Position numbers and translations under genes: made by a program. The notes beneath the pieces were generated by a model. The model did no database searches. It worked only from the letters and a program-made list of their open reading frames with translations, and was not told the origin of the DNA. From the NCBI GenBank assembly GCA_964565195.1, contig CAZMCQ010000003.1, positions 24,080 to 88,079 on the forward strand: a DNA stretch of 64,000 nucleotides. Reading direction: 5' to 3'. This document shows positions 1 through 64,000 of the stretch, piece by piece; position 1 is the first letter of the stretch; every line of letters starts with the position of its first letter. This DNA is from an uncultured Candidatus Saccharibacteria bacterium. GTDB lineage: Bacteria; Patescibacteriota; Doudnabacteria; UBA920; 2-01-FULL-46-14.

Positions 1-136
1 ACATCACGGTCAAGAAGACCACACAATAAAATTTTCTCATACTCCCTCCTTGGGTGTATTTTCCAAGTTCAGTCTAATGGAACTTATTGATTTTGCCAAG
101 TTCTGCTGGGGGCCCGTTGAAAGAATGATTTTTCGC

Positions 137-171
137 TTCCTGTCAAGACCCTTATGTCTTGACAGGAAGGG
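137..171. promoter_or_regulatory. Perfect 14-bp-stem inverted repeat (cttcctgtcaagac-cctta-tgtcttgacaggaag) upstream of the atp operon; possible operator or structural element
   Basis: Read directly: arms are exact reverse complements; no T-run follows, so not a clear intrinsic terminator. Confidence 0.3.
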
Positions 172-245
172 GCTAAAATAGGGAAAATTTAAGTGCCAAT
201 ACTTTCAAAGTTTGGCACTTTTTGTTATTCTTATCTGGTGTTTTA

Positions 246-475
246 TGCCAGATGAGAAACAAAAACCCCCGATAAATCGCGGCGAACTTATCTCCATTGC
301 CTTTGAGCTCGGCTTTATCATTGCCCTGCCTGTGGTGATTTTCGGACTTGGCGGCAAATGGCTGGACGCCAAAATGGGGACAGCGCCCATGTTTACATTG
401 ATTGGTATTCTCACCGCGATCGTCTCTACAAGTGTATGGATTTATAGGAAGTTTAAGAGTTACTTTAAACAATAA
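246..475 (+). CDS. AtpZ/AtpI-like small membrane protein preceding ATP synthase genes (ORF frame opens at 212 with TTG; ATG at 246 preferred)
   Basis: Two-TM small hydrophobic protein (ELISIAFELGFIIALPVVIFGLGG...) immediately upstream of atpB, typical position of atpI/atpZ. Confidence 0.5.
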
Positions 476-548
476 ATTTCTATGAATTTCGTTAGGGAAT
501 GAAACTGGTAGAAACTTATAGAAATTAATCGAAACTTATTGTAAGATT

Positions 549-1346
549 ATGATTTTCGCGATTCCTCCCTTAGCAGCAGAAACCATCTTTTCCATCGGCA
601 GCTTTCCGGTTACCAACACAGTTATTAATTCTTTTGCGGCCGTGGTTTTGTTTTTGATTTTGGGATTGATCCTCCGCAAAGGCACACAGGAAATTCCGGG
701 CAAGATGCAGAATTTCGCCGAGAGCATCCTCGAAGTGATTTTGAACTATATGGATCAGGTGACACATGACAGGAAAAAGTCCATGAAGTTTTTGCCGCTC
801 GTGGGCACGCTCTTTTTGTTTATTCTGATCTCCAACTGGATTGGCGTTTTTCCGGGCATTGGTTCCATCGGACGTTATCTCGTGCACGAAGGCGAGGTTG
901 AACTTATTCCGATCTTTCGTCCCGCGAACACGGACCTCAATATGACGCTCGCGATGGCGATTCTCGGCATCGCAATGACGCATATCTTCGGGATCATGGC
1001 CATCGGGTTTTGGAAGTATGCCAATAAATTTATCAAGTTCGGCGATATTTGGAAAAGTTTTCATAAAGGCGGCATTTCAATCTTTGTGGCCGTGGTGGAG
1101 TTTTTTGTCGGCCTCATCGAAATTTTTTCCGAGATTGCCAAAATGATCTCGCTCTCGCTTCGTCTGTTCGGCAATGTTTTCGCCGGCGAGGTGCTGCTCA
1201 CGGTTATGGCCTCGCTGCTCGCATTTCTCGTTCCGCTGCCGTTCATTGGCCTTGAGATATTGGTCGGTATGATTCAGGCCATCGTGTTTGCGATGCTTAT
1301 TCTGGTTTTTGCGAGCATGGCCACGACGGAAGTGGAGCATGGGTGA
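549..1346 (+). CDS. atpB: F0F1 ATP synthase subunit a
   Basis: Multi-TM protein with conserved LSLRLFGNVFAGE motif; operon context. Confidence 0.9.
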   Translation: MIFAIPPLAAETIFSIGSFPVTNTVINSFAAVVLFLILGLILRKGTQEIPGKMQNFAESILEVILNYMDQVTHDRKKSMKFLPLVGTLFLFILISNWIGVFPGIGSIGRYLVHEGEVELIPIFRPANTDLNMTLAMAILGIAMTHIFGIMAIGFWKYANKFIKFGDIWKSFHKGGISIFVAVVEFFVGLIEIFSEIAKMISLSLRLFGNVFAGEVLLTVMASLLAFLVPLPFIGLEILVGMIQAIVFAMLILVFASMATTEVEHG

Positions 1347-1349
1347 ATG

Positions 1350-1440
1350 TAAAAATGAAATATCAAAAATAAAAATGACAGTTAAAAATTTTAAAATTTT
1401 ACATTGTAATTTTACATTTTGATTTTTGAATTTTGAATTA
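1350..1440. repeat. AT-rich ~95-bp imperfect palindromic intergenic element, family D copy 1 (atpB-atpE spacer)
   Basis: Near-identical to 2653..2744 and related to 41620..41709; core aaatatcaaaaataaaaatgacagttaaaaattttaaaatttt...cattttgatttttgaattttgaatt. Confidence 0.55.
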
Positions 1441-1517
1441 TCGTTGCATCCGCCGACCAAATAAATCCAAAGAATAATTAATCGGTCGAGCAAGATGCGG
1501 AAAGGAATTTAATCATT

Positions 1518-1742
1518 ATGGCACTCGATGCAGAAACAGCCACGGTGCTGGCCAAGGGCATGACCATTGCGCTTGGCGGGGCGCTGCCGGCCTGGGCCAT
1601 CGGCAAGACGGCCTCGAAAGCGATGGAATCCATCGGCCGCAACCCGGAGTCAACGGACAAGATTTTCGTCCCCATGCTGCTCGGCATGGCCTTTGCCGAA
1701 GCCATCGCGATTTACGCGCTGGTGATCACCTTTATTTTGTAA
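1518..1742 (+). CDS. atpE: F0F1 ATP synthase subunit c
   Basis: 74-aa two-helix hairpin proteolipid, conserved GMAFAEAIAIYALV region. Confidence 0.9.
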   Translation: MALDAETATVLAKGMTIALGGALPAWAIGKTASKAMESIGRNPESTDKIFVPMLLGMAFAEAIAIYALVITFIL

Positions 1743-1747
1743 TTTAT

Positions 1748-2257
1748 ATGGCTGCGCCAGAACCAAATTTCATCGGCACCCTCGGCCTCAACTGGAAGCT
1801 GTTTTTGGCGCAGCTTGTAAATTTTGGTGTGGTGCTTTTTATCTTGTGGCGGTGGGTGTTCAAGCCCGTGGGCGGCGCTTTGGAAGGCCGCCGCCAGAAG
1901 ATCGAAAAAGCCGTGCGCGATGCGGAAGAGATTGAAAAACGGATGGCTGAAGTTGCGCAGACGACTGAAAATAAGATTAGCAAAGCCCGTGCCGAGGCAG
2001 ACGGCTTGATGGCGAAGGCCGAAAAGCAGGCGGCAGACATAAGAGAACAAACCGTTGCGGCCGCCCGTATCGAAGCGGAACGGATGCTCGCCGGGACGCG
2101 CGAGACGATCGAGAACGAGAAGGATAAAATGTTCAAAGAAGTCCGTGAAGAAGTGGCGGCCCTTACAGTGATGGCCGCGGAGAAGATTCTGCGCCAAGAG
2201 ATGAAACCAGAAAAGCAAAAAGAGCTCACGGCCGAGGCATTAAAGATATTGAAATGA
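1748..2257 (+). CDS. atpF: F0F1 ATP synthase subunit b
   Basis: N-terminal TM followed by long charged coiled-coil; operon position. Confidence 0.8.
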   Translation: MAAPEPNFIGTLGLNWKLFLAQLVNFGVVLFILWRWVFKPVGGALEGRRQKIEKAVRDAEEIEKRMAEVAQTTENKISKARAEADGLMAKAEKQAADIREQTVAAARIEAERMLAGTRETIENEKDKMFKEVREEVAALTVMAAEKILRQEMKPEKQKELTAEALKILK

Positions 2258-2652
2258 AATTTACCACCCGACAATATGCGCAAGCCCTTTTTTCGGCAAT
2301 TTCAGAAGTAAGTACGGCCGATCACGACAAGATAATCAATAATTTCGCGGCCATTTTGCAAAAAAACGGCGACCTCGGCCTTGTAGACAGAATTGAAGAA
2401 GAATTCCGGGCCATTGACCGCGAGAGCAAGGGAATTAAGCTGGCGGAAGTGACAACAGCGCATACCCTTACGGAGGAAGAGGAAAAACGTCTGGTGCAAA
2501 AACTCAATGACTACGTCAAGGGAGAAGTGGAGATTAAAAAACGCCTTGACGAAGGACTGATCGGCGGAGTGATGGTGAAGATCGGCGACGAACTTATAGA
2601 CGGATCAGTGAAGAGACAGTTGCAGGATTTGAAAGATGATTTGTCGAAATAA
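2254..2652 (+). CDS. atpH: F0F1 ATP synthase subunit delta (short, 132 aa)
   Basis: OSCP/delta-like C-terminal region (LIGGVMVKIGDELIDGSVKRQL); overlaps atpF stop by 4 nt; position between atpF and atpA. Confidence 0.7.
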   Translation: MKFTTRQYAQALFSAISEVSTADHDKIINNFAAILQKNGDLGLVDRIEEEFRAIDRESKGIKLAEVTTAHTLTEEEEKRLVQKLNDYVKGEVEIKKRLDEGLIGGVMVKIGDELIDGSVKRQLQDLKDDLSK

Positions 2653-2744
2653 TGCAAAAATCAAATATCAAAAATAAAAATGACAGTTAGAAATTTTAAA
2701 ATTTTAGATTGTAATTTTGCATTTTGATTTTTAAATTTTGAATT
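2653..2744. repeat. AT-rich palindromic intergenic element, family D copy 2 (atpH-atpA spacer)
   Basis: ~93% identical to 1350..1440. Confidence 0.55.
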
Positions 2745-4253
2745 ATGAAAACCGACGAGATTATTGGACAGCTAAAGAAACGCATCACTGGATTTCAGAT
2801 TGAGACTAAAATCGAGCGTGTCGGCGAAGTTTTGCAGGTTGGCGACGGCGTGGCATCCATCTCCGGGCTTTCCCAGGTCGCGGCGTCCGAAATCGTCGAA
2901 TTTGAGACCGAGGCAGGCAAAGTTTCGGGCGTGGTTTTGAACCTCGAAGAAGACCGGGTTGGCGCTGTCGTGCTCGGCGCGCAGGAAGCCATTCGCGAAG
3001 GCGCGCGCGTCCGCGCCACTGGGCGGATTTTGTCAGTGCCGGTCGGGGAGGGGATTATCGGGCGCGTGGTGAGTGCACTTGGTGTCCCGGTGGATGGAAA
3101 AGCAGCTGTCAAAAGCGAGAAATTTTACCCTGTCGAAAAGATCGCGCCCGGGGTTATCACCCGCGAGGGAGTCAAGACGCCGCTGCAGACTGGGATCAAG
3201 GCCATTGATGCAATGATCCCGATCGGCCGCGGCCAGCGCGAGCTCATCATCGGCGACCGCCAGACCGGCAAGACCGCGATCGCCATTGATGCGATCATCA
3301 ATCAAAAAGGCCAGGACGTGATCTGCATTTATGTGGCGATCGGCCAGAAAGAGTCCAAAGTCGCCAAAATTGTTGCCGAACTTGAGGCGCGCGGCGCCAT
3401 GGCCTATACCATTGTCGTCGTGGCCGGCGCTTCGGATCCAGCCGCGCTTTCGTATATCGCGCCGTATGCGGGCTGCGCGATGGGGGAGTACTTTATGGAC
3501 AAGGGCCGCGATGCTTTGGTCGTTTATGACGATTTGTCAAAACACGCCGTGGCGTACCGCGAAATTTCGCTGCTGCTCCGCCGGCCGCCGGGCCGCGAGG
3601 CGTATCCCGGTGACGTGTTCTATCTACATTCGCGCCTGCTCGAGCGCGCCGCCAAACTCAACAAAGATTTCGGCGGTGGCTCGCTTACGGCGCTCCCGAT
3701 CATCGAAACGCAGGCCGGCGATGTCTCGGCCTATATTCCGACCAATGTCATCTCCATCACGGATGGACAGATTTATCTCGAAACCGATCTTTTCTATCAG
3801 GGCATTCGTCCCGCGCTCAACGTCGGTTTGTCAGTCTCGCGCGTCGGCTCGGCCGCGCAGACCCGCGCCATGAAGAAAGTGGCCGGCAAGCTCCGGCTCG
3901 AGCTCGCGCAGTTCCGCGAGCTGGCGGCCTTCGCGCAGTTTGCCTCGGACCTCGATGAGAACACGCGCAAGCAGATTGAGCGCGGCAAGCGTATCACCGA
4001 AGTTTTGAAACAGCCGCAGTACGCGCCGATGCCGGTTGAACATCAGGTGGCGATTGTTTATGCCGTGACGAACGGCTTCCTCGACGACATTGCCGTGGAA
4101 AAAATCGCGGATTTCGAGCATAAATTCCATCAGTATCTGGATCGAAGTTATAAAGAACTTTTAAATCAGATCCGCGTAAAACGAGAGCTTGATGAATCGA
4201 CCGAGGCAAGACTTAAAAAAATAATTGAGGAATTTAAAAAGGGATATCAGTAG
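2745..4253 (+). CDS. atpA: F0F1 ATP synthase subunit alpha
   Basis: Walker A GDRQTGKT, full-length 502 aa alpha subunit. Confidence 0.95.
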
Positions 4254-4305
4254 AATTAACCTAATTATTCTAATTTCTAATTACCCTTAGAAATTTACAG
4301 ACGTT

Positions 4306-5202
4306 ATGGCATCCACTAAAGAAATCAGAAGAAGAATAAGATCAATCCGTAGCACCCGGCAAATTACGAAGGCCATGGAGCTGGTTTCTGCGGCGAAGAT
4401 GCGTCGCGCGCAGCAGCAGGCGCTCTCCTCGCGGACCTATGCGCGCCTCGTCTGGGAACTGGTTTCCAATCTCATGCCGCAGACTCATCCGGAGCTCCAT
4501 CGTCTTTTGCGGGAGCCGCAGAATGGAAGGAAAACCGCGATTATCCTGATGGCTTCGAACCGCGGCCTCATTGGCGCGTTCAATAATAACATTACTGCCA
4601 AAGGGTTTGACTACGCTAAAACGCAGAGTGCCGTTGCATTCATCACGCTCGGAAACAAGGGCCGCGAAACAGTCAAAAAAACCTCCGAGGTCGCCGCGGA
4701 TTTTGAGAAACTTGACGCGGCGGCGGATGTTCTGGAAATCCGGCCAGTCGCCAAACTGGTTACCGAAGATTTCATCTCCGGAAAATATGACCGCGTGGTT
4801 GTCGTGTACATGCGATTTGTGAGCACGCTTACGCAGGTGCCGGAAGTTCTGGAATTGCTACCCCTCCCTCAATCCCTCCCACAAGGGGAGGGAAAAGAAG
4901 GATATTCCTCCCCCCTGGGTGGGGGAGGCAAGGTGGGGGGCGAATACCTCTTTGAACCCACCCCTGACGCGGTCCTCGAAACCCTGCTGCCGCGCCTTGT
5001 CGAGATGCAGATTTACCAGGCGCTCCTGGAGACCAACGCTGCCGAGCACTCGGCGCGCATGGTCGCGATGAAGAACGCGTCAGACGCGGCGAGTGATCTG
5101 GTGGATGACTTGACGCTTGAATACAACCAGATCCGGCAGGCAGGCATCACGACCGAGATAAGCGAGATCGTGGCGGGAAGATTAGCACTGCAAGAGAATT
5201 AA
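4306..5202 (+). CDS. atpG: F0F1 ATP synthase subunit gamma carrying an in-frame ~26-aa Gly/Pro-rich insertion
   Basis: N- and C-terminal gamma helices conserved (MASTKEIRRRIRSIRSTRQITKAMELVSAAKMRRAQ; ...EISEIVAGRLALQEN); insert LPQSLPQGEGKEGYSSPLGGGGKVGG encoded by GC-rich palindrome at 4861..4945. Confidence 0.9.
   Translation: MASTKEIRRRIRSIRSTRQITKAMELVSAAKMRRAQQQALSSRTYARLVWELVSNLMPQTHPELHRLLREPQNGRKTAIILMASNRGLIGAFNNNITAKGFDYAKTQSAVAFITLGNKGRETVKKTSEVAADFEKLDAAADVLEIRPVAKLVTEDFISGKYDRVVVVYMRFVSTLTQVPEVLELLPLPQSLPQGEGKEGYSSPLGGGGKVGGEYLFEPTPDAVLETLLPRLVEMQIYQALLETNAAEHSARMVAMKNASDAASDLVDDLTLEYNQIRQAGITTEISEIVAGRLALQEN
4861..4945. repeat. GC-rich palindromic element, family A copy 1, in-frame inside atpG
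   Basis: tccctccc-acaa-ggggaggga and cctcccccc-tgggt-gggggagg hairpins; local GC far above flanks. Confidence 0.7.
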
Positions 5203-5209
5203 GAATTAG

Positions 5210-6631
<1,422 letters not shown>

Positions 6632-6690
6632 CTTATAGGTGTTAGCTTTTAGGGCTATAAGCTATAACCTATTTCCTATAAGCTAGTTTT
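6632..6690. repeat. TATAAGCT-motif hairpin element, family C copy 1 (atpD-atpC spacer)
   Basis: agcttatag ... ctataagct reverse-complementary arms; related to 42385..42476 and 39455..39492. Confidence 0.4.
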
Positions 6691-7125
6691 ATGGCAAAAA
6701 TGAAACTGAAGATAGCCACCCCCGAGCGTGTCATTTATGAGGCGGACGTAGATGCCGTGTCTTGCCCCACCGAAATGGGTGAGATTACGATTCTGCCCAA
6801 TCATATCCCGCTCGTGGCCAACCTGAAGCCCGGCGAGCTGAAAGTCATGGACAATAGCGAGCCGCGCTACATTTTTGTGGCCGGCGGTTTTGTGGAGGTC
6901 CGGCCCGGCAATGAAGTGATGATTTTGGCTGATGCGGCCGAGCGTGAGGAAGAGATAGATATTGCCCGCGCCGAAGAAGCGCGCAAGCGGGCGCAGAAAC
7001 TTCTTGGTGAGAAGATCCAAAGTGAAGAGGAGTACGCGGCCGTGGCGGCCTCCCTGGAGAAATCTCTCGCCAGGTTGAAAATCTCAAAGCGACGCAAATA
7101 TCGGGACGTAGGAAAAAAAATGTAA
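6691..7125 (+). CDS. atpC: F0F1 ATP synthase subunit epsilon
   Basis: N-terminal beta-sandwich plus C-terminal helical hairpin; end of atp operon. Confidence 0.85.
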   Translation: MAKMKLKIATPERVIYEADVDAVSCPTEMGEITILPNHIPLVANLKPGELKVMDNSEPRYIFVAGGFVEVRPGNEVMILADAAEREEEIDIARAEEARKRAQKLLGEKIQSEEEYAAVAASLEKSLARLKISKRRKYRDVGKKM

Positions 7126-7128
7126 ATT

Positions 7129-7137
7129 TGCTACAAT
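7129..7137 (+). promoter_or_regulatory. Extended -10 promoter candidate (TGcTACAAT) for the downstream hypothetical gene
   Basis: TG-N-TACAAT read directly; ~33 nt upstream of an AGGAGG RBS and ATG at 7170. Confidence 0.3.
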
Positions 7138-7169
7138 GTACAGGTTGGAATTTTGTTATAGGAGGAGTT

Positions 7170-7532
7170 ATGAGTATGCAACCTTTACTAATTTGCGCCT
7201 TGCGGCAGTCAGATACATACGTTGCGGATAAAACCGCGGAATTTGTCAGGTGTTTTCAAAAGCGACGAACGTCGGTCAGGCGCTTTCTGAAGGGAGTCAA
7301 ACCACCTGTAGACAAACGGGTGGAACTCGAGGTGCAGCTTCGTTTTTTTGTCCTTTTGGTGACTTTGCAAAAGGGCATCGCGGAAATTTCGCAGACAATG
7401 GAGCGGAAGCCACACAAAACCTTTGAGGTTGTGGCAAGGAAAATTTTGGTGCTCGAGCGTCTGCAGGGGGAGATTGCCGGGCGACTTGCGCGGGCCAAGT
7501 GCGAAATGCGCAGCTTGGTTAGGACGTATTAA
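7170..7532 (+). CDS. Hypothetical protein (120 aa)
   Basis: AGGAGG RBS 7163-7168, ATG 7170, followed by an intrinsic terminator; no recognisable domain. Confidence 0.4.
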   Translation: MSMQPLLICALRQSDTYVADKTAEFVRCFQKRRTSVRRFLKGVKPPVDKRVELEVQLRFFVLLVTLQKGIAEISQTMERKPHKTFEVVARKILVLERLQGEIAGRLARAKCEMRSLVRTY

Positions 7533-7551
7533 GAAGCAACATTTGCAAGGT

Positions 7552-7583
7552 GCGGATCCACCCGGGTCCGCCCCTTTTTTATT
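7552..7583 (+). terminator. Rho-independent terminator (gcggatcc-accc-gggtccgc + T-run)
   Basis: 8-bp GC-rich stem, 4-nt loop, followed by cccTTTTTTaTTT. Confidence 0.6.
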
Positions 7584-7602
7584 TATATGCTAAACTTGCT
7601 TT

Positions 7603-8970
7603 ATGGAATTCGTATGGCCGGATAGATCAGCGCTTTCGCAGGGTGGTTTTGAAATTGTCAAAAAATTGCGGGTCAAAGGTTTTGAGGCATTCGTTGCCGG
7701 AGGCGCGGTGCGCGACGCTTTATTGAAAAGGCCGATACGCGAGATAGACATCGCGACCTCGGCAACGCCAGCGCAAGTTAAGAAAATTTTTACCAAGACC
7801 ATACCGACAGGGGAGAAGCACGGGACGATAACGATAAGAATAAAAGATAACAATAATTATAACCATTATGAGGTTACCACATACCGCAAAGAAGGGCTGT
7901 ATCGCGATAACCGCCGGCCGAGCAGCGTTAAGTTCCTCAAAAGCGCCGAGGAAGACGCCAAGAGGCGCGATTTTACTGTTAACGCCTTATTCTATGACCC
8001 TGAAAAGAAGGCAGTTATAGACTATGTTTTGGGCATTGCTGATCTGAAAAAGAAGATTATCCGGCTTGTCGGCGACTCCGAAGCCCGGATTCGCGAGGAC
8101 GCGCTTCGGATGCTCCGCGCCGTGCGCATCGCGACAGAACTTGGCTTTGATATAGACCGCGACACCCGCCGCGCGATCCAGAAGAACGCAAAACTCATTC
8201 TCAAAATCTCCGCAGAGCGGATCAAACAAGAATTCGACCGGCTGTTAATGAGCGAGCATCCGTCAATCGGCATCGGCGTTTTGGACGTGCTCGGGCTATT
8301 GCAATTTATAATGCCCGAGCTGAAAAGGTGCCAGGGGGTGAGGCAACCGAGAAATCAACATTCGGAAGGGGATGTTTATGCCCACTCGCTCCTCGCGCTC
8401 GAGCAGGTGAATGAAGATTATGATCTTGCGACGCGCTATGCGGTTTTGTTTCATGATCTCGGCAAGGCCGAGACGCGCGTGGTACGACAGGGCCGCATGA
8501 CTTTTTACAATCACCCGCAGGTGGGCGAGACGATTGCGAAAAATATTTGCAAGCGCATGAAGTTCAGCCGTGCGGACAGTCGAAAAGTTGCGTGGCTCGT
8601 GCGTTACCACATGGTGCCTTTTGACTTTCCCGGGATGCGGCTTTCTACCCGCCGGAAGTGGGCGCAAAACCCGTATTTTCGCGATCTTTTGCGGGTCTAT
8701 TTGGCTGATGTAAAAGCCTCGATTCCTGCTATCGGCAGGCGCAGTGGACGACCAGTTGGCCTCCGCCAGGCCATTGATATTCTGCGCGAGCTGGATAACA
8801 AGCCGGAACTTTCCCTTCCCCTGATCAGTGGTTACGACGTGATGAAAATTTTGAAAATAAAATCCGGGCCAAAGGTCGGAGAGATACTAAAAAAAATTGA
8901 TGAACAAAAACTTTCTGGAAAATTAAAGTCAAAAACTGACGCGATAAATTTTTTAAAAAAAGAAAAATAA
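7603..8970 (+). CDS. cca: CCA-adding enzyme / tRNA nucleotidyltransferase with HD domain
   Basis: PolyA-polymerase head domain motif GGAVRDALL...DIDIAT, HD-type C-terminal region. Confidence 0.8.
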   Translation: MEFVWPDRSALSQGGFEIVKKLRVKGFEAFVAGGAVRDALLKRPIREIDIATSATPAQVKKIFTKTIPTGEKHGTITIRIKDNNNYNHYEVTTYRKEGLYRDNRRPSSVKFLKSAEEDAKRRDFTVNALFYDPEKKAVIDYVLGIADLKKKIIRLVGDSEARIREDALRMLRAVRIATELGFDIDRDTRRAIQKNAKLILKISAERIKQEFDRLLMSEHPSIGIGVLDVLGLLQFIMPELKRCQGVRQPRNQHSEGDVYAHSLLALEQVNEDYDLATRYAVLFHDLGKAETRVVRQGRMTFYNHPQVGETIAKNICKRMKFSRADSRKVAWLVRYHMVPFDFPGMRLSTRRKWAQNPYFRDLLRVYLADVKASIPAIGRRSGRPVGLRQAIDILRELDNKPELSLPLISGYDVMKILKIKSGPKVGEILKKIDEQKLSGKLKSKTDAINFLKKEK

Positions 8971-8982
8971 TCGCAAATTAAC

Positions 8983-9011
8983 TTGACAAAATCTTATCCA
9001 CATCGTAAAGT
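8983..9011 (+). promoter_or_regulatory. Sigma70-like promoter candidate (TTGACA-17-TAAAGT)
   Basis: Consensus -35 with 17-nt spacer; upstream of tiny basic-peptide ORF. Confidence 0.45.
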
Positions 9012-9125
9012 TAATGTATAAATTGTAATTTAAAAATTTGAAAAGGAAACAAAAAAGTTTCCCAATCAAAGATAAAAAATAATTAAGTCCCCGATTTGAG
9101 ATCGGGAGACGGGAGAAAAAGAAGA

Positions 9126-9191
9126 ATGGCTAAGAAACGCAAGAAGGCCAAGAAATCTTCTCGCAAGAAGAGCCGCCGCAAGAGAGCCTAG
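9126..9191 (+). CDS. Tiny highly basic peptide, 21 aa (MAKKRKKAKKSSRKKSRRKRA)
   Basis: GGGAGAAAAAG RBS-like stretch, ATG, stop, then intrinsic terminator; leader has two small hairpins (ggaaac-aaaaaa-gtttcc; cccgat-ttgag-atcggg). Not in ORF track because <60 aa. Confidence 0.4.
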   Translation: MAKKRKKAKKSSRKKSRRKRA

Positions 9192-9215
9192 GTACTACGG
9201 CTCCACGGCTAGTAG

Positions 9216-9248
9216 AAAATCCGCCTCATCGGCGGATTTTCTGTTTGT
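9216..9248. terminator. Bidirectional intrinsic terminator (aaaatccgcc-tcatc-ggcggatttt)
   Basis: 9-bp stem flanked by A-run on one side and T-run on the other; serves + small ORF and - tRNA cluster. Confidence 0.6.
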
Positions 9249-9259
9249 AAAAATTCTTT

Positions 9260-9338
9260 TGGCGGGCCCGACCGGATTTGAACCGGCGATCTTCTCCGTG
9301 ACAGGGAGACGTGTTGGACCGGGCTACACCACGGGCCC
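9260..9338 (-). tRNA. tRNA-Asp (GTC), CCA encoded
   Basis: Reverse complement folds as cloverleaf: acceptor GGGCCCG/CGGGCCC, anticodon loop CTGTCAC, T-loop GGTTCAAATCC. Confidence 0.8.
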
Positions 9339-9347
9339 CAACTCTAA

Positions 9348-9423
9348 TGGTAGCTGGGGTGGGGATCGAACCCACGACCTAAGGCTTATGAGTCCTTCGC
9401 TCTGCCAACTGAGCTACCCAGCC
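9348..9423 (-). tRNA. tRNA-Met/Ile2 (CAT), elongator type, CCA encoded
   Basis: rc = GGCTGGGTAGCTCAGTTGGCAGAGCG...CTCATAA...GGTTCGATCCCCACCCCAGCTACCA; anticodon CAT (Met vs lysidine-Ile not distinguishable). Confidence 0.75.
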
Positions 9424-9424
9424 A

Positions 9425-9501
9425 TGGTTGCGGGGGCGGGATTTGAACCCGCGACCTCAAGGTTATGAGCCTTGCGAGCTACCAGACTGCTCTACCCCGC
9501 G
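9425..9501 (-). tRNA. Initiator tRNA-fMet (CAT), CCA encoded
   Basis: rc starts CGCGGGG and ends CCCCCGCAACCA giving the C1xA72 mismatch diagnostic of bacterial initiator tRNA; anticodon loop CTCATAA. Confidence 0.8.
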
Positions 9502-9591
9502 TCGTCGTCCTTTAGGGACTTCGCAATATTACCACGAATTGTGAAAAATTTCAAGGCGTGTTATGGTATTAGAAAATGCCAAGGGGGTGTC

Positions 9592-10131
9592 ATGGATAAC
9601 AATCATTATTGGGGCCGGGAACTTCTCGGCGTGCTGGCATTGGAGGAACCAGAGCTGGATTTGCTGATCCATCAAGCCGCGCGCCTGAAAAATACATCGC
9701 CGCGTTGGCGTTGCGATATGGTCCGGGAAGTAGTGCTGGCTGTAATACCGCGCCACGCGGCCCGGCCAGACAAGTTTTTTGAGAAAGAACGAGAGGCTTT
9801 TTTGCAGGAAGTGCAGCAGCGGAATACCTTGGGCTGTGCAGTTAAGCACAAGTTCGGTTTGGACGAGCATTTCCATGTGCTGTACTTTCTGCTCGCCAAG
9901 CTCGCCGGCGCCGGTCAGCATCTGCGGCTTTGCGCCAAGATGATTGAACCCGGGCTGCAATACTCGTGGGTCGAGATCGTTGGCGATTTTGAAGTTCTGC
10001 ACGGCGGTAGAAGCGAAAAACATGATCTGCGGATCATAGATTTCACGCGGGAATTTTTTTCGGATCACGAAAATCCCTATCGGATTGACCAGCGTCGCTA
10101 TGAGGATGGCGAAACCGTAGCGGGTTTCTAA
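9592..10131 (+). CDS. Hypothetical protein (179 aa from ATG 9592; frame open from 9472)
   Basis: Coding-like Glu/Lys/Arg-rich composition; a competing antisense ORF (9529..10068) exists, so strand is uncertain. Confidence 0.35.
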   Translation: MDNNHYWGRELLGVLALEEPELDLLIHQAARLKNTSPRWRCDMVREVVLAVIPRHAARPDKFFEKEREAFLQEVQQRNTLGCAVKHKFGLDEHFHVLYFLLAKLAGAGQHLRLCAKMIEPGLQYSWVEIVGDFEVLHGGRSEKHDLRIIDFTREFFSDHENPYRIDQRRYEDGETVAGF

Positions 10132-10278
10132 AGCGGAGCGGCTCCTTGTTCATTTTGGGCAAGGCGCCGTTTTTTATTGGGCGTGTTCAAAATTCCGTTT
10201 TATGATATTCTTCAGGGTCAGGGCTGTTTTGCGGAAGCCCTGAAGTATGACATTTAGGTTAGAAAAGGAGGAAATTGT

Positions 10279-10947
10279 ATGAATAGCGAACAAAAATATG
10301 TTTTCGGATCGGCAATTGCCGATGAGGTCGCAAGAAAGCTTCTTGAGATCGGGGCGATTAAGGATAAATCCAGATCTCCCGGCGGGTTGGGTTTCCGCCT
10401 CAAATTGCACGACGTCAATCCCGATGCGCCGCTTTCTCCGTACTACGTTGATCTGCGAATCGTCCGTTCCTCGCCGCCGCTCCTTCGCCGCATTGGGCAA
10501 TTGCTCGTTCAGCGATCATCGGGTTTGGATTATGATCTTTTGGCAGATGTCCCGACAGCGGCGACGCCAATTGTGGTCGCCATGTCGCTCATCACCAATT
10601 GTCCCATGATTACGCCGCGTGAGGGTAAGACGCATGGGTCGGGCAGCAAAGTTGATGGAATATTCACCGAAGGTCAGCGCGTCCTCGTCGTGGACGACTT
10701 GATCACCAAAGGCGACAGCAAGCTGCAGGCGATCGATTGTCTGATACTGGCTGGGCTCGTGGTCCATGACGTGCTTGTCCTGGTTGATCGTGAGCAGGGC
10801 GGCGTGGCACAGCTCCAGGACGCCGGCTACCAGGTCCACATGGTTTACCCTTTTTCCGCCCTCGTGGATTTCTACTGTCGCGAAGGGTCGATTACCGAGG
10901 AGACCTGCGCGGAGATACTGATTTACATGGCGCAAGCCATGAAATAA
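10279..10947 (+). CDS. Orotate phosphoribosyltransferase-like type I PRTase
   Basis: SPYYVDLR motif and PRTase PRPP loop VLVVDDLITKGDS; AAAGGAGG RBS before ATG. Confidence 0.55.
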   Translation: MNSEQKYVFGSAIADEVARKLLEIGAIKDKSRSPGGLGFRLKLHDVNPDAPLSPYYVDLRIVRSSPPLLRRIGQLLVQRSSGLDYDLLADVPTAATPIVVAMSLITNCPMITPREGKTHGSGSKVDGIFTEGQRVLVVDDLITKGDSKLQAIDCLILAGLVVHDVLVLVDREQGGVAQLQDAGYQVHMVYPFSALVDFYCREGSITEETCAEILIYMAQAMK

Positions 10948-11033
10948 GTCCAGCCCGGAGGCGCTGGCAATATCCAAAGGTGGCTCGCGTGATTTGGGAT
11001 TCGTCCCGACTCTCGCAGTCACCTTTTTTTATT

Positions 11034-11073
11034 TGTTGAAAAACACCCACATTTGTGGGTGAAATTCAACAAA
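11034..11073. promoter_or_regulatory. 40-bp near-perfect palindrome (TTGTTGAAAAACACCCACATTTGTGGGTGAAATTCAACAA) upstream of pyrD; candidate operator
   Basis: Read directly; both nested arms (ttgttgaa/ttcaacaa and cacccaca/tgtgggtg) are reverse complements. Confidence 0.35.
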
Positions 11074-11213
11074 CGAATTTTGTCGGCACTGGTGCCAGTG
11101 TTATGCGGCCGTCGATTTTTAAGACGATGGGGGTTGCGAATTGACCGCCTTGTTGATTACAGTAAGGGGTGGTAGAATCAGTTTCTAATCCAAAGGGGAA
11201 AGGAGGCAAAAAT

Positions 11214-12146
11214 ATGTTTGAAACGACTTTGATGGGACTCCAGTTTGAGCATCCCGTCTTCAACGCGCCGGGTGAGGTAAAACGTCTCGAGCATGTCAAA
11301 GCTCTGTGCAGTTCTGCAGCCGTTGCGATCATGGTCGGTTCGATTACCTGGGAGCAGCGCGATGGCAACGCTGGAAATGTGTACTATCCGGGGCCGGAGT
11401 TCTCGCTAAATTCGCTGGGTTTGCCCAATGGCGGCCGGGAGTATTACCGCAAGCATTTGCCGGATATGGTCCGCATGGCCCACGATGCTGGCAAGCCGCT
11501 CTTTGTCAGCGTCGCGGGATTCTCGCCGCACGAGTATCTCCGGCTCGCAGATCTTGTGGCTGAAGCAGGCGCCGATGCCGTTGAGCTCAACCTTGGTTGC
11601 CCGAACGTCTGGGACGGCGGACAGCAGAAGGGCATTTTGTCCTTCGAGCCGGATCGGATCGATGAAACACTCGGGCTTCTCAAATTCGAGCTGGATTTGC
11701 CAGTGAGTTTGAAACTCTCGCCTTACTCGGATCCGGGGATGATTCCGAGGATCGCCGAAGTTTTGAAAAGGCACGCTGATATGGTCAAGGCGATCTCGGC
11801 GGTCAATTGTTTTCCAAACGCACTGAAATTCGGTGACGATGGCCAGCCAGTCATCACCCCCGGACAAGGCCTCGCGGGGCTCGGCGGCCCGGCGATGCGC
11901 CCCATCGCGCTCGGCCAGGTTTTCCAGTGGTTCAAGGTTCTGCCGACACGTTACATCCAGATTATTCGCGTCGGCGGCGCATCCCACGGGAAGGATGTTT
12001 TCGAATCAGAATCTCTCGGTGCGACAGCTACGCAGGTCGGCACAGCATTCTTCAATGAAGGACCTGGGATATTCAGCCGTATCCTCGCAGAGATGGTCGA
12101 GCTGCAGTCCAAAGCGCCGAACTACGGCACTGTCGAGCTCGGCTAG
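11214..12146 (+). CDS. pyrD: Dihydroorotate dehydrogenase
   Basis: FEHPVFNAPG, NLGCPN and LKLSP motifs; AGGAGG RBS; ORF track frame opens at 11169 but ATG 11214 follows RBS. Confidence 0.75.
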   Translation: MFETTLMGLQFEHPVFNAPGEVKRLEHVKALCSSAAVAIMVGSITWEQRDGNAGNVYYPGPEFSLNSLGLPNGGREYYRKHLPDMVRMAHDAGKPLFVSVAGFSPHEYLRLADLVAEAGADAVELNLGCPNVWDGGQQKGILSFEPDRIDETLGLLKFELDLPVSLKLSPYSDPGMIPRIAEVLKRHADMVKAISAVNCFPNALKFGDDGQPVITPGQGLAGLGGPAMRPIALGQVFQWFKVLPTRYIQIIRVGGASHGKDVFESESLGATATQVGTAFFNEGPGIFSRILAEMVELQSKAPNYGTVELG

Positions 12147-12156
12147 CTGGTTTTGG

Positions 12157-12204
12157 CCCAGCACCACTTTTGGGAGGCAAGTGGTGCTGGGAATTTTTTT
12201 ATTT
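12157..12204 (+). terminator. Rho-independent terminator after pyrD
   Basis: cccagcaccac ... gtggtgctggg 11-bp stem followed by aaTTTTTTTaTTTT. Confidence 0.6.
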
Positions 12205-12214
12205 TGGGATTTTA

Positions 12215-12223
12215 TGGTAAAAT
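12215..12223 (+). promoter_or_regulatory. Extended -10 promoter candidate (TGgTAAAAT) for rmuC
   Basis: TGnTAAAAT read directly between terminator and rmuC start. Confidence 0.3.
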
Positions 12224-12239
12224 GAACTGCGATTTAGGA

Positions 12240-12283
12240 ACCCCTCCCGGCCTACGGCCACCCTCCCCTCGGCAGGAGAGGGC
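12240..12283. repeat. GC-rich element, family A copy 2 (weaker, intergenic)
   Basis: cccctccc...ccctcccctc-ggca-ggagaggg partial palindrome. Confidence 0.35.
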
Positions 12284-12294
12284 TAATACAGCAA

Positions 12295-13311
12295 ATGAAT
12301 TTCCAAATACTAATTACAATTCTTATTGTCGCCGGCTTTGCGGCTATTATTTATTTTCTCCGCCGGAAGCCTAGGCAGGACCAGGCCGTGCAGGTTATGC
12401 TGGACTGGATGAAGTCCCTCAAAGAATCCGGGGATCTCTCCCGCAAAGAGATCCAGGAGTCCATTGCCGGCTCCAACAAAGAAATCAACGCGCGTCTTAC
12501 CGAGGCGGCGCGGCTGTTTTCGGATGTGCAGCACAAAGTCGGCCAGATGACCGAACTCGGCCGCTCCATGCAGGCGGTGCAGGAACTTTTGAAAGGCCCG
12601 AAAACGCGTGGCATATTTGGCGAAGATGCGCTGGAATCTCTCTTGAAGCAGGTTTTGCCGGCGCATAATTATCAGATGCAGTATCGCTTTCAGTCCGGCG
12701 AGGCCGTGGATTGCGTGGTCAAACTCAAAGAGGGCCTGGTCTGCATTGATTCCAAATTTCCGCTGGAAAATTTCCGGGCCATGATGAAATCCGAGACTGA
12801 TGAGGACCGCGAGAATTTCCGCCGCGCCTTTGTTCGCGACGTGAAAAAGCACGTGGAAACCATTACCAAAAAGTATATCCTTACGAACGAGGGCACGCTG
12901 GATTTTGCTCTGATGTACGTGCCGATGGAGAGCGTTTTTCAGGAGATCGTGAATGACGGCGAGCTGATGGACTACGCCCGGTCCAGAAAAGTGCATATCA
13001 CCTCGCCGAATTCTTTTTATCACTACATCACCATCATTCACACGGCGCTCAAAGGCGCGCAGATGAACGAACTGGCGCGGCAGGTTTTGAACATTATTGC
13101 CGCCCTCAAGCAGGATTCCGAAAAATTTGCCACGAATCTCGGCGTTTTGAACAAGCACGTTACCAATGCCAAGAACACGGTCGATGTGGTGAACGAAGGG
13201 TTTCGCTCGCTTGCCGGCAAGATTGAGAATGCCTATAATCTGCAGCTCGAGGAGCAGCGGGAAGTGGAAAAGCTGCCCGGCGGGCCGGAGAGCGATTTAT
13301 TAATTAAATAA
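12295..13311 (+). CDS. rmuC: DNA recombination protein RmuC
   Basis: N-terminal TM, long coiled-coil, C-terminal RmuC-type nuclease-like region (GEDALESLL...VDCVVKL...IDSKFPLE). Confidence 0.7.
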   Translation: MNFQILITILIVAGFAAIIYFLRRKPRQDQAVQVMLDWMKSLKESGDLSRKEIQESIAGSNKEINARLTEAARLFSDVQHKVGQMTELGRSMQAVQELLKGPKTRGIFGEDALESLLKQVLPAHNYQMQYRFQSGEAVDCVVKLKEGLVCIDSKFPLENFRAMMKSETDEDRENFRRAFVRDVKKHVETITKKYILTNEGTLDFALMYVPMESVFQEIVNDGELMDYARSRKVHITSPNSFYHYITIIHTALKGAQMNELARQVLNIIAALKQDSEKFATNLGVLNKHVTNAKNTVDVVNEGFRSLAGKIENAYNLQLEEQREVEKLPGGPESDLLIK

Positions 13312-13362
13312 CCCCCTCTCTTTCTCCCCCTCACGAGGGGGGAGAGGAAGTGGGGGTAGGAG
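13312..13362. repeat. GC-rich palindromic element, family A copy 3 (intergenic)
   Basis: tctccccctc-acga-gaggggggaga hairpin plus gtgggggtagg tail. Confidence 0.6.
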
Positions 13363-13370
13363 AAAACAAA

Positions 13371-13895
13371 ATGGCAGTATTTGAGATATTTACAAAACAC
13401 GAGGAGCAGCGGGTTGCGGTTTTCGTGGATGTGCAAAATTTGTATTACTCGGCCAGGAACATTTACAACTCGCGGGTCAATTTCTCGGCGCTCTTGAAAG
13501 AAAGCGTGGGAGAACGAAAACTGGTTCGCGCCACGGCCTATGTCATCCGCGCGCAGATGCCCGAGGAGCAGACGTTTTTCGACGCGCTGTCAAAGGCGGG
13601 GTTCGAGGTGAAAGCCAAAGACCTGCAGGTTTTCTACGGCGGGATCAAAAAAGGCGACTGGGATGTCGGGATCACGATGGACGCGATTCGGCAGATGGGC
13701 AAGGTAGATAGCATTGTTTTGGCCTCCGGCGACGGCGACTATGTGCCGCTTTTGGAATACATCAAAAATTTCGGCGTCCGCGCCGAGGTGATCGCCTTTG
13801 GTAAAAGTTCATCCAACAAATTGCTTGACGTCGTCGACTCATTCATTGACATGGATGAGCAGACAAAGAAGTTTTTGATTCCGATAAAGAAGTGA
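13371..13895 (+). CDS. NYN-domain (LabA/PIN-like) protein
   Basis: VAVFVDVQNLYYS ... DVGITMDAI ... LASGDGDYVPLL motifs of NYN/LabA family. Confidence 0.7.
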   Translation: MAVFEIFTKHEEQRVAVFVDVQNLYYSARNIYNSRVNFSALLKESVGERKLVRATAYVIRAQMPEEQTFFDALSKAGFEVKAKDLQVFYGGIKKGDWDVGITMDAIRQMGKVDSIVLASGDGDYVPLLEYIKNFGVRAEVIAFGKSSSNKLLDVVDSFIDMDEQTKKFLIPIKK

Positions 13896-13903
13896 CCGCT
13901 TGC

Positions 13904-13974
13904 GGTCATCCTGAGGGCTTGCCCCGAAGGATCTACGCCGTATAGAGATTCTTCGCTTCGCTCAGAATGACAAT
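13904..13974. repeat. ~70-bp nested palindrome, family B copy 1 (GTCATCCTGAG...GAAGGATCT...AGAGATTCTTCG...CTCAGAATGAC), intergenic
   Basis: Outer and inner arms reverse-complementary; second copy at 30079..30147. Confidence 0.6.
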
Positions 13975-13980
13975 AATCGT

Positions 13981-14688
13981 ATGAAACCCGTAGCCATTTT
14001 CGATATCGACGGGACGATTTTTCGGTCGAGCCTGACGATCGAGCTTTTGCGCGAACTGATGCGGGCCAAACAAGTGCCGGCCTCGTCCGTCCGGACGATT
14101 CAAAGATACGAGCGGCAGTGGCTGGACCGGCGCGCGGATTACGGCAGCTACATCTGGGAAATTGTCCGCTGGTTCCAGCACGAGCTCAAAGGCCGCAAAC
14201 AGCGCGAGATCGTCGCAGCCAGCAAGCGGGTAATCAGTCAGCACAAATTGCGCACTTATCGTTATACCCTGGATTTATTGGCAAAAATTCGCCGTAAATA
14301 TTTCACGATCGGTATTTCCGGTTCGCTTCTTGAGGTCGTCAGGGAGTATAATAAATTCCTGAAGTTTGATAAATTTTACGGGTGGGAGTTTGGCACCGAT
14401 GCGCAAGGCCGATACACGGGCACGGTGTTATACGATCCGCCGCGGTATAAAAAAGAAGTGATCGCGCGCTATGTGAAGAACCACGGTTTGAGTTTTAGCC
14501 GCTCCGTCGGTGTCGGGGATACCGAGTCAGACATTGGCTTTCTGGAACTGGTCGAGAAGCCGATCGCTTTCAACCCGAACCGCAAGCTTGCGGAAAGAGC
14601 CCGGAAAGCCAACTGGCCGATTGTCATCGAGCGCAAGGATCTGATTGTAGAATTCCAGCCAAAGAAGGTTAAATTTTTAAAAGTATGA
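13981..14688 (+). CDS. HAD-superfamily hydrolase, subfamily IB (phosphoserine-phosphatase-like)
   Basis: DIDGT motif I, GVGDTESD motif IV. Confidence 0.65.
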   Translation: MKPVAIFDIDGTIFRSSLTIELLRELMRAKQVPASSVRTIQRYERQWLDRRADYGSYIWEIVRWFQHELKGRKQREIVAASKRVISQHKLRTYRYTLDLLAKIRRKYFTIGISGSLLEVVREYNKFLKFDKFYGWEFGTDAQGRYTGTVLYDPPRYKKEVIARYVKNHGLSFSRSVGVGDTESDIGFLELVEKPIAFNPNRKLAERARKANWPIVIERKDLIVEFQPKKVKFLKV

Positions 14689-14942
14689 GAGAACGATTCC
14701 GGGGTTCAGAGAGCGCCAGCCGGGAAGTGCCTCCGCCATCTTTTGAGGATCGGGTAAAGGCTTTTTGGGAAAATTACAAGCTGCGGCATATCGAAGAAGA
14801 AGGCGAATTTTTTATGTTGCCGGACGATTTGCGCAATTCACTTGCGGAACAGTTTGAAGAGAATGAGCTAGGGAAGGCCTGGTCTCATTTGCAGGGGTTG
14901 ATAGAGAATGAATTCAAAGGAGATTGGGATCTAAGAAGATGA
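14685..14942 (+). CDS. Hypothetical small acidic protein (85 aa)
   Basis: ATGA overlap with upstream HAD gene; no recognisable domain. Confidence 0.4.
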   Translation: MRERFRGSESASREVPPPSFEDRVKAFWENYKLRHIEEEGEFFMLPDDLRNSLAEQFEENELGKAWSHLQGLIENEFKGDWDLRR

Positions 14943-14946
14943 CCAT

Positions 14947-15022
14947 GTCCTCGTAGCTTAATGGATAAAGCGTCCGCCTCCGGAGCGGGAGACTGCGCGT
15001 TCGACTCGCGCCGAGGACACCA
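14947..15022 (+). tRNA. tRNA-Arg (CCG)
   Basis: GTCCTCGTAGCTTAATGGATAAAGCG...CTCCGGA...GTTCGACTCGCGCCGAGGACACCA; acceptor GTCCTCG/CGAGGAC, anticodon CCG. Confidence 0.85.
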
Positions 15023-15047
15023 AAGATGAAATTTCATAAAAAGTTAA

Positions 15048-15452
15048 ATGTCTAAGAAGCGCGTTTTGGTTTTCGGCACGTTTGATATTTTGCATCCCGG
15101 GCATATTGATTTTTTGCGCCAGGCCAAGCGTTATGGCGATTTTTTGATTGTCTCTCTGGCTCGCGAGAAAAATGTCAAGCGCGTCAAAGGGCAAAAACCA
15201 TTTCATTCTGAAACTGACAGAAAAAAACTCCTTGAGTCTCTGAAATTCGTCGACAAAGTGGTGATGGGGTCTAAAGATAACTATTTGGGGCATATCAAAT
15301 CCCTCAAGCCGGATGTGATTGTTTTGGGCTACGACCAGAAAGCCTACACCAAAGATTTGAAAGCGAAACTGGCCGGATTGGGATTGAGTCCGAGGATAGT
15401 TCGCGCGCAGTCTTATAAATCTAAAATATATCGATCGAGGAATTATCGATGA
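15048..15452 (+). CDS. Cytidylyltransferase-like nucleotidyltransferase, probable FMN adenylyltransferase (RibL-like)
   Basis: HxGH motif FDILHPGH; sits directly upstream of riboflavin kinase. Confidence 0.5.
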   Translation: MSKKRVLVFGTFDILHPGHIDFLRQAKRYGDFLIVSLAREKNVKRVKGQKPFHSETDRKKLLESLKFVDKVVMGSKDNYLGHIKSLKPDVIVLGYDQKAYTKDLKAKLAGLGLSPRIVRAQSYKSKIYRSRNYR

Positions 15453-15799
15453 TAGTTGCGAAAGGCCTGGTGGAGAAGAGTTTGGGTCGGGGCAGAAAGC
15501 TCGGGTTCCCGACGGCGAATATTGCACTCGGGGATGCCGTCGTTGAGGACGGAATTTACATTGGCTTTGCGAATAAAATGCCTGCTTTGATTTTTGTCGG
15601 CGCGGCAGAGACCTTTGGCGAGAGAGAGCGCCGGATCGAAGCGCACCTTTTGGATTTTGACGGGGACTTATACGGACAGGAAATTGAGGTAGAGTTAAAG
15701 CAAAAAATCAGAGAGAGTAGAAAGTTTGAGACTCAAGAAGAATTAGTAGCCCAGATGAAAAAGGACGAACAAGTCGCCCGAAAATATTTTTCAACCTGA
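15449..15799 (+). CDS. Riboflavin kinase (stand-alone RibF C-terminal-type domain)
   Basis: GRGRKLGFPTAN motif. Confidence 0.7.
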   Translation: MIVAKGLVEKSLGRGRKLGFPTANIALGDAVVEDGIYIGFANKMPALIFVGAAETFGERERRIEAHLLDFDGDLYGQEIEVELKQKIRESRKFETQEELVAQMKKDEQVARKYFST

Positions 15800-16384
15800 A
15801 TGTTTACTGGAATTATCAAGACAGTAGCCAAAGTTAAAAAAGCTGAGTTTACTGGAGGCTCGCTTTTTTTAACTGTTGAAAAACCGAAACCCTGGAAAAT
15901 AAAGCCCGGAGATTCCATAGCTACTGATGGCGCCTGCCTAACAGTAAAGAAAGTTGGCAGCGGTGATTTTACTGTGGAATTGATGCCGGAGACCCTAAGC
16001 AAAACTGTTTTTGGAAAAAAATCGCCACACAGAGTAAACCTCGAGCAATCTCTGAAATTAACTGATTTACTTGACGGGCATTTGGTCATGGGTCACGTGG
16101 ATACAGTCGGCAAAATTAGTCAGGTGGAGAGGCGCGGCGCCTCAAAAGTTTACACAATGCAATTTCCAAGACAATTCAGCAAACTGATTGTTTCTAAAGG
16201 GGCAATTGCAGTGGATGGGATAAGCTTGACTATTGTTGATGCGGGCAAGGGCTGGTTTACAGTTTCACTCGTGGATCATACAATAAAGAACACCACCCTC
16301 GGCGAGAAGAGCCCGGGGGAGATGGTAAATATTGAATTTGATATTTTGGCTAAATATTTAAATCGAATATGGCGCAAACAGTAA
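15800..16384 (+). CDS. ribE: Riboflavin synthase
   Basis: MFTGII N-terminus and internal duplicated lumazine-binding halves. Confidence 0.8.
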   Translation: MFTGIIKTVAKVKKAEFTGGSLFLTVEKPKPWKIKPGDSIATDGACLTVKKVGSGDFTVELMPETLSKTVFGKKSPHRVNLEQSLKLTDLLDGHLVMGHVDTVGKISQVERRGASKVYTMQFPRQFSKLIVSKGAIAVDGISLTIVDAGKGWFTVSLVDHTIKNTTLGEKSPGEMVNIEFDILAKYLNRIWRKQ

Positions 16385-16833
16385 TTAAAGGTAATTTTGA
16401 GAGATTTGACGCATCAGAGTTTAAAGTGGGGCTGGTGGCAGCGCAGTTTAATAAAGATATAACCGAAGGGTTGCTGGAAAGTGCGATAGGAATTCTTGAT
16501 CAATATGCCGTGCCAAAATCAAGCATTGCAATTTATAGAGTCGCGGGAAGTATTGAGATACCGGTTATTTTGCAGAGTTTGGCAAAAACAAAACAATATG
16601 ATTGCCTTTTGGCTATTGGCGCGGTAATTAGGGGCCAAACGCCCCATTTCGATTACGTGGCAAAGATCGTTTCCGAAGGTGTTTTGCGTGTTATGCTGGA
16701 TAATAGTATCCCGGTTGGATTTGGTGTATTAACTTGTGATAATCATGAGCAGGCCAGAGCGCGGATTCATGTCGGTGGCGAAGCTGCCGAAGCCGCTCTG
16801 CAAAGCGCTAAACTCATTGATGAAAGAGGATGA
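16369..16833 (+). CDS. ribH: 6,7-dimethyl-8-ribityllumazine synthase
   Basis: KVGLVAAQFN...ITEGLL... lumazine synthase fold signature. Confidence 0.8.
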   Translation: MAQTVIKGNFERFDASEFKVGLVAAQFNKDITEGLLESAIGILDQYAVPKSSIAIYRVAGSIEIPVILQSLAKTKQYDCLLAIGAVIRGQTPHFDYVAKIVSEGVLRVMLDNSIPVGFGVLTCDNHEQARARIHVGGEAAEAALQSAKLIDERG

Positions 16834-16874
16834 GCGCGCGGCGTGCAAATATTTTAAGCAGATAAAAAAATAAA

Positions 16875-17717
16875 ATGTCCATTTTGGCGGTGTTTTTGCC
16901 GTTTGTGGGCACGCTCCTGGAAGAGTTCTCTGCCTCCATCGGCAAATTGAAAGTAAAGATCAGGGAGCAAAGTTTCTATTCGTTCGCGGTGTTGCAGCTG
17001 TTTGGCGGTTTTGTGTTTTTTGCGGTCCTCACTGCGGTGAAAAGGGACCTATTTGTTTTTTCCGTGGCCAGTCTGCCGACCCTTCTGTTGCGGTTTGTTC
17101 TCGAAACCCTTCAGGTTTACGCGACTATTTATGCGATCATCCGCGCGGACCGCAGCACCTACGGCTTCATCCGCGTCGGCACAATGCCGCTTCTGCTTGC
17201 GGTGGACGTGGCCATGGGTTACGCGATCCGGGCTACGCAAATTTTTGGCATCGGACTAATTCTGGCCAGTATTTTGCTGGTTTTCCTTGGCAAAAAATTT
17301 GGCAAAGCCGGGACGATATCCGTGATTATTTCCACGGTGAATGCCGTCGTGACGATTTCGCTTTATAAATACAACATCACAAATTTCAATACCGTGGCCG
17401 CCGAACAGCTTGTGATGCTTGGCCTGCTTTCGTTGTTTTTTATTATTATGGCTTTTACGGTCGGCAGAGAGAACCCTTTCAAGCTCATCACCAAGCCGAT
17501 ATATTTCGGACAGGCAGTGAGCGTGGGTCTGGCCAGCCTCCTGGAGAGCTTTGCCTATGCCCTGGGGCCGGCCTCGGTCATTCTGGCGGCTAAACGCGCT
17601 TCAGCCGTGTTCTGGGCCATGGCCGCCGGCAACCTCTATTTCCACGAACGGCACTTTTTGTTTAAACTAACCGTATTCGCGCTCTTGGCCGGCGGCATCA
17701 TTTTGCTTATAATTTAA
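16875..17717 (+). CDS. DMT/EamA-like membrane transporter (10 predicted TM)
   Basis: Hydrophobicity pattern; two-fold repeat typical of DMT superfamily. Confidence 0.45.
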   Translation: MSILAVFLPFVGTLLEEFSASIGKLKVKIREQSFYSFAVLQLFGGFVFFAVLTAVKRDLFVFSVASLPTLLLRFVLETLQVYATIYAIIRADRSTYGFIRVGTMPLLLAVDVAMGYAIRATQIFGIGLILASILLVFLGKKFGKAGTISVIISTVNAVVTISLYKYNITNFNTVAAEQLVMLGLLSLFFIIMAFTVGRENPFKLITKPIYFGQAVSVGLASLLESFAYALGPASVILAAKRASAVFWAMAAGNLYFHERHFLFKLTVFALLAGGIILLII

Positions 17718-17734
17718 CCATTAAGAACATTCAC

Positions 17735-18664
17735 ATGAATCAATACAAAACCGGGCCGTGGCTCGTGGTAGTAGCGGCCATGCTCTGGGCCGTGGACGCG
17801 CCGTTTCGCAAATTTTTAACTGCCGATTTGCGCTCGACGACCATCGTTTTAATGGAGCACCTCGTTATCGCCGTGCTGGTCGTTATATTTTTGTTCCGCT
17901 ATCTGCCGGAACTTCGGAAACTCCGGCACTTCGAATGGTGGGCCGTGGTTTTCATCGGTCTGGGCGGATCGGCGCTGGCCACCGTGATGTTCACGCAGAG
18001 TTTCCATTACCTTAATCCCTCGGTCGCGATTCTGCTACAAAAGGTCCAGCCGTTTATCGCGATTCTGCTGGCGGTGTGGCTGCTGCGCGAGAAACTCGGC
18101 AAAACATTTTGGCTTTGGGCTCTGCTTGGCGTGTTTGGCGCTTACCTTGTGAGTTTTCCGGATTTCAAGATTGGCAGTGTCGCGGGGTCGCCGAATGCTT
18201 TAGGTGTGTTGCTGGCCCTCGGCGCCGCGTTTTTCTGGGGCGGCTCGACAGTCATGGGACGGGTGGTGCTCTCCCGCGTAAGCTTCCAGGCCATGACCGC
18301 CGTGCGGTTTTTGTCCGCCCTGCTCTTTTTGGTGCTGATTGAGCTTTTTACCGGACGGATCAGTGAGGTGGCTGGCGCGTCGCCAAAAGACTGGCTCTAT
18401 GTTCTGATCATCGCGGTTGTGGCGGGTTTTGTTTCGCTGTTTATCTATTATCGCGGGTTGACTCATACCAAAGCCAGCGTTGCCACCCTCGGCGAACTGG
18501 CTTTTCCGGTAGCCGCCGTGATCGTGAACTGGAAATTCCTGGGTGCGGCGCTGGAACCCACGCAAATCGTCGGGGGCCTGATTCTGCTTGCGGCCACGAT
18601 TGGGCTGTCGTATTTTAATGCGGCTTCTTCCTGGGAATACGAGGCCAAAGAAATACCGGTATGA
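17735..18664 (+). CDS. DMT/EamA family transporter
   Basis: Two EamA-like repeats; 10 TM. Confidence 0.55.
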   Translation: MNQYKTGPWLVVVAAMLWAVDAPFRKFLTADLRSTTIVLMEHLVIAVLVVIFLFRYLPELRKLRHFEWWAVVFIGLGGSALATVMFTQSFHYLNPSVAILLQKVQPFIAILLAVWLLREKLGKTFWLWALLGVFGAYLVSFPDFKIGSVAGSPNALGVLLALGAAFFWGGSTVMGRVVLSRVSFQAMTAVRFLSALLFLVLIELFTGRISEVAGASPKDWLYVLIIAVVAGFVSLFIYYRGLTHTKASVATLGELAFPVAAVIVNWKFLGAALEPTQIVGGLILLAATIGLSYFNAASSWEYEAKEIPV

Positions 18665-20019
18665 AAAAGAATTTGCGGCGGTTTTGGAAACTAGGCCGCG
18701 AGGAATTTAACACCCAATTTTTCGACATCACCAAAAAAGGCGAGCTCATGGTCAAGGAGGGCAATTATCAATATAACCTCCTTGAACTAGTCAAAAAATA
18801 CGGCTCAACCCTCGAGATCGTCTTCCCGTTTATTATTGAGACGCGGGTGCGCAACTTGATCGACATCTTCAACGCGTACATTAAGCTCAATGATTATAAG
18901 GGGAAGTTTTTTTATCACTACCCGATGAAGGTGAACCAGAACAAGGAGTTTGTTCTGCCGCTCATTTCCGAGGGCGCCAATCTCGAGACTTCTTCGGCGA
19001 ACGAGCTTTGGATTGTGAAACGGCTCTGGGAGCAGGAGAAATTCAATGCCAAAATTCGGGTTTTGTGCAACGGCCCGAAAACGCAAAAATATCTAAGTCT
19101 CATCGAGGAGCTTGACCGCAAAGGGGTGATCATTACGCCGATTATCGAGGAATGGCAGGAGATGGAATTTTTCCGTAGATACAAAGGCGAGGTGGGCATC
19201 CGCGTGGATCTGGATGTGAAGGTCAAATCGCATTGGGACAAGCGGTTCAACCATTTCGGTTTTCCCGAGGAAGAGCTCCTCAAAATGGGCAAGATCCGCA
19301 ATCTGGGAATTTTAAGCTACCACATCTCGAGCCAGATCGAGAAGATTGAAGGGCTGACCGCGCCGATCAAGCGGGCCGTGGCGCTTTACGCAAAGCTGCG
19401 CCTGAAAAATCCGCAGCTTGATACCATCAATATTGGCGGCGGCGCCGGCGTGCCGTATGAGAAGCGGCCTTTTTACACCGGCAAGGCGGCGGCGCATTTC
19501 ATTGTCCGTACCTTCAAGCAGGTCTGCCGGAAATTGGATGTCAAAGAGCCGAATATCATCTGCGAATGGGGGCGCTGGGCCGTGGCGCCGGCGCAGATTT
19601 CAATTTTTAAAGTGCTTTCCCAGAAAGACGTGGAAAATGGCCATACCAAGAAGTGGTACATCGTGGATGGCAGTTTTATGAATGATTTAGCAGACACCTG
19701 GGCCATCCATCAGAGATGGCACATCGTGCCAGTTAATGATATGGCGAGTCGGCGCCTGCAGAAAGTTTGGCTCACCGGCTCCTCCTGCGACAGCGATGAT
19801 AAATACACGGCGGGCGGTGGGTATATTTTATTGCCAAAGATTGAGGAGGGCTATGACCAATACATTGCCATTTTCGATACCGGCGCATATCAGGATTCCC
19901 TGGCTTCGCATCACTGCCTCTTATCGAGTCCGGCGAAGATCATCGCCCAGGATGGCGACATCACCATTGCGCGCAAGCGCGAAACCGCAGAGGAAATCGG
20001 CAAACAATTCGGGTGGTAA
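18661..20019 (+). CDS. Type III (alanine-racemase-fold) PLP-dependent decarboxylase, Orn/Arg/DAP decarboxylase family
   Basis: PLP-Lys motif YPMKVNQN, GGGxG loop INIGGGAG, HISSQ and EWGRW motifs. Confidence 0.6.
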   Translation: MKKNLRRFWKLGREEFNTQFFDITKKGELMVKEGNYQYNLLELVKKYGSTLEIVFPFIIETRVRNLIDIFNAYIKLNDYKGKFFYHYPMKVNQNKEFVLPLISEGANLETSSANELWIVKRLWEQEKFNAKIRVLCNGPKTQKYLSLIEELDRKGVIITPIIEEWQEMEFFRRYKGEVGIRVDLDVKVKSHWDKRFNHFGFPEEELLKMGKIRNLGILSYHISSQIEKIEGLTAPIKRAVALYAKLRLKNPQLDTINIGGGAGVPYEKRPFYTGKAAAHFIVRTFKQVCRKLDVKEPNIICEWGRWAVAPAQISIFKVLSQKDVENGHTKKWYIVDGSFMNDLADTWAIHQRWHIVPVNDMASRRLQKVWLTGSSCDSDDKYTAGGGYILLPKIEEGYDQYIAIFDTGAYQDSLASHHCLLSSPAKIIAQDGDITIARKRETAEEIGKQFGW

Positions 20020-20031
20020 AATTTTTTCGAC

Positions 20032-21000
20032 ATGAACGTCAAATTTTTCACCGAGCTTGACAGGAAAAGTGTTCTGGAGGCCGGGGGCAAGGGGGCCTCG
20101 CTTGGGGAGATGACCAGCGCCAAAATTCCCGTGCCGCCGGGGTTTGTGGTTTTGGCCGCGGCTTTTGACCGCTTCCTCGCAGAAACCGATTTAGATTCGG
20201 AAGTCGAAGCGATTTTAAAAAAAGTCAACGCCAAAGACGTGAACTCTGTAGATAAAGCCTCGGCCGAGATCCGGGATTTGATCCACCGCGAGCAGATGCC
20301 CAAAGATTTGCAAAAAGAAATTGTCGCGGCTTATGATATTTTATTCCCCTCCCTTGAGGGGAGGGGCAAGGGGAGGGTGAAAGGACTTGTTGCGGTCCGC
20401 TCGTCAGCCACTGCCGAGGATTCCAAAGTCGCCTCCTGGGCAGGGGAACTGGAGACTTATCTGAATGTTCAGGAAAAAGGTTTAATCCGCGCGGTAATGA
20501 AGTGCTGGTCCTCGCTTTTTACGCCGCGCGCGATTTTTTACCGCTTTGAGAAGAAACTGCACCGCAAGCCGGTTTCTGTCGCGGTGGTGGTGCAGGAAAT
20601 GGTTCAGTCCGAGATTTCCGGCGTTGCTTTCACCGTGCACCCGGTTACAAAAGACTACAATCAAATGGTGATTGAGGCCGGGTTTGGTCTGGGGGAAGCG
20701 ATCGTTTCCGGCCAGATCACGCCAGATACCTACGTTGTGCACAAAAACGATTTTTCGATTCTCGATATAAATGTTTCAGAGCAGAAGATGGCAATTGTCA
20801 GAAGCGCTGGCGGCGATATTCACAAGAACCTGTCTGTAAAAGTAGGCAGCAAACAAAAACTCACGGGCAAGCAGATTGTGACACTCGCGAAAATCTGCAA
20901 AGGCATTGAAAAACACTACAAACACCCGCAAGACATAGAATGGGCCTATGTGAAGGGCAAATTCTACATCACTCAATCCCGCCCGATAACGACTTTATGA
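20032..21000 (+). CDS. Stand-alone PEP synthase / pyruvate phosphate dikinase N-terminal ATP-binding domain (PPDK_N) protein, with in-frame family A insertion
   Basis: GGKGASLGEM ... VAVRSSATAEDS ... ends exactly at the PPDK_N domain boundary (ITQSRPITTL); insertion FPSLEGRGKGRV from palindrome at 20343..20385. Confidence 0.7.
   Translation: MNVKFFTELDRKSVLEAGGKGASLGEMTSAKIPVPPGFVVLAAAFDRFLAETDLDSEVEAILKKVNAKDVNSVDKASAEIRDLIHREQMPKDLQKEIVAAYDILFPSLEGRGKGRVKGLVAVRSSATAEDSKVASWAGELETYLNVQEKGLIRAVMKCWSSLFTPRAIFYRFEKKLHRKPVSVAVVVQEMVQSEISGVAFTVHPVTKDYNQMVIEAGFGLGEAIVSGQITPDTYVVHKNDFSILDINVSEQKMAIVRSAGGDIHKNLSVKVGSKQKLTGKQIVTLAKICKGIEKHYKHPQDIEWAYVKGKFYITQSRPITTL
20343..20385. repeat. GC-rich palindromic element, family A copy 4, in-frame inside PPDK_N gene
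   Basis: cccctccc-ttga-ggggaggg plus caaggggagggtg. Confidence 0.65.
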
Positions 21001-21457
21001 AAACTTACGTGTTCATTGACGCATCAAATCTCTTTTACGGAGGCGAAATGTCCTTCTACTCACAATTCAAGGTCGATCTCGGAGACCCGAACCGCTACCG
21101 GACCTTAGGTGAGCTGGTAGCAGCCGTCTACCGGCAAATTTACTATTACAACAACGAGCGAATCCACACCAAATTAAAAATGCCGCCCAAGCTTTATGCC
21201 GAGCGACATCAATTAACAACTAATCCCGTATCCGTTAGACTGTAGACAAGATGTCTAAAGAACGGGGAGCAGGCCAGTTAGTGCTATCGGGCGATGGTGA
21301 TTTTTTGCCGGTGTTGAAACACTTAAAAGATCAGGGTAAACAAGTTATACTCCTTGCAAGAGGCCCGCGAACGGCAAAGGAGATAAGACAGTTTGCAGGA
21401 CCCAATTTCAGGGATTTTGAATACCTGAAATTCCTTCTGAAAATGGATGACATATAA
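20997..21457 (+). pseudogene. Decayed NYN-domain gene with an embedded transposase (rve-family) C-terminal tail fragment
   Basis: MKTYVFIDASNLFYGG (NYN N-motif) ... LGELVAAVYRQIYYYNNERIHTKLKMPPKLYAER (integrase-core tail) ... stop ... LVLSGDGDFLPVLKHLKDQGKQVILLA (NYN C-motif) in a second ORF. Confidence 0.45.
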
Positions 21458-21536
21458 AACGAAGCGGACTCGTATAGAATCCGCTTCACGTTTAGTACTT
21501 ATAGCGTATACTAAAGCTGCTAAATTTGTCAAATGG

Positions 21537-21599
21537 CCTATGCCAAGGGTAAATTCTATATCATCCAATCAAGGCCAATCACGACATTGAAGTAATATT
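21537..21599 (+). pseudogene. Diverged duplicate of the PPDK_N gene 3' end (MAYAKGKFYIIQSRPITTLK*)
   Basis: ~75% nt identity to 20941..21000; encodes the same terminal peptide. Confidence 0.4.
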
Positions 21600-21656
21600 C
21601 ATATTTTCCAATTCTATGGAATTGGATACCAAATTTTACCAAATTATGGCTTTGAA

Positions 21657-22730
21657 ATGAGGATTAAATACGAATTATATTGGGAGGATATTGGTGAAAG
21701 AGTAATTTACGCAGAATTGGACGATTATGCTTGGAAACTACCCGAAAAAGTATTTAGATATAGAAAAAAGAATTCTCTATATATTTATCATCATGGAAAA
21801 ATGGCCGCATTTTATTCCAAGGATGATTCCCGGATAGAGGCAGCGATTGGAAGAAAATTTTTTAGTAAATCGATCAATGCGGCAAAAGTCGGTAAGCTCC
21901 AGGTAAGGAGTTTTAATAAAGTTAGAAACTATCAAAAAAAGATAAAACATGAAGAGATTATCAAACTTTTCGATAAAAATTTGAAACAAATGATATTTAA
22001 AACCCTCAATCTTTATCGTGAGGCCTTAAGCGTCCACTATTTAACCCAACCCCAATTTTTTGAAGGATTTAATGCTAGGGATTCAGAACGTTATTCTCAA
22101 ATTCTAAAAAAGCTTGCAGGAAATAGATTCACGTATACGAGAATTGCCTGGACATCTGCTTTTCAGCTAGCCAAATTTTTGCTAAGAGAGTATAGCAAAA
22201 GAATGAAGATAGGTCTTGAACAAGCTGAAAGCCTTTTATATAGAGAGCTTGCACAAAATAAAATTACGAAGAAACAACTAATAAAACGAGCTAAAGCATT
22301 TGTTTTAATTTCCAAAAATCATAGATTTAAACTTTATACGGGCAAGACAGTCCAAAAATATATTGATAAATATGAAAATTATCGCAATATTAGCTCGGTG
22401 AAGGGTATTATAGGCAACAAGAGAGGCAGAGTAAGGGGGAAAGCCTTTGTGGTTAGTAATGAAAATTTAGATCTTAACAAATTACCTAGGGGGATGAAAA
22501 AGGGTATGATTTTGATTGTTCAAAACGCGTGGCCCGAATTTGCTAAATATTACAAACTTGCCTCCGCAATTATTACAAACGAGGGTGGAATTACCTCACA
22601 CGGAGTGGTTGTTTCTCGAGAGTTCGGAATTCCCTGCATCGTTGGCACTAAAATTGCCACCAAAGTCTTCAAGGACGGGGATCTGGTCGAGGTGGATGCG
22701 AACAGGGGGATTGTCAAAAAAATAAACTAG
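21657..22730 (+). CDS. Protein with Lys-rich uncharacterised N-domain and C-terminal PEP-utilising-enzyme mobile (swivel His) domain, paralog P1
   Basis: C-terminus GGITSHGVVVSREFGIPCIVG...DGDLVEVDANRG matches PEP-utilizers phospho-His domain; strongly AT-rich. Confidence 0.6.
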   Translation: MRIKYELYWEDIGERVIYAELDDYAWKLPEKVFRYRKKNSLYIYHHGKMAAFYSKDDSRIEAAIGRKFFSKSINAAKVGKLQVRSFNKVRNYQKKIKHEEIIKLFDKNLKQMIFKTLNLYREALSVHYLTQPQFFEGFNARDSERYSQILKKLAGNRFTYTRIAWTSAFQLAKFLLREYSKRMKIGLEQAESLLYRELAQNKITKKQLIKRAKAFVLISKNHRFKLYTGKTVQKYIDKYENYRNISSVKGIIGNKRGRVRGKAFVVSNENLDLNKLPRGMKKGMILIVQNAWPEFAKYYKLASAIITNEGGITSHGVVVSREFGIPCIVGTKIATKVFKDGDLVEVDANRGIVKKIN

Positions 22731-23336
22731 ATGATCAAGTTAATCATCATTGATTTCTACGGGGTGATGACTTGCGGAAGTTATAAAGAAACTTGTCAGT
22801 GGATAGCGAAGAAATATAAGTTGGATTATCGATTCGTTTATAAAATTGTTTATCATAAATATTTTGGGCAAGCAGCGCTAGATAAAATCACCGAGCGCGA
22901 GTCCTTTGAGCTGCCAGCCAGAGAGCTGGGCCTGAAAGAAAGTTGGCGGGAGTTGCTGGTAAAGCACACATCCTTTCAGAAACTTCGTTTATCTGTTTTT
23001 AATCTTGCCAGAGATTTGCAAAAACAGGGTTATCTGATCCTGCTGCTCTCGAAGAATACCAGGGGGCAATTTGATTATGCCTTACGAAAAATGAATATCA
23101 GGCGTTATTTTAAAAATATCATCAACACGCTGGATTTGAAATTACCAAAGGCCTCGACCAAAACCATCAGATACGTGCTGAAAAAATTTCGCGTCAAACC
23201 CTCAGAAACCATAATGGTTGATGATCAAGATTTTAATCTGACTGAACCGGCCAAGCTCGGCGTGCACACCATCCTTTATAAAAATCCTCGACAATTAAAA
23301 ACGGGCCTCCGCAAGGGCCTTTACAATAAAGTTTAG
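22731..23336 (+). CDS. HAD-like hydrolase (variant motif I DFYG)
   Basis: IIDFYGVMT motif I variant, MVDDQDFN motif IV. Confidence 0.5.
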   Translation: MIKLIIIDFYGVMTCGSYKETCQWIAKKYKLDYRFVYKIVYHKYFGQAALDKITERESFELPARELGLKESWRELLVKHTSFQKLRLSVFNLARDLQKQGYLILLLSKNTRGQFDYALRKMNIRRYFKNIINTLDLKLPKASTKTIRYVLKKFRVKPSETIMVDDQDFNLTEPAKLGVHTILYKNPRQLKTGLRKGLYNKV

Positions 23337-24037
23337 ACGCCTGTTATGCTCGCGTGTTTGCCGCGTAAGTATTTCTGGAAATGCTGCCACTTCTTTTTAT
23401 CTAAGTTCCAATGCTCTGCGTCTTCAGCATACCATTTGAGCAGATTCGCCGCTTCCGGAGTTATAAGTTTATATTTCAGAGCATAGTTGTTGATATCATA
23501 AATATCGCCAAAGGATTGGAATTTAACCTTCATGTCTTTGACAAACTTTATGCACTCCCGCCCGCTTCTTCCGCAGTTGGTGCGGGACAATGGCACGATC
23601 ACCCAGTTGACCTTGAGGCCCGCTGTTCTTATATTTTTGATGAATTTCTTTTTTGCTACCCCATGACCTAAGGCGTCATCTACCAGCAGAGCTGCCATAC
23701 CTTTACGGTAATTTCCCTCAACCGCAAGGCTTAAGCCTCCGGGTTTTGGTTCCTTGCGTACATAGCCAAAGGGTTTATTTAGCGCCATACCCAGAGCAGT
23801 AGCCAGAGGAATACCGGCTGTTACTCCACCTAGAATCACGTCAAATTTGATTTTCTTAGATTTGATAAACTTGACAATCTCACTTACTATCATGCGCATT
23901 CGCCTTGGATCGCCAAGGGTTTTGCGCATATCCGGATAAATTGGACAGATGCGATTGCTTGTGGTAACTTTCGGGCCAATTTCAAAGAAAAATGGAGTGG
24001 TGGCAAAAGCCTTAATGATTTTCTGACTTTTGAGCAT
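23333..24037 (-). CDS. Orotate phosphoribosyltransferase-like type I PRTase (second paralog)
   Basis: ICPIYPDMR and PRPP loop ALLVDDALGHG. Confidence 0.55.
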   Translation of the reverse strand: MLKSQKIIKAFATTPFFFEIGPKVTTSNRICPIYPDMRKTLGDPRRMRMIVSEIVKFIKSKKIKFDVILGGVTAGIPLATALGMALNKPFGYVRKEPKPGGLSLAVEGNYRKGMAALLVDDALGHGVAKKKFIKNIRTAGLKVNWVIVPLSRTNCGRSGRECIKFVKDMKVKFQSFGDIYDINNYALKYKLITPEAANLLKWYAEDAEHWNLDKKKWQHFQKYLRGKHASITGV

Positions 24038-24082
24038 AAGATTATTCTAGCATTTTGGTAATAAAAAAACAGGCCTGAAACC

Positions 24083-24133
24083 TGGAAAAATTGGGAGTAG
24101 AAGGCGAGCCACAGAGGGTCTTCGCCTTCTACT
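24083..24133 (-). terminator. Intrinsic terminator for minus-strand histidine-phosphatase gene
   Basis: gtagaaggcgag...cttcgccttctac 12-bp stem; T-run on minus strand (A-run 24085-24090 on +). Confidence 0.5.
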
Positions 24134-24146
24134 AAAAAGCTTTGGA

Positions 24147-24755
24147 CTACTGCCGGCCGAGGTTGCCGAGGTATCGCAAGTCGCTCCATCTATCCTCAAC
24201 AAAATCGAGTATTCCAACAGCCCCTGGCTCAAATGGGGACATAGCGTGCCACTTAGAGTGGATAAGCCAGGCTATCGAGACCTCGATCCGCGAGCCGCCG
24301 TGGCTCGCTATGCCGATAGTTTTCCCTTGGTGGGAGCGGACAAAATAGTCAATCTCACGTCCCCCTTCCTCCCCGCGGCAGGTATTCGTCCCGCAGATCC
24401 ATTGCTCGTTGGATCTAAGGATCTGTTCTTCGACACTGACCCCAGCGGTTTTGGCATCGGCGCGTAGTTTCTCGAGTACGCCCGGAGTGAAGGGGTATAG
24501 ACCCAGTGTGGCATCGCCGATTACGTCATTCGTGTAGAGCGGGGCGATGAACCCCATCCCGAGCATGTTGTAATGCAGGGTCTGGATGGCTCGGCCCTTT
24601 GGGGAAGAAAATGCGACGTCGATCTTGTGGCCCATTTCCTTGAGCTTCTGGCCCGAGCGAATGCAACGTTCGATCGAGGCTAGCGGCAATGCGTCCATCG
24701 GTACTTCTTCGCCTTCCCGAGATTCATGCCGGAAAATCAGCACAGTAGTTTTCAT
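24147..24755 (-). CDS. Histidine phosphatase family (phosphoglycerate-mutase-like) protein
   Basis: N-terminal RHE(S)...E catalytic-His motif, internal IASHGG. Confidence 0.55.
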   Translation of the reverse strand: MKTTVLIFRHESREGEEVPMDALPLASIERCIRSGQKLKEMGHKIDVAFSSPKGRAIQTLHYNMLGMGFIAPLYTNDVIGDATLGLYPFTPGVLEKLRADAKTAGVSVEEQILRSNEQWICGTNTCRGEEGGREIDYFVRSHQGKTIGIASHGGSRIEVSIAWLIHSKWHAMSPFEPGAVGILDFVEDRWSDLRYLGNLGRQ

Positions 24756-24867
24756 TGAACCCTCCTTGGTTCATGTAGTTTTTTGGTTTTAGATTATAAA
24801 AAGAACGAAGGTATATGTTAGCAGATTTGCGCTGTTTTGTCAACAGTGACTATAATTAAGCTAAATT

Positions 24868-26316
24868 ATGCCAAAAAATAAGCCTGAAAAAGACCTTTGG
24901 ATGGTGGCAGCGGAAATACCTCAAGACACAGTTTTTATGATGAGTGGGGCTCTTAAATTTATGATTCAGTCGTGGCCCACAATTGGTTTAGGCGGCAAAG
25001 TCTCCAAGTATTTCAGTCTGTTTGAAGGTGATTTTTGCAGGATGTATTATCTGCGTACCGAATTCGACGCCCAAGCCGCATTTTTGGCCGACAAGATGAT
25101 TAGTGATCCAGACTGGGCGCTGGGGTTTATCAAAAAAGTGGAAAACTGGTCTGCCAACTTCTTCAAAGAATCAAAACGATTCAGGAAACTTAACTTTTCT
25201 CAACTAGATAACCAGCAGATGATACGAGAGTATCAGAAACCCCTCAAATATCATGTCCTCTCCCACGGCAATGGGTCATCTGTTTCTTGGCATGCGGATG
25301 CAGACAAACAGAAGGTGACCAAAGCAATGCTCAAGACCCTTCAGTGTACCCCCGAGCAATTTAGCACCCTTTCAACGCCGTACAGAGGGAGCTTGGTAAG
25401 GGATGAGGAAAAGGACATCTTGAGACTAGCGATAATAAAGGATAAACAAAAGTTGATTGCACATGCCAAAAAGTATGAGTGGTTAAACTACCAATACAAA
25501 GGACCAGCCTACGATTTTTCTTACTTTGACGAGAGATTTAAGGCATTACTGAAAGGTAAAAATGATTTTGCTCCCGATAAACTTCTTGAAAAAATATTGC
25601 AGGCAGAAAAAGCTTTGATTCCAAAACAGCAAAAACTTATCACGAGCCTGAAATTTAGCCGGCATCAGGTTAAACTAATCAGGCTGGCCCAGGCGCTGGT
25701 TTTTATAAAAGATTATCGTAAGGATGCGCTTTATCATGGTATGTATAGCTATGAGCCGTTTTTCCGAGAAGTAGGCCGACGCTTGGGTTTGAGTCTGGAC
25801 CAAGTAAGAGCGTTTAACTATTGGGAGGTAGGTCCGGCATTGTTGAAAGGTGCATTTGATCCTAATGAACTTAATCAAAGATTGAAATTCTGTGTTGCGT
25901 GGGTTGATAAGAAAAATTACATTGTGTACACGGGGGAAAAAGCCAGAGAAATTTTGAGCAAGATTAGTTTCGAGAAATTAAAGACAAGAGGTATCGAAGA
26001 ACTAATCGGAATGTGCGCCTGTCCGGGGGTAGTTAAAGGGATTGTGAAGATAGTTAATATTCCAGAAGATATGGAAAAGATGGAAACAGGCAATGTCCTT
26101 GTTGCACACAACACTAATCCCAATCTCGTTCCAGCCATGAAAATGGCAGCCGCGATAATTTCGGAAGCGGGGGGATTGACCTGTCACTCGGCCATCGTAG
26201 CCCGTGAATTTCAGATTCCATGTGTCGTGGGTGTACCTGGTGCAGACAAGATTTTGAGAGATGGGGATTTGGTAAAAGTTGATGCGACCAAAGGGATTAT
26301 TAAAAAACTAAAGTGA
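24868..26316 (+). CDS. Uncharacterised ~380-aa N-domain + C-terminal PEP-utilising swivel-His domain, paralog P2
   Basis: C-terminus GGLTCHSAIVAREFQIPCVVG...DGDLVKVDATKG. Confidence 0.6.
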   Translation: MPKNKPEKDLWMVAAEIPQDTVFMMSGALKFMIQSWPTIGLGGKVSKYFSLFEGDFCRMYYLRTEFDAQAAFLADKMISDPDWALGFIKKVENWSANFFKESKRFRKLNFSQLDNQQMIREYQKPLKYHVLSHGNGSSVSWHADADKQKVTKAMLKTLQCTPEQFSTLSTPYRGSLVRDEEKDILRLAIIKDKQKLIAHAKKYEWLNYQYKGPAYDFSYFDERFKALLKGKNDFAPDKLLEKILQAEKALIPKQQKLITSLKFSRHQVKLIRLAQALVFIKDYRKDALYHGMYSYEPFFREVGRRLGLSLDQVRAFNYWEVGPALLKGAFDPNELNQRLKFCVAWVDKKNYIVYTGEKAREILSKISFEKLKTRGIEELIGMCACPGVVKGIVKIVNIPEDMEKMETGNVLVAHNTNPNLVPAMKMAAAIISEAGGLTCHSAIVAREFQIPCVVGVPGADKILRDGDLVKVDATKGIIKKLK

Positions 26317-27800
26317 AACCTAAATATCTTCACGACAATGATCCTTGGATGCTCGCGGAAGATATCCCGGATATCGATTTTCAGTTTTCTCAAATTTGGC
26401 TCTCTTCTTTTGTCAACGATTTAGAAAAAACAGTTGGGCGGAATTACAAGAAAATTCTCTGTGTTTATAAAGGTCTAAACCTGAAATTTTATTATGGAGA
26501 GAAAGATTCTGACAACTTTGCCAAACACGTCCTCGGGCTGATTTTGAACAATCCGGATTTCGGTGTAAAAATAAATAAACAAATTCGAGTTTATTCAGAT
26601 CGGCTCAAAGGAAATTCCAGAATTATTACTCAGGACTTTTTGCGAAGTCTGTCAAATCAAGATTTAGCTAGCTTTTATCATGAACTAGATGCGCTTCATA
26701 CTGAACTCTATACTTGGGGTTGGCTACCCAATGCCGTCGACATGTTCCATGGAAACTTTACAAATCATCTGAAACGCCTTCTCCGGGCGAAGATTACAGA
26801 AGATCTGGTTAACGAAACGCTGGTAGCGCTATCCACGCATCCCGAAAAAAGCATTATTCAGCAAGAGCACCAGTCCTTTTTGGGTCTGGTCGTCATGAAG
26901 CAATCGAGAGCCCCCAAAGAAGCGTTCAAAGAAGCATTCAAAGCCCACTTGGATAAATATTTTTATCTCAAACACCTTTGGATTGGCAAAGATGGAGTCT
27001 ACGACGAACAGTATTATTTGGATGAAGTCAAAAAGTTTAAGACTTCGGCGAGGGAGCTTTTGGTAAAAGAAAACCAGGCTTTCCGGCAGACTTTGAGCAA
27101 GAGGATGAAACTATTATCAAAATTAAAATTCGTCCAAAAAGAAAAACAAATTTTGGATGTCTATGCAGAATTCGCTATTACCAAAATGTACCGGCGAGAT
27201 GCCCAAATTTTTTGGGCATACAAAATGGATTTTGTGTTTAGTGAACTATCGCGAAGACTGAAAATTCCTTTTGTGCAAACTCGTTTCATGTTTCCGCATG
27301 AAGTAATTTCTGCCCTGAAGGCGGGCTGGCTTGCACCTAACTTGAAAAAAGAATTGAAAGAAAGGGTTAAATACTGCGTTTATTATGCAGTGAAGGACCG
27401 GGATTATTTATTTATAACAAAAGCGGCAAAGGAATTGGAGGCTCAAATCAAACAAAATCTGGACGAGAATGTAAATGAATTAGTTGGGCAAACGGCTTGC
27501 CTGGGGAAGGCAAAGGGCGTGGCCAAAATAGTGAACTCACCCTTTGACATGCGAAAAATGAACAAAGGGGATATTCTCGTAAGTATCGCTACCAACCCAG
27601 ATATTGTGCCAGCCATGAAAAAAGCTGCGGCGATTGTGACAGAACAGGGCGGCATCACAAGCCACGCGGCCATTGTCTCACGAGAGCTGGGAATTCCTTG
27701 TGTCATCGGTACGAAAATCGCCACCAAAGTTTTTAAAGACGGTGATTTGGTCGAGGTGGATGCGAATAAAGGAACAGTGAGGAAAATTTCTAATTTCTAA
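26313..27800 (+). CDS. Uncharacterised ~395-aa N-domain + C-terminal PEP-utilising swivel-His domain, paralog P3
   Basis: N-terminus parallels P2 (DPWMLAEDIPD); C-terminus GGITSHAAIVSRELGIPCVIGTKIATKVFKDGDLVEVDAN nearly identical to P1. Confidence 0.6.
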   Translation: MKPKYLHDNDPWMLAEDIPDIDFQFSQIWLSSFVNDLEKTVGRNYKKILCVYKGLNLKFYYGEKDSDNFAKHVLGLILNNPDFGVKINKQIRVYSDRLKGNSRIITQDFLRSLSNQDLASFYHELDALHTELYTWGWLPNAVDMFHGNFTNHLKRLLRAKITEDLVNETLVALSTHPEKSIIQQEHQSFLGLVVMKQSRAPKEAFKEAFKAHLDKYFYLKHLWIGKDGVYDEQYYLDEVKKFKTSARELLVKENQAFRQTLSKRMKLLSKLKFVQKEKQILDVYAEFAITKMYRRDAQIFWAYKMDFVFSELSRRLKIPFVQTRFMFPHEVISALKAGWLAPNLKKELKERVKYCVYYAVKDRDYLFITKAAKELEAQIKQNLDENVNELVGQTACLGKAKGVAKIVNSPFDMRKMNKGDILVSIATNPDIVPAMKKAAAIVTEQGGITSHAAIVSRELGIPCVIGTKIATKVFKDGDLVEVDANKGTVRKISNF

Positions 27801-27808
27801 ACAACTGC

Positions 27809-27836
27809 TTGACAGATAAAACCCGTTGTATATACT
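27809..27836 (+). promoter_or_regulatory. Sigma70-like promoter (TTGACA-16-TATACT) giving a near-leaderless transcript for the antitoxin gene
   Basis: Perfect -35, good -10, ATG only ~7 nt downstream of -10. Confidence 0.45.
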
Positions 27837-27842
27837 ATAGCT

Positions 27843-28118
27843 ATGAAGACTCAAATCATTATAAAGACGGATAGAGAGGTCAAGAAAACTGCGCAGAAAC
27901 TCGCCAAAGAATTGGGCCTGCCTTTAAGCACGCTGATTAATGCTTATTTGAGGGAATTTGTCAGAAGCCAAAAAATAACCATTTCGATGGAGCCTGAATT
28001 AAAGCCCGAGATCGGACGCCTTCTGAAAAAAGCCAGTGAAGATTTTAAAAAGGGACGGAACGTTTCTCCTGTTTTTGATAATACTAAGGAAATGCTGGAA
28101 TATTTGCATTCGCAATAA
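27843..28118 (+). CDS. Type II antitoxin candidate (RelB/DinJ-like)
   Basis: 91-aa protein directly upstream of, and 1-nt overlapping, a RelE/YafQ-family toxin gene. Confidence 0.5.
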   Translation: MKTQIIIKTDREVKKTAQKLAKELGLPLSTLINAYLREFVRSQKITISMEPELKPEIGRLLKKASEDFKKGRNVSPVFDNTKEMLEYLHSQ

Positions 28119-28375
28119 TGCAAATTGTTTTACACAAAAGATTTAAACGGCGATATAAAAAACTCCGGGCCTTGCAAAAGCAAATTGATGAAAGGCTTTT
28201 TTTATTTGCGCACAATCCATTTCATCCGATTTTAAACAATCACGCACTGATTGGCAAGTATAAGAATTATCGTAGTATTAACATTACTGGTGATTATCGA
28301 GCTCTCTATGAACCGATTGCCAGAAATAAGGCGTTTTTTGTCATAGTAGATACCCACAGCAATTTGTATAAATGA
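28118..28375 (+). CDS. RelE/YafQ/ParE-superfamily mRNA-interferase toxin
   Basis: C-terminal ITGDYRALYE...FFVIVDTHSNLY signature. Confidence 0.65.
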   Translation: MQIVLHKRFKRRYKKLRALQKQIDERLFLFAHNPFHPILNNHALIGKYKNYRSINITGDYRALYEPIARNKAFFVIVDTHSNLYK

Positions 28376-28821
28376 AAATCGTCATTGACACCAATGTTTT
28401 AATCAATGGCGCTGCGGATGAGCAGTCCGTGGCTTTTAAGATTGTCAAGGAGGTGATCGAGGGTCGCATTGAGGCATATGCTACGCACCAGACCATGAGT
28501 GAAAACCGGCAGATGCTGCGCAAGCTTGTCCGCGACCCCGAGTACCGCGAGCTTCTGGAAGAGTATTTTCGCAACCTGCAAATTGTGAAAGTTTTTCAGG
28601 CGCTAAATGTGGTGGCTGACCCCGAGGACAACAAATTGTTCGAATCCGCCGCTTCTTCCGGCGCGGAGTATTTGATTTCCAATGACAAAGAAGTCCTTGC
28701 TGTCGAACAGTATCACAACACCAAGATCGTCCCGCCGGACGAGTTCTGGGCGACCTATAAAAACGAAACCGACGACGGCTCGGCGTGGAATGACTGGGCG
28801 AAGATGCTGATGGGAAAGTAG
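28372..28821 (+). CDS. PIN-domain nuclease (PIN_3-like TA toxin component)
   Basis: IVIDTNVLI N-terminus, internal acidic residues, ISNDKEVL; ATGA overlap with upstream toxin gene. Confidence 0.65.
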   Translation: MKIVIDTNVLINGAADEQSVAFKIVKEVIEGRIEAYATHQTMSENRQMLRKLVRDPEYRELLEEYFRNLQIVKVFQALNVVADPEDNKLFESAASSGAEYLISNDKEVLAVEQYHNTKIVPPDEFWATYKNETDDGSAWNDWAKMLMGK

Positions 28822-28883
28822 TTTGTTGAATTTTTCACACATTTGTGTGCATTTTTCAATAAACATTTTAGACAAAATAAAAA

Positions 28884-28920
28884 CGCCTGCGGACCGGGGG
28901 TAATCCGCAGGGCGGTTATT
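28884..28920. terminator. Bidirectional terminator hairpin between convergent genes
   Basis: cctgcgga-ccgggggtaa-tccgcagg with A-rich 5' side and T-containing 3' side. Confidence 0.4.
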
Positions 28921-28937
28921 CTTGGCTTGTGGCTTCG

Positions 28938-29414
28938 CTAGCCGGGGGGCATTGGGGCAACAGCCTTCTTCTCGAGATACACGAACCAGATTGTCGCGGA
29001 GTTGGAATTTTGTGGATGGTTTACCCGGAGAACCTGGAGTAGCTCGAATTTTTCAGACTCTCCCTCCGCGCACTTGAATATTTCGTAAAGCGCGACACTC
29101 TTTCCTCGCGATGAGAATTTACACTGGTATTTTCCCTCAAACGGCGCCGTGTCAAAACTCACCCAGATACTAGCCTGCTTGACCATGAGAGGGTTTTTAA
29201 CGCGGGCGGCGATTCCTGGAAGGGTGTAAAGGATCGTGACCCCGTCACCAGCCAAAACGCTTTTGTTGTCCCCGGTCAGTATTGAGCCGACAATCACACC
29301 GCCAATGAAACTTAGCTGCGCGCTGGCGTTGACAATAGAGACCAGAAAGCAAAAGAACAGGCAGAACGCTGCCTTTATTTTTTGAGTTTGCATAGGCTCC
29401 TCCTTGAGCTTCAT
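28938..29414 (-). CDS. Secreted hypothetical protein (signal peptide; alternative start at second Met)
   Basis: N-terminal hydrophobic signal AAFCLFFCFLVSIVNASA. Confidence 0.45.
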   Translation of the reverse strand: MKLKEEPMQTQKIKAAFCLFFCFLVSIVNASAQLSFIGGVIVGSILTGDNKSVLAGDGVTILYTLPGIAARVKNPLMVKQASIWVSFDTAPFEGKYQCKFSSRGKSVALYEIFKCAEGESEKFELLQVLRVNHPQNSNSATIWFVYLEKKAVAPMPPG

Positions 29415-29469
29415 AAGGTAGCATTAAATCTCATTTTTGTCAAAAGCTTTTGTGCTAAAATAAGGATAT

Positions 29470-32445
29470 ATGTCAACGAAAGCCAAGCTTAAGATTGAAA
29501 CCAAATCCCCGGCCTCGACAAAGCGAGGCGAGGTGAGCAAGCTTCTCGAGGGGCTGAATGAGGCGCAAAGGCAGGCCGCCACGCATGGCGAGGGGCCGCT
29601 TTTGATTGTGGCCGGGGCAGGGACTGGCAAAACCACGGTTATCACGAGGCGCGTGGCGTATTTTATTGAGCAGGGGACAAAGCCCGAAGAAATTCTGGCG
29701 CTCGCGTTCGGCGAGCGGGCCGCCGCGGAAATGGAAGAGCGCGTGGATGAGCTTCTGCCGCTTGGAGTAGTAAATATACAAGTCTCTACATTTCACGCGT
29801 TCTGCGAACAAGTTTTGCATGAATACGGCATTGCCATCGGCCTGCCGGATTTTAAAATTCTCGACGAGGTCGGGCAGTGGCTCCTCATCAGAAACAATCT
29901 CGAGAAATTCGACCTTCAGTATTACCGCCCCTTGGGCAACCCGACCAAATTCATCAAGGCGCTCGTTAAACATTTTGCGCGGGCCAAGGATGAGCTCGTG
30001 ACGCCGGATGAGTATTTGGATTATGCGGAGAAGCTGGAGTTGGAGAATGACCAGGCAGAAAGCGGAATGAAGCACCCTGTCATCCTGAGCGCGAGCGAAG
30101 GATCTCACCACTCGGACAGAGATTCTTCGGCTGCGCCTCAGAATGACGAGGTTTCCAGGGTTGAGGAGGTCGCGAATGCCTACCATGTTTATCAGAAACT
30201 TTTAGTTGAGAATAGCGCCTTGGATTTTGCGGACTTGATTTCCTATACAATTGAACTTTTCAAAAAACGTCCGAAAATTTTGGAACATTACAGAAACCGC
30301 TTCGAGTATATTCTCGTTGATGAGTTTCAGGATACCAACTACGCGCAGTATGAGCTTTTGAAACTGCTGGCCGCGCCTCGCAATAATATTACCGTGGTCG
30401 GCGACGATGACCAGAGCATTTTCAAATTCCGCGGCGCGTCTATTTCCAACATCCTGCATTTTCAGAGGGATTACCCGAAAGCCAAATTCATCTCTTTGAC
30501 TGACAATTACCGCTCCAAACAGAATATTTTGGACCTGGCCCATAGCTTTATCAAACAAAATGACCCGGATCGGCTCGAGGTAAAACTGAAACTTTCCAAG
30601 CGGCTGAAAAGCAGCCGCGGGGGCGACGGCAAAATAGAGGCGATCACGGCTGACAATTATGTTTTGGAGGCCGAGGCAGTGGTGCGGAAGATTACTGAAC
30701 TAATGTCGCTCTCACCTCAATCCTGGAACGACTTTGCTATCCTCGCGCGCTCGCATGAGCTTTTGGAGCCGTTTATCGCGGAGCTTGAGAAAAACCGAAT
30801 TCCCTATATCTATTTTGCCAACCGCGGCCTTTACCACAAGCCGCTCATCTTGGATTTGCTTTCGTATTTCAAAGTTTTGCTCGACTATCACGACAGCCAG
30901 GCATTCTACCGCGTTTTGAAACTGCCAGTCTTTGCAATCTCCGACAGCGCCATCGTGGAGCTCTCGCACCATGCGCACCGGAAGGCCGCCTCGCTCTATG
31001 AGGCAGTCCGGCAAAAAGCCATTGCCAAAGTATTAACAACCATAGAAAAACACGCGCATCTGGCGCGGGAAAAAAGCGCGCTGGAGGTCTATACTACGGT
31101 GTTTAATGACCTCGAATTTACCAAGGCGATTGATCTCGAGTCGCAGGAGGGCTGGCAGAACGCGCGGTACAATGATGCCTTCCTGCGGCGCCTGCAGCAG
31201 TTTATGGTCGAGAGTCGCGACCGCTCGCTTGCCGCGTTTATGAATGAGATCGCCTTTGAACAGGAGGCCGGCAGCGAAGGGGAGCTGGCGTTTGATCCCG
31301 AGGCCGGCCCGGAGGCGGTTAAACTGCTAACCGTGCATGGAGCAAAGGGTTTGGAGTTTTCCGATGTCTTTGTCGTGGGTCTCGTGGACAAACGTTTCCC
31401 GAGCATTGAGCGCAAGGAGCAGATCGAACTCCCCGTGGAGCTGGTCAAAGATATTCTGCCGACCGGGGATATTCATCTTGAAGAGGAACGGCGGCTTTTT
31501 TATGTGGCGATGACGCGGGCCAAAGACGGGTTGTATTTGACGCGGGCGCTGGACTATGGCGGCAAGCAGACCAAGCGGCCTTCGCGCTTTTTGATCGAGC
31601 TCGGCCTGGCCGAAGTCGAAAAAGCGCAACCCACGGGCCAGGTGGCCTTGAAAATCCCGAAGCGCGGCAGGCTGCAGCTGCCGATTCCGAAAAATTTTTC
31701 CTTTAGTCAAATTTCCGCCTTCATTGCCTGCCCGCTTCGCTATAAATACCGCTACATTCTGCGTCTGCCGGAACCCGGCAACGCCAGTTTGTCTTTCGGG
31801 CAGAGCGTGCATAAAACCCTCGAGAAGTTTCTAAAGCACGTTCAGGAAAGCGTTGGCCGCCAGGATCTGTTTGGCAAAACTGCGGCGCGCCCGGAGCCGC
31901 CCGGCTTTGCCCTCCTGCAGAAATATTATGAGGAATCGTGGATTGACGACTGGTATCCTTCAAAATCAATCCGGGAGGAGCACCATCGGCTTGGCCTGGC
32001 CGCGCTAAAAATTTTTTACGAAGAATTCAAAGCCGCCGCGCCCCACGTCAAATATCTGGAAAAGAAATTTCGGCTGAAACTCCGGGACGTCTGGTTTGAC
32101 GGCAAGATCGATCGCGCTGACCAGACCGATGACGGCCTGATCATTATCGATTACAAAACCGGCGCCGCGCGCCAAATCTCGGATGTGGACCATGACCAGC
32201 TCCTCTCCTACCAATGGGCCGCGCAGGAATTCCTGAAAGAACGTGTTCAGAGCTTGCAATACTGGTATCTTCGCGATAAGCTGGAGAAGAAGGAATTCCT
32301 GGGTACCGACGAGCAGATTGCGAAGCTGCAGGACAAATTTTACCGGAATATTCAGGAAATTATCGCGTGCATAAAAAATAACAATTTTCTCGAAGCGGAC
32401 CTGCGGCGGGCGCATGAGTGCGCCTACCGCAAATTAGAATTATGA
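29470..32445 (+). CDS. UvrD/PcrA-like SF1 helicase fused to a C-terminal PD-(D/E)xK (RecB/Cas4-like) nuclease domain; AddA-like but compact (991 aa)
   Basis: Walker A AGAGTGKT, helicase motifs VDEFQD, TVHGAKGLEF; C-terminal ...CPLRYKYRY... DGKIDRADQTDDGLIIIDYKTG nuclease core. Confidence 0.75.
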   Translation: MSTKAKLKIETKSPASTKRGEVSKLLEGLNEAQRQAATHGEGPLLIVAGAGTGKTTVITRRVAYFIEQGTKPEEILALAFGERAAAEMEERVDELLPLGVVNIQVSTFHAFCEQVLHEYGIAIGLPDFKILDEVGQWLLIRNNLEKFDLQYYRPLGNPTKFIKALVKHFARAKDELVTPDEYLDYAEKLELENDQAESGMKHPVILSASEGSHHSDRDSSAAPQNDEVSRVEEVANAYHVYQKLLVENSALDFADLISYTIELFKKRPKILEHYRNRFEYILVDEFQDTNYAQYELLKLLAAPRNNITVVGDDDQSIFKFRGASISNILHFQRDYPKAKFISLTDNYRSKQNILDLAHSFIKQNDPDRLEVKLKLSKRLKSSRGGDGKIEAITADNYVLEAEAVVRKITELMSLSPQSWNDFAILARSHELLEPFIAELEKNRIPYIYFANRGLYHKPLILDLLSYFKVLLDYHDSQAFYRVLKLPVFAISDSAIVELSHHAHRKAASLYEAVRQKAIAKVLTTIEKHAHLAREKSALEVYTTVFNDLEFTKAIDLESQEGWQNARYNDAFLRRLQQFMVESRDRSLAAFMNEIAFEQEAGSEGELAFDPEAGPEAVKLLTVHGAKGLEFSDVFVVGLVDKRFPSIERKEQIELPVELVKDILPTGDIHLEEERRLFYVAMTRAKDGLYLTRALDYGGKQTKRPSRFLIELGLAEVEKAQPTGQVALKIPKRGRLQLPIPKNFSFSQISAFIACPLRYKYRYILRLPEPGNASLSFGQSVHKTLEKFLKHVQESVGRQDLFGKTAARPEPPGFALLQKYYEESWIDDWYPSKSIREEHHRLGLAALKIFYEEFKAAAPHVKYLEKKFRLKLRDVWFDGKIDRADQTDDGLIIIDYKTGAARQISDVDHDQLLSYQWAAQEFLKERVQSLQYWYLRDKLEKKEFLGTDEQIAKLQDKFYRNIQEIIACIKNNNFLEADLRRAHECAYRKLEL
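30079..30147. repeat. Family B nested palindrome copy 2, in-frame inside the helicase gene
   Basis: gtcatcctgagcgcgagcgaaggatctc...agagattcttcggctgcgcctcagaatgac; encodes VILSASEGSHHSDRDSSAAPQNDE loop. Confidence 0.6.
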
Positions 32446-33314
32446 ATCAAGCAGCAGGCAGCAGGGACAGGACGATGATTGTGGCGATTGCCGCCGCGGT
32501 CAGTTTTTTGGGTCTGGAGAGCTTGAGCTTTGTTATCGGCCAATACCAGGTTGCGATTTTTCTGCAGGTCAGTTTTTATGTGTACCTCTTCCTGATTTTC
32601 TGGCAGAGCTTTGTGTTCGACCTGCATTTGAAAGGCGTCCACCCGATCAGGAGGGGACTAAAAGAACGTTTTGGATATATGCTGGAGCGCGGCCATTGGC
32701 TGCACTTTCAAAATTATCTGGTGCTGCCCGGGGTAATCTACTGGATGACCGTCGCGCTTTTATATCTCCGGCCCTTCGAAGAGGCCTTCAAACAGACGGT
32801 CATCGTTTTCTCGACCTTGGCGCTCACCATCGGGTTTTGGTATCTCAAAAAAACTTTTTACCGACACGGCGAGGCGAGCCGCAACACGCGGCAGCTCATT
32901 TTTCTTGCCAAGGTTTACGCGTCCTATCTCGCGTTCGCTGCGTCACTGGGCGTGGTGCGCTACTTCGGCCTGGGCGTCGGTTTGTTTGTCGCAGTGGTGT
33001 TTTGCCTCACTTTTTTGTTGTTCTACCAGGCCTTTTTTCAGCATCACAGTCTGAACTTTGCCGCGTTTCGCCTGATGCTGGCCGCCGGTAGTCTGCTCGC
33101 CATCCTCGCCTATATTATTTTTTACATCTGGAACGTCAATTACTACAGCGCCGCGCTCGTACTAACCGCATTTTATAATACCATCTGGGGCGTCATCCAT
33201 CACCAGTATATTGATCGCGATTTGACGCGGGAGATTGTACTCGAGTATGTCGCGGTTTTATTTCTGATTTTGGTGATCGTCTTTTCCACCACCAACTTCG
33301 CGGAAAGAATATAA
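32418..33314 (+). CDS. Hypothetical polytopic membrane protein
   Basis: ~8 hydrophobic segments; no recognisable motif. Confidence 0.4.
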   Translation: MRLPQIRIMNQAAGSRDRTMIVAIAAAVSFLGLESLSFVIGQYQVAIFLQVSFYVYLFLIFWQSFVFDLHLKGVHPIRRGLKERFGYMLERGHWLHFQNYLVLPGVIYWMTVALLYLRPFEEAFKQTVIVFSTLALTIGFWYLKKTFYRHGEASRNTRQLIFLAKVYASYLAFAASLGVVRYFGLGVGLFVAVVFCLTFLLFYQAFFQHHSLNFAAFRLMLAAGSLLAILAYIIFYIWNVNYYSAALVLTAFYNTIWGVIHHQYIDRDLTREIVLEYVAVLFLILVIVFSTTNFAERI

Positions 33315-33325
33315 CGCTATTCAAA

Positions 33326-34270
33326 CTACCACCACCAGATCAGAATCGAGATTATCACCAGCAGAAAAAAGTTCAAAAAATGATAGCTGGAATGGCCACG
33401 GCCGGTGATGATTTGACGGCCGTAGATGATAATTGTATCAATGGTCAGGATGGCGAGCATTACCACGCCGAAGAGTGTGAAGACGAGTCGTGGCCAGAAA
33501 GGCTGCTGCTCGCCGGCGGCTTTTGGTGCTGGAATGACTGTTTTGATTTCTTCAACGAGGCCAGGCAGGATATATTTTTCCCTGGCCAGGGGCGCGGTGA
33601 GAGTTGCATCGGTTGGCGCCGGCGGAAGATTATTTATAGTTTGGGATAGGGCCTCCTTTGGCTCCGGCGGCGGGGGATTGGGCACAGTCTGGGGCGCCGG
33701 CCGCGCCGCACTTTCGCCGGCAACCGGATATAGCGCGCCAAACAGACTCGTGGTCACGTTGGTATAGCGTTCCTGGAAATTTCCATAGAGCGTTTTCAGA
33801 CCCTGGTCGATAAAGTCCGTATTCAGCATATTTGCGCGGTGCGTTGGGCTATCCACCCAGGCCTTCACCATACCCTCTGATGTGGAAAAGTCAATGGCGA
33901 GATTTTCGCCGAGAATTTTGTAGGGCGCATAGCCGGCTTTGACGATCCGCCCCCAGACATAGTCGCCGTCCGGATCAATATGCGCGAAATAATCGCGCGC
34001 GAGCATATCCGAGGATTTCCCATCGGCGGCGGTGTTTAGGGCCGGACTTAAAAGCAGGGTGGGGATATTGCGCGCGGCGCGTTCGCTGTTGATGAGATTC
34101 ATGATCAACCCGGACTCGACCGCAGCCGCCTCGGCCGGCGGCGGGGCGAGCAGAAAGAGCCGCAACAGAAGCAGGACCAGGGCATAGATGAGAAACGCTT
34201 TGTAGGACAGCACCGGCGGCCGGTAGTTGTTCTCCTGCCTGGCAATGAAAAAGTTTGTGATTTTCCCCAT
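33326..34270 (-). CDS. CAP/SCP/PR1-like domain protein, membrane-anchored at both ends
   Basis: NSERAARNIPTL...DMLARDYFAH...GENLA...WVDSPTHRANML CAP-domain signature; Pro-rich linker. Confidence 0.6.
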   Translation of the reverse strand: MGKITNFFIARQENNYRPPVLSYKAFLIYALVLLLLRLFLLAPPPAEAAAVESGLIMNLINSERAARNIPTLLLSPALNTAADGKSSDMLARDYFAHIDPDGDYVWGRIVKAGYAPYKILGENLAIDFSTSEGMVKAWVDSPTHRANMLNTDFIDQGLKTLYGNFQERYTNVTTSLFGALYPVAGESAARPAPQTVPNPPPPEPKEALSQTINNLPPAPTDATLTAPLAREKYILPGLVEEIKTVIPAPKAAGEQQPFWPRLVFTLFGVVMLAILTIDTIIIYGRQIITGRGHSSYHFLNFFLLVIISILIWWW

Positions 34271-34297
34271 AAACTGGTATAATTATATCGCAAAGTT

Positions 34298-34615
34298 ATG
34301 CTAAAGTCGAAGTCCCGCGCGTGGCCAATAGTTTTGTTTGCGCTTTCCCTCGGAGTGGCGACGGCGATTGTCGTGGGGGTGGATCCCGCGCGGGGCGAGT
34401 TGTGGCAGTTGGCCCTTTTATATCTTGCTGTCTTCACCCTGGTTTACGCGCTGGTTTTGCTGATCGTGCCTCATATCCGCAAGCAAGCCGCGCTGGTCGC
34501 GCTCCTGACCGTCGCCGCTTTGCTGCTCCTTGCGCAGGGGATGTTCACGCCCACGAGCGGTATTCTACTGCTGGCCCTTTTTGTCCTTATCGAGCTTTAT
34601 GCCATCTCCCGCTAA
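34298..34615 (+). CDS. Small hypothetical membrane protein
   Basis: Three hydrophobic helices. Confidence 0.35.
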   Translation: MLKSKSRAWPIVLFALSLGVATAIVVGVDPARGELWQLALLYLAVFTLVYALVLLIVPHIRKQAALVALLTVAALLLLAQGMFTPTSGILLLALFVLIELYAISR

Positions 34616-35342
34616 TTACGTTACGGATGGGCGCGAATATTTGAGGTTTTTAGCCTCGGGCAGCGGCGCGCTGATGCGGGGGATGCTCACGCCGATCCTG
34701 CTCGAGATGATTGATGCTTCCGGTAAGACGCTCCTTGATCTCGGCTGCGGTGAGGGTTACTACACTCGACTGTTTCGGCAGAGGGGCGCCCAGGCTGCGG
34801 TGGGCATTGATATTTCCGAAACTCTTTTGGCCGAGGCGCGTAAACAGGACCCGCCGGGGCGGTACTTTCTCCTCGATTTTAACGCGCAAAGTTTTCCCGG
34901 AGAAGAACGCTTTGATGTAATTCTCGCCAATATGGTGCTCATGAATTTTCAAGATTTAAAGTCCAGCTTTGCGAAATTGGCCGGCCTGATGAAACTCGGT
35001 GGGCAGTTGACTGTTGTAATCGCCAATCCCTTTTATGCCTACCCGGTCGGGCAGTGGAAGCGATCCTGGTTTGGCAAACTGCGCCTGGTCGTCGGCAATT
35101 ATTTTGCGCCGCAGGCCAGGGATTTCTCGTTTCCGGAAAGCGAGTTGAAATTTCCGCATTATCATCACCTCCTTTCAGAGTATGTTAATTATGCAATGGA
35201 CGCAGGATTCACGCTCCACGAATTGCGCGAACCCGCCATCCCTTCAGAACTTTCGAAAAAATACCGCGGCGTTTTGCTGGCTAAACAATTAACAGCGGTG
35301 CCAATTTTTCAAATCTTAAATTTTAAATATGGACAAAAATAA
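34599..35342 (+). CDS. Class I SAM-dependent methyltransferase
   Basis: Motif I LLDLGCGEGYY, motif II-like GIDISE; start chosen at ATG 34599 to avoid overlap with upstream ORF. Confidence 0.65.
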   Translation: MPSPANYVTDGREYLRFLASGSGALMRGMLTPILLEMIDASGKTLLDLGCGEGYYTRLFRQRGAQAAVGIDISETLLAEARKQDPPGRYFLLDFNAQSFPGEERFDVILANMVLMNFQDLKSSFAKLAGLMKLGGQLTVVIANPFYAYPVGQWKRSWFGKLRLVVGNYFAPQARDFSFPESELKFPHYHHLLSEYVNYAMDAGFTLHELREPAIPSELSKKYRGVLLAKQLTAVPIFQILNFKYGQK

Positions 35343-36380
35343 AAACGATCCGCTTGACAACCTCGACTACGACGTCATGCCAGGGGTTGGCAATGCTGCA
35401 CCACGGTTGGCCATTGACGTAAAGCCCGCTGCGCCTACGACGCCTGCGGTTCCGCCTGTCATACATGGCCATTGGAATTGGCGCGTCATCGGTATTTCCG
35501 CGGCCGGCGCGCTGCTGTTTGTTAGTCTCTCGCTTTGGGCCTACTGGAAATACGTGGTGAATTACGATCCCGAAGGGGAGAGCGCGCCGTCAAACGCCAG
35601 CAACATCATCGTGCCTCCGCCAGAGAACAACACGGACACGGATGCGGACGGGCTTACCGACAGCCGCGAGGAAGAACTCGGCGTCGATCCGGGAAAAGCC
35701 GACAGCGATGGCGACGGCTTGGCGGACGGCGATGAGGTCAACGTTTACCACTCGGATCCGCTTCTGCCAGATACGGACAGCGATACTTTCCAGGACGGAC
35801 AGGAGGTCAAGGACGGCTATGATCCAGCGGTAAATTCCGGCAGCAAAGCGCCGGCGGAAACATTGAAATTGTGGGAGGACCGCATCATTGAATTTGGCCT
35901 GCACGAGCCGACCAAAACGACTCTGAATGTGCCGGCGCAAAATGAGCAAACCATGGAAACCCCGGAGGCAGCAGTTTATGCGAATGCCGTTTTTAAATAT
36001 TCCACGGCCGTGCCGAATCTCCTCGAGGTGCGCGAATCAAGCGATAAACGCAACGTCGGCTTCCGCATCAAGGGCGCGGCGGTGGAGGACGAGGATGTCA
36101 CGACTGACCCGATTTATATCACAGCCGCGGTCAATGCCGGCGGGGAAACTTTGCGCGAGTGGGTGGCTGGGCAGTACCAGCCCGCCACGGACTATGATTC
36201 GCTGCAGGAGCTGAAAATCAACGGCATTGACGCAATCAGGATTACCGGCGTGGCGGGCGAGATTTGCGACGGCAACAAAGTTTTTGTGGCCAGGGATACT
36301 GCGGTTATCATCCTCACCTGGCAGTGCAACAATATTGCCGCGTTTGGCCAGCTTTTTGATCAGATTGTGCAGAGCTTTAA

Positions 36381-36390
<10 letters not shown>
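35329..36390 (+). CDS. Membrane-anchored protein with thrombospondin-type-3-like Ca-binding repeats
   Basis: TM helix then repeated DTDADGLTD / DSDGDGLADGDE motifs. Confidence 0.5.
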
Positions 36391-39454
<3,064 letters not shown>

Positions 39455-39492
39455 AGGGCAGGTTATAGGAGATAGGTTATAGGTTTTAGGAA
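39455..39492. repeat. Family C-related direct repeat (ggttatagg x2) after gyrB
   Basis: aggttataggagataggttataggttttagg. Confidence 0.3.
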
Positions 39493-39638
39493 GAAACGAT
39501 TGTATCAGTTTCGTGCGGCCGTCTAATTTTGATACAATCGCTCGTTCTAAATTCTTGGCCGAGAATTTAGGAACTCCAGCGCTTAAGAAAACACTTCTGG
39601 TTATCACTAGATTTGTTCGCCAGTGAATAACGTAATTT

Positions 39639-39690
39639 AAAAAAAAAGCCCGGGCAGCGCGACTTGGTAGTCGCACCGCCGCGGGCTTTG
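39639..39690 (-). terminator. Intrinsic terminator for minus-strand gene 39702..40073
   Basis: agcccgggcagcgcgac-ttggta-gtcgcaccgccgcgggct long GC stem with A9 on + strand (T9 on transcript strand). Confidence 0.6.
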
Positions 39691-39701
39691 AAACCAGTTG
39701 A

Positions 39702-40073
39702 TTAGTACAAAACGCCTGCACTGCAGCCGCCGAGTTCCGGTTCTCCTTCGAGATTGACTGGACGAATTGAGAGTCCGTAACTTTGCGCCAGCGTTACCAA
39801 CGGAAAGTTGTCTGGCTCAGCGCATGAAACGGCGAGGCGCATCTTGGAAAGCTCGCCGTTTGCCGGATCAGTCTTGTCTTCCAGGCCTGCAAACCACTCG
39901 CCATCCCGGAAGAAGTTTTGACCTTGCACGTCCAGCCCCAAATCCTTGGCCTCCTCGAGAAATCTTTCGAGGTCTGTCAGACTGTCCTGAAGGCGCATTA
40001 TTACGTACCCGATGATCATTGCGATTACAGCAATGATTCCAATACCAGCGAGAACCTCAACGAGTGACGGCAT
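39702..40073 (-). CDS. Hypothetical N-terminally membrane-anchored protein (124 aa)
   Basis: AGGAGG RBS 5 nt upstream of ATG at 40073 (minus); N-terminal TM; ORF track frame extends to 40133. Confidence 0.45.
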   Translation of the reverse strand: MPSLVEVLAGIGIIAVIAMIIGYVIMRLQDSLTDLERFLEEAKDLGLDVQGQNFFRDGEWFAGLEDKTDPANGELSKMRLAVSCAEPDNFPLVTLAQSYGLSIRPVNLEGEPELGGCSAGVLY

Positions 40074-40118
40074 GAAACCTCCTATAAAGTGAGTATTTGG
40101 TACAATTATTTCAAAAAT

Positions 40119-40148
40119 TTGACAGACCGTCAAGGGGTGCGGTATAAT
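40119..40148 (+). promoter_or_regulatory. Sigma70 promoter (TTGACA-18-TATAAT) for secE-nusG-rplKA
   Basis: Consensus hexamers read directly. Confidence 0.55.
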
Positions 40149-40162
40149 GCATTCAGTTAAAT

Positions 40163-40262
40163 TGAAAGGCCCGGAAAGGCCTTTTAAAATAGGCCGTAAT
40201 CGGCCGTATCCCCGAGCAGTCGGGGATACATAAGATAAGAATGGATTCCCGCCTTCGCGGGA
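40163..40262 (+). other. Structured leader with three consecutive hairpins upstream of secE
   Basis: aaaggcc-cggaa-ggccttt; gtatccccg-agcagt-cggggatac; attcccgc-cttc-gcgggaat followed by GAATGAC. Confidence 0.3.
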
Positions 40263-40274
40263 ATGACAGGCGTT

Positions 40275-40463
40275 ATGAATAAACTATTGCAATTTTTGAA
40301 AGACGTGCGCGTGGAGCTGGCCAAAGTGGTCTGGCCGAGCCGGCGCGAGGCCATCCGCGCCACGGGCATTGTGATTTTGTTTTCGCTCGCAGTCGCGGCC
40401 TTCCTGGGACTCATTGATTTTGGTCTGGCCAAGCTCATAGGTTTAATCGTTGATCTAAAATGA
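40275..40463 (+). CDS. secE: Preprotein translocase subunit SecE
   Basis: Small single-TM protein with VRVELAKVVWPSRRE motif, directly upstream of nusG. Confidence 0.7.
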   Translation: MNKLLQFLKDVRVELAKVVWPSRREAIRATGIVILFSLAVAAFLGLIDFGLAKLIGLIVDLK

Positions 40464-40548
40464 AGACCTCTCTTAAACCCCTCTTTAATTCTCCCCCCTG
40501 CCTTGCCGGCCGGCAGGTCGACAGGGGAGAAATAAAGGAAGATAACTA

Positions 40549-41094
40549 GTGCCGAGACAGATAACCACAGGGGAAAAGCATTGGTATGTCTTGCATACTT
40601 ATTCCGGCTACGAGGATTCTGTCGTGAACAACCTCAAGCAGCGCATTGAATCCATGGGTATGGAGGACAAGATTTTTGACGTGACTGTGCCGAAGGAGAA
40701 AAAAATCAAGATTCGCGACGGCAAGCGCGTCACGGTCGAGGAGAAAATTTTTCCCGGCTATGTGCTCGTACAGATGATCGTGACCGACGACTCCTGGTAT
40801 GTGGTGCGCAATACCCCGAACGTGACCGGCTTCGTCGGCTCGGGCACGGTGCCCACGCCCATCTCGGATGAGGAGATCAAGACCATCCAGAAGCGGATGG
40901 GCATGGAAGAGCCGAAATACAAGATTGAGTTCAAGGTGACGGATCTCGTCCGCATCACGGACGGCCCGTTCAAGGATTATGAGGGCAAAGTGTCCGAGAT
41001 AGACGAGGCGAAAGGGAAGATTAAAGTGTTGGTATCCATTTTTGGAAGAGAGACGCCGGTGGAATTGGATTTTTTGCAAGCGAAAAAGTTGTAA
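40549..41094 (+). CDS. nusG: Transcription termination/antitermination factor NusG (GTG start)
   Basis: NGN domain WYVLHTYSGYE, KOW domain; AAGGAAG RBS. Confidence 0.85.
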   Translation: MPRQITTGEKHWYVLHTYSGYEDSVVNNLKQRIESMGMEDKIFDVTVPKEKKIKIRDGKRVTVEEKIFPGYVLVQMIVTDDSWYVVRNTPNVTGFVGSGTVPTPISDEEIKTIQKRMGMEEPKYKIEFKVTDLVRITDGPFKDYEGKVSEIDEAKGKIKVLVSIFGRETPVELDFLQAKKL

Positions 41095-41193
41095 TACAAT
41101 TAATTTCTTTAATATCGCGCAGGCCGAAAGGCCAAGCAAGTTTCAATAAATTTCGCGATATTTGTGGAGACTTGTGGAAATATATAGAAATTT

Positions 41194-41619
41194 ATGGCGA
41201 AGAAGGTAAAGACAACAATTAAGCTGCAGATTCCGGCGGGCAAGGCCAATCCGGCGCCGCCGATTGGCACGGCGCTTGGGCCGCACGGTATCAATATCAT
41301 GGATTTCTGCAAGGTCTTCAACGAGAGAACCCGCGACAAGGGCGATTCCGTGATTCCGGTCGTGATGACGATCTACGAGGACCGCAGTTTTCAATTTATC
41401 CTCAAAACTCCGCCAGTCTCGGACATGATCAAGAAAGCGCTCAAAGTGGAGAAGGGCGCGAGCAACCCCCTCAAGAATAAGATCGGAAAATTAAGCCGCG
41501 CCCAGCTGCGCCAGATCGCGGAAGCGAAAATGGCCGATCTCAATGCCAATAGTATCGCCGCCGCGGAAAAGATTGTTGCCGGAACGGCAAGAAGCATGGG
41601 AGTCGAGGTAGAAAATTAA
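41194..41619 (+). CDS. rplK: 50S ribosomal protein L11
   Basis: MAKKV...[26 protein letters not shown]. Confidence 0.9.
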
Positions 41620-41709
41620 AATGTAAATATCAAAAATCAAAATTGCAGATTAAAATTTTAAATTTTTCACTATCATTTTCAATTTTGATTTTTAATTTTT
41701 GATTTCGCA
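41620..41709. repeat. AT-rich palindromic intergenic element, family D copy 3 (rplK-rplA spacer)
   Basis: Diverged relative of the atp-operon copies (aatgtaaatatcaaaaatcaaaattgcag...attttgatttttaatttttgattt). Confidence 0.45.
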
Positions 41710-42384
41710 ATGTCAAAACGACACGAACAAGCATTAACACAAATCGACCAGGCAAAAAGCTATAGCATTGAAGAGGCAGTGGCTCTGGCCAAGCAAACCT
41801 CAAAAGTAAAATTTGATGCGACTGTGGAGGCGCATTTTCGCCTAAATGTTGATCCGAAAGCGTCTGATCAGAAAGTCAGAACACAAGTGTCGTTGCCGCA
41901 TGGCACAGGCAAGCAACTCCGGATCGCCGCGTTCGTAAGCGCGGCCAAAGAAAAAGAAGCCCAAAGCGCGGGAGCAGACATCGTGGGCGGCGATGAGCTT
42001 ATCAAAAAGATTAAAGAAACCGGCAAGGCGGATTTTGACGTGGCCGTGGCCGAGAGCGCGATGATGAAGTCTTTGGCCGGCGTAGCGAAGATTCTAGGTC
42101 AAAAGGGGCTCATGCCCAATCCAAAAACCGGCACAGTCGGCGAAGACGTGGTCAGGATGATTTCGGAGCTCAAAGGCGGCAAGGTGGATGTGCGCATGGA
42201 TGATTCGGGCAATATCCATCAGGCCGTTGGCAAAGTGTCGTTTGACGACTCTAAACTTGTAGAAAATTTCAGTACATTAAAGGATGCGATCCAGCGCGCC
42301 AAACCGGCTGGCGTGAAGAAAGAGTTTATTGCTTCAATCACCCTCGCGACCTCGATGGGGCCGGGGATAAGGGTGCAAAAATAG
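41710..42384 (+). CDS. rplA: 50S ribosomal protein L1
   Basis: Full-length L1 homolog, FDATVEAHFRLNVDPK. Confidence 0.9.
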   Translation: MSKRHEQALTQIDQAKSYSIEEAVALAKQTSKVKFDATVEAHFRLNVDPKASDQKVRTQVSLPHGTGKQLRIAAFVSAAKEKEAQSAGADIVGGDELIKKIKETGKADFDVAVAESAMMKSLAGVAKILGQKGLMPNPKTGTVGEDVVRMISELKGGKVDVRMDDSGNIHQAVGKVSFDDSKLVENFSTLKDAIQRAKPAGVKKEFIASITLATSMGPGIRVQK

Positions 42385-42476
42385 GAAGTTAGCTTATAGC
42401 TTATAGGGAATAGCTCTCTGCAAAGTGAGCTATTTTTGCTATACTTCTATTAGCTAATACCTATAAGCTATTTCCC
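42385..42476. repeat. TATAAGCT-motif structured element, family C copy 2 (after rplA)
   Basis: agcttatagcttataggg ... cctataagct outer arms with inner aatagctc/gagctatt hairpin. Confidence 0.45.
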
Positions 42477-43061
42477 ATGATTTTGTCCGACAAAGACATC
42501 AAAACAAAACTGGACGAGGGGGCGATCAAAATTGACCCGATGCCCGATTTGGCCGTTGCCCTCGGGTCGATTTCTGTAGACCTTCGCCTGGGCAATCAGT
42601 TCCTGGTTTATATCCGTACCGAGCAACCGTATATTGATGTCAACAATTCCGAGACTTTTGAAAATTTAACTAACCTTATTTCCAAACGAGACGATGAACA
42701 CTTTACAATTCACCCTGGCGAGTTTGTACTCGCCACGACTTTGGAAACTGTGGAAATCCCCAATGATCTGGCGGGGCGCCTCGAGGGGCGCTCTTCACTT
42801 GGGCGGCTGGGGATTGTGATTCATTCCACAGCTGGAAAATTTGACCCGGGCTGGAAAGGCCGGCTGGTGCTTGAGATTAGCAACATCGGCCAAGTGCCAG
42901 TCAAACTCTATCCCGGGATGCGCGTCTGCCAGCTTTTGTTCGAGCAGCTTTCTTCGCCGACGGAACAGCCGTACACTGAACGCAAAAGTTCCAAATACAA
43001 ATTCCAGTCTTCACCTTTGAGCAGCAAAATCACCGCCGAAGCCAATGAAAGTAAAGATTAA
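42477..43061 (+). CDS. dcd: dCTP deaminase
   Basis: MILSDKDIK N-terminus, dUTPase-fold trimer motifs. Confidence 0.8.
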   Translation: MILSDKDIKTKLDEGAIKIDPMPDLAVALGSISVDLRLGNQFLVYIRTEQPYIDVNNSETFENLTNLISKRDDEHFTIHPGEFVLATTLETVEIPNDLAGRLEGRSSLGRLGIVIHSTAGKFDPGWKGRLVLEISNIGQVPVKLYPGMRVCQLLFEQLSSPTEQPYTERKSSKYKFQSSPLSSKITAEANESKD

Positions 43062-43470
43062 GCGCATTGACGAGTCTCTGCCTCTGCCGGAACACCAAAC
43101 GGGTGGATCAGTCGCCTTTGATTTTTATTCGCGTATAGACGCGAGCATAAAGCCGCACCAATTCCGGATATTGCCTTCTAATCTCATTATTGCTGTGCCA
43201 GAGGGCTATTTTTTACTGATTGCAGCTCGTTCCAGCACTCATAAAAGGGGATTGCTGCCTGCCAATGGGATAGGCGTGATTGACCAGGATTATCATGGCG
43301 AAAAAGATGAAATAGGGATTTTGGTGTACAACGTTACGGACAAGCGGGTTGACATTAAAAGAGGAGAGCGCATTGCGCAGGGATTGATTATTCCGGTGGA
43401 ACGGGCGGAATGGGTGGAAGGGGAGAAGTTAAGAGAGGATTCAAGAGGGGGATTTGGGTCTACGGGGTAA
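43045..43470 (+). CDS. dut: dUTP diphosphatase
   Basis: dUTPase motifs GSVAFDFYS, RSSTHKRG, IDQDYHGE. Confidence 0.8.
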   Translation: MKVKIKRIDESLPLPEHQTGGSVAFDFYSRIDASIKPHQFRILPSNLIIAVPEGYFLLIAARSSTHKRGLLPANGIGVIDQDYHGEKDEIGILVYNVTDKRVDIKRGERIAQGLIIPVERAEWVEGEKLREDSRGGFGSTG

Positions 43471-43508
43471 ATAAGTAATTTACCTCACGAAAGGGAGAGG
43501 TTACAGAT

Positions 43509-44087
43509 ATGACAAAAGGCAAATTCATCGTTCTTTATGGAATAAATAATCTTGGCAAGTCTACGCAGGCGAGATTATTAGTTGAGAAATTGCTGGCCCA
43601 AGGCAGAAAAGCGAAGTATATAAAATACCCGATCTATGACCTCGAACCATCCGGACCGCTTCTGAATAATTATTTGCGCGAAGGGAATACATATAAACTC
43701 ACGCCAAAGGAAGCGCAGATAATTTACGCGTTCAACCGCGCGCAATACGAACCGGAATTAAAAAATCAACTGGAGCGGGGGATAGACATTTTGGCGGAAG
43801 ATTATTGGGGTACTGGCGTGGCCTGGGGCATGGGCGCGGGCGAGGATAAAAAATTTCTGCTGGAGCTGAATTCAGGATTTTTGCGCGAAGATCTGGCGTT
43901 TTTGTTTGTTGGCGAAAGATTTGCAACAGGGCTTGAGAAGGATCATAAGCACGAAACGGATGAGGAATTGATAAAGCGAGTTGACGAGGCGCACCGCGAT
44001 CTTGCCAAAAAATTTGGATGGAAAATTGTAAATGCCAATGAGAGTGTTGAAAAGGTAAATGAGGCAATATTTAGACTTATTGGATAA
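43509..44087 (+). CDS. tmk: Thymidylate kinase-like P-loop nucleotide kinase
   Basis: P-loop [11 protein letters not shown] typical of dTMP kinase; context dcd-dut-tmk-thyA. Confidence 0.6.
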
Positions 44088-44871
44088 AGTGATGAGAGAG
44101 GGGCTGGAACGGCCGGACCGCACGGGCACTGGCACACGCGGGATTTTTGGTTATCAGATGAGGTTTGAGCTATCCCGCGGTTTTCCAGTGCTCACGACCA
44201 AGAAAATTCATTTGAAGTCCATTATCTATGAGCTTTTGTGGTTTTTGAAAGGCGACACAAACATTAAATGGTTAAACGAGCATGGCGTGACCATCTGGGA
44301 TGAATGGGCCGATGAGAACGACGATTTGGGGCCGATCTATGGCAAGCAGTGGACTGCGTGGGAGGGGAAAGACGGAGTGAAAATAAATCAAATCGCACAG
44401 GCCGTTGAAATGATAAAAAATAATCCTTATTCAAGACGTAACATCGTGAGCGGTTGGAATGTGGCAGACTTACAAAACTTAGTTAAGGGTAAAAAGACTG
44501 CGCCACCACCGTGCCATACGATGTTTCAGTTTTACGTCGCGGACGGGAAATTGTCGTGTCAATTATACCAACGCAGCGCCGATATTTTCCTGGGCGTGCC
44601 GTTTAACATCGCTTCTTATGCGCTTTTAACGATGATGATGGCACAGGTTTGCGACCTTGCGCCCGGCGAGTTTGTGCATACCCTGGGCGATACGCATATT
44701 TACAAAAATCATTTTGATCAGGTGAAACTGCAGCTGACGCGGCAGCCGCGGCCGTTGCCGACTATGAAAATCAACCCGGCAGTGAAAGACATTTTCGGAT
44801 TTAAATTTGAAGACTTTGAACTCGTCGGCTATGACCCGCATCCGGGCATCAAAGCCCCGATAGCGATATAA
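44059..44871 (+). CDS. thyA: Thymidylate synthase (ThyA type)
   Basis: MRQYLDLL N-terminus, catalytic PPCH motif ([13 protein letters not shown]), DRTGTGT. Confidence 0.85.
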
Positions 44872-44913
44872 AAATATAGCTGTCATTCCGGCCCTGAGCC
44901 GGAATCCAGATAG

Positions 44914-45201
44914 ATGAAAGAATATTATGTTTACATTTTAGCCAGCAGAAGAAATGGGACGTTGTATATCGGGGTAACGTCAGATTTAATAAAGAGAGTT
45001 TATGAACATAAGAATGATGTTGTTGAGGGGTTCACCAAGAAATACGGGGTTCATAAGCTTGTGCATTATGAACAGACCGAGAGCATCGAAGGCGCGATTG
45101 CAAGAGAAAAACAATTGAAGAACTGGCACAGAAAATGGAAACTGGAACTGATAGAGAACTCAAACCCCACATGGAAGGATTTATACGAAGAATTAATTTG
45201 A
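44914..45201 (+). CDS. GIY-YIG nuclease family protein (UPF0213/YhbQ-like, 95 aa)
   Basis: YYVYILASRRNGTLYIGVTSDLIKRVYEH GIY-YIG core; flanked by short hairpins containing GTCATTC / GAATGAC. Confidence 0.75.
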   Translation: MKEYYVYILASRRNGTLYIGVTSDLIKRVYEHKNDVVEGFTKKYGVHKLVHYEQTESIEGAIAREKQLKNWHRKWKLELIENSNPTWKDLYEELI

Positions 45202-45255
45202 CTGGATTCTGACTTTCGTCAGAATGACAAATGGGAGAGGGAGAGCACGACATTT

Positions 45256-45729
45256 ATGATTATTCTCGTAGCTGCAGTAGCAAAAAACAACGTAATCGGC
45301 AAAGAAAATGACCTGCCGTGGTACTTGCCCGAGGATTTGAAGCGTTTTAAGCGGTTGACTACTGGTAAGACGGTTTTGATGGGACGAAAAACTTATGATT
45401 CAATCATCAGGCGGCTCGGTAAACCGTTGCCGAACCGTAAGAACGTGGTTGTGACTCGGGATGCCAATTTTAAAGCACCTGAAGGTGTAGAAATTTATCA
45501 TTCACTCGATGCAGCACTGGCTAAATACGGCAATGAACACTTATTTGTCATCGGTGGCGGGGAAATTTATCGGCAAACCATTGACCGCGCAGACAAACTA
45601 GAAATAACGCATGTAGACCAGCAGATCGATGGTGATGCTTTCTTCCCTGAAATTGACGAAAAGAAATGGAAGAAAACCGAAGAGGAACCGCACGAAGGGT
45701 ATACTTTTGTCACATACGAGAGAAATTGA
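45256..45729 (+). CDS. folA: Dihydrofolate reductase
   Basis: IIGKENDLPWYLPEDLKRFKRLTTGKTVLMGRKTYDS DHFR signature. Confidence 0.8.
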   Translation: MIILVAAVAKNNVIGKENDLPWYLPEDLKRFKRLTTGKTVLMGRKTYDSIIRRLGKPLPNRKNVVVTRDANFKAPEGVEIYHSLDAALAKYGNEHLFVIGGGEIYRQTIDRADKLEITHVDQQIDGDAFFPEIDEKKWKKTEEEPHEGYTFVTYERN

Positions 45730-45741
45730 TATAGTAAAACA

Positions 45742-46771
45742 ATGGAAAACTTGGACAGGCTGATTAATGAGTTAAAAGAGGCCTTGGGGAAACTCAAGGG
45801 CCGGCTTTGACCTGCCGCAAAAGAAACAGAAAATTTTGGAACTGGAGGAGCAGATGGCGCAGCCAGACTTTTGGAAGGATTATAGGTTCGCCCAGGCGAC
45901 TGCGAAAAAGTTAAGTGCGTTGAAGGAGCAGGTGGAGTTTTGGGAGAAACTGGAGAAGGATATTGAGCAAGGGGAAAATTTCAAAAATTTGCAGCAGCGA
46001 TTTGAAAAGGCGCGGATCAGCACTTTTTTAAACCAGAAATACGACGATCACTCGGCCATAGTTTCCATCCATGCCGGAGCGGGAGGCCTCGATGCCCAGG
46101 ACTGGGCGGCGATGCTCGAGCGGATGTATTTGCGGTATTGTGAGAAAAAGGGCTTTAAAACGCAGATTTTGGAGCATAACCGAGATCCAGAAGGCGGGAT
46201 AAAGAGCGTCACGTTCGAGGTGCTCGGCCAGTATGCCTACGGGTATCTGCGCAGCGAGGCCGGGGTGCACCGGCTCATTCGCCTCTCGCCCTTCAATCCG
46301 GCCCACACGCGGGAGACGTCCTTCGGGCTGGTTGAGGTCTTGCCAGTTCTTGAGACGCAGGAAGAGCTCACGCTTGACCCGAAAGATTTGAAAGTAGAAA
46401 CCAAGACTGCTTCCGGACATGGTGGGCAGTCAGTGAATACCACCTATTCGGCAGTGAGAATTACGCATATCCCGACTGGCACCACAGTTTCAATTCAGAA
46501 TGAGCGCTCGCAGACCCAGAACAAAGAGCAGGCCATGCGCATCCTCAAAGCCAAGCTGCAGAAATTGGAAGACGAGCGGCAGCTGAAAGAAAAACAGGCG
46601 ATCCGCGGGGAGTTCAGGAGCGCCGAGTGGGGGAATCAGATCAGAAGTTATACGATTCATCCGTATAAATTGGTTAAGGACCATCGGACAGGATTGGAAT
46701 CAAGTGATCCGGATGCAATTTTGGAAGGAACTTTAGATGAATTTGTGGAAAAGTACTTGGAAACGCAATGA
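45742..46771 (+). CDS. prfB: Peptide chain release factor 2 with programmed +1 ribosomal frameshift at CTT TGA C (45805-45811)
   Basis: Frame 0 MENLDRLINELKEALGKLKGRL-stop; +1 frame continues DLPQKKQKILELEEQMAQPDFW...; SPF tripeptide and GGQ motif present downstream. Confidence 0.8.
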
Positions 46772-47448
46772 TTCGATTTGAACACGTAACAAAAATTTAT
46801 CCCAAAGATGTCGTGGCCGTGCACGATATTGATTTTGGCGTGCAGCCAGGGGAATTTATTTCCATTGTGGGCCGGTCCGGCGCAGGCAAATCCACGCTTC
46901 TAAAACTCATCATCCGCGAGGAGACGCCGACGCATGGCACGATTTTTATTGAGGATCACGATATTGCGGATATCCCCCCCGGCGATTTATCGTATTTGCG
47001 GCGGAAAATCGGCGTGGTTTTTCAGGATATGAAACTCCTGCCTTCCCGGACCGCCTTTGAGAATGTCGCCTTTGCCATGGAAGTCGGCGGCGTGCCGCGC
47101 ACCGAGATTGAAGCAGAGGTGCCCAAGTTCCTCGAACTGGTGGGTCTCCAGCAAAAGCGCGACGCCTTCCCCAACCAGCTTTCCGGCGGCGAGAAGCAGC
47201 GCGTGGGATTGGCGCGGGCGCTGGCGCACCGCCCGCTGTTACTCCTTGCCGATGAGCCAACCGGCAACCTCGACAACATCAATGCCCTGGAAATCCTGGA
47301 ACTTCTGAAAAAGATCAACGAGTTTGGCACAACCGTGCTCTTGGCGACTCACGCCAAGGAACTCGTGGACAAGATAAAAAAGCGCGTGGTGGTGCTGGAA
47401 CATGGCGAGATTGTTTCCGATGTGGCGCAGGGGAAGTATAAGCTATAA
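46768..47448 (+). CDS. ftsE: Cell division ATP-binding protein FtsE
   Basis: ABC ATPase Walker [10 protein letters not shown], signature LSGGEKQRV. Confidence 0.85.
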
Positions 47449-47462
47449 CAATAAGGTAACGG

Positions 47463-48377
47463 ATGAATTTAATTGCGTTTAATCGAATACTTTCCAATGG
47501 CGTCCTGAATTACTGGCGCAATTTCTGGCTGTCGGTCGCGGCGACAACCATTATGATCGTTACGTTGTTTATCATCTCCACTTTGCTCGTCCTGAACGCC
47601 TTGACTGGAATTTCGCTTGCCTCCCTGCAGCAAAAAGTGGACATCAGCGTCTATTTCAAAAACACGACGACCGAGGAGACGATTCTGCAAATTCAGCAGC
47701 AGGCTGAGTTTTTGCCGGAGATTAAATCCATTCAGTATATTCCGCCGGTCGAGGCGCGCGAGAAATTCAAAGAACTGCACAAAGACGAGCCCCTGCTTCT
47801 GGAGTCAGTGGAGCAATTTTCGGATGAGGAAAACCCGTTTCCGGCCTCGTTTGCCATTCGCGTGCGCTCGCTGGCTGACTACCCGACGATCATCAGTCTG
47901 TTCCAGGACCAGAAATTTGAGCCGTTCGTGCAGAAAATCACGGATAAGCGCGATGTCGTGGACCGGCTGCTGCGCGTGACGCGCGGCGTCAAAAATTTCG
48001 GTCTGGTCCTAAGCGGTATTTTTATGTTGATTACCGTTATCGTGATGTTCAATACCATTCGCCTTACGATTTACAACCGGCGAGAAGAAATAGAGATTAT
48101 GCGGCTCGTCGGCGCTTCGAACTGGTTCATTCGCGGCCCATTCGTGGTGGAAGGAATTTTTTATGGTATCGCCGGCGCGTTAATCACCACGGCCATTCTT
48201 TATCCGATTATGTGGATCCTGACGCCGAAGATTTCTGCGTTTCTGGAGCTGGACCTCAAACAGTTTAACTATTTTGGTTTGAATCTCTACGCGCTTTTTG
48301 CGACGCAGCTCTTGACCGGCGTGCTGCTCGGCATCATTTCCTCGCTCATCGTCATCCGCCGGTACCTCAAAATATGA
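47463..48377 (+). CDS. ftsX: Cell division permease-like protein FtsX
   Basis: 4-TM FtsX topology with periplasmic loop, downstream of ftsE. Confidence 0.75.
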
Positions 48378-48856
48378 AAGTGATACTGAAACAAGACATC
48401 AAGGGCCTGGGCCGCGCCCGGGAGATAATCGAGGTGGCCGACGGCTATGGCCGGAACTTTCTCATGGCGCGCGGGCTGGCGCGCCTCGCCGATAACGTCG
48501 CGGTCCGGGAATTGCAGAAGGAGCAGGAACTTGCAGGCAAAAAAGCCGCGCAGGCCGCAGCGGCGCGGCAAAGATTGGCCAAAACACTTCAAGGCCAAAG
48601 CTTTGTTTTCGAGCTTCCGGCCGGGGAGAAGGGGGAGCTTTACGCGGCCTTGAAAGAAAAAGAAATTTTGCTTAAGATAAGCCAGGGCACGGTCGCCCCG
48701 CCGGCAAGCGCTAGGATTCTGGAGTTCACGCCCATCAAAGCCGTGGGCGATTATGAGTTGCGGCTGGTCCTGGGAGATGCGAGTACCGCGGATATTAAAG
48801 TTATTATTAAAGCCAAAAATGGCAAAAAAGCAAAAAATCAAAGCCAAAGCAACTAA
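48374..48856 (+). CDS. rplI: 50S ribosomal protein L9
   Basis: [36 protein letters not shown]. Confidence 0.75.
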
Positions 48857-50483
48857 ATATATTTTTGTGATCGGCGGCGTTATGTCGTCCGTCGGCAAAG
48901 GCGTCACCACTGCCTCCCTCGGCAGAATTTTGTTATCCAAGGGGTACCGCGTCGCGATGGTGAAGTGCGAAATGTACGTGAACGTGGATGCCGGCACGAT
49001 TCGTCCGACGGAACATGGCGAGGTCTTTGTGGGGTCAGACGGCATCGAGGCGGACCAGGACCTCGGCAACTACGAGCGCTTTACCGGCAACGATTCGCGC
49101 TCGGAAAATTACATCACCCAGGGCCAGGTTTATCTCGAGGTCATCCGGCGCGAACGCAATCTGGAATACGGCGGCGAGGACGTCGAGGTGATTCCGGATA
49201 TCCCGAATGAAATTATCCGGCGCATCAAGTTTGTGGAAAAACGACAGCAGCCGGATTTTATTATCGTGGAAATCGGCGGCACGGTCGGGGAGTATCAGAA
49301 CCTTTTGTTTTTGGAAGCCGCCCGAATGATGCATTTGAAAAATCCGGATCTGGTCCGGTTCGTCCTGGTAAGCTATCTGCCCATCCCGAAGAGCGTTGGC
49401 GAGATGAAAACCAAACCCACGCAGTACGCGGTACGGACGCTGTACAACGCCGGCATCGCGCCGGATTTTATCGTTTGCCGTTCCGAGCGGCCGCTGGACA
49501 GAAAACGCAAGGAAAAGCTGTCTGTGCTATGCAACGTGAAGCCCGAGGACCTTATTTCCGCGCCTGATTCGAGGATTATTTATGAAGTGCCGCTGATTTT
49601 GGAGAAAGACTCCCTGGGCGACAAGCTTCTGCAAAAATTCGGCTTGCCGAAACGAAAGCAGGATTTGCAGGAGTGGCGGAAAATGGTAAAAAAGATGACC
49701 CGCGCCCAAATTCCGCTGGACATTGCCGTGGTTGGCAAATATTTCGCGACCGGCGATTACACGCTGGTTGATTCATATATTTCGGTCGTGGAATCATTGC
49801 GCCATGCGGCATGGATGAACGGCCGCGCGCCCACTTTGCACTGGATAAATTCCGAGGACTTTGAAAAAAATCCTCGTTCCGTCTCAATCCTGAAAAAAAT
49901 GAACGGGGTGCTCGTGCCCGGCGGGTTTGGCGGGCGCGGGACAGAGGGCATCATCACGGCCATCAAATTTGCGCGGGAAAACAAAATTCCTTACCTCGGC
50001 CTGTGTTACGGGCTGCAGCTGGCGGTGATTGAGTTTGCGCGCCATGTCTGCAAAATGAAGGGGGCCAATACGACGGAAGTGGACCGCACCACGCGCTTCC
50101 CGGTAATTGACGTTATGGCCGAGCAGAAAAAAAACCTGGCGGACAAAAATTTCGGCGCCACGATGCGGCTCGGCAATTATCCCTGTAAGCTCGTAAAAGG
50201 AACGCTCGCCCAGGCGGCTTATAAAGTCCCGATCGCTGTGGAGCGGCACCGCCATCGCTATGAGGTCAATAATAAGTTCCGGCGCGCGCTCGAGAAGGGC
50301 GGCATGGTTTTTTCCGGCATTTACCCGAAGAAGGATCTCGTGGAAATCGCCGAGCTTGATAAAAAACTGCATCCCTGGTTTTTAGGGACGCAGTTTCACC
50401 CGGAGTTTACGGGACGGCCGTGGCGGCCGCACCCGCTCTTCGATGCCTTTATCAAGGCGGCGGTCAGACGACGTTCACGATAG
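48819..50483 (+). CDS. pyrG: CTP synthase
   Basis: [18 protein letters not shown]-terminus, GATase domain GLCYGLQ ... HPEF; ORF track frame opens at 48753. Confidence 0.85.
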
Positions 50484-50736
50484 TTTTGAGTTTGAGTTGC
50501 CCGGTGAAGTTTCGGATTCTTTTCTTTTGAAAATTCACGGTCCCGGTTCTGAGCGCGTAAATGGTGTCGTCCTTGCCAAGCCGGACGTTTTTGCCCGGAA
50601 CGTATTTGGTGCCGCGCTGCCGAATCACAACATTGCCAACGGCCACTTTCTGGCCGCCAAAAATTTTGACGCCCAGCCGTTTTGAGATCGAATCCCGCCC
50701 TAAACTGGTACTTCCGCCGGCCTTTTTATGTGCCAT
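50464..50736 (-). CDS. rpmA: 50S ribosomal protein L27
   Basis: [16 protein letters not shown]...VIRQRGTK signature; ORF track frame extends to 50772. Confidence 0.85.
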
Positions 50737-50870
50737 TTCGTCGCATCTGGTGAAACCTTCGCGTCCCCTCAACTAGTTCGGGGCCGCTACGGTTCACTGG
50801 CTGCTCCTCTTTCCCAAAATACGTGCTCGCTTCGCTGCGCTCCGCATTTTGGGAACCCTTAAAAATTAAC

Positions 50871-61623: not shown

Positions 61624-62769
61624 ATGAAGAAGGTTTTGGTGGCAATGTCTGGTGGCGTAGATTCGTCGGTCGCAGCCGCGCTGCTCAAAACGCAGGGGTA
61701 TTTCGTCGCGGGCGCGTACATGAAAAATTTCAGCCCCGAGGCGTGGCAGGGTGTGATTGCCAGCGAGTGCCCCTGGGAGCAGGATGTGGCGGACGCGGAA
61801 GGGGTCTGTAACAAGCTCGGCATCGAGTTTCGGTCATTTAATTTCGAGCGGGAATATAAAGAAAAGGTCATCGAGTATTTTTTCCGCGAGTACGCCGCCG
61901 GCCGCACGCCCAATCCGGACGTGATGTGCAACCGGGAGATCAAATTCGGCCTGTTTCTAAACAAAGCGCTGGAGCTGGAATTTGATTACATCGCGACGGG
62001 ACACTATGCAAGGGTTCGACCTCTCCCCCAACCCCTCCCCAGGCCTGGGGAGGGTGGCCGGAGGTCGGGAGAGGTCGCAGGCTTTGAATTATCGAAAGGT
62101 ATTGATTCCAACAAAGATCAATCCTACTTTCTCTACCAGCTAAATCAGTTCCAACTTTCGCATTCTCTTTTTCCCATTGGCGGATACACCAAGCCGCAGG
62201 TCAGAGCATTGGCTCGCAAATTTGGGCTGCCCAATGCCCAGAAAAAAGACTCGCAGGGGCTGTGCTTTGTGGGACATATTAATCTGGCAGAATTCTTGAA
62301 GCAGCGGATCCCGGAACGGGAAGGGGAGTTGGTCACAACCACCGGCGAAGTGATCGGCACGCACCACGGCGCGGCTTACTATACCATCGGCCAGCGGCAG
62401 GGCCTCGGCGTCGGCGGCGGCGTGCCTTATTATGTCGCACAAAAAGACGTTGCGGCAAACTATGTCATAGTGTCCGAGGGCAAAAAAGACGATCGGCTTT
62501 ATGCAAAAGAAATCCGATTGCGCGACATTCACTGGCTTGTATCAGAAAATGACGGCCGTCCAAATCGTATACAATGCAAAGCGAAGATTCGTTATCACCA
62601 GGAGGACCAGGAGTGCGAGGTCATTTCTCCCCCTGTCCGAGGGGGAGAGCAAGAGGGGGTGGGAGAATTGATCGTGAAATTCACCAACCCCCAGTTCGCC
62701 CGAGCTCCCGGCCAATCAGTCGTGTTTTATGACGGGAGAAAAGTTCTGGGCGGTGGTATAATTCAATAA
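61624..62769 (+). CDS. mnmA: tRNA-specific 2-thiouridylase MnmA with two in-frame family A insertions
   Basis: PP-loop MSGGVDSS, KDQSYFL, catalytic Cys region; insertions RPLPQPLPRPGEGGRRSGEVAG and SPPVRGGEQEGVGE. Confidence 0.85.
   Translation: MKKVLVAMSGGVDSSVAAALLKTQGYFVAGAYMKNFSPEAWQGVIASECPWEQDVADAEGVCNKLGIEFRSFNFEREYKEKVIEYFFREYAAGRTPNPDVMCNREIKFGLFLNKALELEFDYIATGHYARVRPLPQPLPRPGEGGRRSGEVAGFELSKGIDSNKDQSYFLYQLNQFQLSHSLFPIGGYTKPQVRALARKFGLPNAQKKDSQGLCFVGHINLAEFLKQRIPEREGELVTTTGEVIGTHHGAAYYTIGQRQGLGVGGGVPYYVAQKDVAANYVIVSEGKKDDRLYAKEIRLRDIHWLVSENDGRPNRIQCKAKIRYHQEDQECEVISPPVRGGEQEGVGELIVKFTNPQFARAPGQSVVFYDGRKVLGGGIIQ
62017..62075. repeat. GC-rich palindromic element, family A copy 7 (in-frame in mnmA)
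   Basis: cgacctctcccc...cccctcccc-aggcc-tggggaggg...gggagaggtcg nested hairpin. Confidence 0.65.
62618..62665. repeat. GC-rich palindromic element, family A copy 8 (in-frame in mnmA)
   Basis: tctccccct-gtccg-agggggaga plus caagagggggtgggag. Confidence 0.6.
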
Positions 62770-62786
62770 AGCAAGAAGGAGGGCTT

Positions 62787-62933
62787 ATGCTCGTGCTATT
62801 CGATCGCAGGCGCAAAACGCGCTTTGGAGTTCGGGTAATGGTCATTTTTGGAATCGCCACGCTCCTCGCGATGATCGCGAGCTGGAAGATTGTGGAGTTC
62901 TATTACCGCAGGTTAGCCCCCCAGCGCGGCTAA
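62787..62933 (+). CDS. Small membrane protein (48 aa) candidate
   Basis: Strong AGGAGG RBS at 62775-62780, ATG, single TM (VMVIFGIATLLAMIASW), then hairpin terminator; below ORF-track size cutoff. Confidence 0.3.
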   Translation: MLVLFDRRRKTRFGVRVMVIFGIATLLAMIASWKIVEFYYRRLAPQRG

Positions 62934-62948
62934 AAAATTAGCATTGAC

Positions 62949-62990
62949 AAAACCGCTAGTCTGTGCTAAGATTAGCGGTTTTAATATGGC
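62949..62990 (+). promoter_or_regulatory. Overlapping promoter (TTGACA-17-TAAGAT) and hairpin terminator (aaaccgcta...tagcggtttt)
   Basis: Read directly; upstream of secreted-protein gene starting 63058. Confidence 0.4.
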
Positions 62991-63057
62991 TGGGCATTGT
63001 GCTTTCAGCGTATTAAAAAGCTCTTCGCAATCTCCAGGCCTAAGGAGGGCCAAAAAT

Positions 63058-64000
63058 ATGAAGAAGTTTACTGAACACTGCATTGTTGCACTAGCTTGCT
63101 TTTTGCTGTTGGCATTGCTCGTTTCCGGGCAGTCTGATGATGATACCCTCCGGTCGCTCAAGGCGACGCCGGGAATTCCATTTGGAATGGAGTGCAGACC
63201 ACCAACACAGGTGGTGATAAACGCACCCGCGCCACATTTGGAGTCGTTTTGCTTCGGGACAAACGGCACTGTCACACGTGTCGAGTTGCAGTTTACAAAG
63301 GGGAGCGATATGAATGATGTCAATGTCAGCCTTTTCCTCGACACTGATCAGAATCCGAAAACTGGCAGAGGAGTTTACTATCAGGCGTTTGGGCTGAACT
63401 TTGTAACCCCGAACTTTGGCTGGGACTACGTCGTTGATTACAGTGACAGGCAGAACAGAAACCAAGCCACAATCAGGGACTTGTTTGGATCTGTCGTGGG
63501 ATCGTTTCCAGTAAGGATAAAGGGGCAGATCCTGCAGCTCGATATTCCTCTGTCTGTAATCGAGGACGACGGAAATATGCAACTCGCAGCTCTCGTCGGA
63601 AGCAATCAAGGATATACTTCGGCTGTTGGTCCATGGGACCTTACCGTCGTTGAAGTGAAGATCATCCCGCCGAGTTTCGATTTGCTCCCAGGGATGAACT
63701 TCGACGGAGCGGTCACCGTGAAAACCGGCCCGAACAAAGGCCTGCAGATCTTCGCCATTTACTCGAGATTGAAGCGGCCTACAGGTGCAACACTGGATCT
63801 AATTCTAGGTAGTGGACAAGTAGTGGCTCCGGGGTTGTCGGTTTTTCGCAATAACAATCTCGGCAGCCTGCTTCAGGTGGGGGAGAATGTTTATCAATTC
63901 GTCCTCGAGACGAACCTCGGAGTTTTCGGCGATGAGGCTGTGTACAATGTCAACATTCCCGGGTTTCCACCGCTTCCACCACCGCCCGGTACTGGCATTT
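63058..64000 (+). CDS. Secreted hypothetical protein, 3'-partial (runs off window end)
   Basis: AAGGAGG RBS, ATG 63058, signal peptide CIVALACFLLLALLVSG, open frame to position 64000; not listed in ORF track (no stop in window). Confidence 0.5.
   Translation, partial: MKKFTEHCIVALACFLLLALLVSGQSDDDTLRSLKATPGIPFGMECRPPTQVVINAPAPHLESFCFGTNGTVTRVELQFTKGSDMNDVNVSLFLDTDQNPKTGRGVYYQAFGLNFVTPNFGWDYVVDYSDRQNRNQATIRDLFGSVVGSFPVRIKGQILQLDIPLSVIEDDGNMQLAALVGSNQGYTSAVGPWDLTVVEVKIIPPSFDLLPGMNFDGAVTVKTGPNKGLQIFAIYSRLKRPTGATLDLILGSGQVVAPGLSVFRNNNLGSLLQVGENVYQFVLETNLGVFGDEAVYNVNIPGFPPLPPPPGTGI

Follow-up and report, generated by a model that had tools for sequence, protein, structure and literature searches.

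Three intercistronic spacers in the window (the whole 64-kb stretch of DNA analysed, from a Candidatus Doudnabacteria MAG of the CPR/Patescibacteria) contain copies of a single AT-rich palindrome that is probably (about 0.6) a non-coding, STRR-like or MITE-like dispersed heptamer repeat tolerated just after stop codons. Given that copies lie between genes here and in many other uncultivated bacteria, we regard it as a dispersed repeat rather than as a regulator of the atp or ribosomal-protein operons.

All three copies lie on the + strand. Copy 1 (1346..1441) shares its first base with the end of the atpB stop codon (TGA, 1344–1346), copy 2 (2651..2746) occupies the whole spacer from the atpH stop (TAA, 2650–2652) to the atpA start (ATG, 2745–2747), and copy 3 (41618..41709), which is older and diverged, takes up the spacer that runs from the rplK stop (TAA, 41617–41619) to the rplA start (ATG, 41710). 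A repeat search of the window grouped 1346–1441, 2651–2746 and 41612–41707 into one family, with copy 2 94% identical to copy 1 and copy 3 at 64% ungapped identity within the family, and described each as an overlapping-arm palindrome with 76–77% complementarity. These results agree with a sequence-only reading that had placed two near-identical and one diverged imperfect palindrome at the atpB–atpE, atpH–atpA and rplK–rplA junctions, inside operons rather than at their ends. The elements are about 92–96 nt long with 79–85% A+T (spacers, 15–21% G+C). A 24-nt consensus, AAATATCAAAAATMAAAATKRCAG, matched at exactly the three copies with up to 2 mismatches (0.00 expected from 100 dinucleotide shuffles), and the right-arm consensus had 6 matches in the window (0.02 expected). 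An arm HMM built solely from foreign copies matched the six arms of the three copies and had no further hit in the window, although other AT-rich stretches are present.

The surrounding genes are atpB, atpE, atpF, atpH, atpA, rplK and rplA. Each copy starts no more than 1 nt from the upstream stop codon, and copies 2 and 3 reach the downstream ATG; no SD was seen ahead of atpA or rplA. Copy 1 ends upstream of a separate, conserved 77-nt atpE leader (1442..1517, + strand) that contains a hairpin (GCATCCGCCGACC...GGTCGAGCAAGATGC) and the SD AAAGGA; this leader lies outside the element and is kept in relatives both with and without it. We found no conserved ORF in the window copies (copy 1 holds only ATG-TAA and copy 2 a 12-codon ORF). 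In a second assembly of the same genome (GCA_016198105.1), the contig stops 7 nt past copy 2.

Every copy contains about 13 units with a 7-nt period, the A-rich half, (YAAAAWK)n, coming first and its complement second; a short centre separates about six degenerate YAAAAWK units from about six complement units. TRF detected period 7 in all three copies, namely in the T-rich arm of copy 1 (1408..1439; AATTTTG ×4.6), the A-rich (2655..2681; CAAAAAT ×4.0) and T-rich (2713..2749; AATTTTG ×5.3) arms of copy 2 and the T-rich arm of copy 3 (41675..41705; ATTTTTA ×4.6), all on the + strand. A single heptad register spans all of copy 1. In the family profile, A-runs are spaced every 7 nt, with the A-tract positions of the unit conserved and positions 6–7 variable. 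The arms are degenerate heptad arrays and are no more complementary within a copy than between copies, which is unusual for a transposon with TIRs and weighs against our preferred reading of an inserted dispersed repeat. Ribbon-helix-helix proteins, for example omega of pSM19035, read 7-bp repeats, and the strict 7-bp period across the element, with its conserved A-tracts and variable positions 6–7, would suit an array of inverted 7-bp units bound cooperatively at the DNA level by a heptad-reading or A-tract nucleoid-associated protein; independence of orientation and the lack of pair covariation (below) are likewise what a motif array predicts. However, neither a candidate protein nor a genomic association was found, and the heptads of other junction elements in relatives have quite different sequences, and we consider such an array very improbable.

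We scanned a genome contig database with the exact pattern TCAAAAATMAAAAT-N25-55-ATTTTGATTTTT, which matched at least 117 loci. Among the matches listed, carriers included many CPR lineages as well as Nitrospirota, Planctomycetota, Chitinophagaceae and others, and the non-CPR matches included long contigs and complete chromosomes. Conservation extends to flanks beyond the imposed pattern, and in alignment the window copies fall well within the family, which is apparently undescribed and very widespread (no literature match was found for the core sequence, and it has no Rfam family). The element has no favoured neighbour gene (63 proteins encoded downstream of family members span 112 Pfam families) and no favoured orientation (10 copies run with transcription and 13 against it). 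Among the neighbours of these 63 members no transposase family ranked, and no IS or autonomous partner was seen. Copies land on a stop codon, or no more than a few bases from one, and mostly fill the stop-to-start spacer; the median distance from the upstream stop to the core (16 nt) equals the outer-arm length. Near-identical copies of about 130 nt occur at different places in different species-level genomes, and near-identical copies in Saccharibacteria share no common flanking direct repeat. Solo arms without a partner persist at three loci (L124, L127 and L062). Copies reach their junctions by insertion, in a copy-and-paste manner. Of the two observations that the sequence-only reading had set against a functional role, a lack of conserved pairing was borne out, as pairing is not conserved beyond composition, but a scatter through untranscribed DNA was not: 81% of copies are at co-directional junctions, a share that does not differ from the background of the same loci (72%, p = 0.09).

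Several features of the T-rich arm resemble signals for the downstream gene. The family right-arm consensus reads TTGTCA-N17-TACATT, the corresponding TTGTAA-N17-TAAATT in copy 2 ends 7 nt before the atpA ATG, and the bona fide promoters of the window have a −10 box 6–11 nt before the ATG and TTGTCA as −35; many family members also adjoin an ATG without an SD. A portable signal would account for these features, either as an outward sigma-70-type promoter giving a leaderless or short-leader transcript or as a U-rich, S1-type region for SD-independent initiation. However, a promoter scan (−35/−10 hexamers with 16–18-nt spacing on the gene strand, ≥9/12) found no + strand site in the window copies, in which the best hand-found matches scored 8/12; the only matches faced inward on the minus strand, at counts not clearly above those in shuffles. 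In copy 1 the critical second −10 position is a G and atpE is 77 nt away, such hexamers arise from AT-rich heptad composition, and divergent junctions are, if anything, depleted (4/85 copies versus 69/587 in the background). A portable signal is therefore quite unlikely. As the sequence-only reading had noted, the copies are not classical terminators either: a terminator scan called no terminator-like site in any window copy. With an A-rich 5′ arm and a U-rich 3′ arm, the element reads the same on both strands, and 45 of 117 family members (among the matches listed) have a G+C-rich central hairpin followed by a T-rich arm, as would suit intrinsic termination or attenuation that is weak, bidirectional and internal to operons. 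The window copies nevertheless lack a G+C stem and precede the essential co-transcribed genes atpA and rplA, and convergent junctions are not enriched for family copies; termination is an extremely unlikely function.

Folding and covariation analyses, proposed earlier as a check on a cis-regulatory RNA that would set subunit stoichiometry, gave no support for conserved structure. The fold stability of the window copies was very low (−12 to −19 kcal/mol), and the z-scores against shuffles were −0.23, −2.52 and −0.81 for copies 1, 2 and 3, respectively, such that two of the three fold no better than shuffles. Across the family alignment there was no covariation (paired cells, 85.6% versus 86.1 ± 0.4% in shuffles; covariation score, 0.066 versus 0.067), half of the variable positions were unpaired and RNAalifold returned 0 pairs and no consensus structure. 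With no excess of pairing over shuffles, the pairing potential is accounted for entirely by column composition. Rfam searches at the gathering score matched tRNAs only and not the element, and a permissive search of 1300–2800 gave nothing meaningful.

Comparison with related atp operons of Doudnabacteria/CPR showed both filled and empty junctions. The atpH and atpA genes overlap or are separated by 1–15 nt in seven related operons (L002, L125, L126, L127, L128, L129 and L133) and by 43 nt in an eighth (L134). In L002, whose AtpF is 74% identical, atpH and atpA overlap by ATGA and only the 83-nt leader separates atpB from atpE; L128 has a 4-nt overlap at atpH–atpA, and no element follows the atpB stop in L002, L126 or L128. 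A family member occupies another atp junction, atpD–atpC, in L125, and a solo arm follows the atpB stop in L127. Judged from these sequences, the two atp copies appear to be recent insertions, although they lie just 1.3 kb apart, and the 94% identity could also have arisen by a local duplication or by gene conversion. Copy 1 has no target-site duplication. Copy 2 is bordered by AT..AT and its removal would restore an ATGA overlap; the AT/AT is ambiguous as a target-site duplication because it extends the palindrome. The absence of the atp copies from relatives, together with the diversity of Pfam neighbours and the use of both orientations, leaves the proposed control of subunit stoichiometry unsupported. 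The element also lacks the features of a structured cis-regulatory RNA (riboswitch or r-protein leader): there is no Rfam match, no covariation and no constant gene, the atp sites are empty in relatives, and an ortholog was seen for the rplK–rplA copy only.

The rplK–rplA junction has a different history. Copy 3 has an ortholog in L121 that is identical at 78/90 positions (87%), versus 56% (rplK), 48% (rplA) and 28% (dcd) identity at 4-fold degenerate sites in the same comparison. The copy is older than the split from this one relative. An ortholog conserved to 87% while 4-fold sites are saturated suggests that the element is constrained or evolves in concert rather than decaying neutrally. 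All seven Doudnabacteria lineages examined (7/7) carry some heptad palindrome at rplK–rplA, drawn from at least five different sequence families, and the junction seems either to be a hot spot or to require such an element.

Both the conserved ortholog and the full occupancy of rplK–rplA would be expected of a generic selected intercistronic RNA module, a broader version of the sequence-only proposal, in which an A·U hairpin after the stop codon blocks 3′ exonucleases, provides a processing site or keeps coupling across the 90-nt spacer. Such a module would also fit the position of the element, which always adjoins the upstream stop and lies mostly between co-directional genes, the lack of an SD at atpA and rplA, and the minimum-free-energy fold of copy 2 (z = −2.5), in which AUAAU (holding the stop) pairs with AUUAU (holding the AU of the start). 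Precedents are the 7-bp STRR hairpins of the hupS–hupL spacer, for which a stability or coupling role has been put forward (PMC2670836), and REP, first described as an intercistronic element (as cited in PMC3184786). However, the same atp junctions are empty in seven or more relatives, the family shows neither covariation nor an RNAalifold structure and leaves half of its variable positions unpaired, copies 1 and 3 fold like shuffles, solo arms persist and both orientations are found; we therefore consider an RNA module doubtful, though a serious possibility. It is unlikely that heptad palindromes form a distinct, undescribed gene-junction class that spreads horizontally across phyla without TIRs or target duplications, inserts after stops and is kept by selection because the extruded hairpin restores stop–start proximity (translational coupling) in SD-poor genomes. 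Selected stop–start coupling by interchangeable heptad palindromes would explain why rplK–rplA always carries one.

If the copies are instead a tolerated dispersed repeat, as we prefer, the element would be co-transcribed as a weak all-A·U hairpin, which may be why it is tolerated at exactly these junctions. In copy 2, the foot of the hairpin would pair the stop-codon region with the start-codon region, mimicking the ancestral overlap. An SD-like motif is present at only 16/70 crude gene starts, and the host genome probably relies little on Shine–Dalgarno sequences. With a tolerated weak hairpin and little SD reliance, any effect on expression would be a by-product rather than designed control of stoichiometry; a generic RNA-level effect, through 3′ protection of the upstream cistron or translational coupling, is possible. 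A candidate means of mobilization is slippage or recombination of the heptamer arrays, as proposed for cyanobacterial STRR.

Cyanobacterial STRR have 7-bp units, are intergenic and often intra-operon, and can form a hairpin if inverted, for example between hupS and hupL (PMC2670836, PMC4692102), where the repeats have been suggested to stabilize the transcript or couple translation (PMC2670836). The present element shares the tandem 7-nt units, the intra-operon position and the inverted arrays able to form a hairpin, but has a different, AT-only unit (CAAAAAT/ATTTTTG), occurs in CPR and other non-cyanobacterial phyla and, unlike the open-ended STRR arrays, is a fixed palindrome of about 95 nt copied whole (94% between copies). 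Its unit differs from the known STRR unit sequences. The GGGAATC/GGGGAYT heptamers of Xanthomonas and Nostoc are mostly intergenic, between co-directional genes and nearer the upstream ORF, and some of those in Xanthomonas are paired as inverted repeats (PMC4692102); they are G-rich and form G-quadruplexes, whereas the present element has no G-runs and an A-rich half always comes together with a T-rich one. Bacterial MITEs (Correia/CREE, ERIC/IRU, Nezha and Chunjie) are non-coding, multi-copy palindromes of <200 bp that form RNA stem-loops and are in some cases intra-operon (PMC3184786). Like these, the element is short (below about 400 bp), non-coding and multi-copy, lacks a transposase gene and has filled and empty sites among relatives (L002, L126 and L128 empty); unlike these, it shows no target-site duplication, has degenerate heptad arrays along the whole arm with no evident discrete TIRs, has no related IS among the neighbours of family members, and folds at only −12 to −19 kcal/mol. 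REP/BIME are dispersed extragenic palindromes, originally noted after stop codons within operons (as cited in PMC3184786), but REP are 20–40 nt long with G+C-rich stems and RAYT transposases, in contrast to about 95 nt and 79–85% A+T here. Copy 3 resembles an L1 autoregulatory site in lying directly before rplA. In contrast to such a site, the element also occurs in the atp operon and beside unrelated genes in >100 genomes, which bears out the earlier suggestion of a general rather than L1-specific role; it has no Rfam match, and relatives carry unrelated elements at rplK–rplA.

These results remove a tempting but wrong annotation as an ATP-synthase or L1 regulatory RNA. Heptad elements occupy most of the non-coding space in CPR operons, and they break MAG assemblies, with contigs ending at copies. 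Genes once coupled through an ATGA overlap and now parted by a 90-nt insertion, in organisms that make little use of SD sequences, constitute a natural experiment on how such genes cope. At CPR gene junctions, the layout of array, centre and complementary array is found repeatedly, built from many different heptads, and this recurrent heptad architecture ties the CPR elements to the long-unexplained heptamers of cyanobacteria and Xanthomonas.

The three AT-rich palindromes that the sequence-only reading had placed in spacers of the ATP synthase and rplK–rplA operons were confirmed by find_repeats and by comparison of their consensus with shuffled sequences. Copy 1 (1346–1441; atpB–atpE junction), copy 2 (2651–2746; atpH–atpA, 94% identity to copy 1) and copy 3 (41612–41707; rplK–rplA, 64% identity without gaps) were grouped by find_repeats into the same direct-repeat family. 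NCBIfam calls of the surrounding genes (atpB, atpE, atpF, atpH, atpA, secE, nusG, rplK and rplA, with a dCTP deaminase gene next after rplA) bore out the view that this one family lies inside operons. The arms overlap in each palindrome and are 76–77% complementary (find_repeats, all three copies). Across the window, a 24-nt consensus with up to two mismatches matched these three places only (0.00 expected from shuffles), the right-arm consensus gave six matches (0.02 expected), and a profile HMM trained on arms of copies from other genomes matched only the six arms present in these copies. Every copy is built on a 7-nt period, reported by TRF for both arms, and one heptad register runs through all 96 nt of copy 1 (AATGTAA AAATGAA ATATCAA AAATAAA AATGACA GTTAAAA ATTTTAA AATTTTA CATTGTA ATTTTAC ATTTTGA TTTTTGA ATTTTGA ATTAT). 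Copy 1 opens with the final base of the atpB stop codon, and a separate atpE leader of 77 nt comes after it; the other two copies reach from the preceding stop codon to the atpA (copy 2) and rplA (copy 3) start codons, and inspection of the sequence before these two genes revealed no Shine–Dalgarno (SD) motif.

Using the exact pattern TCAAAAATMAAAAT-N25–55-ATTTTGATTTTT, derived from the three copies, we found the family at no fewer than 117 loci in a collection of species-representative genomes. Carriers among the matches listed include CPR lineages (Saccharibacteria, Berkelbacteria, Kuenenbacteria, Kerfeldbacteria, Taylorbacteria, Magasanikbacteria and others) and genomes outside CPR (Nitrospirota/Thermodesulfovibrionia, Nitrospinota, Pirellulales/Planctomycetota, Chitinophagaceae, Dehalococcoidia, Omnitrophota and Chlamydiae). 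Of all matches, some lie on complete chromosomes and contigs of 0.5–0.9 Mb, and several at contig ends; JAKLDG010000001 and OZ251999 are examples of complete carriers. Conservation extends beyond the imposed pattern, with AATGTAAAATGTAAATA on the left and GACAAT...ATTGTCATTTTCC inside, and the position profile shows A-runs at 7-nt spacing that fade about 18 nt outside the core. A central G+C-rich hairpin is present in 45 of the 117 listed members, and the window copies are of the AT-only type. Near-identical copies of about 130 nt are found at differing positions in separate species-level genomes. Among 2.9 million viral contigs there was a single match, in a giant-virus MAG, so the family is not phage-borne; a subfamily-specific 42-nt pattern had no match in metagenome contigs. 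Full-text literature searches returned no match to the core sequence and nothing relevant on CPR combined with MITE or REP. In Berkelbacteria JAPLVH01 (loci L062 and L094), members of the family recur at intervals of about 1 kb along 8 kb, taking up almost all gene junctions there; the central G+C hairpin is present in most of them, and one, a solo A-rich arm, fills a 59-nt spacer.

The neighbouring genes in this wider search are unrelated, and the junctions are mostly co-directional. Of the 117 listed loci, a first classification placed 79 between co-directional genes, 8 between convergent and 5 between divergent ones; 4 fell within an ORF and 21 at the edge of a block or contig. With a tighter junction definition, 81% of 85 scorable element junctions were co-directional versus 72% of 587 other junctions from the same loci (Fisher p = 0.09). 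The median distance from upstream stop to core is 16 nt, which equals the length of the outer arm, and that from core to first downstream start is 23 nt, indicating that the element normally fills the stop-to-start spacer. The 63 downstream proteins represent 112 Pfam families, among which no transposase ranked and highly expressed genes were not in excess. The asymmetric ATATC-arm marker was oriented with transcription in 10 cases and against it in 13.

AtpF and L1 match proteins of a Candidatus Doudnabacteria MAG at 100% identity, and this genome's second assembly (GCA_016198105.1) has a contig that ends 7 nt past copy 2. In L002, the closest atp relative (AtpF 74%), atpH and atpA overlap by ATGA and the atpB–atpE spacer consists of a conserved hairpin-plus-SD leader alone. 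At atpH–atpA, six more related operons (L125–L129 and L133) show either a 4-nt overlap or a spacer of 1–15 nt; the spacer in L134 has 43 nt of unrelated sequence, and all spacers of the L126 operon measure 2–7 nt. L125 has a full AT-heptad element in atpD–atpC and none in atpH–atpA. These empty junctions indicate that the two atp copies are lineage-specific insertions, and, together with the range of Pfam families downstream, they speak against the proposed dedicated regulator of subunit stoichiometry. Copy 2 has an AT dinucleotide on both sides; if this were a duplication, excision would give TCGAAATGAAAACC, that is, the L002-type ATGA overlap. No comparable flanking duplication was found for copy 1, and therefore a target-site duplication is not established. 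Three different elements (the window copy and those of L125 and L127) hit the position just after the atpB stop, each independently. Copy 3 has an ortholog at the same junction in L121 (L1 80% identical), with 78 of 90 positions identical and the derived motif TTGCAGAT in common, and on this comparison is older than the atp copies. Gene calling split atpA of GCA_964396685.1 (L125, 7092–8739) into three pieces of 252, 266 and 39 aa, reflecting either a frameshifted or pseudogenized gene or an assembly error.

The atpE leader (window 1442–1517; L002 2761–2826; also L125–L128) comprises a conserved hairpin followed by AAAGGA and ATG, and its stem differs between genomes yet stays paired (GCATCCGCCGACC/GGTCGAGCAAGATGC versus CACCGAC/GTCGGTA). 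This leader is a better candidate than the AT-rich palindrome for a real atp cis-element. A period-10 repeat, GAAAYTTRTR (3–4 units), lies at 501–539 and 41157–41195, directly upstream of the atpB and rplK starts, the first genes of both element-carrying operons; it may represent an operator or leader motif common to both, and is absent in L121, where the nusG–rplK spacer is 14 nt. SD-like motifs occur at 16 of 70 crude gene starts in the window. Several good −10 boxes lie 6–11 nt before ATG (for example, at starts 52596, 27843, 24868, 33326 (−) and 23333 (−)), and the sequence suggests that leaderless transcripts may be common in the host. A canonical TTGACA-18-TATAAT is present at 40119–40148. 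At 9126–9191, a tiny ORF encodes a 21-aa lysine/arginine-rich peptide (MAKKRKKAKKSSRKKSRRKRA), with GGGAGACGGGAGAAAAAG before it, a terminator-like hairpin after it and a tRNA cluster adjoining.

RNA folding and covariation analysis gave the proposed cis-regulatory RNA no support. The three copies form long all-A·U hairpins of just −12 to −19 kcal/mol, with z-scores against dinucleotide shuffles of −0.23, −2.52 and −0.81 (copies 1, 2 and 3), so two of the three fold much like shuffled sequence. At the helix base of copy 2, AUAAU (containing the UAA stop) pairs with AUUAU (containing the AU of AUG). As the earlier reading held, the copies are not terminator-like: the terminator scan called no site in any window copy. 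Neither promoter-like sites (≥9/12, gene strand) nor Rfam matches (gathering and permissive thresholds) were detected at the window copies. Arm complementarity was 9.65 of 22 within copies versus 9.70 across copies (ungapped; gapped p = 0.12), and RNAalifold predicted zero consensus pairs from a 38-sequence alignment. With this alignment forced into the copy 1 hairpin, paired cells made up 85.6%, versus 86.1 ± 0.4% after shuffling of the partners, and the covariation scores were 0.066 and 0.067, respectively. The pairing potential thus reflects A-columns facing T-columns, not compensated pairs.

Palindromes built like the element but from other heptads take up gene junctions in related CPR operons (for example, CAGGTNT in L133 and L134; GCGTANN and GATTTAG in L129; CCAAATY in L127; GAATYAK in L123 and L136; ATCACGW in L135), as do G+C-rich palindrome types. 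Each of the seven Doudnabacteria lineages examined has some heptad palindrome at rplK–rplA, with at least five sequence families represented. In the window, additional period-7 arrays or palindromes lie at 4254–4305 (atpA–atpG; CTAATTA), 5195–5219 (atpG–atpD; AGAATTA ×3.6), 6632–6690 (atpD–atpC; GCTATAA ×4.6), 39455–39490 (after gyrB; AGGTTAT ×4.4) and 42385–42476 (rplA–dcd; TAGCTTA); the GCTATAA/CTTATAG type is found at three of these five sites and in the orthologous rplA–dcd spacer of L121. A G+C-rich CCCCTC...GAGGGG palindromic repeat family occurs at 13321–13364, 62624–62667, 20340–20383, 12240–12282, 61500–61623 and, inside atpG, 4860–4947, where the copy-like stretch encodes the AtpG variable loop (PQSLPQGEGKEGYSSPLGGGGKVGGE) with net length unchanged versus relatives; L125 has an insertion of this type behind the atpB stop, and L136 one behind rplA. 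Palindromes of the GTCATTCC...GGAATGAC type lie at 13896–13980, 44872–44913 and 45202–45255 (the last two flanking a 95-aa ORF, 44914–45201), as well as in L122 (158–242) and L125 (6592–6688), and fill rplK–rplA in L122 and atpF–atpH in L125.

A dispersed, insertional, non-coding repeat fits these data much better than an operon-specific regulatory RNA, and we regard the element as a heptamer-repeat, MITE-like intergenic palindrome. The closest described counterparts are the 7-bp STRR repeats known from filamentous cyanobacteria, whose hairpins separate co-transcribed genes (hupS and hupL, for instance) and to which no function has yet been assigned (PMC2670836); the heptameric intergenic repeats of Xanthomonas and Nostoc, which lie between co-directional genes and, like the element, close behind the upstream ORF (PMC4692102); and MITEs and REPs (PMC3184786). 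The element is not a classical MITE, as no target duplication, discrete TIR or parent IS was found; a search for an autonomous form (two arms flanking an ORF) found none, and loci with 3–5 arm matches are separate elements at successive gene junctions. A decayed insertion sequence at 21001–21322, the C-terminal remnant of a DDE (rve-type) integrase in frame 3 (...ELVAAVYRQIYYYNNERIHTKLKMPPKLYAERHQ), showed no link to the palindromes. A TIGR-Tas array was rejected (tandem spacer units absent, no Tas gene nearby), as was an integron attC, considered for the gene–palindrome–gene arrangement, because no GTTRRRY core sites are present and gene order is conserved in both atp and rplKA. An L1 operator was likewise rejected, given the same element in the atp operon, next to unrelated genes, and the lack of an Rfam match.

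A generic RNA-level or DNA-level role, all variants taken together, seems rather unlikely. It is kept alive by the constant occupancy of rplK–rplA and by the 87% identity between copy 3 and its L121 ortholog, a value to be read against the 63% that shuffled AT-rich sequence already reaches in gapped alignment; fourfold-degenerate sites are 56%, 48% and 28% identical in rplK, rplA and dcd, respectively. Paralogous copies are nearly as alike (72–77 of 90), so concerted evolution towards the family consensus is an alternative to function. What stands of the earlier interpretation is one family, inside operons, with any role a general one; a dedicated stoichiometry or L1 regulator falls away. As for an insertional repeat being tolerated inside operons, the hairpin would extrude from the mRNA and leave stop and start adjacent, and low SD reliance of the host genome would further help; we infer this only. 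The element is notable for its spread across phyla and for a junction-filling habit common to its sister families.

Follow-up and report, generated by a model that had tools for sequence, protein, structure and literature searches.

An SsnA-type GIY-YIG nuclease module and dispersed hairpins of two classes in a genome segment of Candidatus Saccharibacteria

Described hairpin-nuclease systems and tagged palindromic repeats

The Ssn proteins are site-specific nucleases that bind a short hairpin formed by extrusion from single-stranded DNA and carrying the 5' tag (C/T)GTCAT, with the cut placed a few nucleotides upstream of the hairpin; in four Ssn homologs the site-specific cleavage was restricted to single-stranded DNA (PMC11893778). 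Chenal et al. (2025, Nat Commun) described the NTS-ssnA-NTS arrangement, the published SRM motif being HGTCWYN(0-2)YYVSBRHN(0-5)WNVSBRGN(0-2)RNCYNB; in N. meningitidis, natural transformation is modulated by the NTS/SsnA pair, and the mobility of the module was proposed in that work as a hypothesis only (PMC11893778). The superfamily of CGTC/TGTC-tagged REPs, including Neisseria dRS3 and Rickettsia RPE-4/RPE-6, was characterized by Di Nocera et al. (2013) as having AT-start stems and occurring mainly as head-to-head dimers, some of them within ORFs and in frame, notably in replication and repair genes such as recB, and no dedicated enzyme was found for them by these authors (PMC3733652).

The DNA considered here is a stretch of 64,000 nucleotides from an uncultured Candidatus Saccharibacteria bacterium (hereafter, the window), in which a real hairpin-nuclease system was found that is largely already explained by the published Ssn/SRM work. 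GIY-YIG nucleases are not known to have strand-transfer activity, nor Ssn proteins to mobilise DNA.

The ssnA module between thyA and folA

The gene, its flanks and the adjacent remnant are located as follows.

44882 to 44909, plus strand: upstream SRM hairpin GTCATTCCGGCCCTGAGCCGGAATCCAG, the left insertion boundary (-10 kcal/mol, z = -5.3)
44914 to 45201, plus strand: ssnA homolog, a 95-aa single-domain GIY-YIG nuclease gene (PF01541)
45202 to 45228, minus strand: downstream SRM hairpin, GTCATTCTGACGAAAGTCAGAATCCAG on the minus strand, the right insertion boundary (-6.5 kcal/mol, z = -4.0)
45229 to 45245, plus strand: remnant (loop and right arm, AAATGGGAGAGGGAGAG) of a different hairpin, recognized by comparison with the related locus L225

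The only GIY-YIG gene of the window encodes a protein in which PF01541 covers residues 4-77 of 95 (E = 2.9e-15), with no other Pfam or NCBIfam family at cut-off. More than 8000 homologs were found, with 68-78% identity among the best 120 listed, and the family comprises 15,069 cluster representatives (50% identity) at E <= 1e-3. In the tblastn comparison with chromosomes filed in PLSDB (homology criterion E < 1e-10), the ssnA region of N. gonorrhoeae was 58.9% identical at 95% coverage (E = 2e-29). The GIY-YIG catalytic residues Y7, Y18, R28, E65 and N84 are invariant in a 28-sequence alignment including the window protein, which holds all of the residues invariant across the 28 aligned homologs. 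Judged by sequence, the protein belongs to the Ssn family (cd10448, SsnA-like), and the cleavage of single-stranded DNA is predicted for it.

The initial annotation had described related half-sites on both sides of this gene; the flanking by related hairpins is confirmed, but they are not mere half-sites, being inverted repeats of each other in the NTS architecture. Together, gene and flanks make up an SRM–ssnA–SRM module typical of the Ssn system. It shares with the published systems the single-domain protein of about 95 aa devoid of an extra DNA-binding domain (about 94 aa in the Ssn family), the inverted (C/T)GTCAT-tagged hairpins around the gene together with dispersed hairpin copies, and hairpin variants differing by nuclease clade, while it differs in the CPR host and in the few copies per 64 kb instead of hundreds in clusters.

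The module is 347 bp long, has the ends GTCAT…ATGAC, and lies between thyA and folA, which overlap or are 44 nt apart in five related loci; since the corresponding sites of these relatives are empty, the module is an insertion. At its right junction, the module adjoins the loop of a hairpin found intact in L225: the remnant at 45229-45245 is identical in 17/17 nt to L225, which reads CCCTCTCCC followed directly by AAATGGGAGAGGGAGAG just upstream of folA. In the relative, the intact hairpin flanks a gene for DUF559 endonuclease at this site, so that the remnant, a part of that hairpin, marks the breakpoint of the module. No target-site duplication was visible at any junction, either of the ssnA module or of the two palindrome copies treated below. 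The ssnA gene in a Doudnabacteria MAG occupies a locus different from that of the window gene.

The association of gene and hairpins was followed in 78 loci where close homologs lie, taken from CPR, Proteobacteria, Planctomycetes, Chloroflexi, Cyanobacteria and other groups. Within <=150 nt, units of GTC, hairpin and C facing inward were found on both sides in 56/78 and on at least one side in 74/78 of the loci, against 27/274 control segments with such units. The published SRM motif was present on both sides in only 17/78 loci versus the 56/78 obtained by the structural definition, and, thus, this motif is narrow.

Type-A hairpins, their dimers and the in-frame copy in the helicase gene

The pattern GTCATYC-N5-24-GRATCY, whose chance level in 200 dinucleotide shuffles was 0.39 on average and 3 at maximum, picks out seven hairpin units in the window, each built as GTC-AT(Y)C…stem-loop…G(R)AT-C. 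Two of them are the inverted units around the GIY-YIG gene, one is solo, and four compose two palindromes of about 68 bp; all of the seven (7/7) have GTCAT with an AT-start stem, and a short 3' tail orients the unit. The repeat family announced by the initial annotation is, thus, real, with both copies placed within 1-3 nt of the positions given there. The units outside the module and the helicase gene holding the second palindrome are listed below.

13905 to 13971: palindrome copy 1, 67 nt, filling the 85-nt spacer between an NYN-domain gene and a HAD hydrolase gene
13905 to 13933, plus strand: type-A unit, left arm of copy 1, GTCATCCTGAGGGCTTGCCCCGAAGGATC (pattern match and fold)
13947 to 13971, minus strand: type-A unit, right arm of copy 1, GTCATTCTGAGCGAAGCGAAGAATC on the minus strand (pattern match)
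29470 to 32445, plus strand: gene of a UvrD-type helicase fused with a PD-(D/E)XK nuclease, 991 aa (Pfam domains)
30079 to 30147: palindrome copy 2, 69 nt (23 codons), within the helicase ORF, frame open
30079 to 30104, plus strand: type-A unit, left arm of copy 2 (pattern match, within the helicase ORF)
30121 to 30147, minus strand: type-A unit, right arm of copy 2 (pattern match)
40241 to 40268, minus strand: solo canonical SRM/NTS-type hairpin TGTCATTCCCGCGAAGGCGGGAATCCAT, intergenic, upstream of secE-nusG

The solo unit, absent from the initial annotation, is near-identical to Neisseria NTS, has a DNA hairpin energy of -8.9 kcal/mol (z = -3.7), and is the only literal match to the published SRM motif in the window; the two gene-flanking units and the four type-A units gave no literal match. 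The three canonical units have 8-bp stems, loops of 4-5 nt and a CCA tail. None of the repeats matched Rfam, only four tRNAs in the window reaching the gathering score, and a fuzzy search of the window revealed no further type-A copies.

The type-A units have the consensus GTCATYCTGAG…GAAGRATCTC, in which GTC is followed by a 5-bp lower stem (ATYCT/AGRAT), then by a tandem G·A step and a variable upper stem-loop of small size, often GCGAAGC, with 2-4 bp in its stem, and by a CTC tail. The left arm of copy 1 folds with the lower stem ATCCT/AGGAT and the upper stem GGGC/GCCC, and the core of its right arm is GCGAAGC, the commonest among the type-A units, the two arms together making a 67-nt head-to-head dimer. 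Position 6 (Y) is in Watson-Crick pairing with its partner R in 110/114 distinct units, and this internal pairing holds in 52/52 units of 26 strict dimers, although the same Y occurs in both arms of only 10/26 dimers and the arm cores are of unequal length in 21/26. The conserved entity is, therefore, the single type-A unit rather than the long palindrome. The elements of about 68 bp, a "nested palindrome" family in the initial annotation, are not single nested palindromes: they are head-to-head dimers of independent type-A hairpins. Mini-hairpins of the GCGAAGC type are stable. Folded alone with the standard DNA parameters, the type-A units have low stability (-1.9 to -4.6 kcal/mol, z about 0), so that the case for a single-unit hairpin is made by the covariation and by the stability of such mini-hairpins.

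The type-A family, of 25-35 nt per unit, extends with hundreds of units across many phyla and phage-like contigs, and some of its units are also in frame in phage large terminase, polyvalent proteins and Mu-like proteins. Among 194 units on other contigs, the preceding base was T for 170, C for 19 and A for 5 but G for none, and it is G before the window unit at 13905; a head-to-head partner within <=130 nt was present for 62/194 units (median spacer 19 nt), and both window copies are head-to-head. Compared with the CGTC-tagged REPs, the units of the window share the tag, the AT-start stem, the head-to-head dimers and the in-frame copies, but type-A fails the uninterrupted 8-9 bp stem with a 4-5 nt loop and CCA tail (PMC3733652). 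The interrupted stem, the tandem G·A step and the CTC tail, missed by the published motif, also distinguish type-A from the Ssn/SRM hairpins described, as do the in-frame genic copies, the NTS being reportedly rarely intragenic (2%) (PMC11893778).

In a metagenome scan for a type-A unit with GTLYIG codons 40-70 nt further on, 11 matches were obtained, and all of them (11/11) were full ssnA-like ORFs (HMM E = 1e-23 to 1e-42) with an inverted type-A unit downstream, noted by eye and not demanded by the pattern. Their 9 distinct proteins, with 51-61% identity to that of the window, share the signature KGW[LRK]R.[KR]K, and fall into a single cluster against the 78 canonical-flanked proteins. Accordingly to a simple neighbour-joining tree of protein sets chosen in different ways, the type-A-flanked ssnA genes appear as a sister clade to the canonical-hairpin clade, and the nuclease clade and hairpin class vary together. 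The link between the GIY-YIG protein and the repeats suspected by the initial annotation is, thus, borne out by the published Ssn/SRM system and by the 11/11 type-A loci, but not with the window gene as the type-A cognate: its clade is the canonical one, the cognate hairpin being of the GGAATCCAG type and not of the CTGAG…GAAGRATCTC type. No ssnA gene of the type-A clade was found within the 64-kb window, no ssnA homolog in 120 IMG/VR loci (1.1 Mb) holding the 194 type-A units, and no GIY-YIG gene in viral contigs by the scan for type-A pairs one gene apart.

Copy 2 keeps the helicase frame, as had been annotated, and is translated there as VILSASEGSHHSDRDSSAAPQND (residues 204-226). In the ortholog alignment, the site is bounded by the conserved AE(A/S)G motif and by R..EVANAYHVYQ; it is empty in many orthologs, which contradicts a segment shared by all of them, and both the length and the sequence of the loop are variable in all. 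In the AlphaFold model, the loop connects the helices 179-198 and 223-247, with pLDDT < 50 at residues 198-222. With its 69 nt (23 codons), the helicase copy forms an insert in a loop that is hypervariable and disordered. In the DNA alignment, another palindrome occupies this position in the closest ortholog (79% identical), and palindrome-derived peptides of other kinds were found at this loop in the orthologs, which upholds the earlier view of a genome permissive to in-frame palindromes. Most likely, the helicase copy is a neutral passenger, which would be tolerated and persist because it is 69 nt long, free of stops in the helicase frame, and placed in a disordered, length-variable surface loop. 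The Rickettsia palindromic elements (RPE) were reportedly described by Ogata et al. (2000), a work cited in PMC3733652, as selfish DNA in frame in protein-coding genes. The type-A copies resemble them as short palindromic repeats that keep the frame and end in surface-exposed segments of conserved proteins, and differ from the RPE-1 type, of about 100-150 bp and restricted to Rickettsia, in the unit size, the many phyla and the identified partner gene family.

Origin and spread of the hairpin copies

The window is best read as containing one complete Ssn module and dispersed copies of two hairpin classes, with the spread initiated by Ssn (probability about 0.7). Elsewhere, the type-A units flank the sister-clade ssnA genes with GTCAT outward, as in the canonical module, so that the dimers have the architecture of that module minus the gene; they may be small non-autonomous forms derived from the type-A module, or paired sites that the same process has seeded. 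Of the features of MITEs, the dimers show inverted ends and a gene-bearing counterpart with the same ends, no target-site duplication being visible and no transposase being involved. The spread would start with the nicking by Ssn at hairpins in single-stranded DNA, with copying or repair as the next step, and would not be the work of a classical transposase.

An explanation that is rather improbable, though compatible with the preferred one, is that the repeats are host-maintained sites and not selfish copies, serving either the control of Ssn cleavage, where the hairpins would mark single-stranded DNA in transformation, replication or repair as proposed for Neisseria, or as hairpins stabilising or terminating mRNA. 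The modulation of natural transformation by NTS/SsnA in N. meningitidis (PMC11893778), the strict conservation of the unit-level pairing, and the position of copy 1 in a short spacer between two co-directional genes speak for such a role. However, no terminator-like call was obtained for the palindromes on the coding strand, there is no Rfam match, and selection would hardly account for the copies in the helicase loop, phage terminase and polyvalent proteins; CPR bacteria with one ssnA gene and only few copies per 64 kb lack the massive clustering of Neisseria, and the same sites are occupied or empty in close relatives, which indicates a recent gain.

It is unlikely, to a still greater degree, that the palindromes of about 68 bp are ordinary REP or MITE elements unrelated to Ssn, spread by a RAYT/IS200-type or other transposase located elsewhere, with a coincidental or convergent GTCATYC end. 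The REP/BIME elements with RAYT also comprise a small gene between inverted hairpins found as singletons, dimers and clusters, and the recognition of a hairpin in single-stranded DNA; the head-to-head dimers and clusters are typical of them too (PMC3733652), and the lack of a type-A-clade ssnA in the window and in the 1.1 Mb of viral loci, as well as the failure of type-A units to match the published SRM motif, agrees with such an origin. However, RAYT (IS200/IS605-like) is an HUH/Y1 transposase with a covalent intermediate, whereas the nuclease here is a hydrolytic GIY-YIG enzyme, and type-A has the (T/C)GTC tag with an AT-start stem, not the GTAG of the RAYT-associated REPs (PMC3733652). The ssnA-like genes lay between inverted type-A units in 11/11 metagenome matches, the second unit not being imposed, and the hairpin class covaries with the nuclease clade. 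Finally, it is very improbable that the helicase has here an ancestral variable linker resembling the intergenic palindrome by chance, the variation of this loop in all orthologs notwithstanding, since two intact type-A units, complete in all conserved positions and in the internal pairing, make up the segment, which has the exact bounds GTCAT…ATGAC, matches copy 1 as well as hundreds of units found elsewhere, and is absent from the closest ortholog, where another palindrome stands.

To the Ssn/SRM system as published, the comparison with the relatives adds the evidence of empty sites and of cassette replacement for the mobility of the whole module.

Canonical hairpins and the SsnA nuclease

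The hairpin elements of the window belong to the Ssn/SRM system (SRM, Ssn-related motif hairpins) and to the superfamily of CGTC-tagged REPs, the identities of the hairpins and of the nuclease being given a probability of about 0.75. The elements concerned are as follows:

13905-13971, 67 nt: palindrome copy 1, most of the 85-nt spacer from an NYN-domain gene to a HAD-hydrolase gene
30079-30147, 69 nt: palindrome copy 2, inside a 991-aa ORF with UvrD helicase domains and a C-terminal PD-(D/E)XK nuclease
40241-40268, minus strand: solo canonical unit TGTCATTCCCGCGAAGGCGGGAATCCAT, upstream of secE-nusG
44914-45201: ssnA homologue between thyA and folA, 95 aa, a single GIY-YIG domain

The palindrome positions of the initial annotation were borne out, and the GIY-YIG ORF, where related half-sites had been noted, is indeed flanked by related hairpins, but these are complete: one hairpin of 27-28 nt stands on either side in inverted orientation (upstream GTCATTCCGGCCCTGAGCCGGAATCCAG; downstream, read as the reverse complement, GTCATTCTGACGAAAGTCAGAATCCAG; the canonical unit). 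The unit pattern GTCATYC, 5-24 nt, GRATCY gave 7 matches in the window, whereas 200 dinucleotide shuffles averaged 0.39 and never gave more than 3; the seventh match is the solo unit, overlooked previously. No further degenerate unit copies were found in the window, where an Rfam scan returned tRNAs only and the terminator and promoter scans gave no terminator-like call for either palindrome on the coding strand; copy 2 had no blastn match among the PLSDB plasmids, and a literature search on the repeat sequence itself yielded unrelated primers only.

The GIY-YIG protein corresponds to SsnA, a 94-aa single-domain protein that binds single-stranded DNA at a hairpin repeat and makes its cut immediately upstream of the repeat; in Neisseria this repeat (NTS) is CGTCATTCCCGCGMAVGCGGGAATCYRG, and across phyla the SRM typically bracket ssnA genes (Chenal et al. 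2025, PMC11893778). The window protein is 58.9% identical to the N. gonorrhoeae ssnA region over 95% of its length (E = 2e-29) and keeps all invariant family residues; the solo unit TGTCATTCCCGCGAAGGCGGGAATCCAT is nearly the NTS consensus, and no other stretch of the window matches the published degenerate SRM motif literally. More than 8000 close homologues were found, the best 120 at 68-78% identity, in phyla as distant as Zixibacteria, Actinobacteria and Pseudomonadota; the family comprises 15,069 cluster representatives at E <= 1e-3. A PDB sequence search with the window nuclease returned only a weak match, the UPF0213 GIY-YIG protein 1zg2 (E = 1.3e-4).

Genomic loci of 80 close homologues were fetched, and at nearly all of them inward-facing GTCAT-hairpin-ATCCAG units abut the start and stop codons; 78 loci had enough flank to be counted. 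With a structural definition of the unit (GTC, then a hairpin with 6 bp or more, then C), both sides were occupied at 56/78 loci and at least one side at 74/78, the control segments giving 27/274; with the published SRM motif the corresponding values were 17/78, 42/78 and 3/274. Compensatory stem differences occur between the loci (ATTCCCGCG, ATCCCCGCG, ATGCTGAAC, ATACCGGCG and others). For the canonical units of the window stable folds are predicted, with energies of -6.5 to -10 kcal/mol and z from -3.7 to -5.3. Thus, given the published Ssn system and these flanked loci, the question raised earlier of a link between the GIY-YIG protein and the repeats is answered positively for the canonical hairpin.

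Several features were recorded besides. PLSDB lists two N. gonorrhoeae chromosomes of 2.17 Mb among its plasmids (locus L234, NZ_CP119142.1:1881319-1882388); where their ssnA should start, an in-frame ATG is missing, and the nearest NTS units point their GTCAT end towards ssnA, opposite to the window and most other loci. Three small G+C-rich hairpins (GGCCCGGAAAGGCC…, GGCCGTAATCGGCC, ATCCCCGAGCAGTCGGGGAT) are stacked at 40160-40235, before the solo SRM upstream of secE. The window also contains a 96-nt AT-rich palindromic repeat (AATGTAAAAATGAAATATCAAAAAT…; 1346-1441, 2651-2746 and 41612-41707, two of the three copies being 94% identical), short direct and inverted repeats on the motifs CTATAAGCTATTTCC / GGAAATAGCTTATAG (6624-6688, 39460-39489, 42440-42487), and a 158-nt direct repeat in three copies of 61-72% identity (22566-22723, 26152-26309, 27630-27787), which is probably paralogous coding sequence.

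The type-A hairpin and its nuclease clade

Copies 1 and 2 are built from a second hairpin class, type A, with the arm GTC-ATYCT-GA-[short variable stem-loop]-GA-AGRAT-CTC. Its tag and its orientation are those of the canonical unit, and its lower stem likewise starts with AT; the stem is broken by a conserved tandem G·A step, and none of the four type-A units of the window matched the published SRM motif. The commonest core is GCGNAGC; d(GCGAAGC) is a very stable DNA mini-hairpin. A scan of IMG/VR found type A in at least 120 stretches, from which 194 units with full context were used: GTCAT is preceded by T in 170, C in 19, A in 5 and G in none, the tail is TC in 112, and 62 have a head-to-head partner within 130 nt (median spacer 19 nt). 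The atypical G before GTCAT in copy 1 is explained by an extra hairpin, TGACCGC-TT-GCGGTCA, which the NYN stop codon and the first GTCA of the copy form at 13893-13908. Tandem arrays of at least 5 type-A dimers with a period of about 87 nt, reminiscent of BIME clusters, were noticed in two loci (L196:8546-8970 and L206:9009-9345).

The copies had been described as nested palindromes of about 70 bp; the repeat family is real, but the single nested palindrome is not. The T or C at position 6 forms a Watson-Crick pair with an A or G opposite it in 110 of the 114 distinct units and within all 52 units of the 26 strict dimers, whereas the same base stands in both arms of only 10 of these dimers; the arm cores are of unequal length in 21 of the 26. 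Copies 1 and 2 both have ATCCT/AGGAT in the left arm and ATTCT/AGAAT in the right. Since the pairing is conserved inside the units and not between the arms, the palindrome is therefore two independent hairpin units set head to head; one long nested palindrome was ruled out, the arms differing in core length and at the covarying position and each being self-complementary. Taken singly, a type-A unit has a weak fold under the standard nearest-neighbour parameters for DNA, at -1.9 to -4.6 kcal/mol, no better than shuffles (z about 0), so that covariation, not fold energy, argues for the predicted single-unit hairpin.

The nuclease of type A was sought in several sets. Type-A flanks were found at 0/80 of the close-homologue ssnA loci, the ssnA HMM had no hits in 120 of the IMG/VR loci with type-A units (1.1 Mb), and among the 7 viral loci with type-A pairs spaced 285-315 nt, two of them dimer arrays, none held a GIY-YIG gene. 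A metagenome pattern, consisting of a type-A unit followed 40-70 nt on by codons for the family motif GTLYIG, gave 11 matches, all with complete ssnA-like ORFs (HMM E = 1e-23 to 1e-42), and directly behind the stop codon of each of the 11 lies another type-A unit in inverted orientation, one that formed no part of the search pattern; in some of these downstream units compensatory changes keep the lower stem, e.g., ACCCT/AGGGT. The 9 distinct proteins of these loci, 51-61% identical to the window SsnA, form one cluster in a neighbour-joining tree, outside which all 78 canonical-flanked proteins fall, and carry the signature KGW[LRK]R.[KR]K after the REKQxK motif, against K[KN]W.R.WK. The two-sided flanks at 11/11 loci, the single protein cluster and the signature argue, from sequence comparison, that type A is the hairpin of a sister Ssn clade, and the head-to-head type-A dimer has exactly the architecture of the sister-clade module minus its gene. 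The link suspected between GIY-YIG genes and the 68-bp family thus stands at the metagenome loci but not in the window, whose only GIY-YIG gene is of the canonical clade; an enzyme for its two type-A dimers could be encoded elsewhere in the genome or act by cross-recognition, or there could be none, the copies being relics.

Insertion at the thyA-folA junction and in protein loops

The junction of thyA and folA is occupied differently among the compared loci:

L229, L230 and L233: thyA and folA overlap by 4 nt
L227 and L228, fully syntenic: thyA and folA 44 nt apart
L225:200-660: gene of a 126-aa DUF559 (Vsr-like) endonuclease between thyA and folA, hairpin-bracketed
L224:2400-2860: 126-aa DUF559 gene upstream of folA only (fused), with an ammonium transporter gene upstream
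L226: canonical SRM, the contig beginning 11 nt before folA
Window: complete SRM–ssnA–SRM module between thyA and folA

In the close relatives L225 and L224 the hairpins bracketing DUF559 are CCTCTCC-GATTTC-GGAGAGG and CCCTCTCCC-AAAT-GGGAGAGGG. The 17 nt following the window module (AAATGGGAGAGGGAGAG, 45229-45245) are identical to the loop and right arm of the L225 hairpin; the ssnA module therefore replaced the DUF559 cassette, the breakpoints lying at the outer GTCAT…ATGAC ends and the right one in the hairpin loop. In another Doudnabacteria MAG, ssnA stands after a transketolase gene. No target-site duplications were visible at any examined junction.

DUF559 and the CCTCTCC…GGAGAGG-family hairpins may represent a second nuclease-hairpin pair analogous to Ssn/SRM, a lead rather than a result, the pairing being known from two related loci only (L225, L224); DUF559 relatives were not found in the viral contigs, nor was a literature link for the pair in the searchable literature. 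A second palindrome family, CTCCCC(C)-loop-(G)GGGGAG / CCCTCTCC-loop-GGAGAGGG, to which the hairpins around DUF559 belong, occurs in the window at 4908-4927, 13324-13344, 61584-61601, 62035-62052 and 62627-62647, and lies in frame in the helicase loop of L223, where the window has the type-A dimer.

Copy 2 is open over its 69 nt in the helicase frame (ORF 29470-32445), as was originally proposed, and is translated as VILSASEGSHHSDRDSSAAPQND, residues 204-226; copy 1 (67 nt) is open in just 1/6 frames. The ortholog alignment confirmed the insert as a 23-residue segment between the conserved AE(A/S)G and R..EVANAYHVYQ blocks, absent from many orthologs (e.g., P0124, P0125 and P0132). In the closest one (79% identical, L223) this position is taken by another palindrome, CCCCTACCCTCTCC-GATATC-GGAGAGGGGGAGGG, and others carry repeat-like peptides, PPLRVRGG, LRSAQG…, DPEINSGL and DPETSSGL (P0123, P0126, P0128, P0133, P0141, P0155, P0157); DPEINSGL and DPETSSGL look like translations of another GTCAT-type hairpin. 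The helicase loop is a recurrent landing site, in agreement with the earlier picture of a genome permissive to in-frame palindromes. According to an AlphaFold model that drew on 49 orthologs (mean pLDDT 82.6), the insert lies in a disordered segment linking the helices 179-198 and 223-247, and pLDDT drops below 50 over residues 198-222.

Elsewhere, 35 of 208 distinct type-A units from viral loci sit well within ORFs that run from stop to stop for 200 aa or more, many of which are possibly spurious in GC-rich DNA; by Pfam, 5 of the 10 largest type-A-bearing ORFs are real proteins:

L112:1153-2646: large terminase, the unit lying inside the N-terminal domain
L169:3325-10308 and L173:3-2810: two polyvalent proteins
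L144:2714-5179: Mu transposase-like protein
L171:3379-5490: Mu-F/LPD3 protein

These copies agree with the CGTC/TGTC-tagged REPs, including Neisseria dRS3 and Rickettsia RPE-4/6, in which stems start with AT, dimers are arranged head to head and some copies sit within genes for replication and repair, recB among them, no dedicated enzyme being known at that time (Di Nocera et al. 2013, PMC3733652). For many of the Ssn cluster representatives P0361-P0510 the annotated N-terminus is extended by 30-60 residues, apparently because gene calling ran on through upstream hairpins that contain no stop codon; the N-terminus of P0421 is a translated type-A dimer, and a crude screen of N- and C-terminal extensions in 150 family representatives gave 1 type-A-like and 7 canonical-like repeat-derived peptides.

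Possible mobilisation and significance

The module and the gene-less dimers have been gained and lost at precise sites, and the hairpin class follows the nuclease clade. In single-stranded DNA, Ssn is known to bind its hairpin and to introduce a nick on the upstream side of the tag (PMC11893778). In the likeliest mechanism it would, during replication, repair or uptake, nick hairpins extruded in single-stranded DNA, whereupon copying or repair would carry the hairpin-bounded segment to a new place; the type-A dimers would be the minimal non-autonomous form and the helicase copy a neutral passenger in a permissive loop. That Ssn is the mobilising agent appears doubtful; to our knowledge no GIY-YIG enzyme joins DNA, and movement of the repeats has never been observed.

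Less probable still, and on balance unlikely, is the broader reading that hairpin-bounded mini-nuclease cassettes form a general class of transposase-free mobile elements in small genomes of this kind, driven by single-strand nicking. In such a class, SRM–ssnA–SRM could move as a discrete GTCAT…ATGAC-bounded piece, could land at or replace other hairpin-bounded cassettes, here DUF559, with the break in a hairpin loop, and could leave behind gene-less hairpin dimers able to colonise protein loops, while DUF559 with the CCCTCTCC/GGAGAGGG hairpins could be a second, undescribed nuclease-hairpin pair.

None of these findings overturns the current understanding of the Ssn/hairpin system, and the new points are modest: a hairpin class, with its nuclease subclade, that the SRM motif of the literature does not cover, unit-level covariation marking the dimer arms as independent hairpins, and the occurrence in coding sequence and in candidate-phyla-radiation bacteria, to which the host range is extended. 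The empty sites in relatives, the cassette replaced at one spot and the position of ssnA at different loci within one lineage are the first site-level evidence known to us of the gene-plus-hairpins unit as a discrete insertion. The repeated tolerance of hairpin units in frame, in a repair helicase, a phage terminase and polyvalent proteins, bears on gene annotation and on the interpretation of variable loops. As type A and its subclade were missed by the SRM motif, nuclease-site pairs, and with them potential single-strand cutting specificities, are more numerous than reported.

Follow-up and report, generated by a model that had tools for sequence, protein, structure and literature searches.

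A putative hub-and-spoke dikinase related to rifampin phosphotransferase, encoded by split genes in a Candidatus Saccharibacteria genome

Four intact and strongly conserved genes within a 64,000-nucleotide stretch of DNA from an uncultured Candidatus Saccharibacteria bacterium (hereafter the window) encode one stand-alone ATP-grasp (PPDK_N) subunit, which retains the catalytic residues of its class, and three partner proteins (P1, P2 and P3), each ending in a swivel domain with its catalytic His. The locus is probably a hub-and-spoke version of a two-component small-molecule dikinase resembling rifampin phosphotransferase (RPH), a reading to which we assign a probability of about 70%. Related arrays and fusions likewise combine one PPDK_N with many modules, and the locus is apparently a small example of a very widespread and undescribed system found in ultra-small bacteria (CPR) and archaea (DPANN). 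The original prediction, made from the sequence alone, had assigned PPDK_N to one ORF and PEP-utilising swivel domains to three others, and Pfam searches recovered this distribution at the same four ORFs.

The ATP-grasp subunit (322 aa; 20,032–21,000, plus strand) contains PPDK_N as its sole domain (Pfam PF01326, E 2.4e-100), the match spanning 3–311 of the 328-position profile, and by sequence its ATP-grasp is closest to that of archaeal-type PEP synthase (E 1.9e-67). Residues 6–322 align end to end with residues 8–316 of RPH-Lm, the common 'SRPITTL' boundary coinciding with the stop as had been predicted, and equivalents of RPH K22, R117 and T136 (for their roles, see PMC4844700) are kept in the motifs GGKG, VRSSATAED and ETYLN. 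All of the best 120 relatives (120/120) are stand-alone proteins of 310–350 aa with 69–78% identity. In addition, a relic of a second PPDK_N copy also stops one codon past RPITTL, indicating that the gene natively ends at this boundary, and truncation of the gene by the adjacent IS/NYN insertion was therefore rejected. A swivel gene directly follows the PPDK_N gene in 3/3 independent contexts; the sole partner sequence-compared from these PPDK_N-side contexts (L087) is of the P3 type, and a HAD gene adjoins the pair formed by PPDK_N and a 500-aa protein in one of them. We propose that the 322-aa protein is a 'charger' common to its partners, pyrophosphorylating the swivel His of each.

P2 (482 aa; 24,868–26,316, plus strand; catalytic His440) and P3 (495 aa; 26,313–27,800, plus strand; catalytic His451) are long-form acceptor subunits, the P2 stop and P3 start overlapping by 4 nt, while P1 (357 aa; 21,657–22,730, plus strand; catalytic His315) is a short form with a reduced helical N-domain. 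Their PEP-utilizers domains (PF00391) occupy residues 281–351 of P1 (E 4.9e-21), 406–476 of P2 (E 3.1e-25) and 417–487 of P3 (E 5.9e-27), and the GGxT[SC]H motif of the swivels keeps its regulatory Thr, whose role is described in PMC12167813. The longer swivel motif originally given for all three is exact in P2 and P3 but has one mismatch in P1 (TSHGVVVSRE, with Val for the motif's Ala). A six-frame motif scan of the 64 kb located exactly these three swivel His motifs, with no additional swivel motif and no other PPDK_N motif. A single long repeat is present in the DNA, namely the swivel-coding region, at 61–72% identity, suggesting that the paralogs are old; recent gene conversion among them was rejected on the same grounds.

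P3 represents the most conserved, or core, type, with thousands of matches, the nearest of which are ~495 aa long and 50–67% identical. It has an RPH-like fold, which P1 shares in part: RPH is the only solved structure matched by the P3 N-domain, the binding domains being ~15% identical. The profile of the P3 family aligns with RPH 641–866, the invariant K291 and R295 corresponding to RPH R666 and K670 of block 9 (residue roles Arg666-Glu667 ... Lys670 in PMC4844700); Tyr is found at the RPH Y668 position, while Met/Ile occupies the Glu667 position, so that this catalytic residue is not kept. P2 has full-length orthologs of 488–493 aa (50–53% identity), while the N-domain of its ortholog in array L005 is 39% identical and that of P3 is ~25% identical over 392 aa. 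It carries 'KDYRK' 159 residues N-terminal to its His, which resembles the RPH block 9 sequence 'REYPK'. However, conservation of block 9 across paralogs generally was rejected beyond the P2 and P3 types, as the strict pattern [KR]x[YFWH]x[KR], 130–185 residues before the His, occurred in 24 of 124–128 paralogs versus 32 in shuffled controls, and was thus not enriched. P1 lacks ~130 residues of the central helices, and hhalign detected no sequence-level homology between its first ~170 residues and P3, the parallel lying in the order of secondary-structure elements alone. Nevertheless, ~40 full-length orthologs of ~355–380 aa match P1 across 97–100% of its length at 44–61% identity, the nearest of them archaeal; the possibility that P1 is a 5'-truncated gene beside IS debris was rejected because these same-length orthologs cover it almost entirely.

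Both parts characteristic of a two-component dikinase are present, namely a stand-alone RPH-type ATP-grasp subunit and a second subunit with an RPH-like fold and a swivel His. This is the arrangement of HpeHI, CreHI and PpsAB, in which a separate ATP-grasp subunit is paired with a second protein that combines an RPH-type binding domain with a His-bearing swivel at its C-terminus. A 387-aa chain (9goj), probably HpeI, matches the window's PPDK_N protein at E 3e-46, while the PRK08296 models, presumably the PpsA-like family, match the swivel part alone (75–95 bits, far under the 578-bit cutoff). HpeHI, CreHI and PpsAB each need their two subunits, a precedent for in-trans charging, and PpsAB functions as a dikinase (PMC12167813). 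However, those systems are 1:1 pairs of ~40 and 70 kDa subunits that function in aromatic catabolism in free-living bacteria, whereas at this locus a single ATP-grasp gene is found alongside three partners (5–10 in relatives) of 357–495 aa with hyper-diverse N-domains in CPR/DPANN, and multi-module fusions have no counterpart among them. The split architecture has already been published (PMC12167813), but the pairing of one ATP-grasp gene with many partners is apparently new.

The three domains of RPH-Lm (PDB 5fbs, 5hv1) and their order recur in the fused relatives P0049 and P0070. The original prediction that the locus reproduces the RPH domain order in split form is upheld by fused relatives joining PPDK_N to a P3-type module (815–819 aa). 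The ATP-grasp residues are shared with RPH, as is basic character at two block 9 positions; the differences are the splitting of the domains across genes and the loss of Glu667. Against the RPH models NF041857/NF000283 (cutoff 999), PPDK_N scores 273 bits, P1, P2 and P3 score 47–65 (P3, 61) and P0049 scores 355. Compared with PEP synthase (PpsA; PDB 8a8e, 9dae, 2ols), the swivel is closest to the archaeal type (E 2.4e-27), with GGxTSHAAIVSRELGIPCV nearly identical, and the PPDK_N and GGxT[SC]H swivel components of TIGR01418 are both present, but on separate polypeptides (best 320 bits versus a cutoff of 739.75). In contrast to PEP synthase, the swivel follows an RPH-type helical domain and the PEP/pyruvate-binding TIM barrel is missing, so that the system cannot convert pyruvate to PEP in the canonical way. 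The absence of this barrel, also predicted, was evident both from Pfam, where PEP-utilizers_C (PF02896) was absent from all four ORFs, and from a tblastn search of the entire window with the C-terminal domains of five PEP synthases (best E ~0.1).

The sharing of one ATP-grasp partner by several binding modules, as first proposed for this locus, is supported by its relatives. Genes split in this way are found in numerous CPR and DPANN genomes, where related loci form tandem arrays of 5–10 swivel genes in which a stand-alone PPDK_N gene is present once or not at all, counted per locus within ~20 kb of sequence; for arrays L001, L005, L014, L027 and others, no PPDK_N was found within that ~20 kb. 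Single ORFs join one N-terminal PPDK_N to 8, 4 or 2 modules, one such fusion being a 3,761-aa protein from a Woesearchaeota MAG, and 26 of 149 P2 relatives contain exactly one PPDK_N with 1–6 swivels, while none contains two PPDK_N domains. Among co-resident paralogs the swivels have a median identity of 57% versus ~28% for the N-domains, a pattern that fits a common docking partner and differing acceptors, and 128 paralogs fall into 106 N-domain clusters at at least 35% identity. It seems that a single ATP-binding unit serves as many as ten different phosphorylating modules. One array takes up ~15 kb of a 1.19-Mb contig. Outside subscription-only papers, a literature search found no account of arrays, one-to-many organisation or multi-swivel megaproteins in CPR/DPANN.

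Small-molecule enzymes are interleaved variably with these genes (HAD, aminotransferase, 2-hydroxyacid dehydrogenase, methyltransferase), and a PLP decarboxylase lies 12 nt upstream of PPDK_N. In the window, a HAD-superfamily protein (201 aa; 22,731–23,336, plus strand; PF00702, E 8.9e-13) directly follows the P1 stop, and its orthologs (42–64% identity) lie within or beside arrays L002, L014, L019 and L087. Its motif I is DxYG rather than DxDx[TV] in 3/3 orthologs examined, with D8, Y10 and G11 invariant and motif IV as DD, and the protein lacks the Asp+2 catalytic residue (general acid), making a simple kinase/phosphatase cycle uncertain. An orotate-phosphoribosyltransferase-like protein (234 aa; 23,333–24,037, minus strand; PF00156, E 4.1e-8; NF001729, E 6e-25, under the curated cutoff), overlooked in the original prediction, is of uncertain connection to the system, its orthogroup not recurring in other arrays when neighbouring ORFs of 24 loci were clustered. 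The protein encoded at 24,147–24,755 (202 aa, minus strand) is a probable but weakly assigned member of the histidine-phosphatase superfamily (His_Phos_1, E 7.6e-4; 19.6 bits versus a 21.7 cutoff), with the signatures 'FRHESREGE' and 'ASHGGSR', and genes of this superfamily also occur in arrays L005, L038, L049 and L053. The earlier suggestion of interleaved HAD and histidine phosphatases thus holds for the former, but the latter falls below its cutoff and the association is looser than was implied. Across 148 clustered neighbouring ORFs from the 24 loci, the only recurrent accessory genes were the 201-aa HAD, in 4 loci, and an RHG-type phosphatase, in 3, and a conserved accessory gene set was accordingly rejected.

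By analogy with PpsAB, HpeHI and RPH, the chemistry is expected to be that of a dikinase. The ATP-grasp protein would bind ATP, transfer the beta,gamma-pyrophosphoryl group to the swivel His of P1, P2 or P3 and release AMP; the gamma-phosphate would then leave the pyrophosphorylated His as Pi, and the swivel would return to its own N-terminal RPH-type binding domain, where the remaining phosphate would pass to the acceptor, the net reaction being ATP + acceptor to AMP + Pi + acceptor-phosphate. We infer that P1, P2 and P3 are all charged in trans by the one ATP-grasp subunit and that the acceptors are small molecules. Since the N-domains of the three show almost no sequence relationship, a distinct acceptor is expected for each partner to phosphorylate.

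The CPR and DPANN comprise a large share of microbial diversity, and are host-dependent organisms with tiny genomes from which most biosynthesis is absent. Despite their tiny genomes, some of them devote 15–20 kb to this system, and its ATP-grasp subunit is among their better-conserved proteins. Our best guess is that the system has a core function in metabolite handling or capture in host-dependent cells rather than conferring rifamycin resistance, because PPDK_N (69–78%) and the P3 type (50–67% for nearest relatives) show housekeeping-level conservation across the CPR. In addition, a dikinase spends two phosphoanhydride bonds, which would suit high-affinity capture of scarce substrates. Possibly, though this is offered tentatively, the CPR and DPANN share a lineage-typical 'phosphorylation hub', in which one highly conserved charger would serve up to ~10 interchangeable modules (in tandem or in megaproteins with up to eight), each irreversibly phosphorylating a different metabolite; this would amount to ATP-driven, high-affinity capture of host-scavenged compounds, akin to PTS-like trapping, exchanged between two domains of life and taking up >1% of a ~1-Mb genome. 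If one charger does serve many specific modules, the PEP-synthase/RPH superfamily would gain a new principle of organisation, which is probably also a key to the ways in which CPR/DPANN cells take up, activate or neutralise small molecules. For experiments, the system offers a tractable handle in its soluble proteins, its known catalytic His and the known HpeHI assay. Automated 'PEP synthase', 'pyruvate, water dikinase' and 'rph' labels in CPR/DPANN are misleading for gluconeogenesis and resistome inferences.

The modules might instead form a battery for inactivating antibiotics or xenobiotics, in which each paralog would phosphorylate a different host or competitor toxin in an RPH-like manner and N-domain diversity would reflect an arms race. 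Such a role would accommodate the extreme diversity of the N-domains, their single structural relative in RPH, the presence of an APH-type kinase inside one array, the inclusion of CPR rph-like matches among resistance-like genes (PMC8651080) and the archaeal affinity of P1 (61% identity), which suggests horizontal mobility. We nevertheless consider it unlikely, as distant clades of the family retain phosphotransferase activity but not rifampin specificity (Stogios et al., PMC4844700), the conserved PPDK_N and P3-type genes lie among core genes such as those for ribosomal proteins, EF-Ts and RF-1, and scores are far under the RPH family cutoffs (273 versus 999). The original proposal of modular small-molecule (antibiotic/metabolite) phosphorylation rather than gluconeogenic PEP synthesis is supported in its general form, but nothing at the locus points to rifamycins or antibiotics in particular.

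A biosynthetic function is rather improbable. Here the modules would phosphorylate intermediates for condensation or elimination, as in PigC and RedH, or before carboxylation, as in PpsAB and HpeHI, with the neighbouring HAD, aminotransferase, dehydrogenase and decarboxylase performing the next steps. The interleaved enzymes are in keeping with this, and P3 residues 231–490 align with PigC 613–880 (NF052631, E 2.4e-19), but besides the HAD the accessory genes do not recur across arrays, and CPR and DPANN have little biosynthetic capacity. The prodiginine ligases PigC and RedH share superfamily and domain order with the proteins described here, but each is one polypeptide, belonging to a biosynthetic cluster, that carries out an ATP-dependent condensation, and scores here are far under their cutoffs. 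The Hpe pathway does offer a parallel, as carboxylation and dephosphorylation come after its phosphorylation step (PMC12167813). It is very unlikely that the swivel proteins instead phosphorylate other proteins, in the style of PTS enzyme I and HPr, or act as PPS-like regulators: although the swivel domain is common to enzyme I, the regulatory Thr is kept and a Haloferax PPS-like protein is reported to act as a regulator (PMC10948481), the gene tables of inspected arrays contain no HPr-like or EIIA-like genes, and the N-domain matches the RPH ligand-binding domain rather than the HPr-binding domain of enzyme I.

The interval between PPDK_N and P1 (20,997–21,595), not recorded in the original prediction, does contain debris. 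Pfam, NCBIfam and six-frame translation identified an NYN-domain gene broken in two by the 3'-terminal part of an IS3-family transposase gene (20,997–21,457, plus strand): the N-terminal 17 NYN codons start at 20,997, the C-terminal part lies at ~21,275–21,457 in a different frame (joined fragments, PF01936, E 8.5e-9), and the transposase end occupies ~21,048–21,245 (rve_2, E 1e-6; NF033516 positions 319–364 of 369). Some 60 nt upstream of P1, tblastn identified the relic 3' end of the second PPDK_N gene (21,530–21,595, plus strand; MAYAKGKFYIIQSRPITTLK followed by a stop codon), whose 20 codons correspond to residues 303–322 of the PPDK_N protein (80% identity, E 2.5e-5). Two ATP-grasp genes were thus once present at the locus, and the relic makes a past 1:1 pairing for P1 conceivable. 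Its DNA has diverged from 20,940–21,000, so it does not derive from a fresh duplication. That all four ORFs are functionless, frameshifted or IS-disrupted pieces of one or several full-length ppsA or rph genes, close to one part of what the original prediction had named as its refutation, is scarcely credible despite these fragments, a GC content at 20–28 kb (0.41–0.45) below that of the flanks and a shorter NCBI model of P1 tagged 'partial', since every ORF is full length relative to many same-size orthologs, the relic shares the native stop, no TIM-barrel relic exists in the window and the same gene split recurs in many CPR/DPANN genomes. Hidden ppsA remnants were likewise rejected, given the lack of a barrel relic and of extra swivel or PPDK_N motifs. 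A scan for promoters and terminators yielded one informative feature, a hairpin with a 13-bp stem at 21,459–21,489, immediately 3' of the NYN/IS3 debris.

The four open reading frames on which the original prediction was built were all found where it placed them, with the domain content it described. The first, at 20032-21000 on the forward strand (322 aa), matches the ATP-grasp family PPDK_N alone in Pfam (E = 2.4e-100, profile positions 3-311 of 328), and P1 (21657-22730, 357 aa), P2 (24868-26316, 482 aa) and P3 (26313-27800, 495 aa), also on the forward strand, each carry a C-terminal PEP-utilizers swivel domain (E = 5e-21 to 6e-27). Across the window, a six-frame motif scan recovered three swivel His motifs, one PPDK_N gene and one short PPDK_N relic. 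Residues 6-322 of the PPDK_N protein align to residues 8-316 of the Listeria rifampin phosphotransferase (RPH-Lm), with counterparts of RPH K22, R117 and T136 retained (for their roles, see PMC4844700), and the protein ends at the domain boundary, as had been claimed, with SRPITTL, as in the crystallised RPH ATP-grasp construct 5hv6. In the public annotation, the NCBI models of P1 (317 aa, labelled ‘partial’; HY398_01585) and P3 (352 aa; HY398_01560) are shorter than the ortholog-supported frames, and late start codons appear to have been used for both.

A reading of these genes as pseudogene debris is ruled out by conserved, full-length orthologs of the same size for all four proteins. All of the closest 120 relatives of the PPDK_N protein stand alone, at 310-350 aa and 69-78% identity. 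For P1, approximately 40 orthologs (roughly 355-380 aa, 44-61% identical) span 97-100% of its length; those of P2, at 488-493 aa and 50-53% identity, are also full-length. The P3 family comprises more than 6,000 matches, the nearest of which are approximately 495 aa long, 50-67% identical and spread over Doudnabacteria, Falkowbacteria, Paceibacterota, Buchananbacteria and others. A gluconeogenic PEP synthase was discounted in the original prediction, correctly, since the PEP/pyruvate TIM barrel is absent from all four frames; tblastn with five PEP-synthase C-terminal domains detected no barrel relic in the whole 64 kb. The system is therefore not a PEP synthase, although the archaeal-type enzyme is the nearest sequence relative of its ATP-grasp and swivel domains.

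P3 was modelled with AlphaFold from 45 family members at high confidence (pLDDT 92.5, pTM 0.90), and the proposed fold comparison returned RPH-Lm for all six of its best PDB matches (Foldseek, E = 7e-15 to 6e-12), the four best with TM scores of 0.52-0.56 over approximately 550-600 columns; matches beyond RPH-Lm covered the swivel only (TM ~0.2). In an alignment of the P3 family profile to RPH-Lm (residues 641-866), invariant K291 and R295 of the family motif F..TK.YRRDAQ lie opposite RPH R666 and K670. These two RPH residues and E667 make up the catalytic ‘block 9’, which serves the second phosphotransfer and is kept in distant clades of the RPH family (PMC4844700). However, the block-9 Glu is not conserved in P3, the window system is split across genes, and its proteins score far under the curated RPH cutoffs, so the system is not RPH. 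The P1 model is as confident (pLDDT 93.7) and its secondary-structure order parallels that of P3, except that approximately 130 residues of the central helices are missing; by hhalign, the two proteins are related only from P1 residue 172 onward. P1 is therefore a short-form module, while P2 and P3 are long-form modules.

Related proteins in which the components are fused reveal how these modules are combined. The RPH domain order that the prediction had seen split across the window is reproduced within single proteins of 815-819 aa (P0049 and P0070), each a PPDK_N domain plus a P3-type module. Longer uninterrupted frames carry one N-terminal PPDK_N followed by several modules, each a binding domain plus swivel: eight in a 3,761-aa protein from Woesearchaeota (L030, 6212-17497, forward strand; confirmed by Pfam and an independent ORF caller), four in a 2,019-aa protein from Nanoarchaeota (L044, 5565-11624, forward strand; confirmed by Pfam), and two each in proteins of 1,311 aa (L018, 384-4319), 1,233 aa (L043, 8402-12103) and 1,154 aa (L038, 1740-5204). 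Module sizes in the fusions are bimodal (~340-367 and ~465-513 aa), matching P1 and P2/P3, respectively. Within the L030 and L044 proteins, modules of ~340-367 aa are N-terminal to those of ~465-510 aa. Among the best 149 P2 cluster representatives, 26 have exactly one PPDK_N with 1-6 swivels and 37 have 2-3 swivels with no PPDK_N, while none (0/149) has two PPDK_N domains. These fusions are the strongest non-experimental evidence that one ATP-grasp domain may serve several modules, and they support the earlier proposal that the binding modules share one such partner.

The same asymmetry was found in gene arrays, which extend the scale of the finding beyond the 1 + 3 genes of the window. An alignment scan of species-representative genomes placed the P3-type family in many lineages of the ultra-small CPR bacteria and in the DPANN archaea (Nanoarchaeia, Micrarchaeota, Woesearchaeota, Iainarchaeum and Aenigmatarchaeota). 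Around P3 orthologs, PEP-utilizers genes occur in tandem, for example ten consecutive genes on a 1.19-Mb contig (L001), at least eight beside a single PPDK_N gene (315 aa) and a HAD protein of 201 aa (L002), and seven alongside an APH-type kinase, a His_Phos_1 phosphatase and an aminotransferase (L005). In an HMM survey of all fetched loci, arrays of 5-10 paralogs were present in at least 15, while stand-alone PPDK_N genes (~270-345 aa) never exceeded one per locus. When the search was begun from PPDK_N on long contigs, a swivel gene lay directly 3′ of it in all three contexts, with a partner of approximately 500 aa and an adjoining HAD gene in two; the partner in L087 is P3-type (42% identity, full length), and the L087 HAD is 64% identical to that of the window. 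The recurrent core is thus PPDK_N, a P3-type subunit and HAD, from which the arrays seem to have expanded. When the N-domains of 128 paralogs, taken from 23 array loci, were grouped at ≥35% identity, 106 clusters resulted, 92 of them singletons, with the P3 type the largest. Between co-resident paralogs, median identity was 57% for swivels versus approximately 28% for N-domains, near the alignment noise floor, a pattern that fits swivels docking with a common partner and N-domains that would bind different acceptors. Typical arrays were also seen in MAGs, mostly automated bins, labelled Planctomycetota, Methylomirabilota, Methanosarcinales, Bdellovibrionales and Gammaproteobacteria (L053, L007, L052, L009, L037, L038, L019 and L031); these labels may reflect mis-binned CPR/DPANN contigs or a broader spread of the system.

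In domain content and fold, the system belongs with the two-component dikinases already on record, HpeHI, CreHI and PpsAB. HpeI (ATP-grasp) and HpeH (RPH-type binding domain plus swivel) jointly catalyse ATP-dependent phosphorylation via the swivel His; HpeHI shows submicromolar Km values and has been termed a scavenging system, and PpsAB has been shown to be a dikinase (PMC12167813). By analogy, we infer the same chemistry here: the single PPDK_N protein would charge P1, P2 and P3 in trans, and each would phosphorylate its own acceptor. Unlike these pairs, the system has one-to-many stoichiometry, module size classes, multi-module megaproteins and a CPR/DPANN distribution. A search of the openly accessible literature found no published description of a one-to-many CPR/DPANN dikinase system, and a CPR resistome survey only counts rph-like matches (PMC8651080). 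PPDK_N and the P3 type are conserved to the degree expected of housekeeping proteins and lie among core genes, which favours a core function, for instance in capturing or activating metabolites, over rifamycin resistance. The hyper-diversity of modules other than the P3 type would suit detoxification, which may be a role of the system.

The HAD partner (22731-23336, forward strand) has DxYG at motif I in place of DxDx[T/V], as do its orthologs at L087:9330-9944 and L002:13579-14184 (three of three examined), and DD at motif IV. HAD phosphatases typically use the Asp+2 residue as a general acid; with Tyr at this position, the partner lacks it and follows the pattern of 2-haloacid dehalogenases, not that of canonical HAD phosphatases. 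Also interleaved are an orotate-PRTase-like gene (23333-24037, reverse strand) and the claimed histidine phosphatase (24147-24755, reverse strand), whose RHE and SHGG signatures are visible but whose score falls under the Pfam cutoff.

Debris fills the 656 nt that separate the PPDK_N gene from P1. The start of an NYN-domain gene at 20997 (forward strand) overlaps the PPDK_N stop as ATGA. Beyond codon 17 this gene is interrupted by the 3′-terminal ~65 codons of an IS3-family transposase gene; it continues, in a different frame, at ~21275-21457, and a strong hairpin follows (21459-21489). Just upstream of P1, at 21530-21595 (forward strand), lie the 3′-end 20 codons of a second PPDK_N (80% protein identity, E = 2.5e-5), which stop one codon past RPITTL, like the intact gene; the domain-boundary stop is therefore the native state and not a product of insertion. 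The arrangement may have arisen by deletion of a second PPDK_N-P1 pair, or by insertion with duplication. GC content is 0.41-0.45 across 20-28 kb versus 0.48-0.55 in the flanks, the nearest relative of P1 outside its own genome (61% identity) belongs to a Nanoarchaeota MAG, and a toxin-antitoxin cluster lies directly 3′ of P3 (27843-28821, forward strand; a small DUF6364-like frame, a YafQ/ParE-like toxin just under cutoff at E = 1.4e-6, and PIN_3 at E = 9e-16). Together with the IS debris, this suggests that region 20000-28000 was horizontally acquired or recombined, possibly via inter-domain transfer; the small window instance lies in rearranged and perhaps acquired DNA, where a second PPDK_N gene was formerly present. 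Upstream, the gene for a 452-aa PLP-dependent decarboxylase with the arginine/diaminopimelate decarboxylase fold (18661-20019, forward strand), which reaches none of the equivalog cutoffs, stops 12 nt short of PPDK_N and may be co-transcribed with it; no such neighbour was found in the other loci inspected. Further upstream, at 15048-16833 (forward strand), translations read by eye indicated riboflavin synthase, lumazine synthase, a riboflavin-kinase-like frame and an FAD-synthetase-like cytidylyltransferase fragment.

Follow-up and report, generated by a model that had tools for sequence, protein, structure and literature searches.

The window, by which we mean the whole 64,000-nucleotide stretch of DNA analysed here, holds an AT-rich tract at 21.0–28.4 kb that contains three genes for proteins with a phosphohistidine swivel domain, and the question that this locus raises is whether the tract is an acquired accessory island, as the original prediction had it, or part of an older resident locus. 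We favour, with moderate confidence, the reading that positions 20032–28821 belong to a type of gene cluster widespread among CPR (Patescibacteria) MAGs, encoding a split two-component dikinase related to rifampin phosphotransferase (RPH), and that the cluster is variable and long resident, its partner genes being replaced laterally piece by piece, and bears a local IS/NYN scar. Features lie on the plus strand unless stated otherwise.

The AT-rich tract is a compositional mosaic

The predicted shift in composition is real. In 1-kb windows, GC drops from 0.50–0.52 to 0.38–0.43 over 21–28 kb and is lowest, at 0.31, in 21.5–22.5 kb, and against a background GC3 in the window of 0.62 (mean; sd 0.08) the genes for sw357, HAD, PRT, sw482, sw495, RelB and RelE (described below) each have a GC3 of 0.34–0.48. 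The 11 genes in a row at 21.0–28.4 kb have a mean GC3 of 0.479 (Mann-Whitney p=3.8e-4; permutation test allowing any 11-gene run, p=0.0016). Because GC1 and GC2 of the tract genes are lowered too, the AT-type composition extends to the tract proteins themselves. Further low-GC3 blocks are present in the window at 15048–16833 and 43045–45729. The tract is a mosaic and not uniform: the low-GC run is significant, but it holds two genes with native-like GC3, the His-phosphatase-like gene at 24147–24755 on the minus strand (0.655) and, at the end of the tract, the PIN gene at 28372–28821 (0.673). Because the PIN gene is native-like, we place the right compositional edge at ~28375.

Such a pattern could be an artefact of assembly or binning, the low-GC block being a chimeric join from an AT-rich organism. 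In GCA_016198105.1 the region is interrupted by a 38-bp gap between two contigs (window positions 21737–21774). Contig ends from other assemblies fall within the left block (21736, 21775, 21948 and 22806), which would suit a single inserted island. Against an artefact, contigs that apparently stem from the same population as the window (two GenBank MAG assemblies, two Logan run assemblies) are collinear with it at 99.93–100% identity; JACQPC010000061.1, a contig of a different assembly from GCA_016198105.1, is 100% identical from the ATP-grasp gene through the scar to codon 97 of sw357, and the stretch from HAD to the helicase is covered by Logan contigs of two runs. Moreover, ATGA overlaps at 20997–21000 and 28372–28375 bridge both compositional boundaries, and the alternation of native-GC and low-GC genes would need several chimeric joins. 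Because these contigs are collinear, the structure is not an assembly chimera, and we regard this explanation as effectively refuted.

The left edge is scarred

The left edge carries an IS3 tail, a disrupted NYN gene and the relic 3'-end of a PPDK_N gene, in agreement with the scarring that had been predicted there, and the proposed interruption of a NYN-domain gene by a transposase tail is likewise real, with Pfam NYN and rve_2 matches on its two components. By sequence reading, a 5' fragment of the destroyed NYN gene (20997–21047; ~16 codons, MKTYVFIDASNLFYGG) begins in overlap with the stop codon of the PPDK_N gene (ATGA, 20997–21000). In the open reading frame 20997–21245, these 16 NYN-like codons are followed, without a change of frame, by an rve_2 match (Pfam E=1e-6) that starts at residue 38, at ~window position 21051. 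The fused segment (21048–21245; ~66 aa) is the C-terminal tail of an IS3-family DDE transposase, the remainder of the IS being deleted; its best plasmid matches in tblastn are genes annotated as IS3 family transposase (40–48% identity), and locus L104 has an intact rve transposase (273 aa) with which it shares 47% identity. A 3' fragment of the NYN gene follows in a different frame (21251–21457; 68-aa ORF; Pfam NYN E=8e-7) and covers profile positions 99–138 of 145, with ~80 domain residues missing. Directly 3' of its stop codon lies a hairpin with a 13-bp stem (21459–21489) that is terminator-like on the minus strand.

The original prediction also reported a diverged duplicate of the preceding gene's last 20 codons. 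A frameshifted sequence at 21531–21595, ending in WAYAKGKFYIIQSRPITTLK and a stop, does align with the resident PPDK_N tail (20939–21000; 45/57 bases identical, 1-nt deletion), but it aligns with the PPDK_N tail of L136 at 45/55 identical bases. Since the resident tail is no closer a match than those of PPDK_N genes from other genomes, we prefer to interpret the sequence as what remains of the last ~20 codons of a second PPDK_N gene rather than as a duplicated gene end. The relic occupies the usual site of the ATP-grasp gene, directly upstream of a partner gene, and elsewhere a PPDK_N gene directly adjoining a partner gene is a common arrangement. We suggest that the ~650 bp that separate sw357 from the ATP-grasp gene are local debris: an IS3-family element would have entered the NYN gene, a later deletion would have taken most of both, and a second ATP-grasp gene may once have preceded sw357, its last 20 codons remaining.

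One ATP-grasp gene adjoins three divergent partner genes

The gene at 20032–21000 encodes a stand-alone ATP-grasp protein of 322 aa (PPDK_N; Pfam PF01326 E=2.4e-100), in which the match covers profile positions 3–311 of 328, i.e. the domain is full length. PEP synthase (8a8e; 2e-67) and Listeria RPH (5fbs/5hv1; 2e-59) have matching ATP-grasp domains, and the protein is highly conserved, with plentiful homologues of 311–330 aa (70–78% identity, >100 clusters). We propose it as the ATP-binding subunit of a split dikinase. Its GC3 of 0.60 is native, and it lies just outside the island as originally called.

The three partner proteins, which are paralogous, all have PF00391 and a T/S-x-x-G-G-x-x-x-H motif, described as catalytic in PMC12167813. 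The short-class partner sw357 (21657–22730; Pfam PEP-utilizers E=4.9e-21) has the lowest GC3 in the window (0.34) and consists of a reduced helical substrate domain and a C-terminal phosphohistidine swivel domain with His315 in TNEGGITSH. The long-class partner sw482 (24868–26316; PF00391 and the swivel motif) has a RIF-binding-like helical domain (about residues 1–375) followed by the swivel domain with His440 in SEAGGLTCH. The start of the second long-class partner, sw495 (26313–27800; Pfam PEP-utilizers E=5.9e-27; His451 in TEQGGITSH), overlaps the stop of sw482 by 4 nt, and the two proteins are 31% identical. High-confidence predicted structures of sw482 and sw357 both match the rifampin-binding and swivel domains of Listeria RPH; for the AF2 model of sw357 (pLDDT 94), the top Foldseek matches are RPH 5fbt/5fbu/5hv1 (E about 2e-10). 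The pockets of the three partners diverge (21–27% identity). No curated family matched the partner N-domains, in which divergence is extreme (1083 50%-identity clusters, most at 25–35% identity), and only in the swivel region do the partner sequences resemble RPH and HpeH.

The 64-kb window contains no other PPDK_N gene, and gene counts and adjacency suggest that this one ATP-grasp protein probably serves all three partners, although further PPDK_N proteins could be encoded elsewhere in the genome. The ATP-grasp gene is probably the obligatory functional partner of the swivel-His "cargo", even though it lies outside the called island.

Phosphatase-type and toxin-antitoxin genes are interspersed

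Downstream of sw357 lies a gene for a 201-aa HAD-family phosphatase (22731–23336; Pfam Hydrolase and HAD_2); HAD genes recur within the partner arrays of other loci. On the minus strand follow an orotate-PRT-like phosphoribosyltransferase (PRT; 23333–24037; Pfam Pribosyltran), which scores below every equivalog cut-off (NCBIfam pyrE-type models, 88 bits vs 245) and is 49% identical to a PRT within the array of L100, and a divergent protein of the histidine-phosphatase superfamily (24147–24755), at 19.6 bits below the Pfam His_Phos_1 cut-off of 21.7. Its counterparts at the same position score 19.7 bits in L171 (GC3 0.77) and 22.2 bits in L100.

At the right end, where an antitoxin/RelE/PIN module had been predicted, a RelB/RelE pair is indeed followed by a PIN gene, but by composition the latter lies outside the low-GC tract. 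The low-GC3 RelB/DinJ-like antitoxin (27843–28118) matches TIGR02384 below its curated cut-off (E=2.3e-9) and, weakly, Pfam DUF6364; the RelE/StbE (YafQ-like) toxin (28118–28375; GC3 0.34) matches TIGR02385 (31.5 bits vs cut-off 27.9) and Pfam YafQ_toxin (E=1.4e-6); and the putative PIN_3-family toxin (28372–28821; GC3 0.67; Pfam PIN_3 E=9.4e-16; TIGR00305 46.7 bits vs cut-off 29.15) has a start codon that overlaps the RelE stop (ATGA, 28372–28375). A Doudnabacteria cluster (L172) likewise ends with an RHH-PIN pair.

Gene order recurs in CPR loci while partners appear to turn over

Split partner genes were found in 58 loci, with up to nine in tandem; 17 of these loci have a lone PPDK_N gene, which directly adjoins a partner gene in 12. 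The recurrent CPR layout comprises a lone PPDK_N, partner arrays, and interspersed phosphatases and toxin-antitoxin pairs. In L171, the order is PPDK_N, a short partner, a 201-aa HAD, a minus-strand His-phosphatase-like gene, a toxin-antitoxin pair and more partners, with PPDK_N 78% and HAD 61% identical to those in the window; L172 has the same pattern in looser form. Between the window and these two loci the order is kept and the ATP-grasp protein is among the most similar, but the individual partners are not kept. Because the order is common to the relatives found, the locus seems to have been in place for a long time.

These observations bear on the possibility that the whole 21.0–28.4 kb is one acquired accessory island, brought or scarred by an IS, stabilised by its toxin-antitoxin module and carrying swivel-His cargo. 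The significant low-GC3 run with its lowered GC1 and GC2, the IS3 tail and pseudogenes at the left edge with RelBE at the right, and the nearest homologues of sw357 and sw482 in distant low-GC lineages would all suit it. However, we found no integrase, tRNA or flanking direct repeat at the tract; two native-GC genes lie inside it or at its end, and its cargo would need the native-GC ATP-grasp gene outside, so that a self-contained 7.4-kb island is not supported. Conserved order in relatives had been named as evidence that would speak against an island, and that order recurs in L171 and, more loosely, in L172. In addition, HAD is low-GC in both lineages at 61% identity, and the GC signal of an ancient single transfer should therefore have faded. 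Synteny based on the decarboxylase was uninformative: in 0 of 78 relatives with a 58–77% identical protein were other tested window genes at a comparable position. We consider a single island unlikely.

Nor is the AT shift of the partner genes a local sign of an island, since it is family-wide: of 35 independent loci, 30 have a lower GC3 in the partner genes than in the flanks (Wilcoxon p=1.8e-5), and PPDK_N genes have no such shift (mean +0.001, n=15). L171 repeats the GC mosaic, with PPDK_N higher, partners and HAD lower and the His-phosphatase-like gene highest. Because HAD is low-GC in the window and in L171 although apparently vertical, and the His-phosphatase-like gene is high-GC in both, the shift might stem from gene-specific regimes of mutation or selection instead of transfer. 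Taken to its end, this argument would make inheritance purely vertical, with low GC a property of particular genes (e.g. lowly expressed, fast-evolving genes under weak codon selection), and the extreme divergence of the N-domains fits with that. Yet partner GC3 is at or above that of the flanks in some GC-rich hosts (L090, 0.67 vs 0.61; L099, with a single partner gene, 0.75 vs 0.70), and therefore the partner family is not intrinsically AT-rich. Moreover, the closest homologue of sw357 is from a 34%-GC MAG labelled Nanoarchaeota by NCBI (61% identity, full length; 55% in the N-domain and 78% in the swivel domain), far nearer than the positional counterpart in L171, the closest relative found (25% and 48%), and the relic of a second PPDK_N gene upstream of sw357 points to recombination. 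Purely vertical inheritance is thus improbable. For MAG proteins, Nanoarchaeota and the other taxonomic labels are those of the source records. The best matches of sw482 (58% and 54%) are in other lineages, with those in L171 and L172 at ≤31%, and sw495 is 65% identical to the single partner of L173, positioned after PPDK_N.

We conclude that every sequence feature of the original prediction is real, while its single acquired island holds only in part: at least one cargo gene, sw357, looks foreign, and a whole-island transfer is not supported. In the resident-locus reading, partner genes would turn over by lateral replacement from a mostly AT-rich CPR/DPANN gene pool, and we propose that the partners are therefore AT-shifted in this 52%-GC genome.

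Proposed mechanism

The locus most likely specifies a small-molecule dikinase split into two components, the partner component coming in three alternative forms, by analogy with RPH and with HpeHI, a characterised split RPH homologue composed of the ATP-grasp protein HpeI and the substrate-plus-swivel protein HpeH (PMC12167813). Following these precedents, the ATP-grasp subunit would bind ATP and pass a phosphoryl group to the conserved swivel histidine of a partner (His315, His440 or His451), and the swivel domain would then return to the helical pocket of its own partner and phosphorylate the hydroxyl of a small molecule, yielding AMP, Pi and a phospho-compound. The three divergent pockets may accept three different substrates, and the adjacent phosphatases may process the products.

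Comparison with known systems

The tract resembles classical genomic islands and IS-flanked regions in its atypical composition, IS remnant, pseudogenes and toxin-antitoxin module, but differs in having no integrase, tRNA target or bounding repeats, a mosaic composition, an order shared with relatives and a function that is probably tied to the flanking native-GC ATP-grasp gene.

In public records, such proteins from CPR bacteria are annotated as 'PEP synthase' or 'PEP-utilizing enzyme'. They share homologous ATP-grasp and swivel domains with PEP synthase (PpsA) and pyruvate phosphate dikinase; unlike these enzymes, which are defined by the C-terminal PEP/pyruvate-binding domain PF02896, the partners have RPH-like helical N-domains, and no cluster protein has a Pfam match to PF02896. 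The annotation is, therefore, probably wrong.

RPH of Listeria monocytogenes (5FBS, 5HV1; PMC4844700) has the same three domains and is the best structural match of both modelled partners, and the chemistry is presumably the same, ATP and substrate giving AMP, Pi and phospho-substrate via a phosphohistidine of the swivelling domain. RPH, however, unites these domains in one polypeptide of about 865 aa, and in the present cluster the ATP-grasp domain has a gene of its own; identity to the modelled partners in structural alignments is 13–19%, and NCBIfam RIF_Ptrans_rph scores 47–273 bits on the cluster proteins, far below its cut-off of 999. Our analysis gave no indication of rifamycins as substrate. 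The ~600-aa PRK08296-type models, which we take to cover HpeH/PpsA-like subunits, are similar to the partners in the swivel region only and far below cut-offs. The partners are also shorter (357–495 aa; the catalytic His of HpeH is residue 581), and the ATP-grasp protein is nearer to PEP synthase (2e-67) and RPH (2e-59) than to the 387-aa chain 9goj (3e-46).

As in HpeHI, CreHI and PpsAB (phenylphosphate synthase), a separate ATP-grasp subunit and an RPH-type/swivel partner are encoded by adjacent genes, and the partner's catalytic histidine, here a predicted one, lies in T/S-x-x-G-G-x-x-x-H (PMC12167813). Unlike the 1:1 HpeHI-type pair, one ATP-grasp gene here accompanies three partners, and up to nine are found in other CPR loci. 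The context also differs: HpeHI-type systems belong to aromatic catabolism, whereas the present cluster is set among phosphatases, a PRTase and toxin-antitoxin genes in ultra-small symbionts.

Composition of the low-GC tract

GC content falls from ~0.52 to 0.31-0.45 across ~20.9-28.4 kb of the window, and the run of 11 genes with low GC3 is significant (Mann-Whitney p=3.8e-4; permutation p=0.0016), bearing out the markedly AT-rich stretch of the original prediction. Specifically, GC3 is 0.34 in the gene for the swivel-His protein sw357 (21657-22730), 0.48 in the HAD (22731-23336) and PRT (23333-24037, minus strand) genes, 0.45 in sw482 (24868-26316), 0.43 in sw495 (26313-27800), 0.45 in the RelB-like gene and 0.34 in the RelE-like gene, while the 50 other window genes have a mean of 0.62 (sd 0.08). 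Native-like values are nevertheless found within the tract, in the minus-strand gene at 24147-24755 (0.655), and at its end, in the PIN gene at 28372-28821 (0.673); upstream, the stand-alone ATP-grasp gene PPDK_N (20032-21000) has a GC3 of 0.60. The low-GC tract is, then, a compositional mosaic, and both of its compositional boundaries (20997-21000 and 28372-28375) are ATGA stop/start overlaps. Low GC3 also marks a second block at 15048-16833 (0.37-0.50), encoding CTP_transf_like (FMN adenylyltransferase-like), flavokinase, riboflavin synthase (Lum_binding) and lumazine synthase, and a third at 43045-45729 (0.45-0.57), encoding dUTPase, thymidylate kinase, thymidylate synthase and DHFR.

Contigs of GCA_016198105.1, GCA_016207695.1 and two Logan run assemblies align collinearly to the window (99.93-100% identity); JACQPC010000061.1 covers the decarboxylase, PPDK_N, the NYN/IS scar and sw357 codons 1-97, and further contigs reach from sw357 or HAD to the helicase. 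Because these contigs are collinear and span the scar, the joins are real. MAGs labelled Candidatus Doudnabacteria, a groundwater lineage of the CPR/Patescibacteria, match the window. In four other assemblies, apparently of the same population, contigs end or start (L001, L002, L003, L004, L005) at window 21736-23338, in the left low-GC block, and one of these assemblies has a 38-bp gap at 21737-21774; the breaks may stem from poor coverage of AT-rich DNA or from variation among strains.

Domain structure of the proposed dikinase components

The 322-aa protein encoded at 20032-21000 consists of PF01326 alone (E=2.4e-100), with matches to the ATP-grasp domains of both RPH and PpsA. In each of the three swivel-His proteins, PF00391 lies at the C-terminus, and the N-terminal region before it has no family match. 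AlphaFold2 models, built from 55 and 50 homologues, were confident for sw482 (pLDDT 94.0, pTM 0.91) and sw357 (pLDDT 94.2). In Foldseek comparisons with the PDB, the top six matches of sw482 all belonged to Listeria rifampin phosphotransferase (5hv1, E=2.3e-12, TM 0.60 across the entire query), and sw357 gave the same top matches (E about 2e-10), its model having the secondary-structure order of sw482 and a shorter helical domain. In the modelled partners, a helical domain of the RPH RIF-binding type thus precedes the swivel domain. The motif T/S-x-x-G-G-x-x-x-H is kept in all three proteins (TNEGGITSH, His315; SEAGGLTCH, His440; TEQGGITSH, His451), and its histidine is invariant in both family alignments (55 and 50 homologues). 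Exact-sequence look-ups with sw357 and with protein P0001 returned no record.

Partners recur across loci in two size classes, short (~330-390 aa) and long (~450-540 aa). Three much longer proteins of the representative library (P0365, P0367 and P0371; 2309, 1506 and 1500 aa) each match the sw482 N-domain in 3-4 separate places, and are either fused tandem partners or mis-called ORFs.

One conserved ATP-grasp gene and arrays of divergent partners

Homologues of sw482 number in the hundreds and come nearly all from Patescibacteria and in some cases from DPANN archaea; its N-domain alone corresponds to 1083 clusters at 50% identity (E<=1e-3). The stand-alone PPDK_N is likewise abundant and far more conserved, at 70-78% identity. 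We found split partner genes in 58 fetched loci, 30 of which hold two or more, with eight or nine in the largest arrays (L088, L091). A lone PPDK_N is also present in 17 of the 58 and directly adjoins a partner gene in 12. PPDK_N followed directly by a partner gene is the common arrangement; within the 64-kb window there is one PPDK_N only. In a MAG labelled Nanoarchaeota (L174), three partner genes lie at 4702-6707 and 10001-12476, one of them adjoining a low-molecular-weight phosphatase gene.

As a test of whether the block is conserved, the decarboxylase proved an unsuitable anchor: across 80 genome loci, two of them from the same population, no other tested window gene is kept at a comparable position in any of the 78 relatives (58-77% identity), and the comparison therefore cannot discriminate. 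Some MAGs among those with the most similar decarboxylase (L006, L009, L011 and others; 70-77% identical) are titled 'uncultured Gammaproteobacteria'; because the nearest relatives in the same list are Patescibacteria, these titles are probably taxonomic mislabels.

Searching with PPDK_N instead, we found relatives that have the same locus architecture and differ in the individual partner genes. The locus L171 (PPDK_N 78% identical) comprises PPDK_N, the partner gene sw350, a 201-aa HAD 61% identical to the window HAD, a minus-strand His_Phos_1-like gene, a DUF433/DUF5615 pair, four partner genes, CTP_transf_like, GIY-YIG and flavokinase. L172, from Doudnabacteria (PPDK_N 72%), reads CTP_transf_like and flavokinase before PPDK_N, and after it two partners, NUDIX, a third partner, HAD, a fourth partner and an RHH-PIN pair, interrupted by a few unassigned genes; in L173 (PPDK_N 76%) FtsA and FtsZ precede PPDK_N and one partner 65% identical to sw495. 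L171 and L172 have the layout of the block, and, by the original prediction's own reasoning that conserved synteny would speak against an island, a locus and gene order common to relatives count against a recently acquired one. Because CTP_transf_like and flavokinase directly adjoin the dikinase cluster in both L171 and L172, their association with it may exceed chance.

A very divergent minus-strand His_Phos_1-like gene occupies the same slot in the window (24147-24755) and in L171 (5685-6302), with GC3 of 0.655 and 0.767, respectively, against ~0.45 for the neighbours. The two proteins gave no BLASTP alignment, and the genes are linked only by weak Pfam matches and position. Because HAD has low GC in both loci and the His-phosphatase-like gene has high GC in both, some gene-specific compositional bias seems, judging from these sequences, to persist without transfer.

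Probable turnover of partner genes

The closest homologue of sw357 lies on a 34%-GC contig labelled Nanoarchaeota (NCBI), with 61% identity over the full length (55% N-domain, 78% swivel); sw350, in the same slot of L171, is only 25% identical in the N-domain and 48% in the swivel domain. We considered that the N-domain only might have been swapped by a crossover in the swivel; the sw357 swivel is, however, also nearest to the Nanoarchaeota-labelled homologue (78% vs <=57% to all others compared), which leaves this option unsupported. The best matches of sw482 are likewise in other lineages (58%, 54% and a partial 58% labelled 'archaeon'), its identity to L171 and L172 proteins being 31% at most.

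Partner GC3 is below that of the flanks in 30 of 35 independent loci (mean shift -0.05, Wilcoxon p=1.8e-5). Hosts richer in GC tend to show the larger shifts (Spearman -0.37, p=0.03), and the window is the extreme case (-0.20); PPDK_N has no GC3 shift across loci. Because partner genes are fully GC-rich in some GC-rich hosts (L090, and one partner gene in L099), the family is not inherently AT-rich. In our reading, partner genes have repeatedly been replaced by lateral transfer from a CPR/DPANN pool that is mostly AT-rich.

As to mobility of the tract as a whole, we found only the 66-aa tail of an IS3 transposase, and no integrase, no tRNA within 5 kb and no bounding repeats. No relative with the flanks of the block and without the block was found; no relative shares the flanks. 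The observation behind the original prediction is confirmed, and its single horizontally acquired island is only partly right: the composition is atypical, but native-GC genes lie in the tract, signs of mobility are limited to the IS3 tail and the gene order is common to relatives. A low-GC 'island' signature can arise in a conserved locus by module-by-module replacement, and composition alone then overstates the mobility of a region.

The scar upstream of sw357 and the toxin-antitoxin end

The decayed NYN gene and transposase tail that had been noticed between PPDK_N and sw357 are both there. From 20997, where the PPDK_N stop is overlapped, sixteen NYN codons run in-frame into the C-terminal ~66 codons of a transposase (rve_2, E=1e-6); among annotated genes, the best relatives of this tail belong to the IS3 family. 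A separate 68-codon ORF corresponds to NYN profile positions 99-138 and is followed by a hairpin. With only the last ~66 codons remaining, no rve core and no identifiable inverted repeats at the scar, the IS3 remnant is a fragment, not an element. At the DNA level, the scar had no match among the plasmids searched. Elsewhere, an intact rve-type transposase of 273 aa, with 47% identity to the window tail, adjoins a partner gene on another CPR contig (L104, 1623-2444). At 13350-14688 the window also has an intact gene with an NYN domain (181 aa) and, directly after it, one for a HAD protein (235 aa), both of native GC; BLAST gave no cross-hits between this pair and the decayed NYN or cluster HAD, so that they are not close paralogues.

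Downstream of the hairpin, 21531-21595 repeats, with a frameshift, the last 20 codons of a PPDK_N gene; it lies 61 bp upstream of sw357 and exactly where a PPDK_N would be expected to end. The gene end is thus indeed present twice, but not as a recent copy of the resident one: 79% identity and an indel argue against a recent duplication or att-like repeat, and similarity is equal to PPDK_N tails of other genomes (45/55 to that of L136 vs 45/57 to the resident). Because there is no PPDK_N within 10 kb of the sw358 gene in the Nanoarchaeota-labelled L174, the relic is also not traceable to a donor of that kind. In the simplest account, whose steps may have come in another order, sw357 would once have had its own upstream ATP-grasp gene, resident or incoming; a rearrangement would have swapped all but the last 20 codons of that gene for DNA ending in the present PPDK_N-NYN pair; and an IS3-family element would have entered the NYN gene, a later deletion taking the bulk of the IS together with about 80 codons of the NYN gene.

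At the right end, the expected antitoxin/RelE/PIN module was recovered as RelB/DinJ-like, RelE/StbE and PIN_3 genes. The first two (27843-28118 and 28118-28375) overlap by 1 nt with the antitoxin upstream, as in a RelBE arrangement; RelE/StbE scored above its cut-off and RelB/DinJ below its own (E=2.3e-9). PADLOC defence families gave no match for the dikinase, phosphatase or RelBE proteins and a weak PIN match only.

A possible phosphorylation system

We suggest that the ATP-grasp subunit would charge a partner by phosphorylating its swivel histidine, and that the swivel domain would pass the phosphoryl group to a small molecule in the helical domain of that partner, with release of AMP and Pi. 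Because the partner N-domains in the window are only 21-27% identical to one another, the three partners probably take different substrates. Genes for a HAD phosphatase and a histidine-phosphatase-like protein recur in arrays elsewhere, as do a PRTase in L100, NUDIX in L172 and a low-molecular-weight phosphatase in L174; these accessory genes may act on phosphorylated products.

Tentatively, we propose that CPR and DPANN might possess a 'one engine, many adaptors' phosphorylation system for small-molecule handling, in which one conserved ATP-grasp protein charges a fast-diversifying repertoire of substrate-specific partners, exchanged laterally even between domains of life and assisted by phosphatases and toxin-antitoxin pairs. 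If so, the repertoire would comprise three partners here, up to nine or more elsewhere and >1000 N-domain clusters at 50% identity; genome-reduced episymbionts could modify, detoxify or trap small molecules from the host or the environment as the set of these changes, interspersed phosphatases would complete pathways and toxin-antitoxin pairs would stabilise the array. Nine-partner arrays would fill >1% of a ~1 Mb CPR genome, and such genomes have few expanded families. This size suggests an important and not yet studied function, which may be small-molecule handling by these symbionts. The predicted multi-partner split dikinase locus is a more interesting object than an island.

Relationship to known dikinases

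Our literature search found no description of one ATP-grasp gene with divergent partner arrays in CPR and DPANN; the only related literature was a CPR resistome survey with a passing count of rph-like hits. The enzyme type itself is already known, from RPH and from the two-component HpeHI, CreHI and PpsAB. HpeHI is a characterised split RPH in which HpeI is the ATP-grasp protein and HpeH contains the substrate-binding and swivel domains, and its activity is abolished by mutation of the conserved His (PMC12167813). The window cluster resembles this type of two-component dikinase in its separate ATP-grasp subunit, its RIF-binding-type plus swivel partners and its His motif. Rifampin phosphotransferase, in contrast, is a single chain of three domains, which are split across genes here, and its model NF041857 gives 273 bits for PPDK_N, 65 for sw482 and 47 for sw357 against a cut-off of 999. 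With PRK08296 of NCBIfam, which we take to model the HpeH/PpsA-type partner subfamily, only the swivel region aligns (profile 501-606 of 608, 90 bits vs a cut-off of 578); on these profile scores the window partners are a subfamily separate from the PRK08296 type.

PEP synthase and PPDK differ in carrying PF02896, the PEP/pyruvate-binding C-terminal domain, in the same enzyme. Because this domain is absent from all ten proteins scanned, the names 'PEP synthase' and 'pyruvate, water dikinase' in public databases are probably wrong; every score against the PpsA equivalog models was also below cut-off. Together with 'PEP-utilizing enzyme', such names would wrongly imply gluconeogenic capacity for the CPR proteins. 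The structure-based comparison, as far as the predicted models go, places them with the RPH-type small-molecule dikinases.
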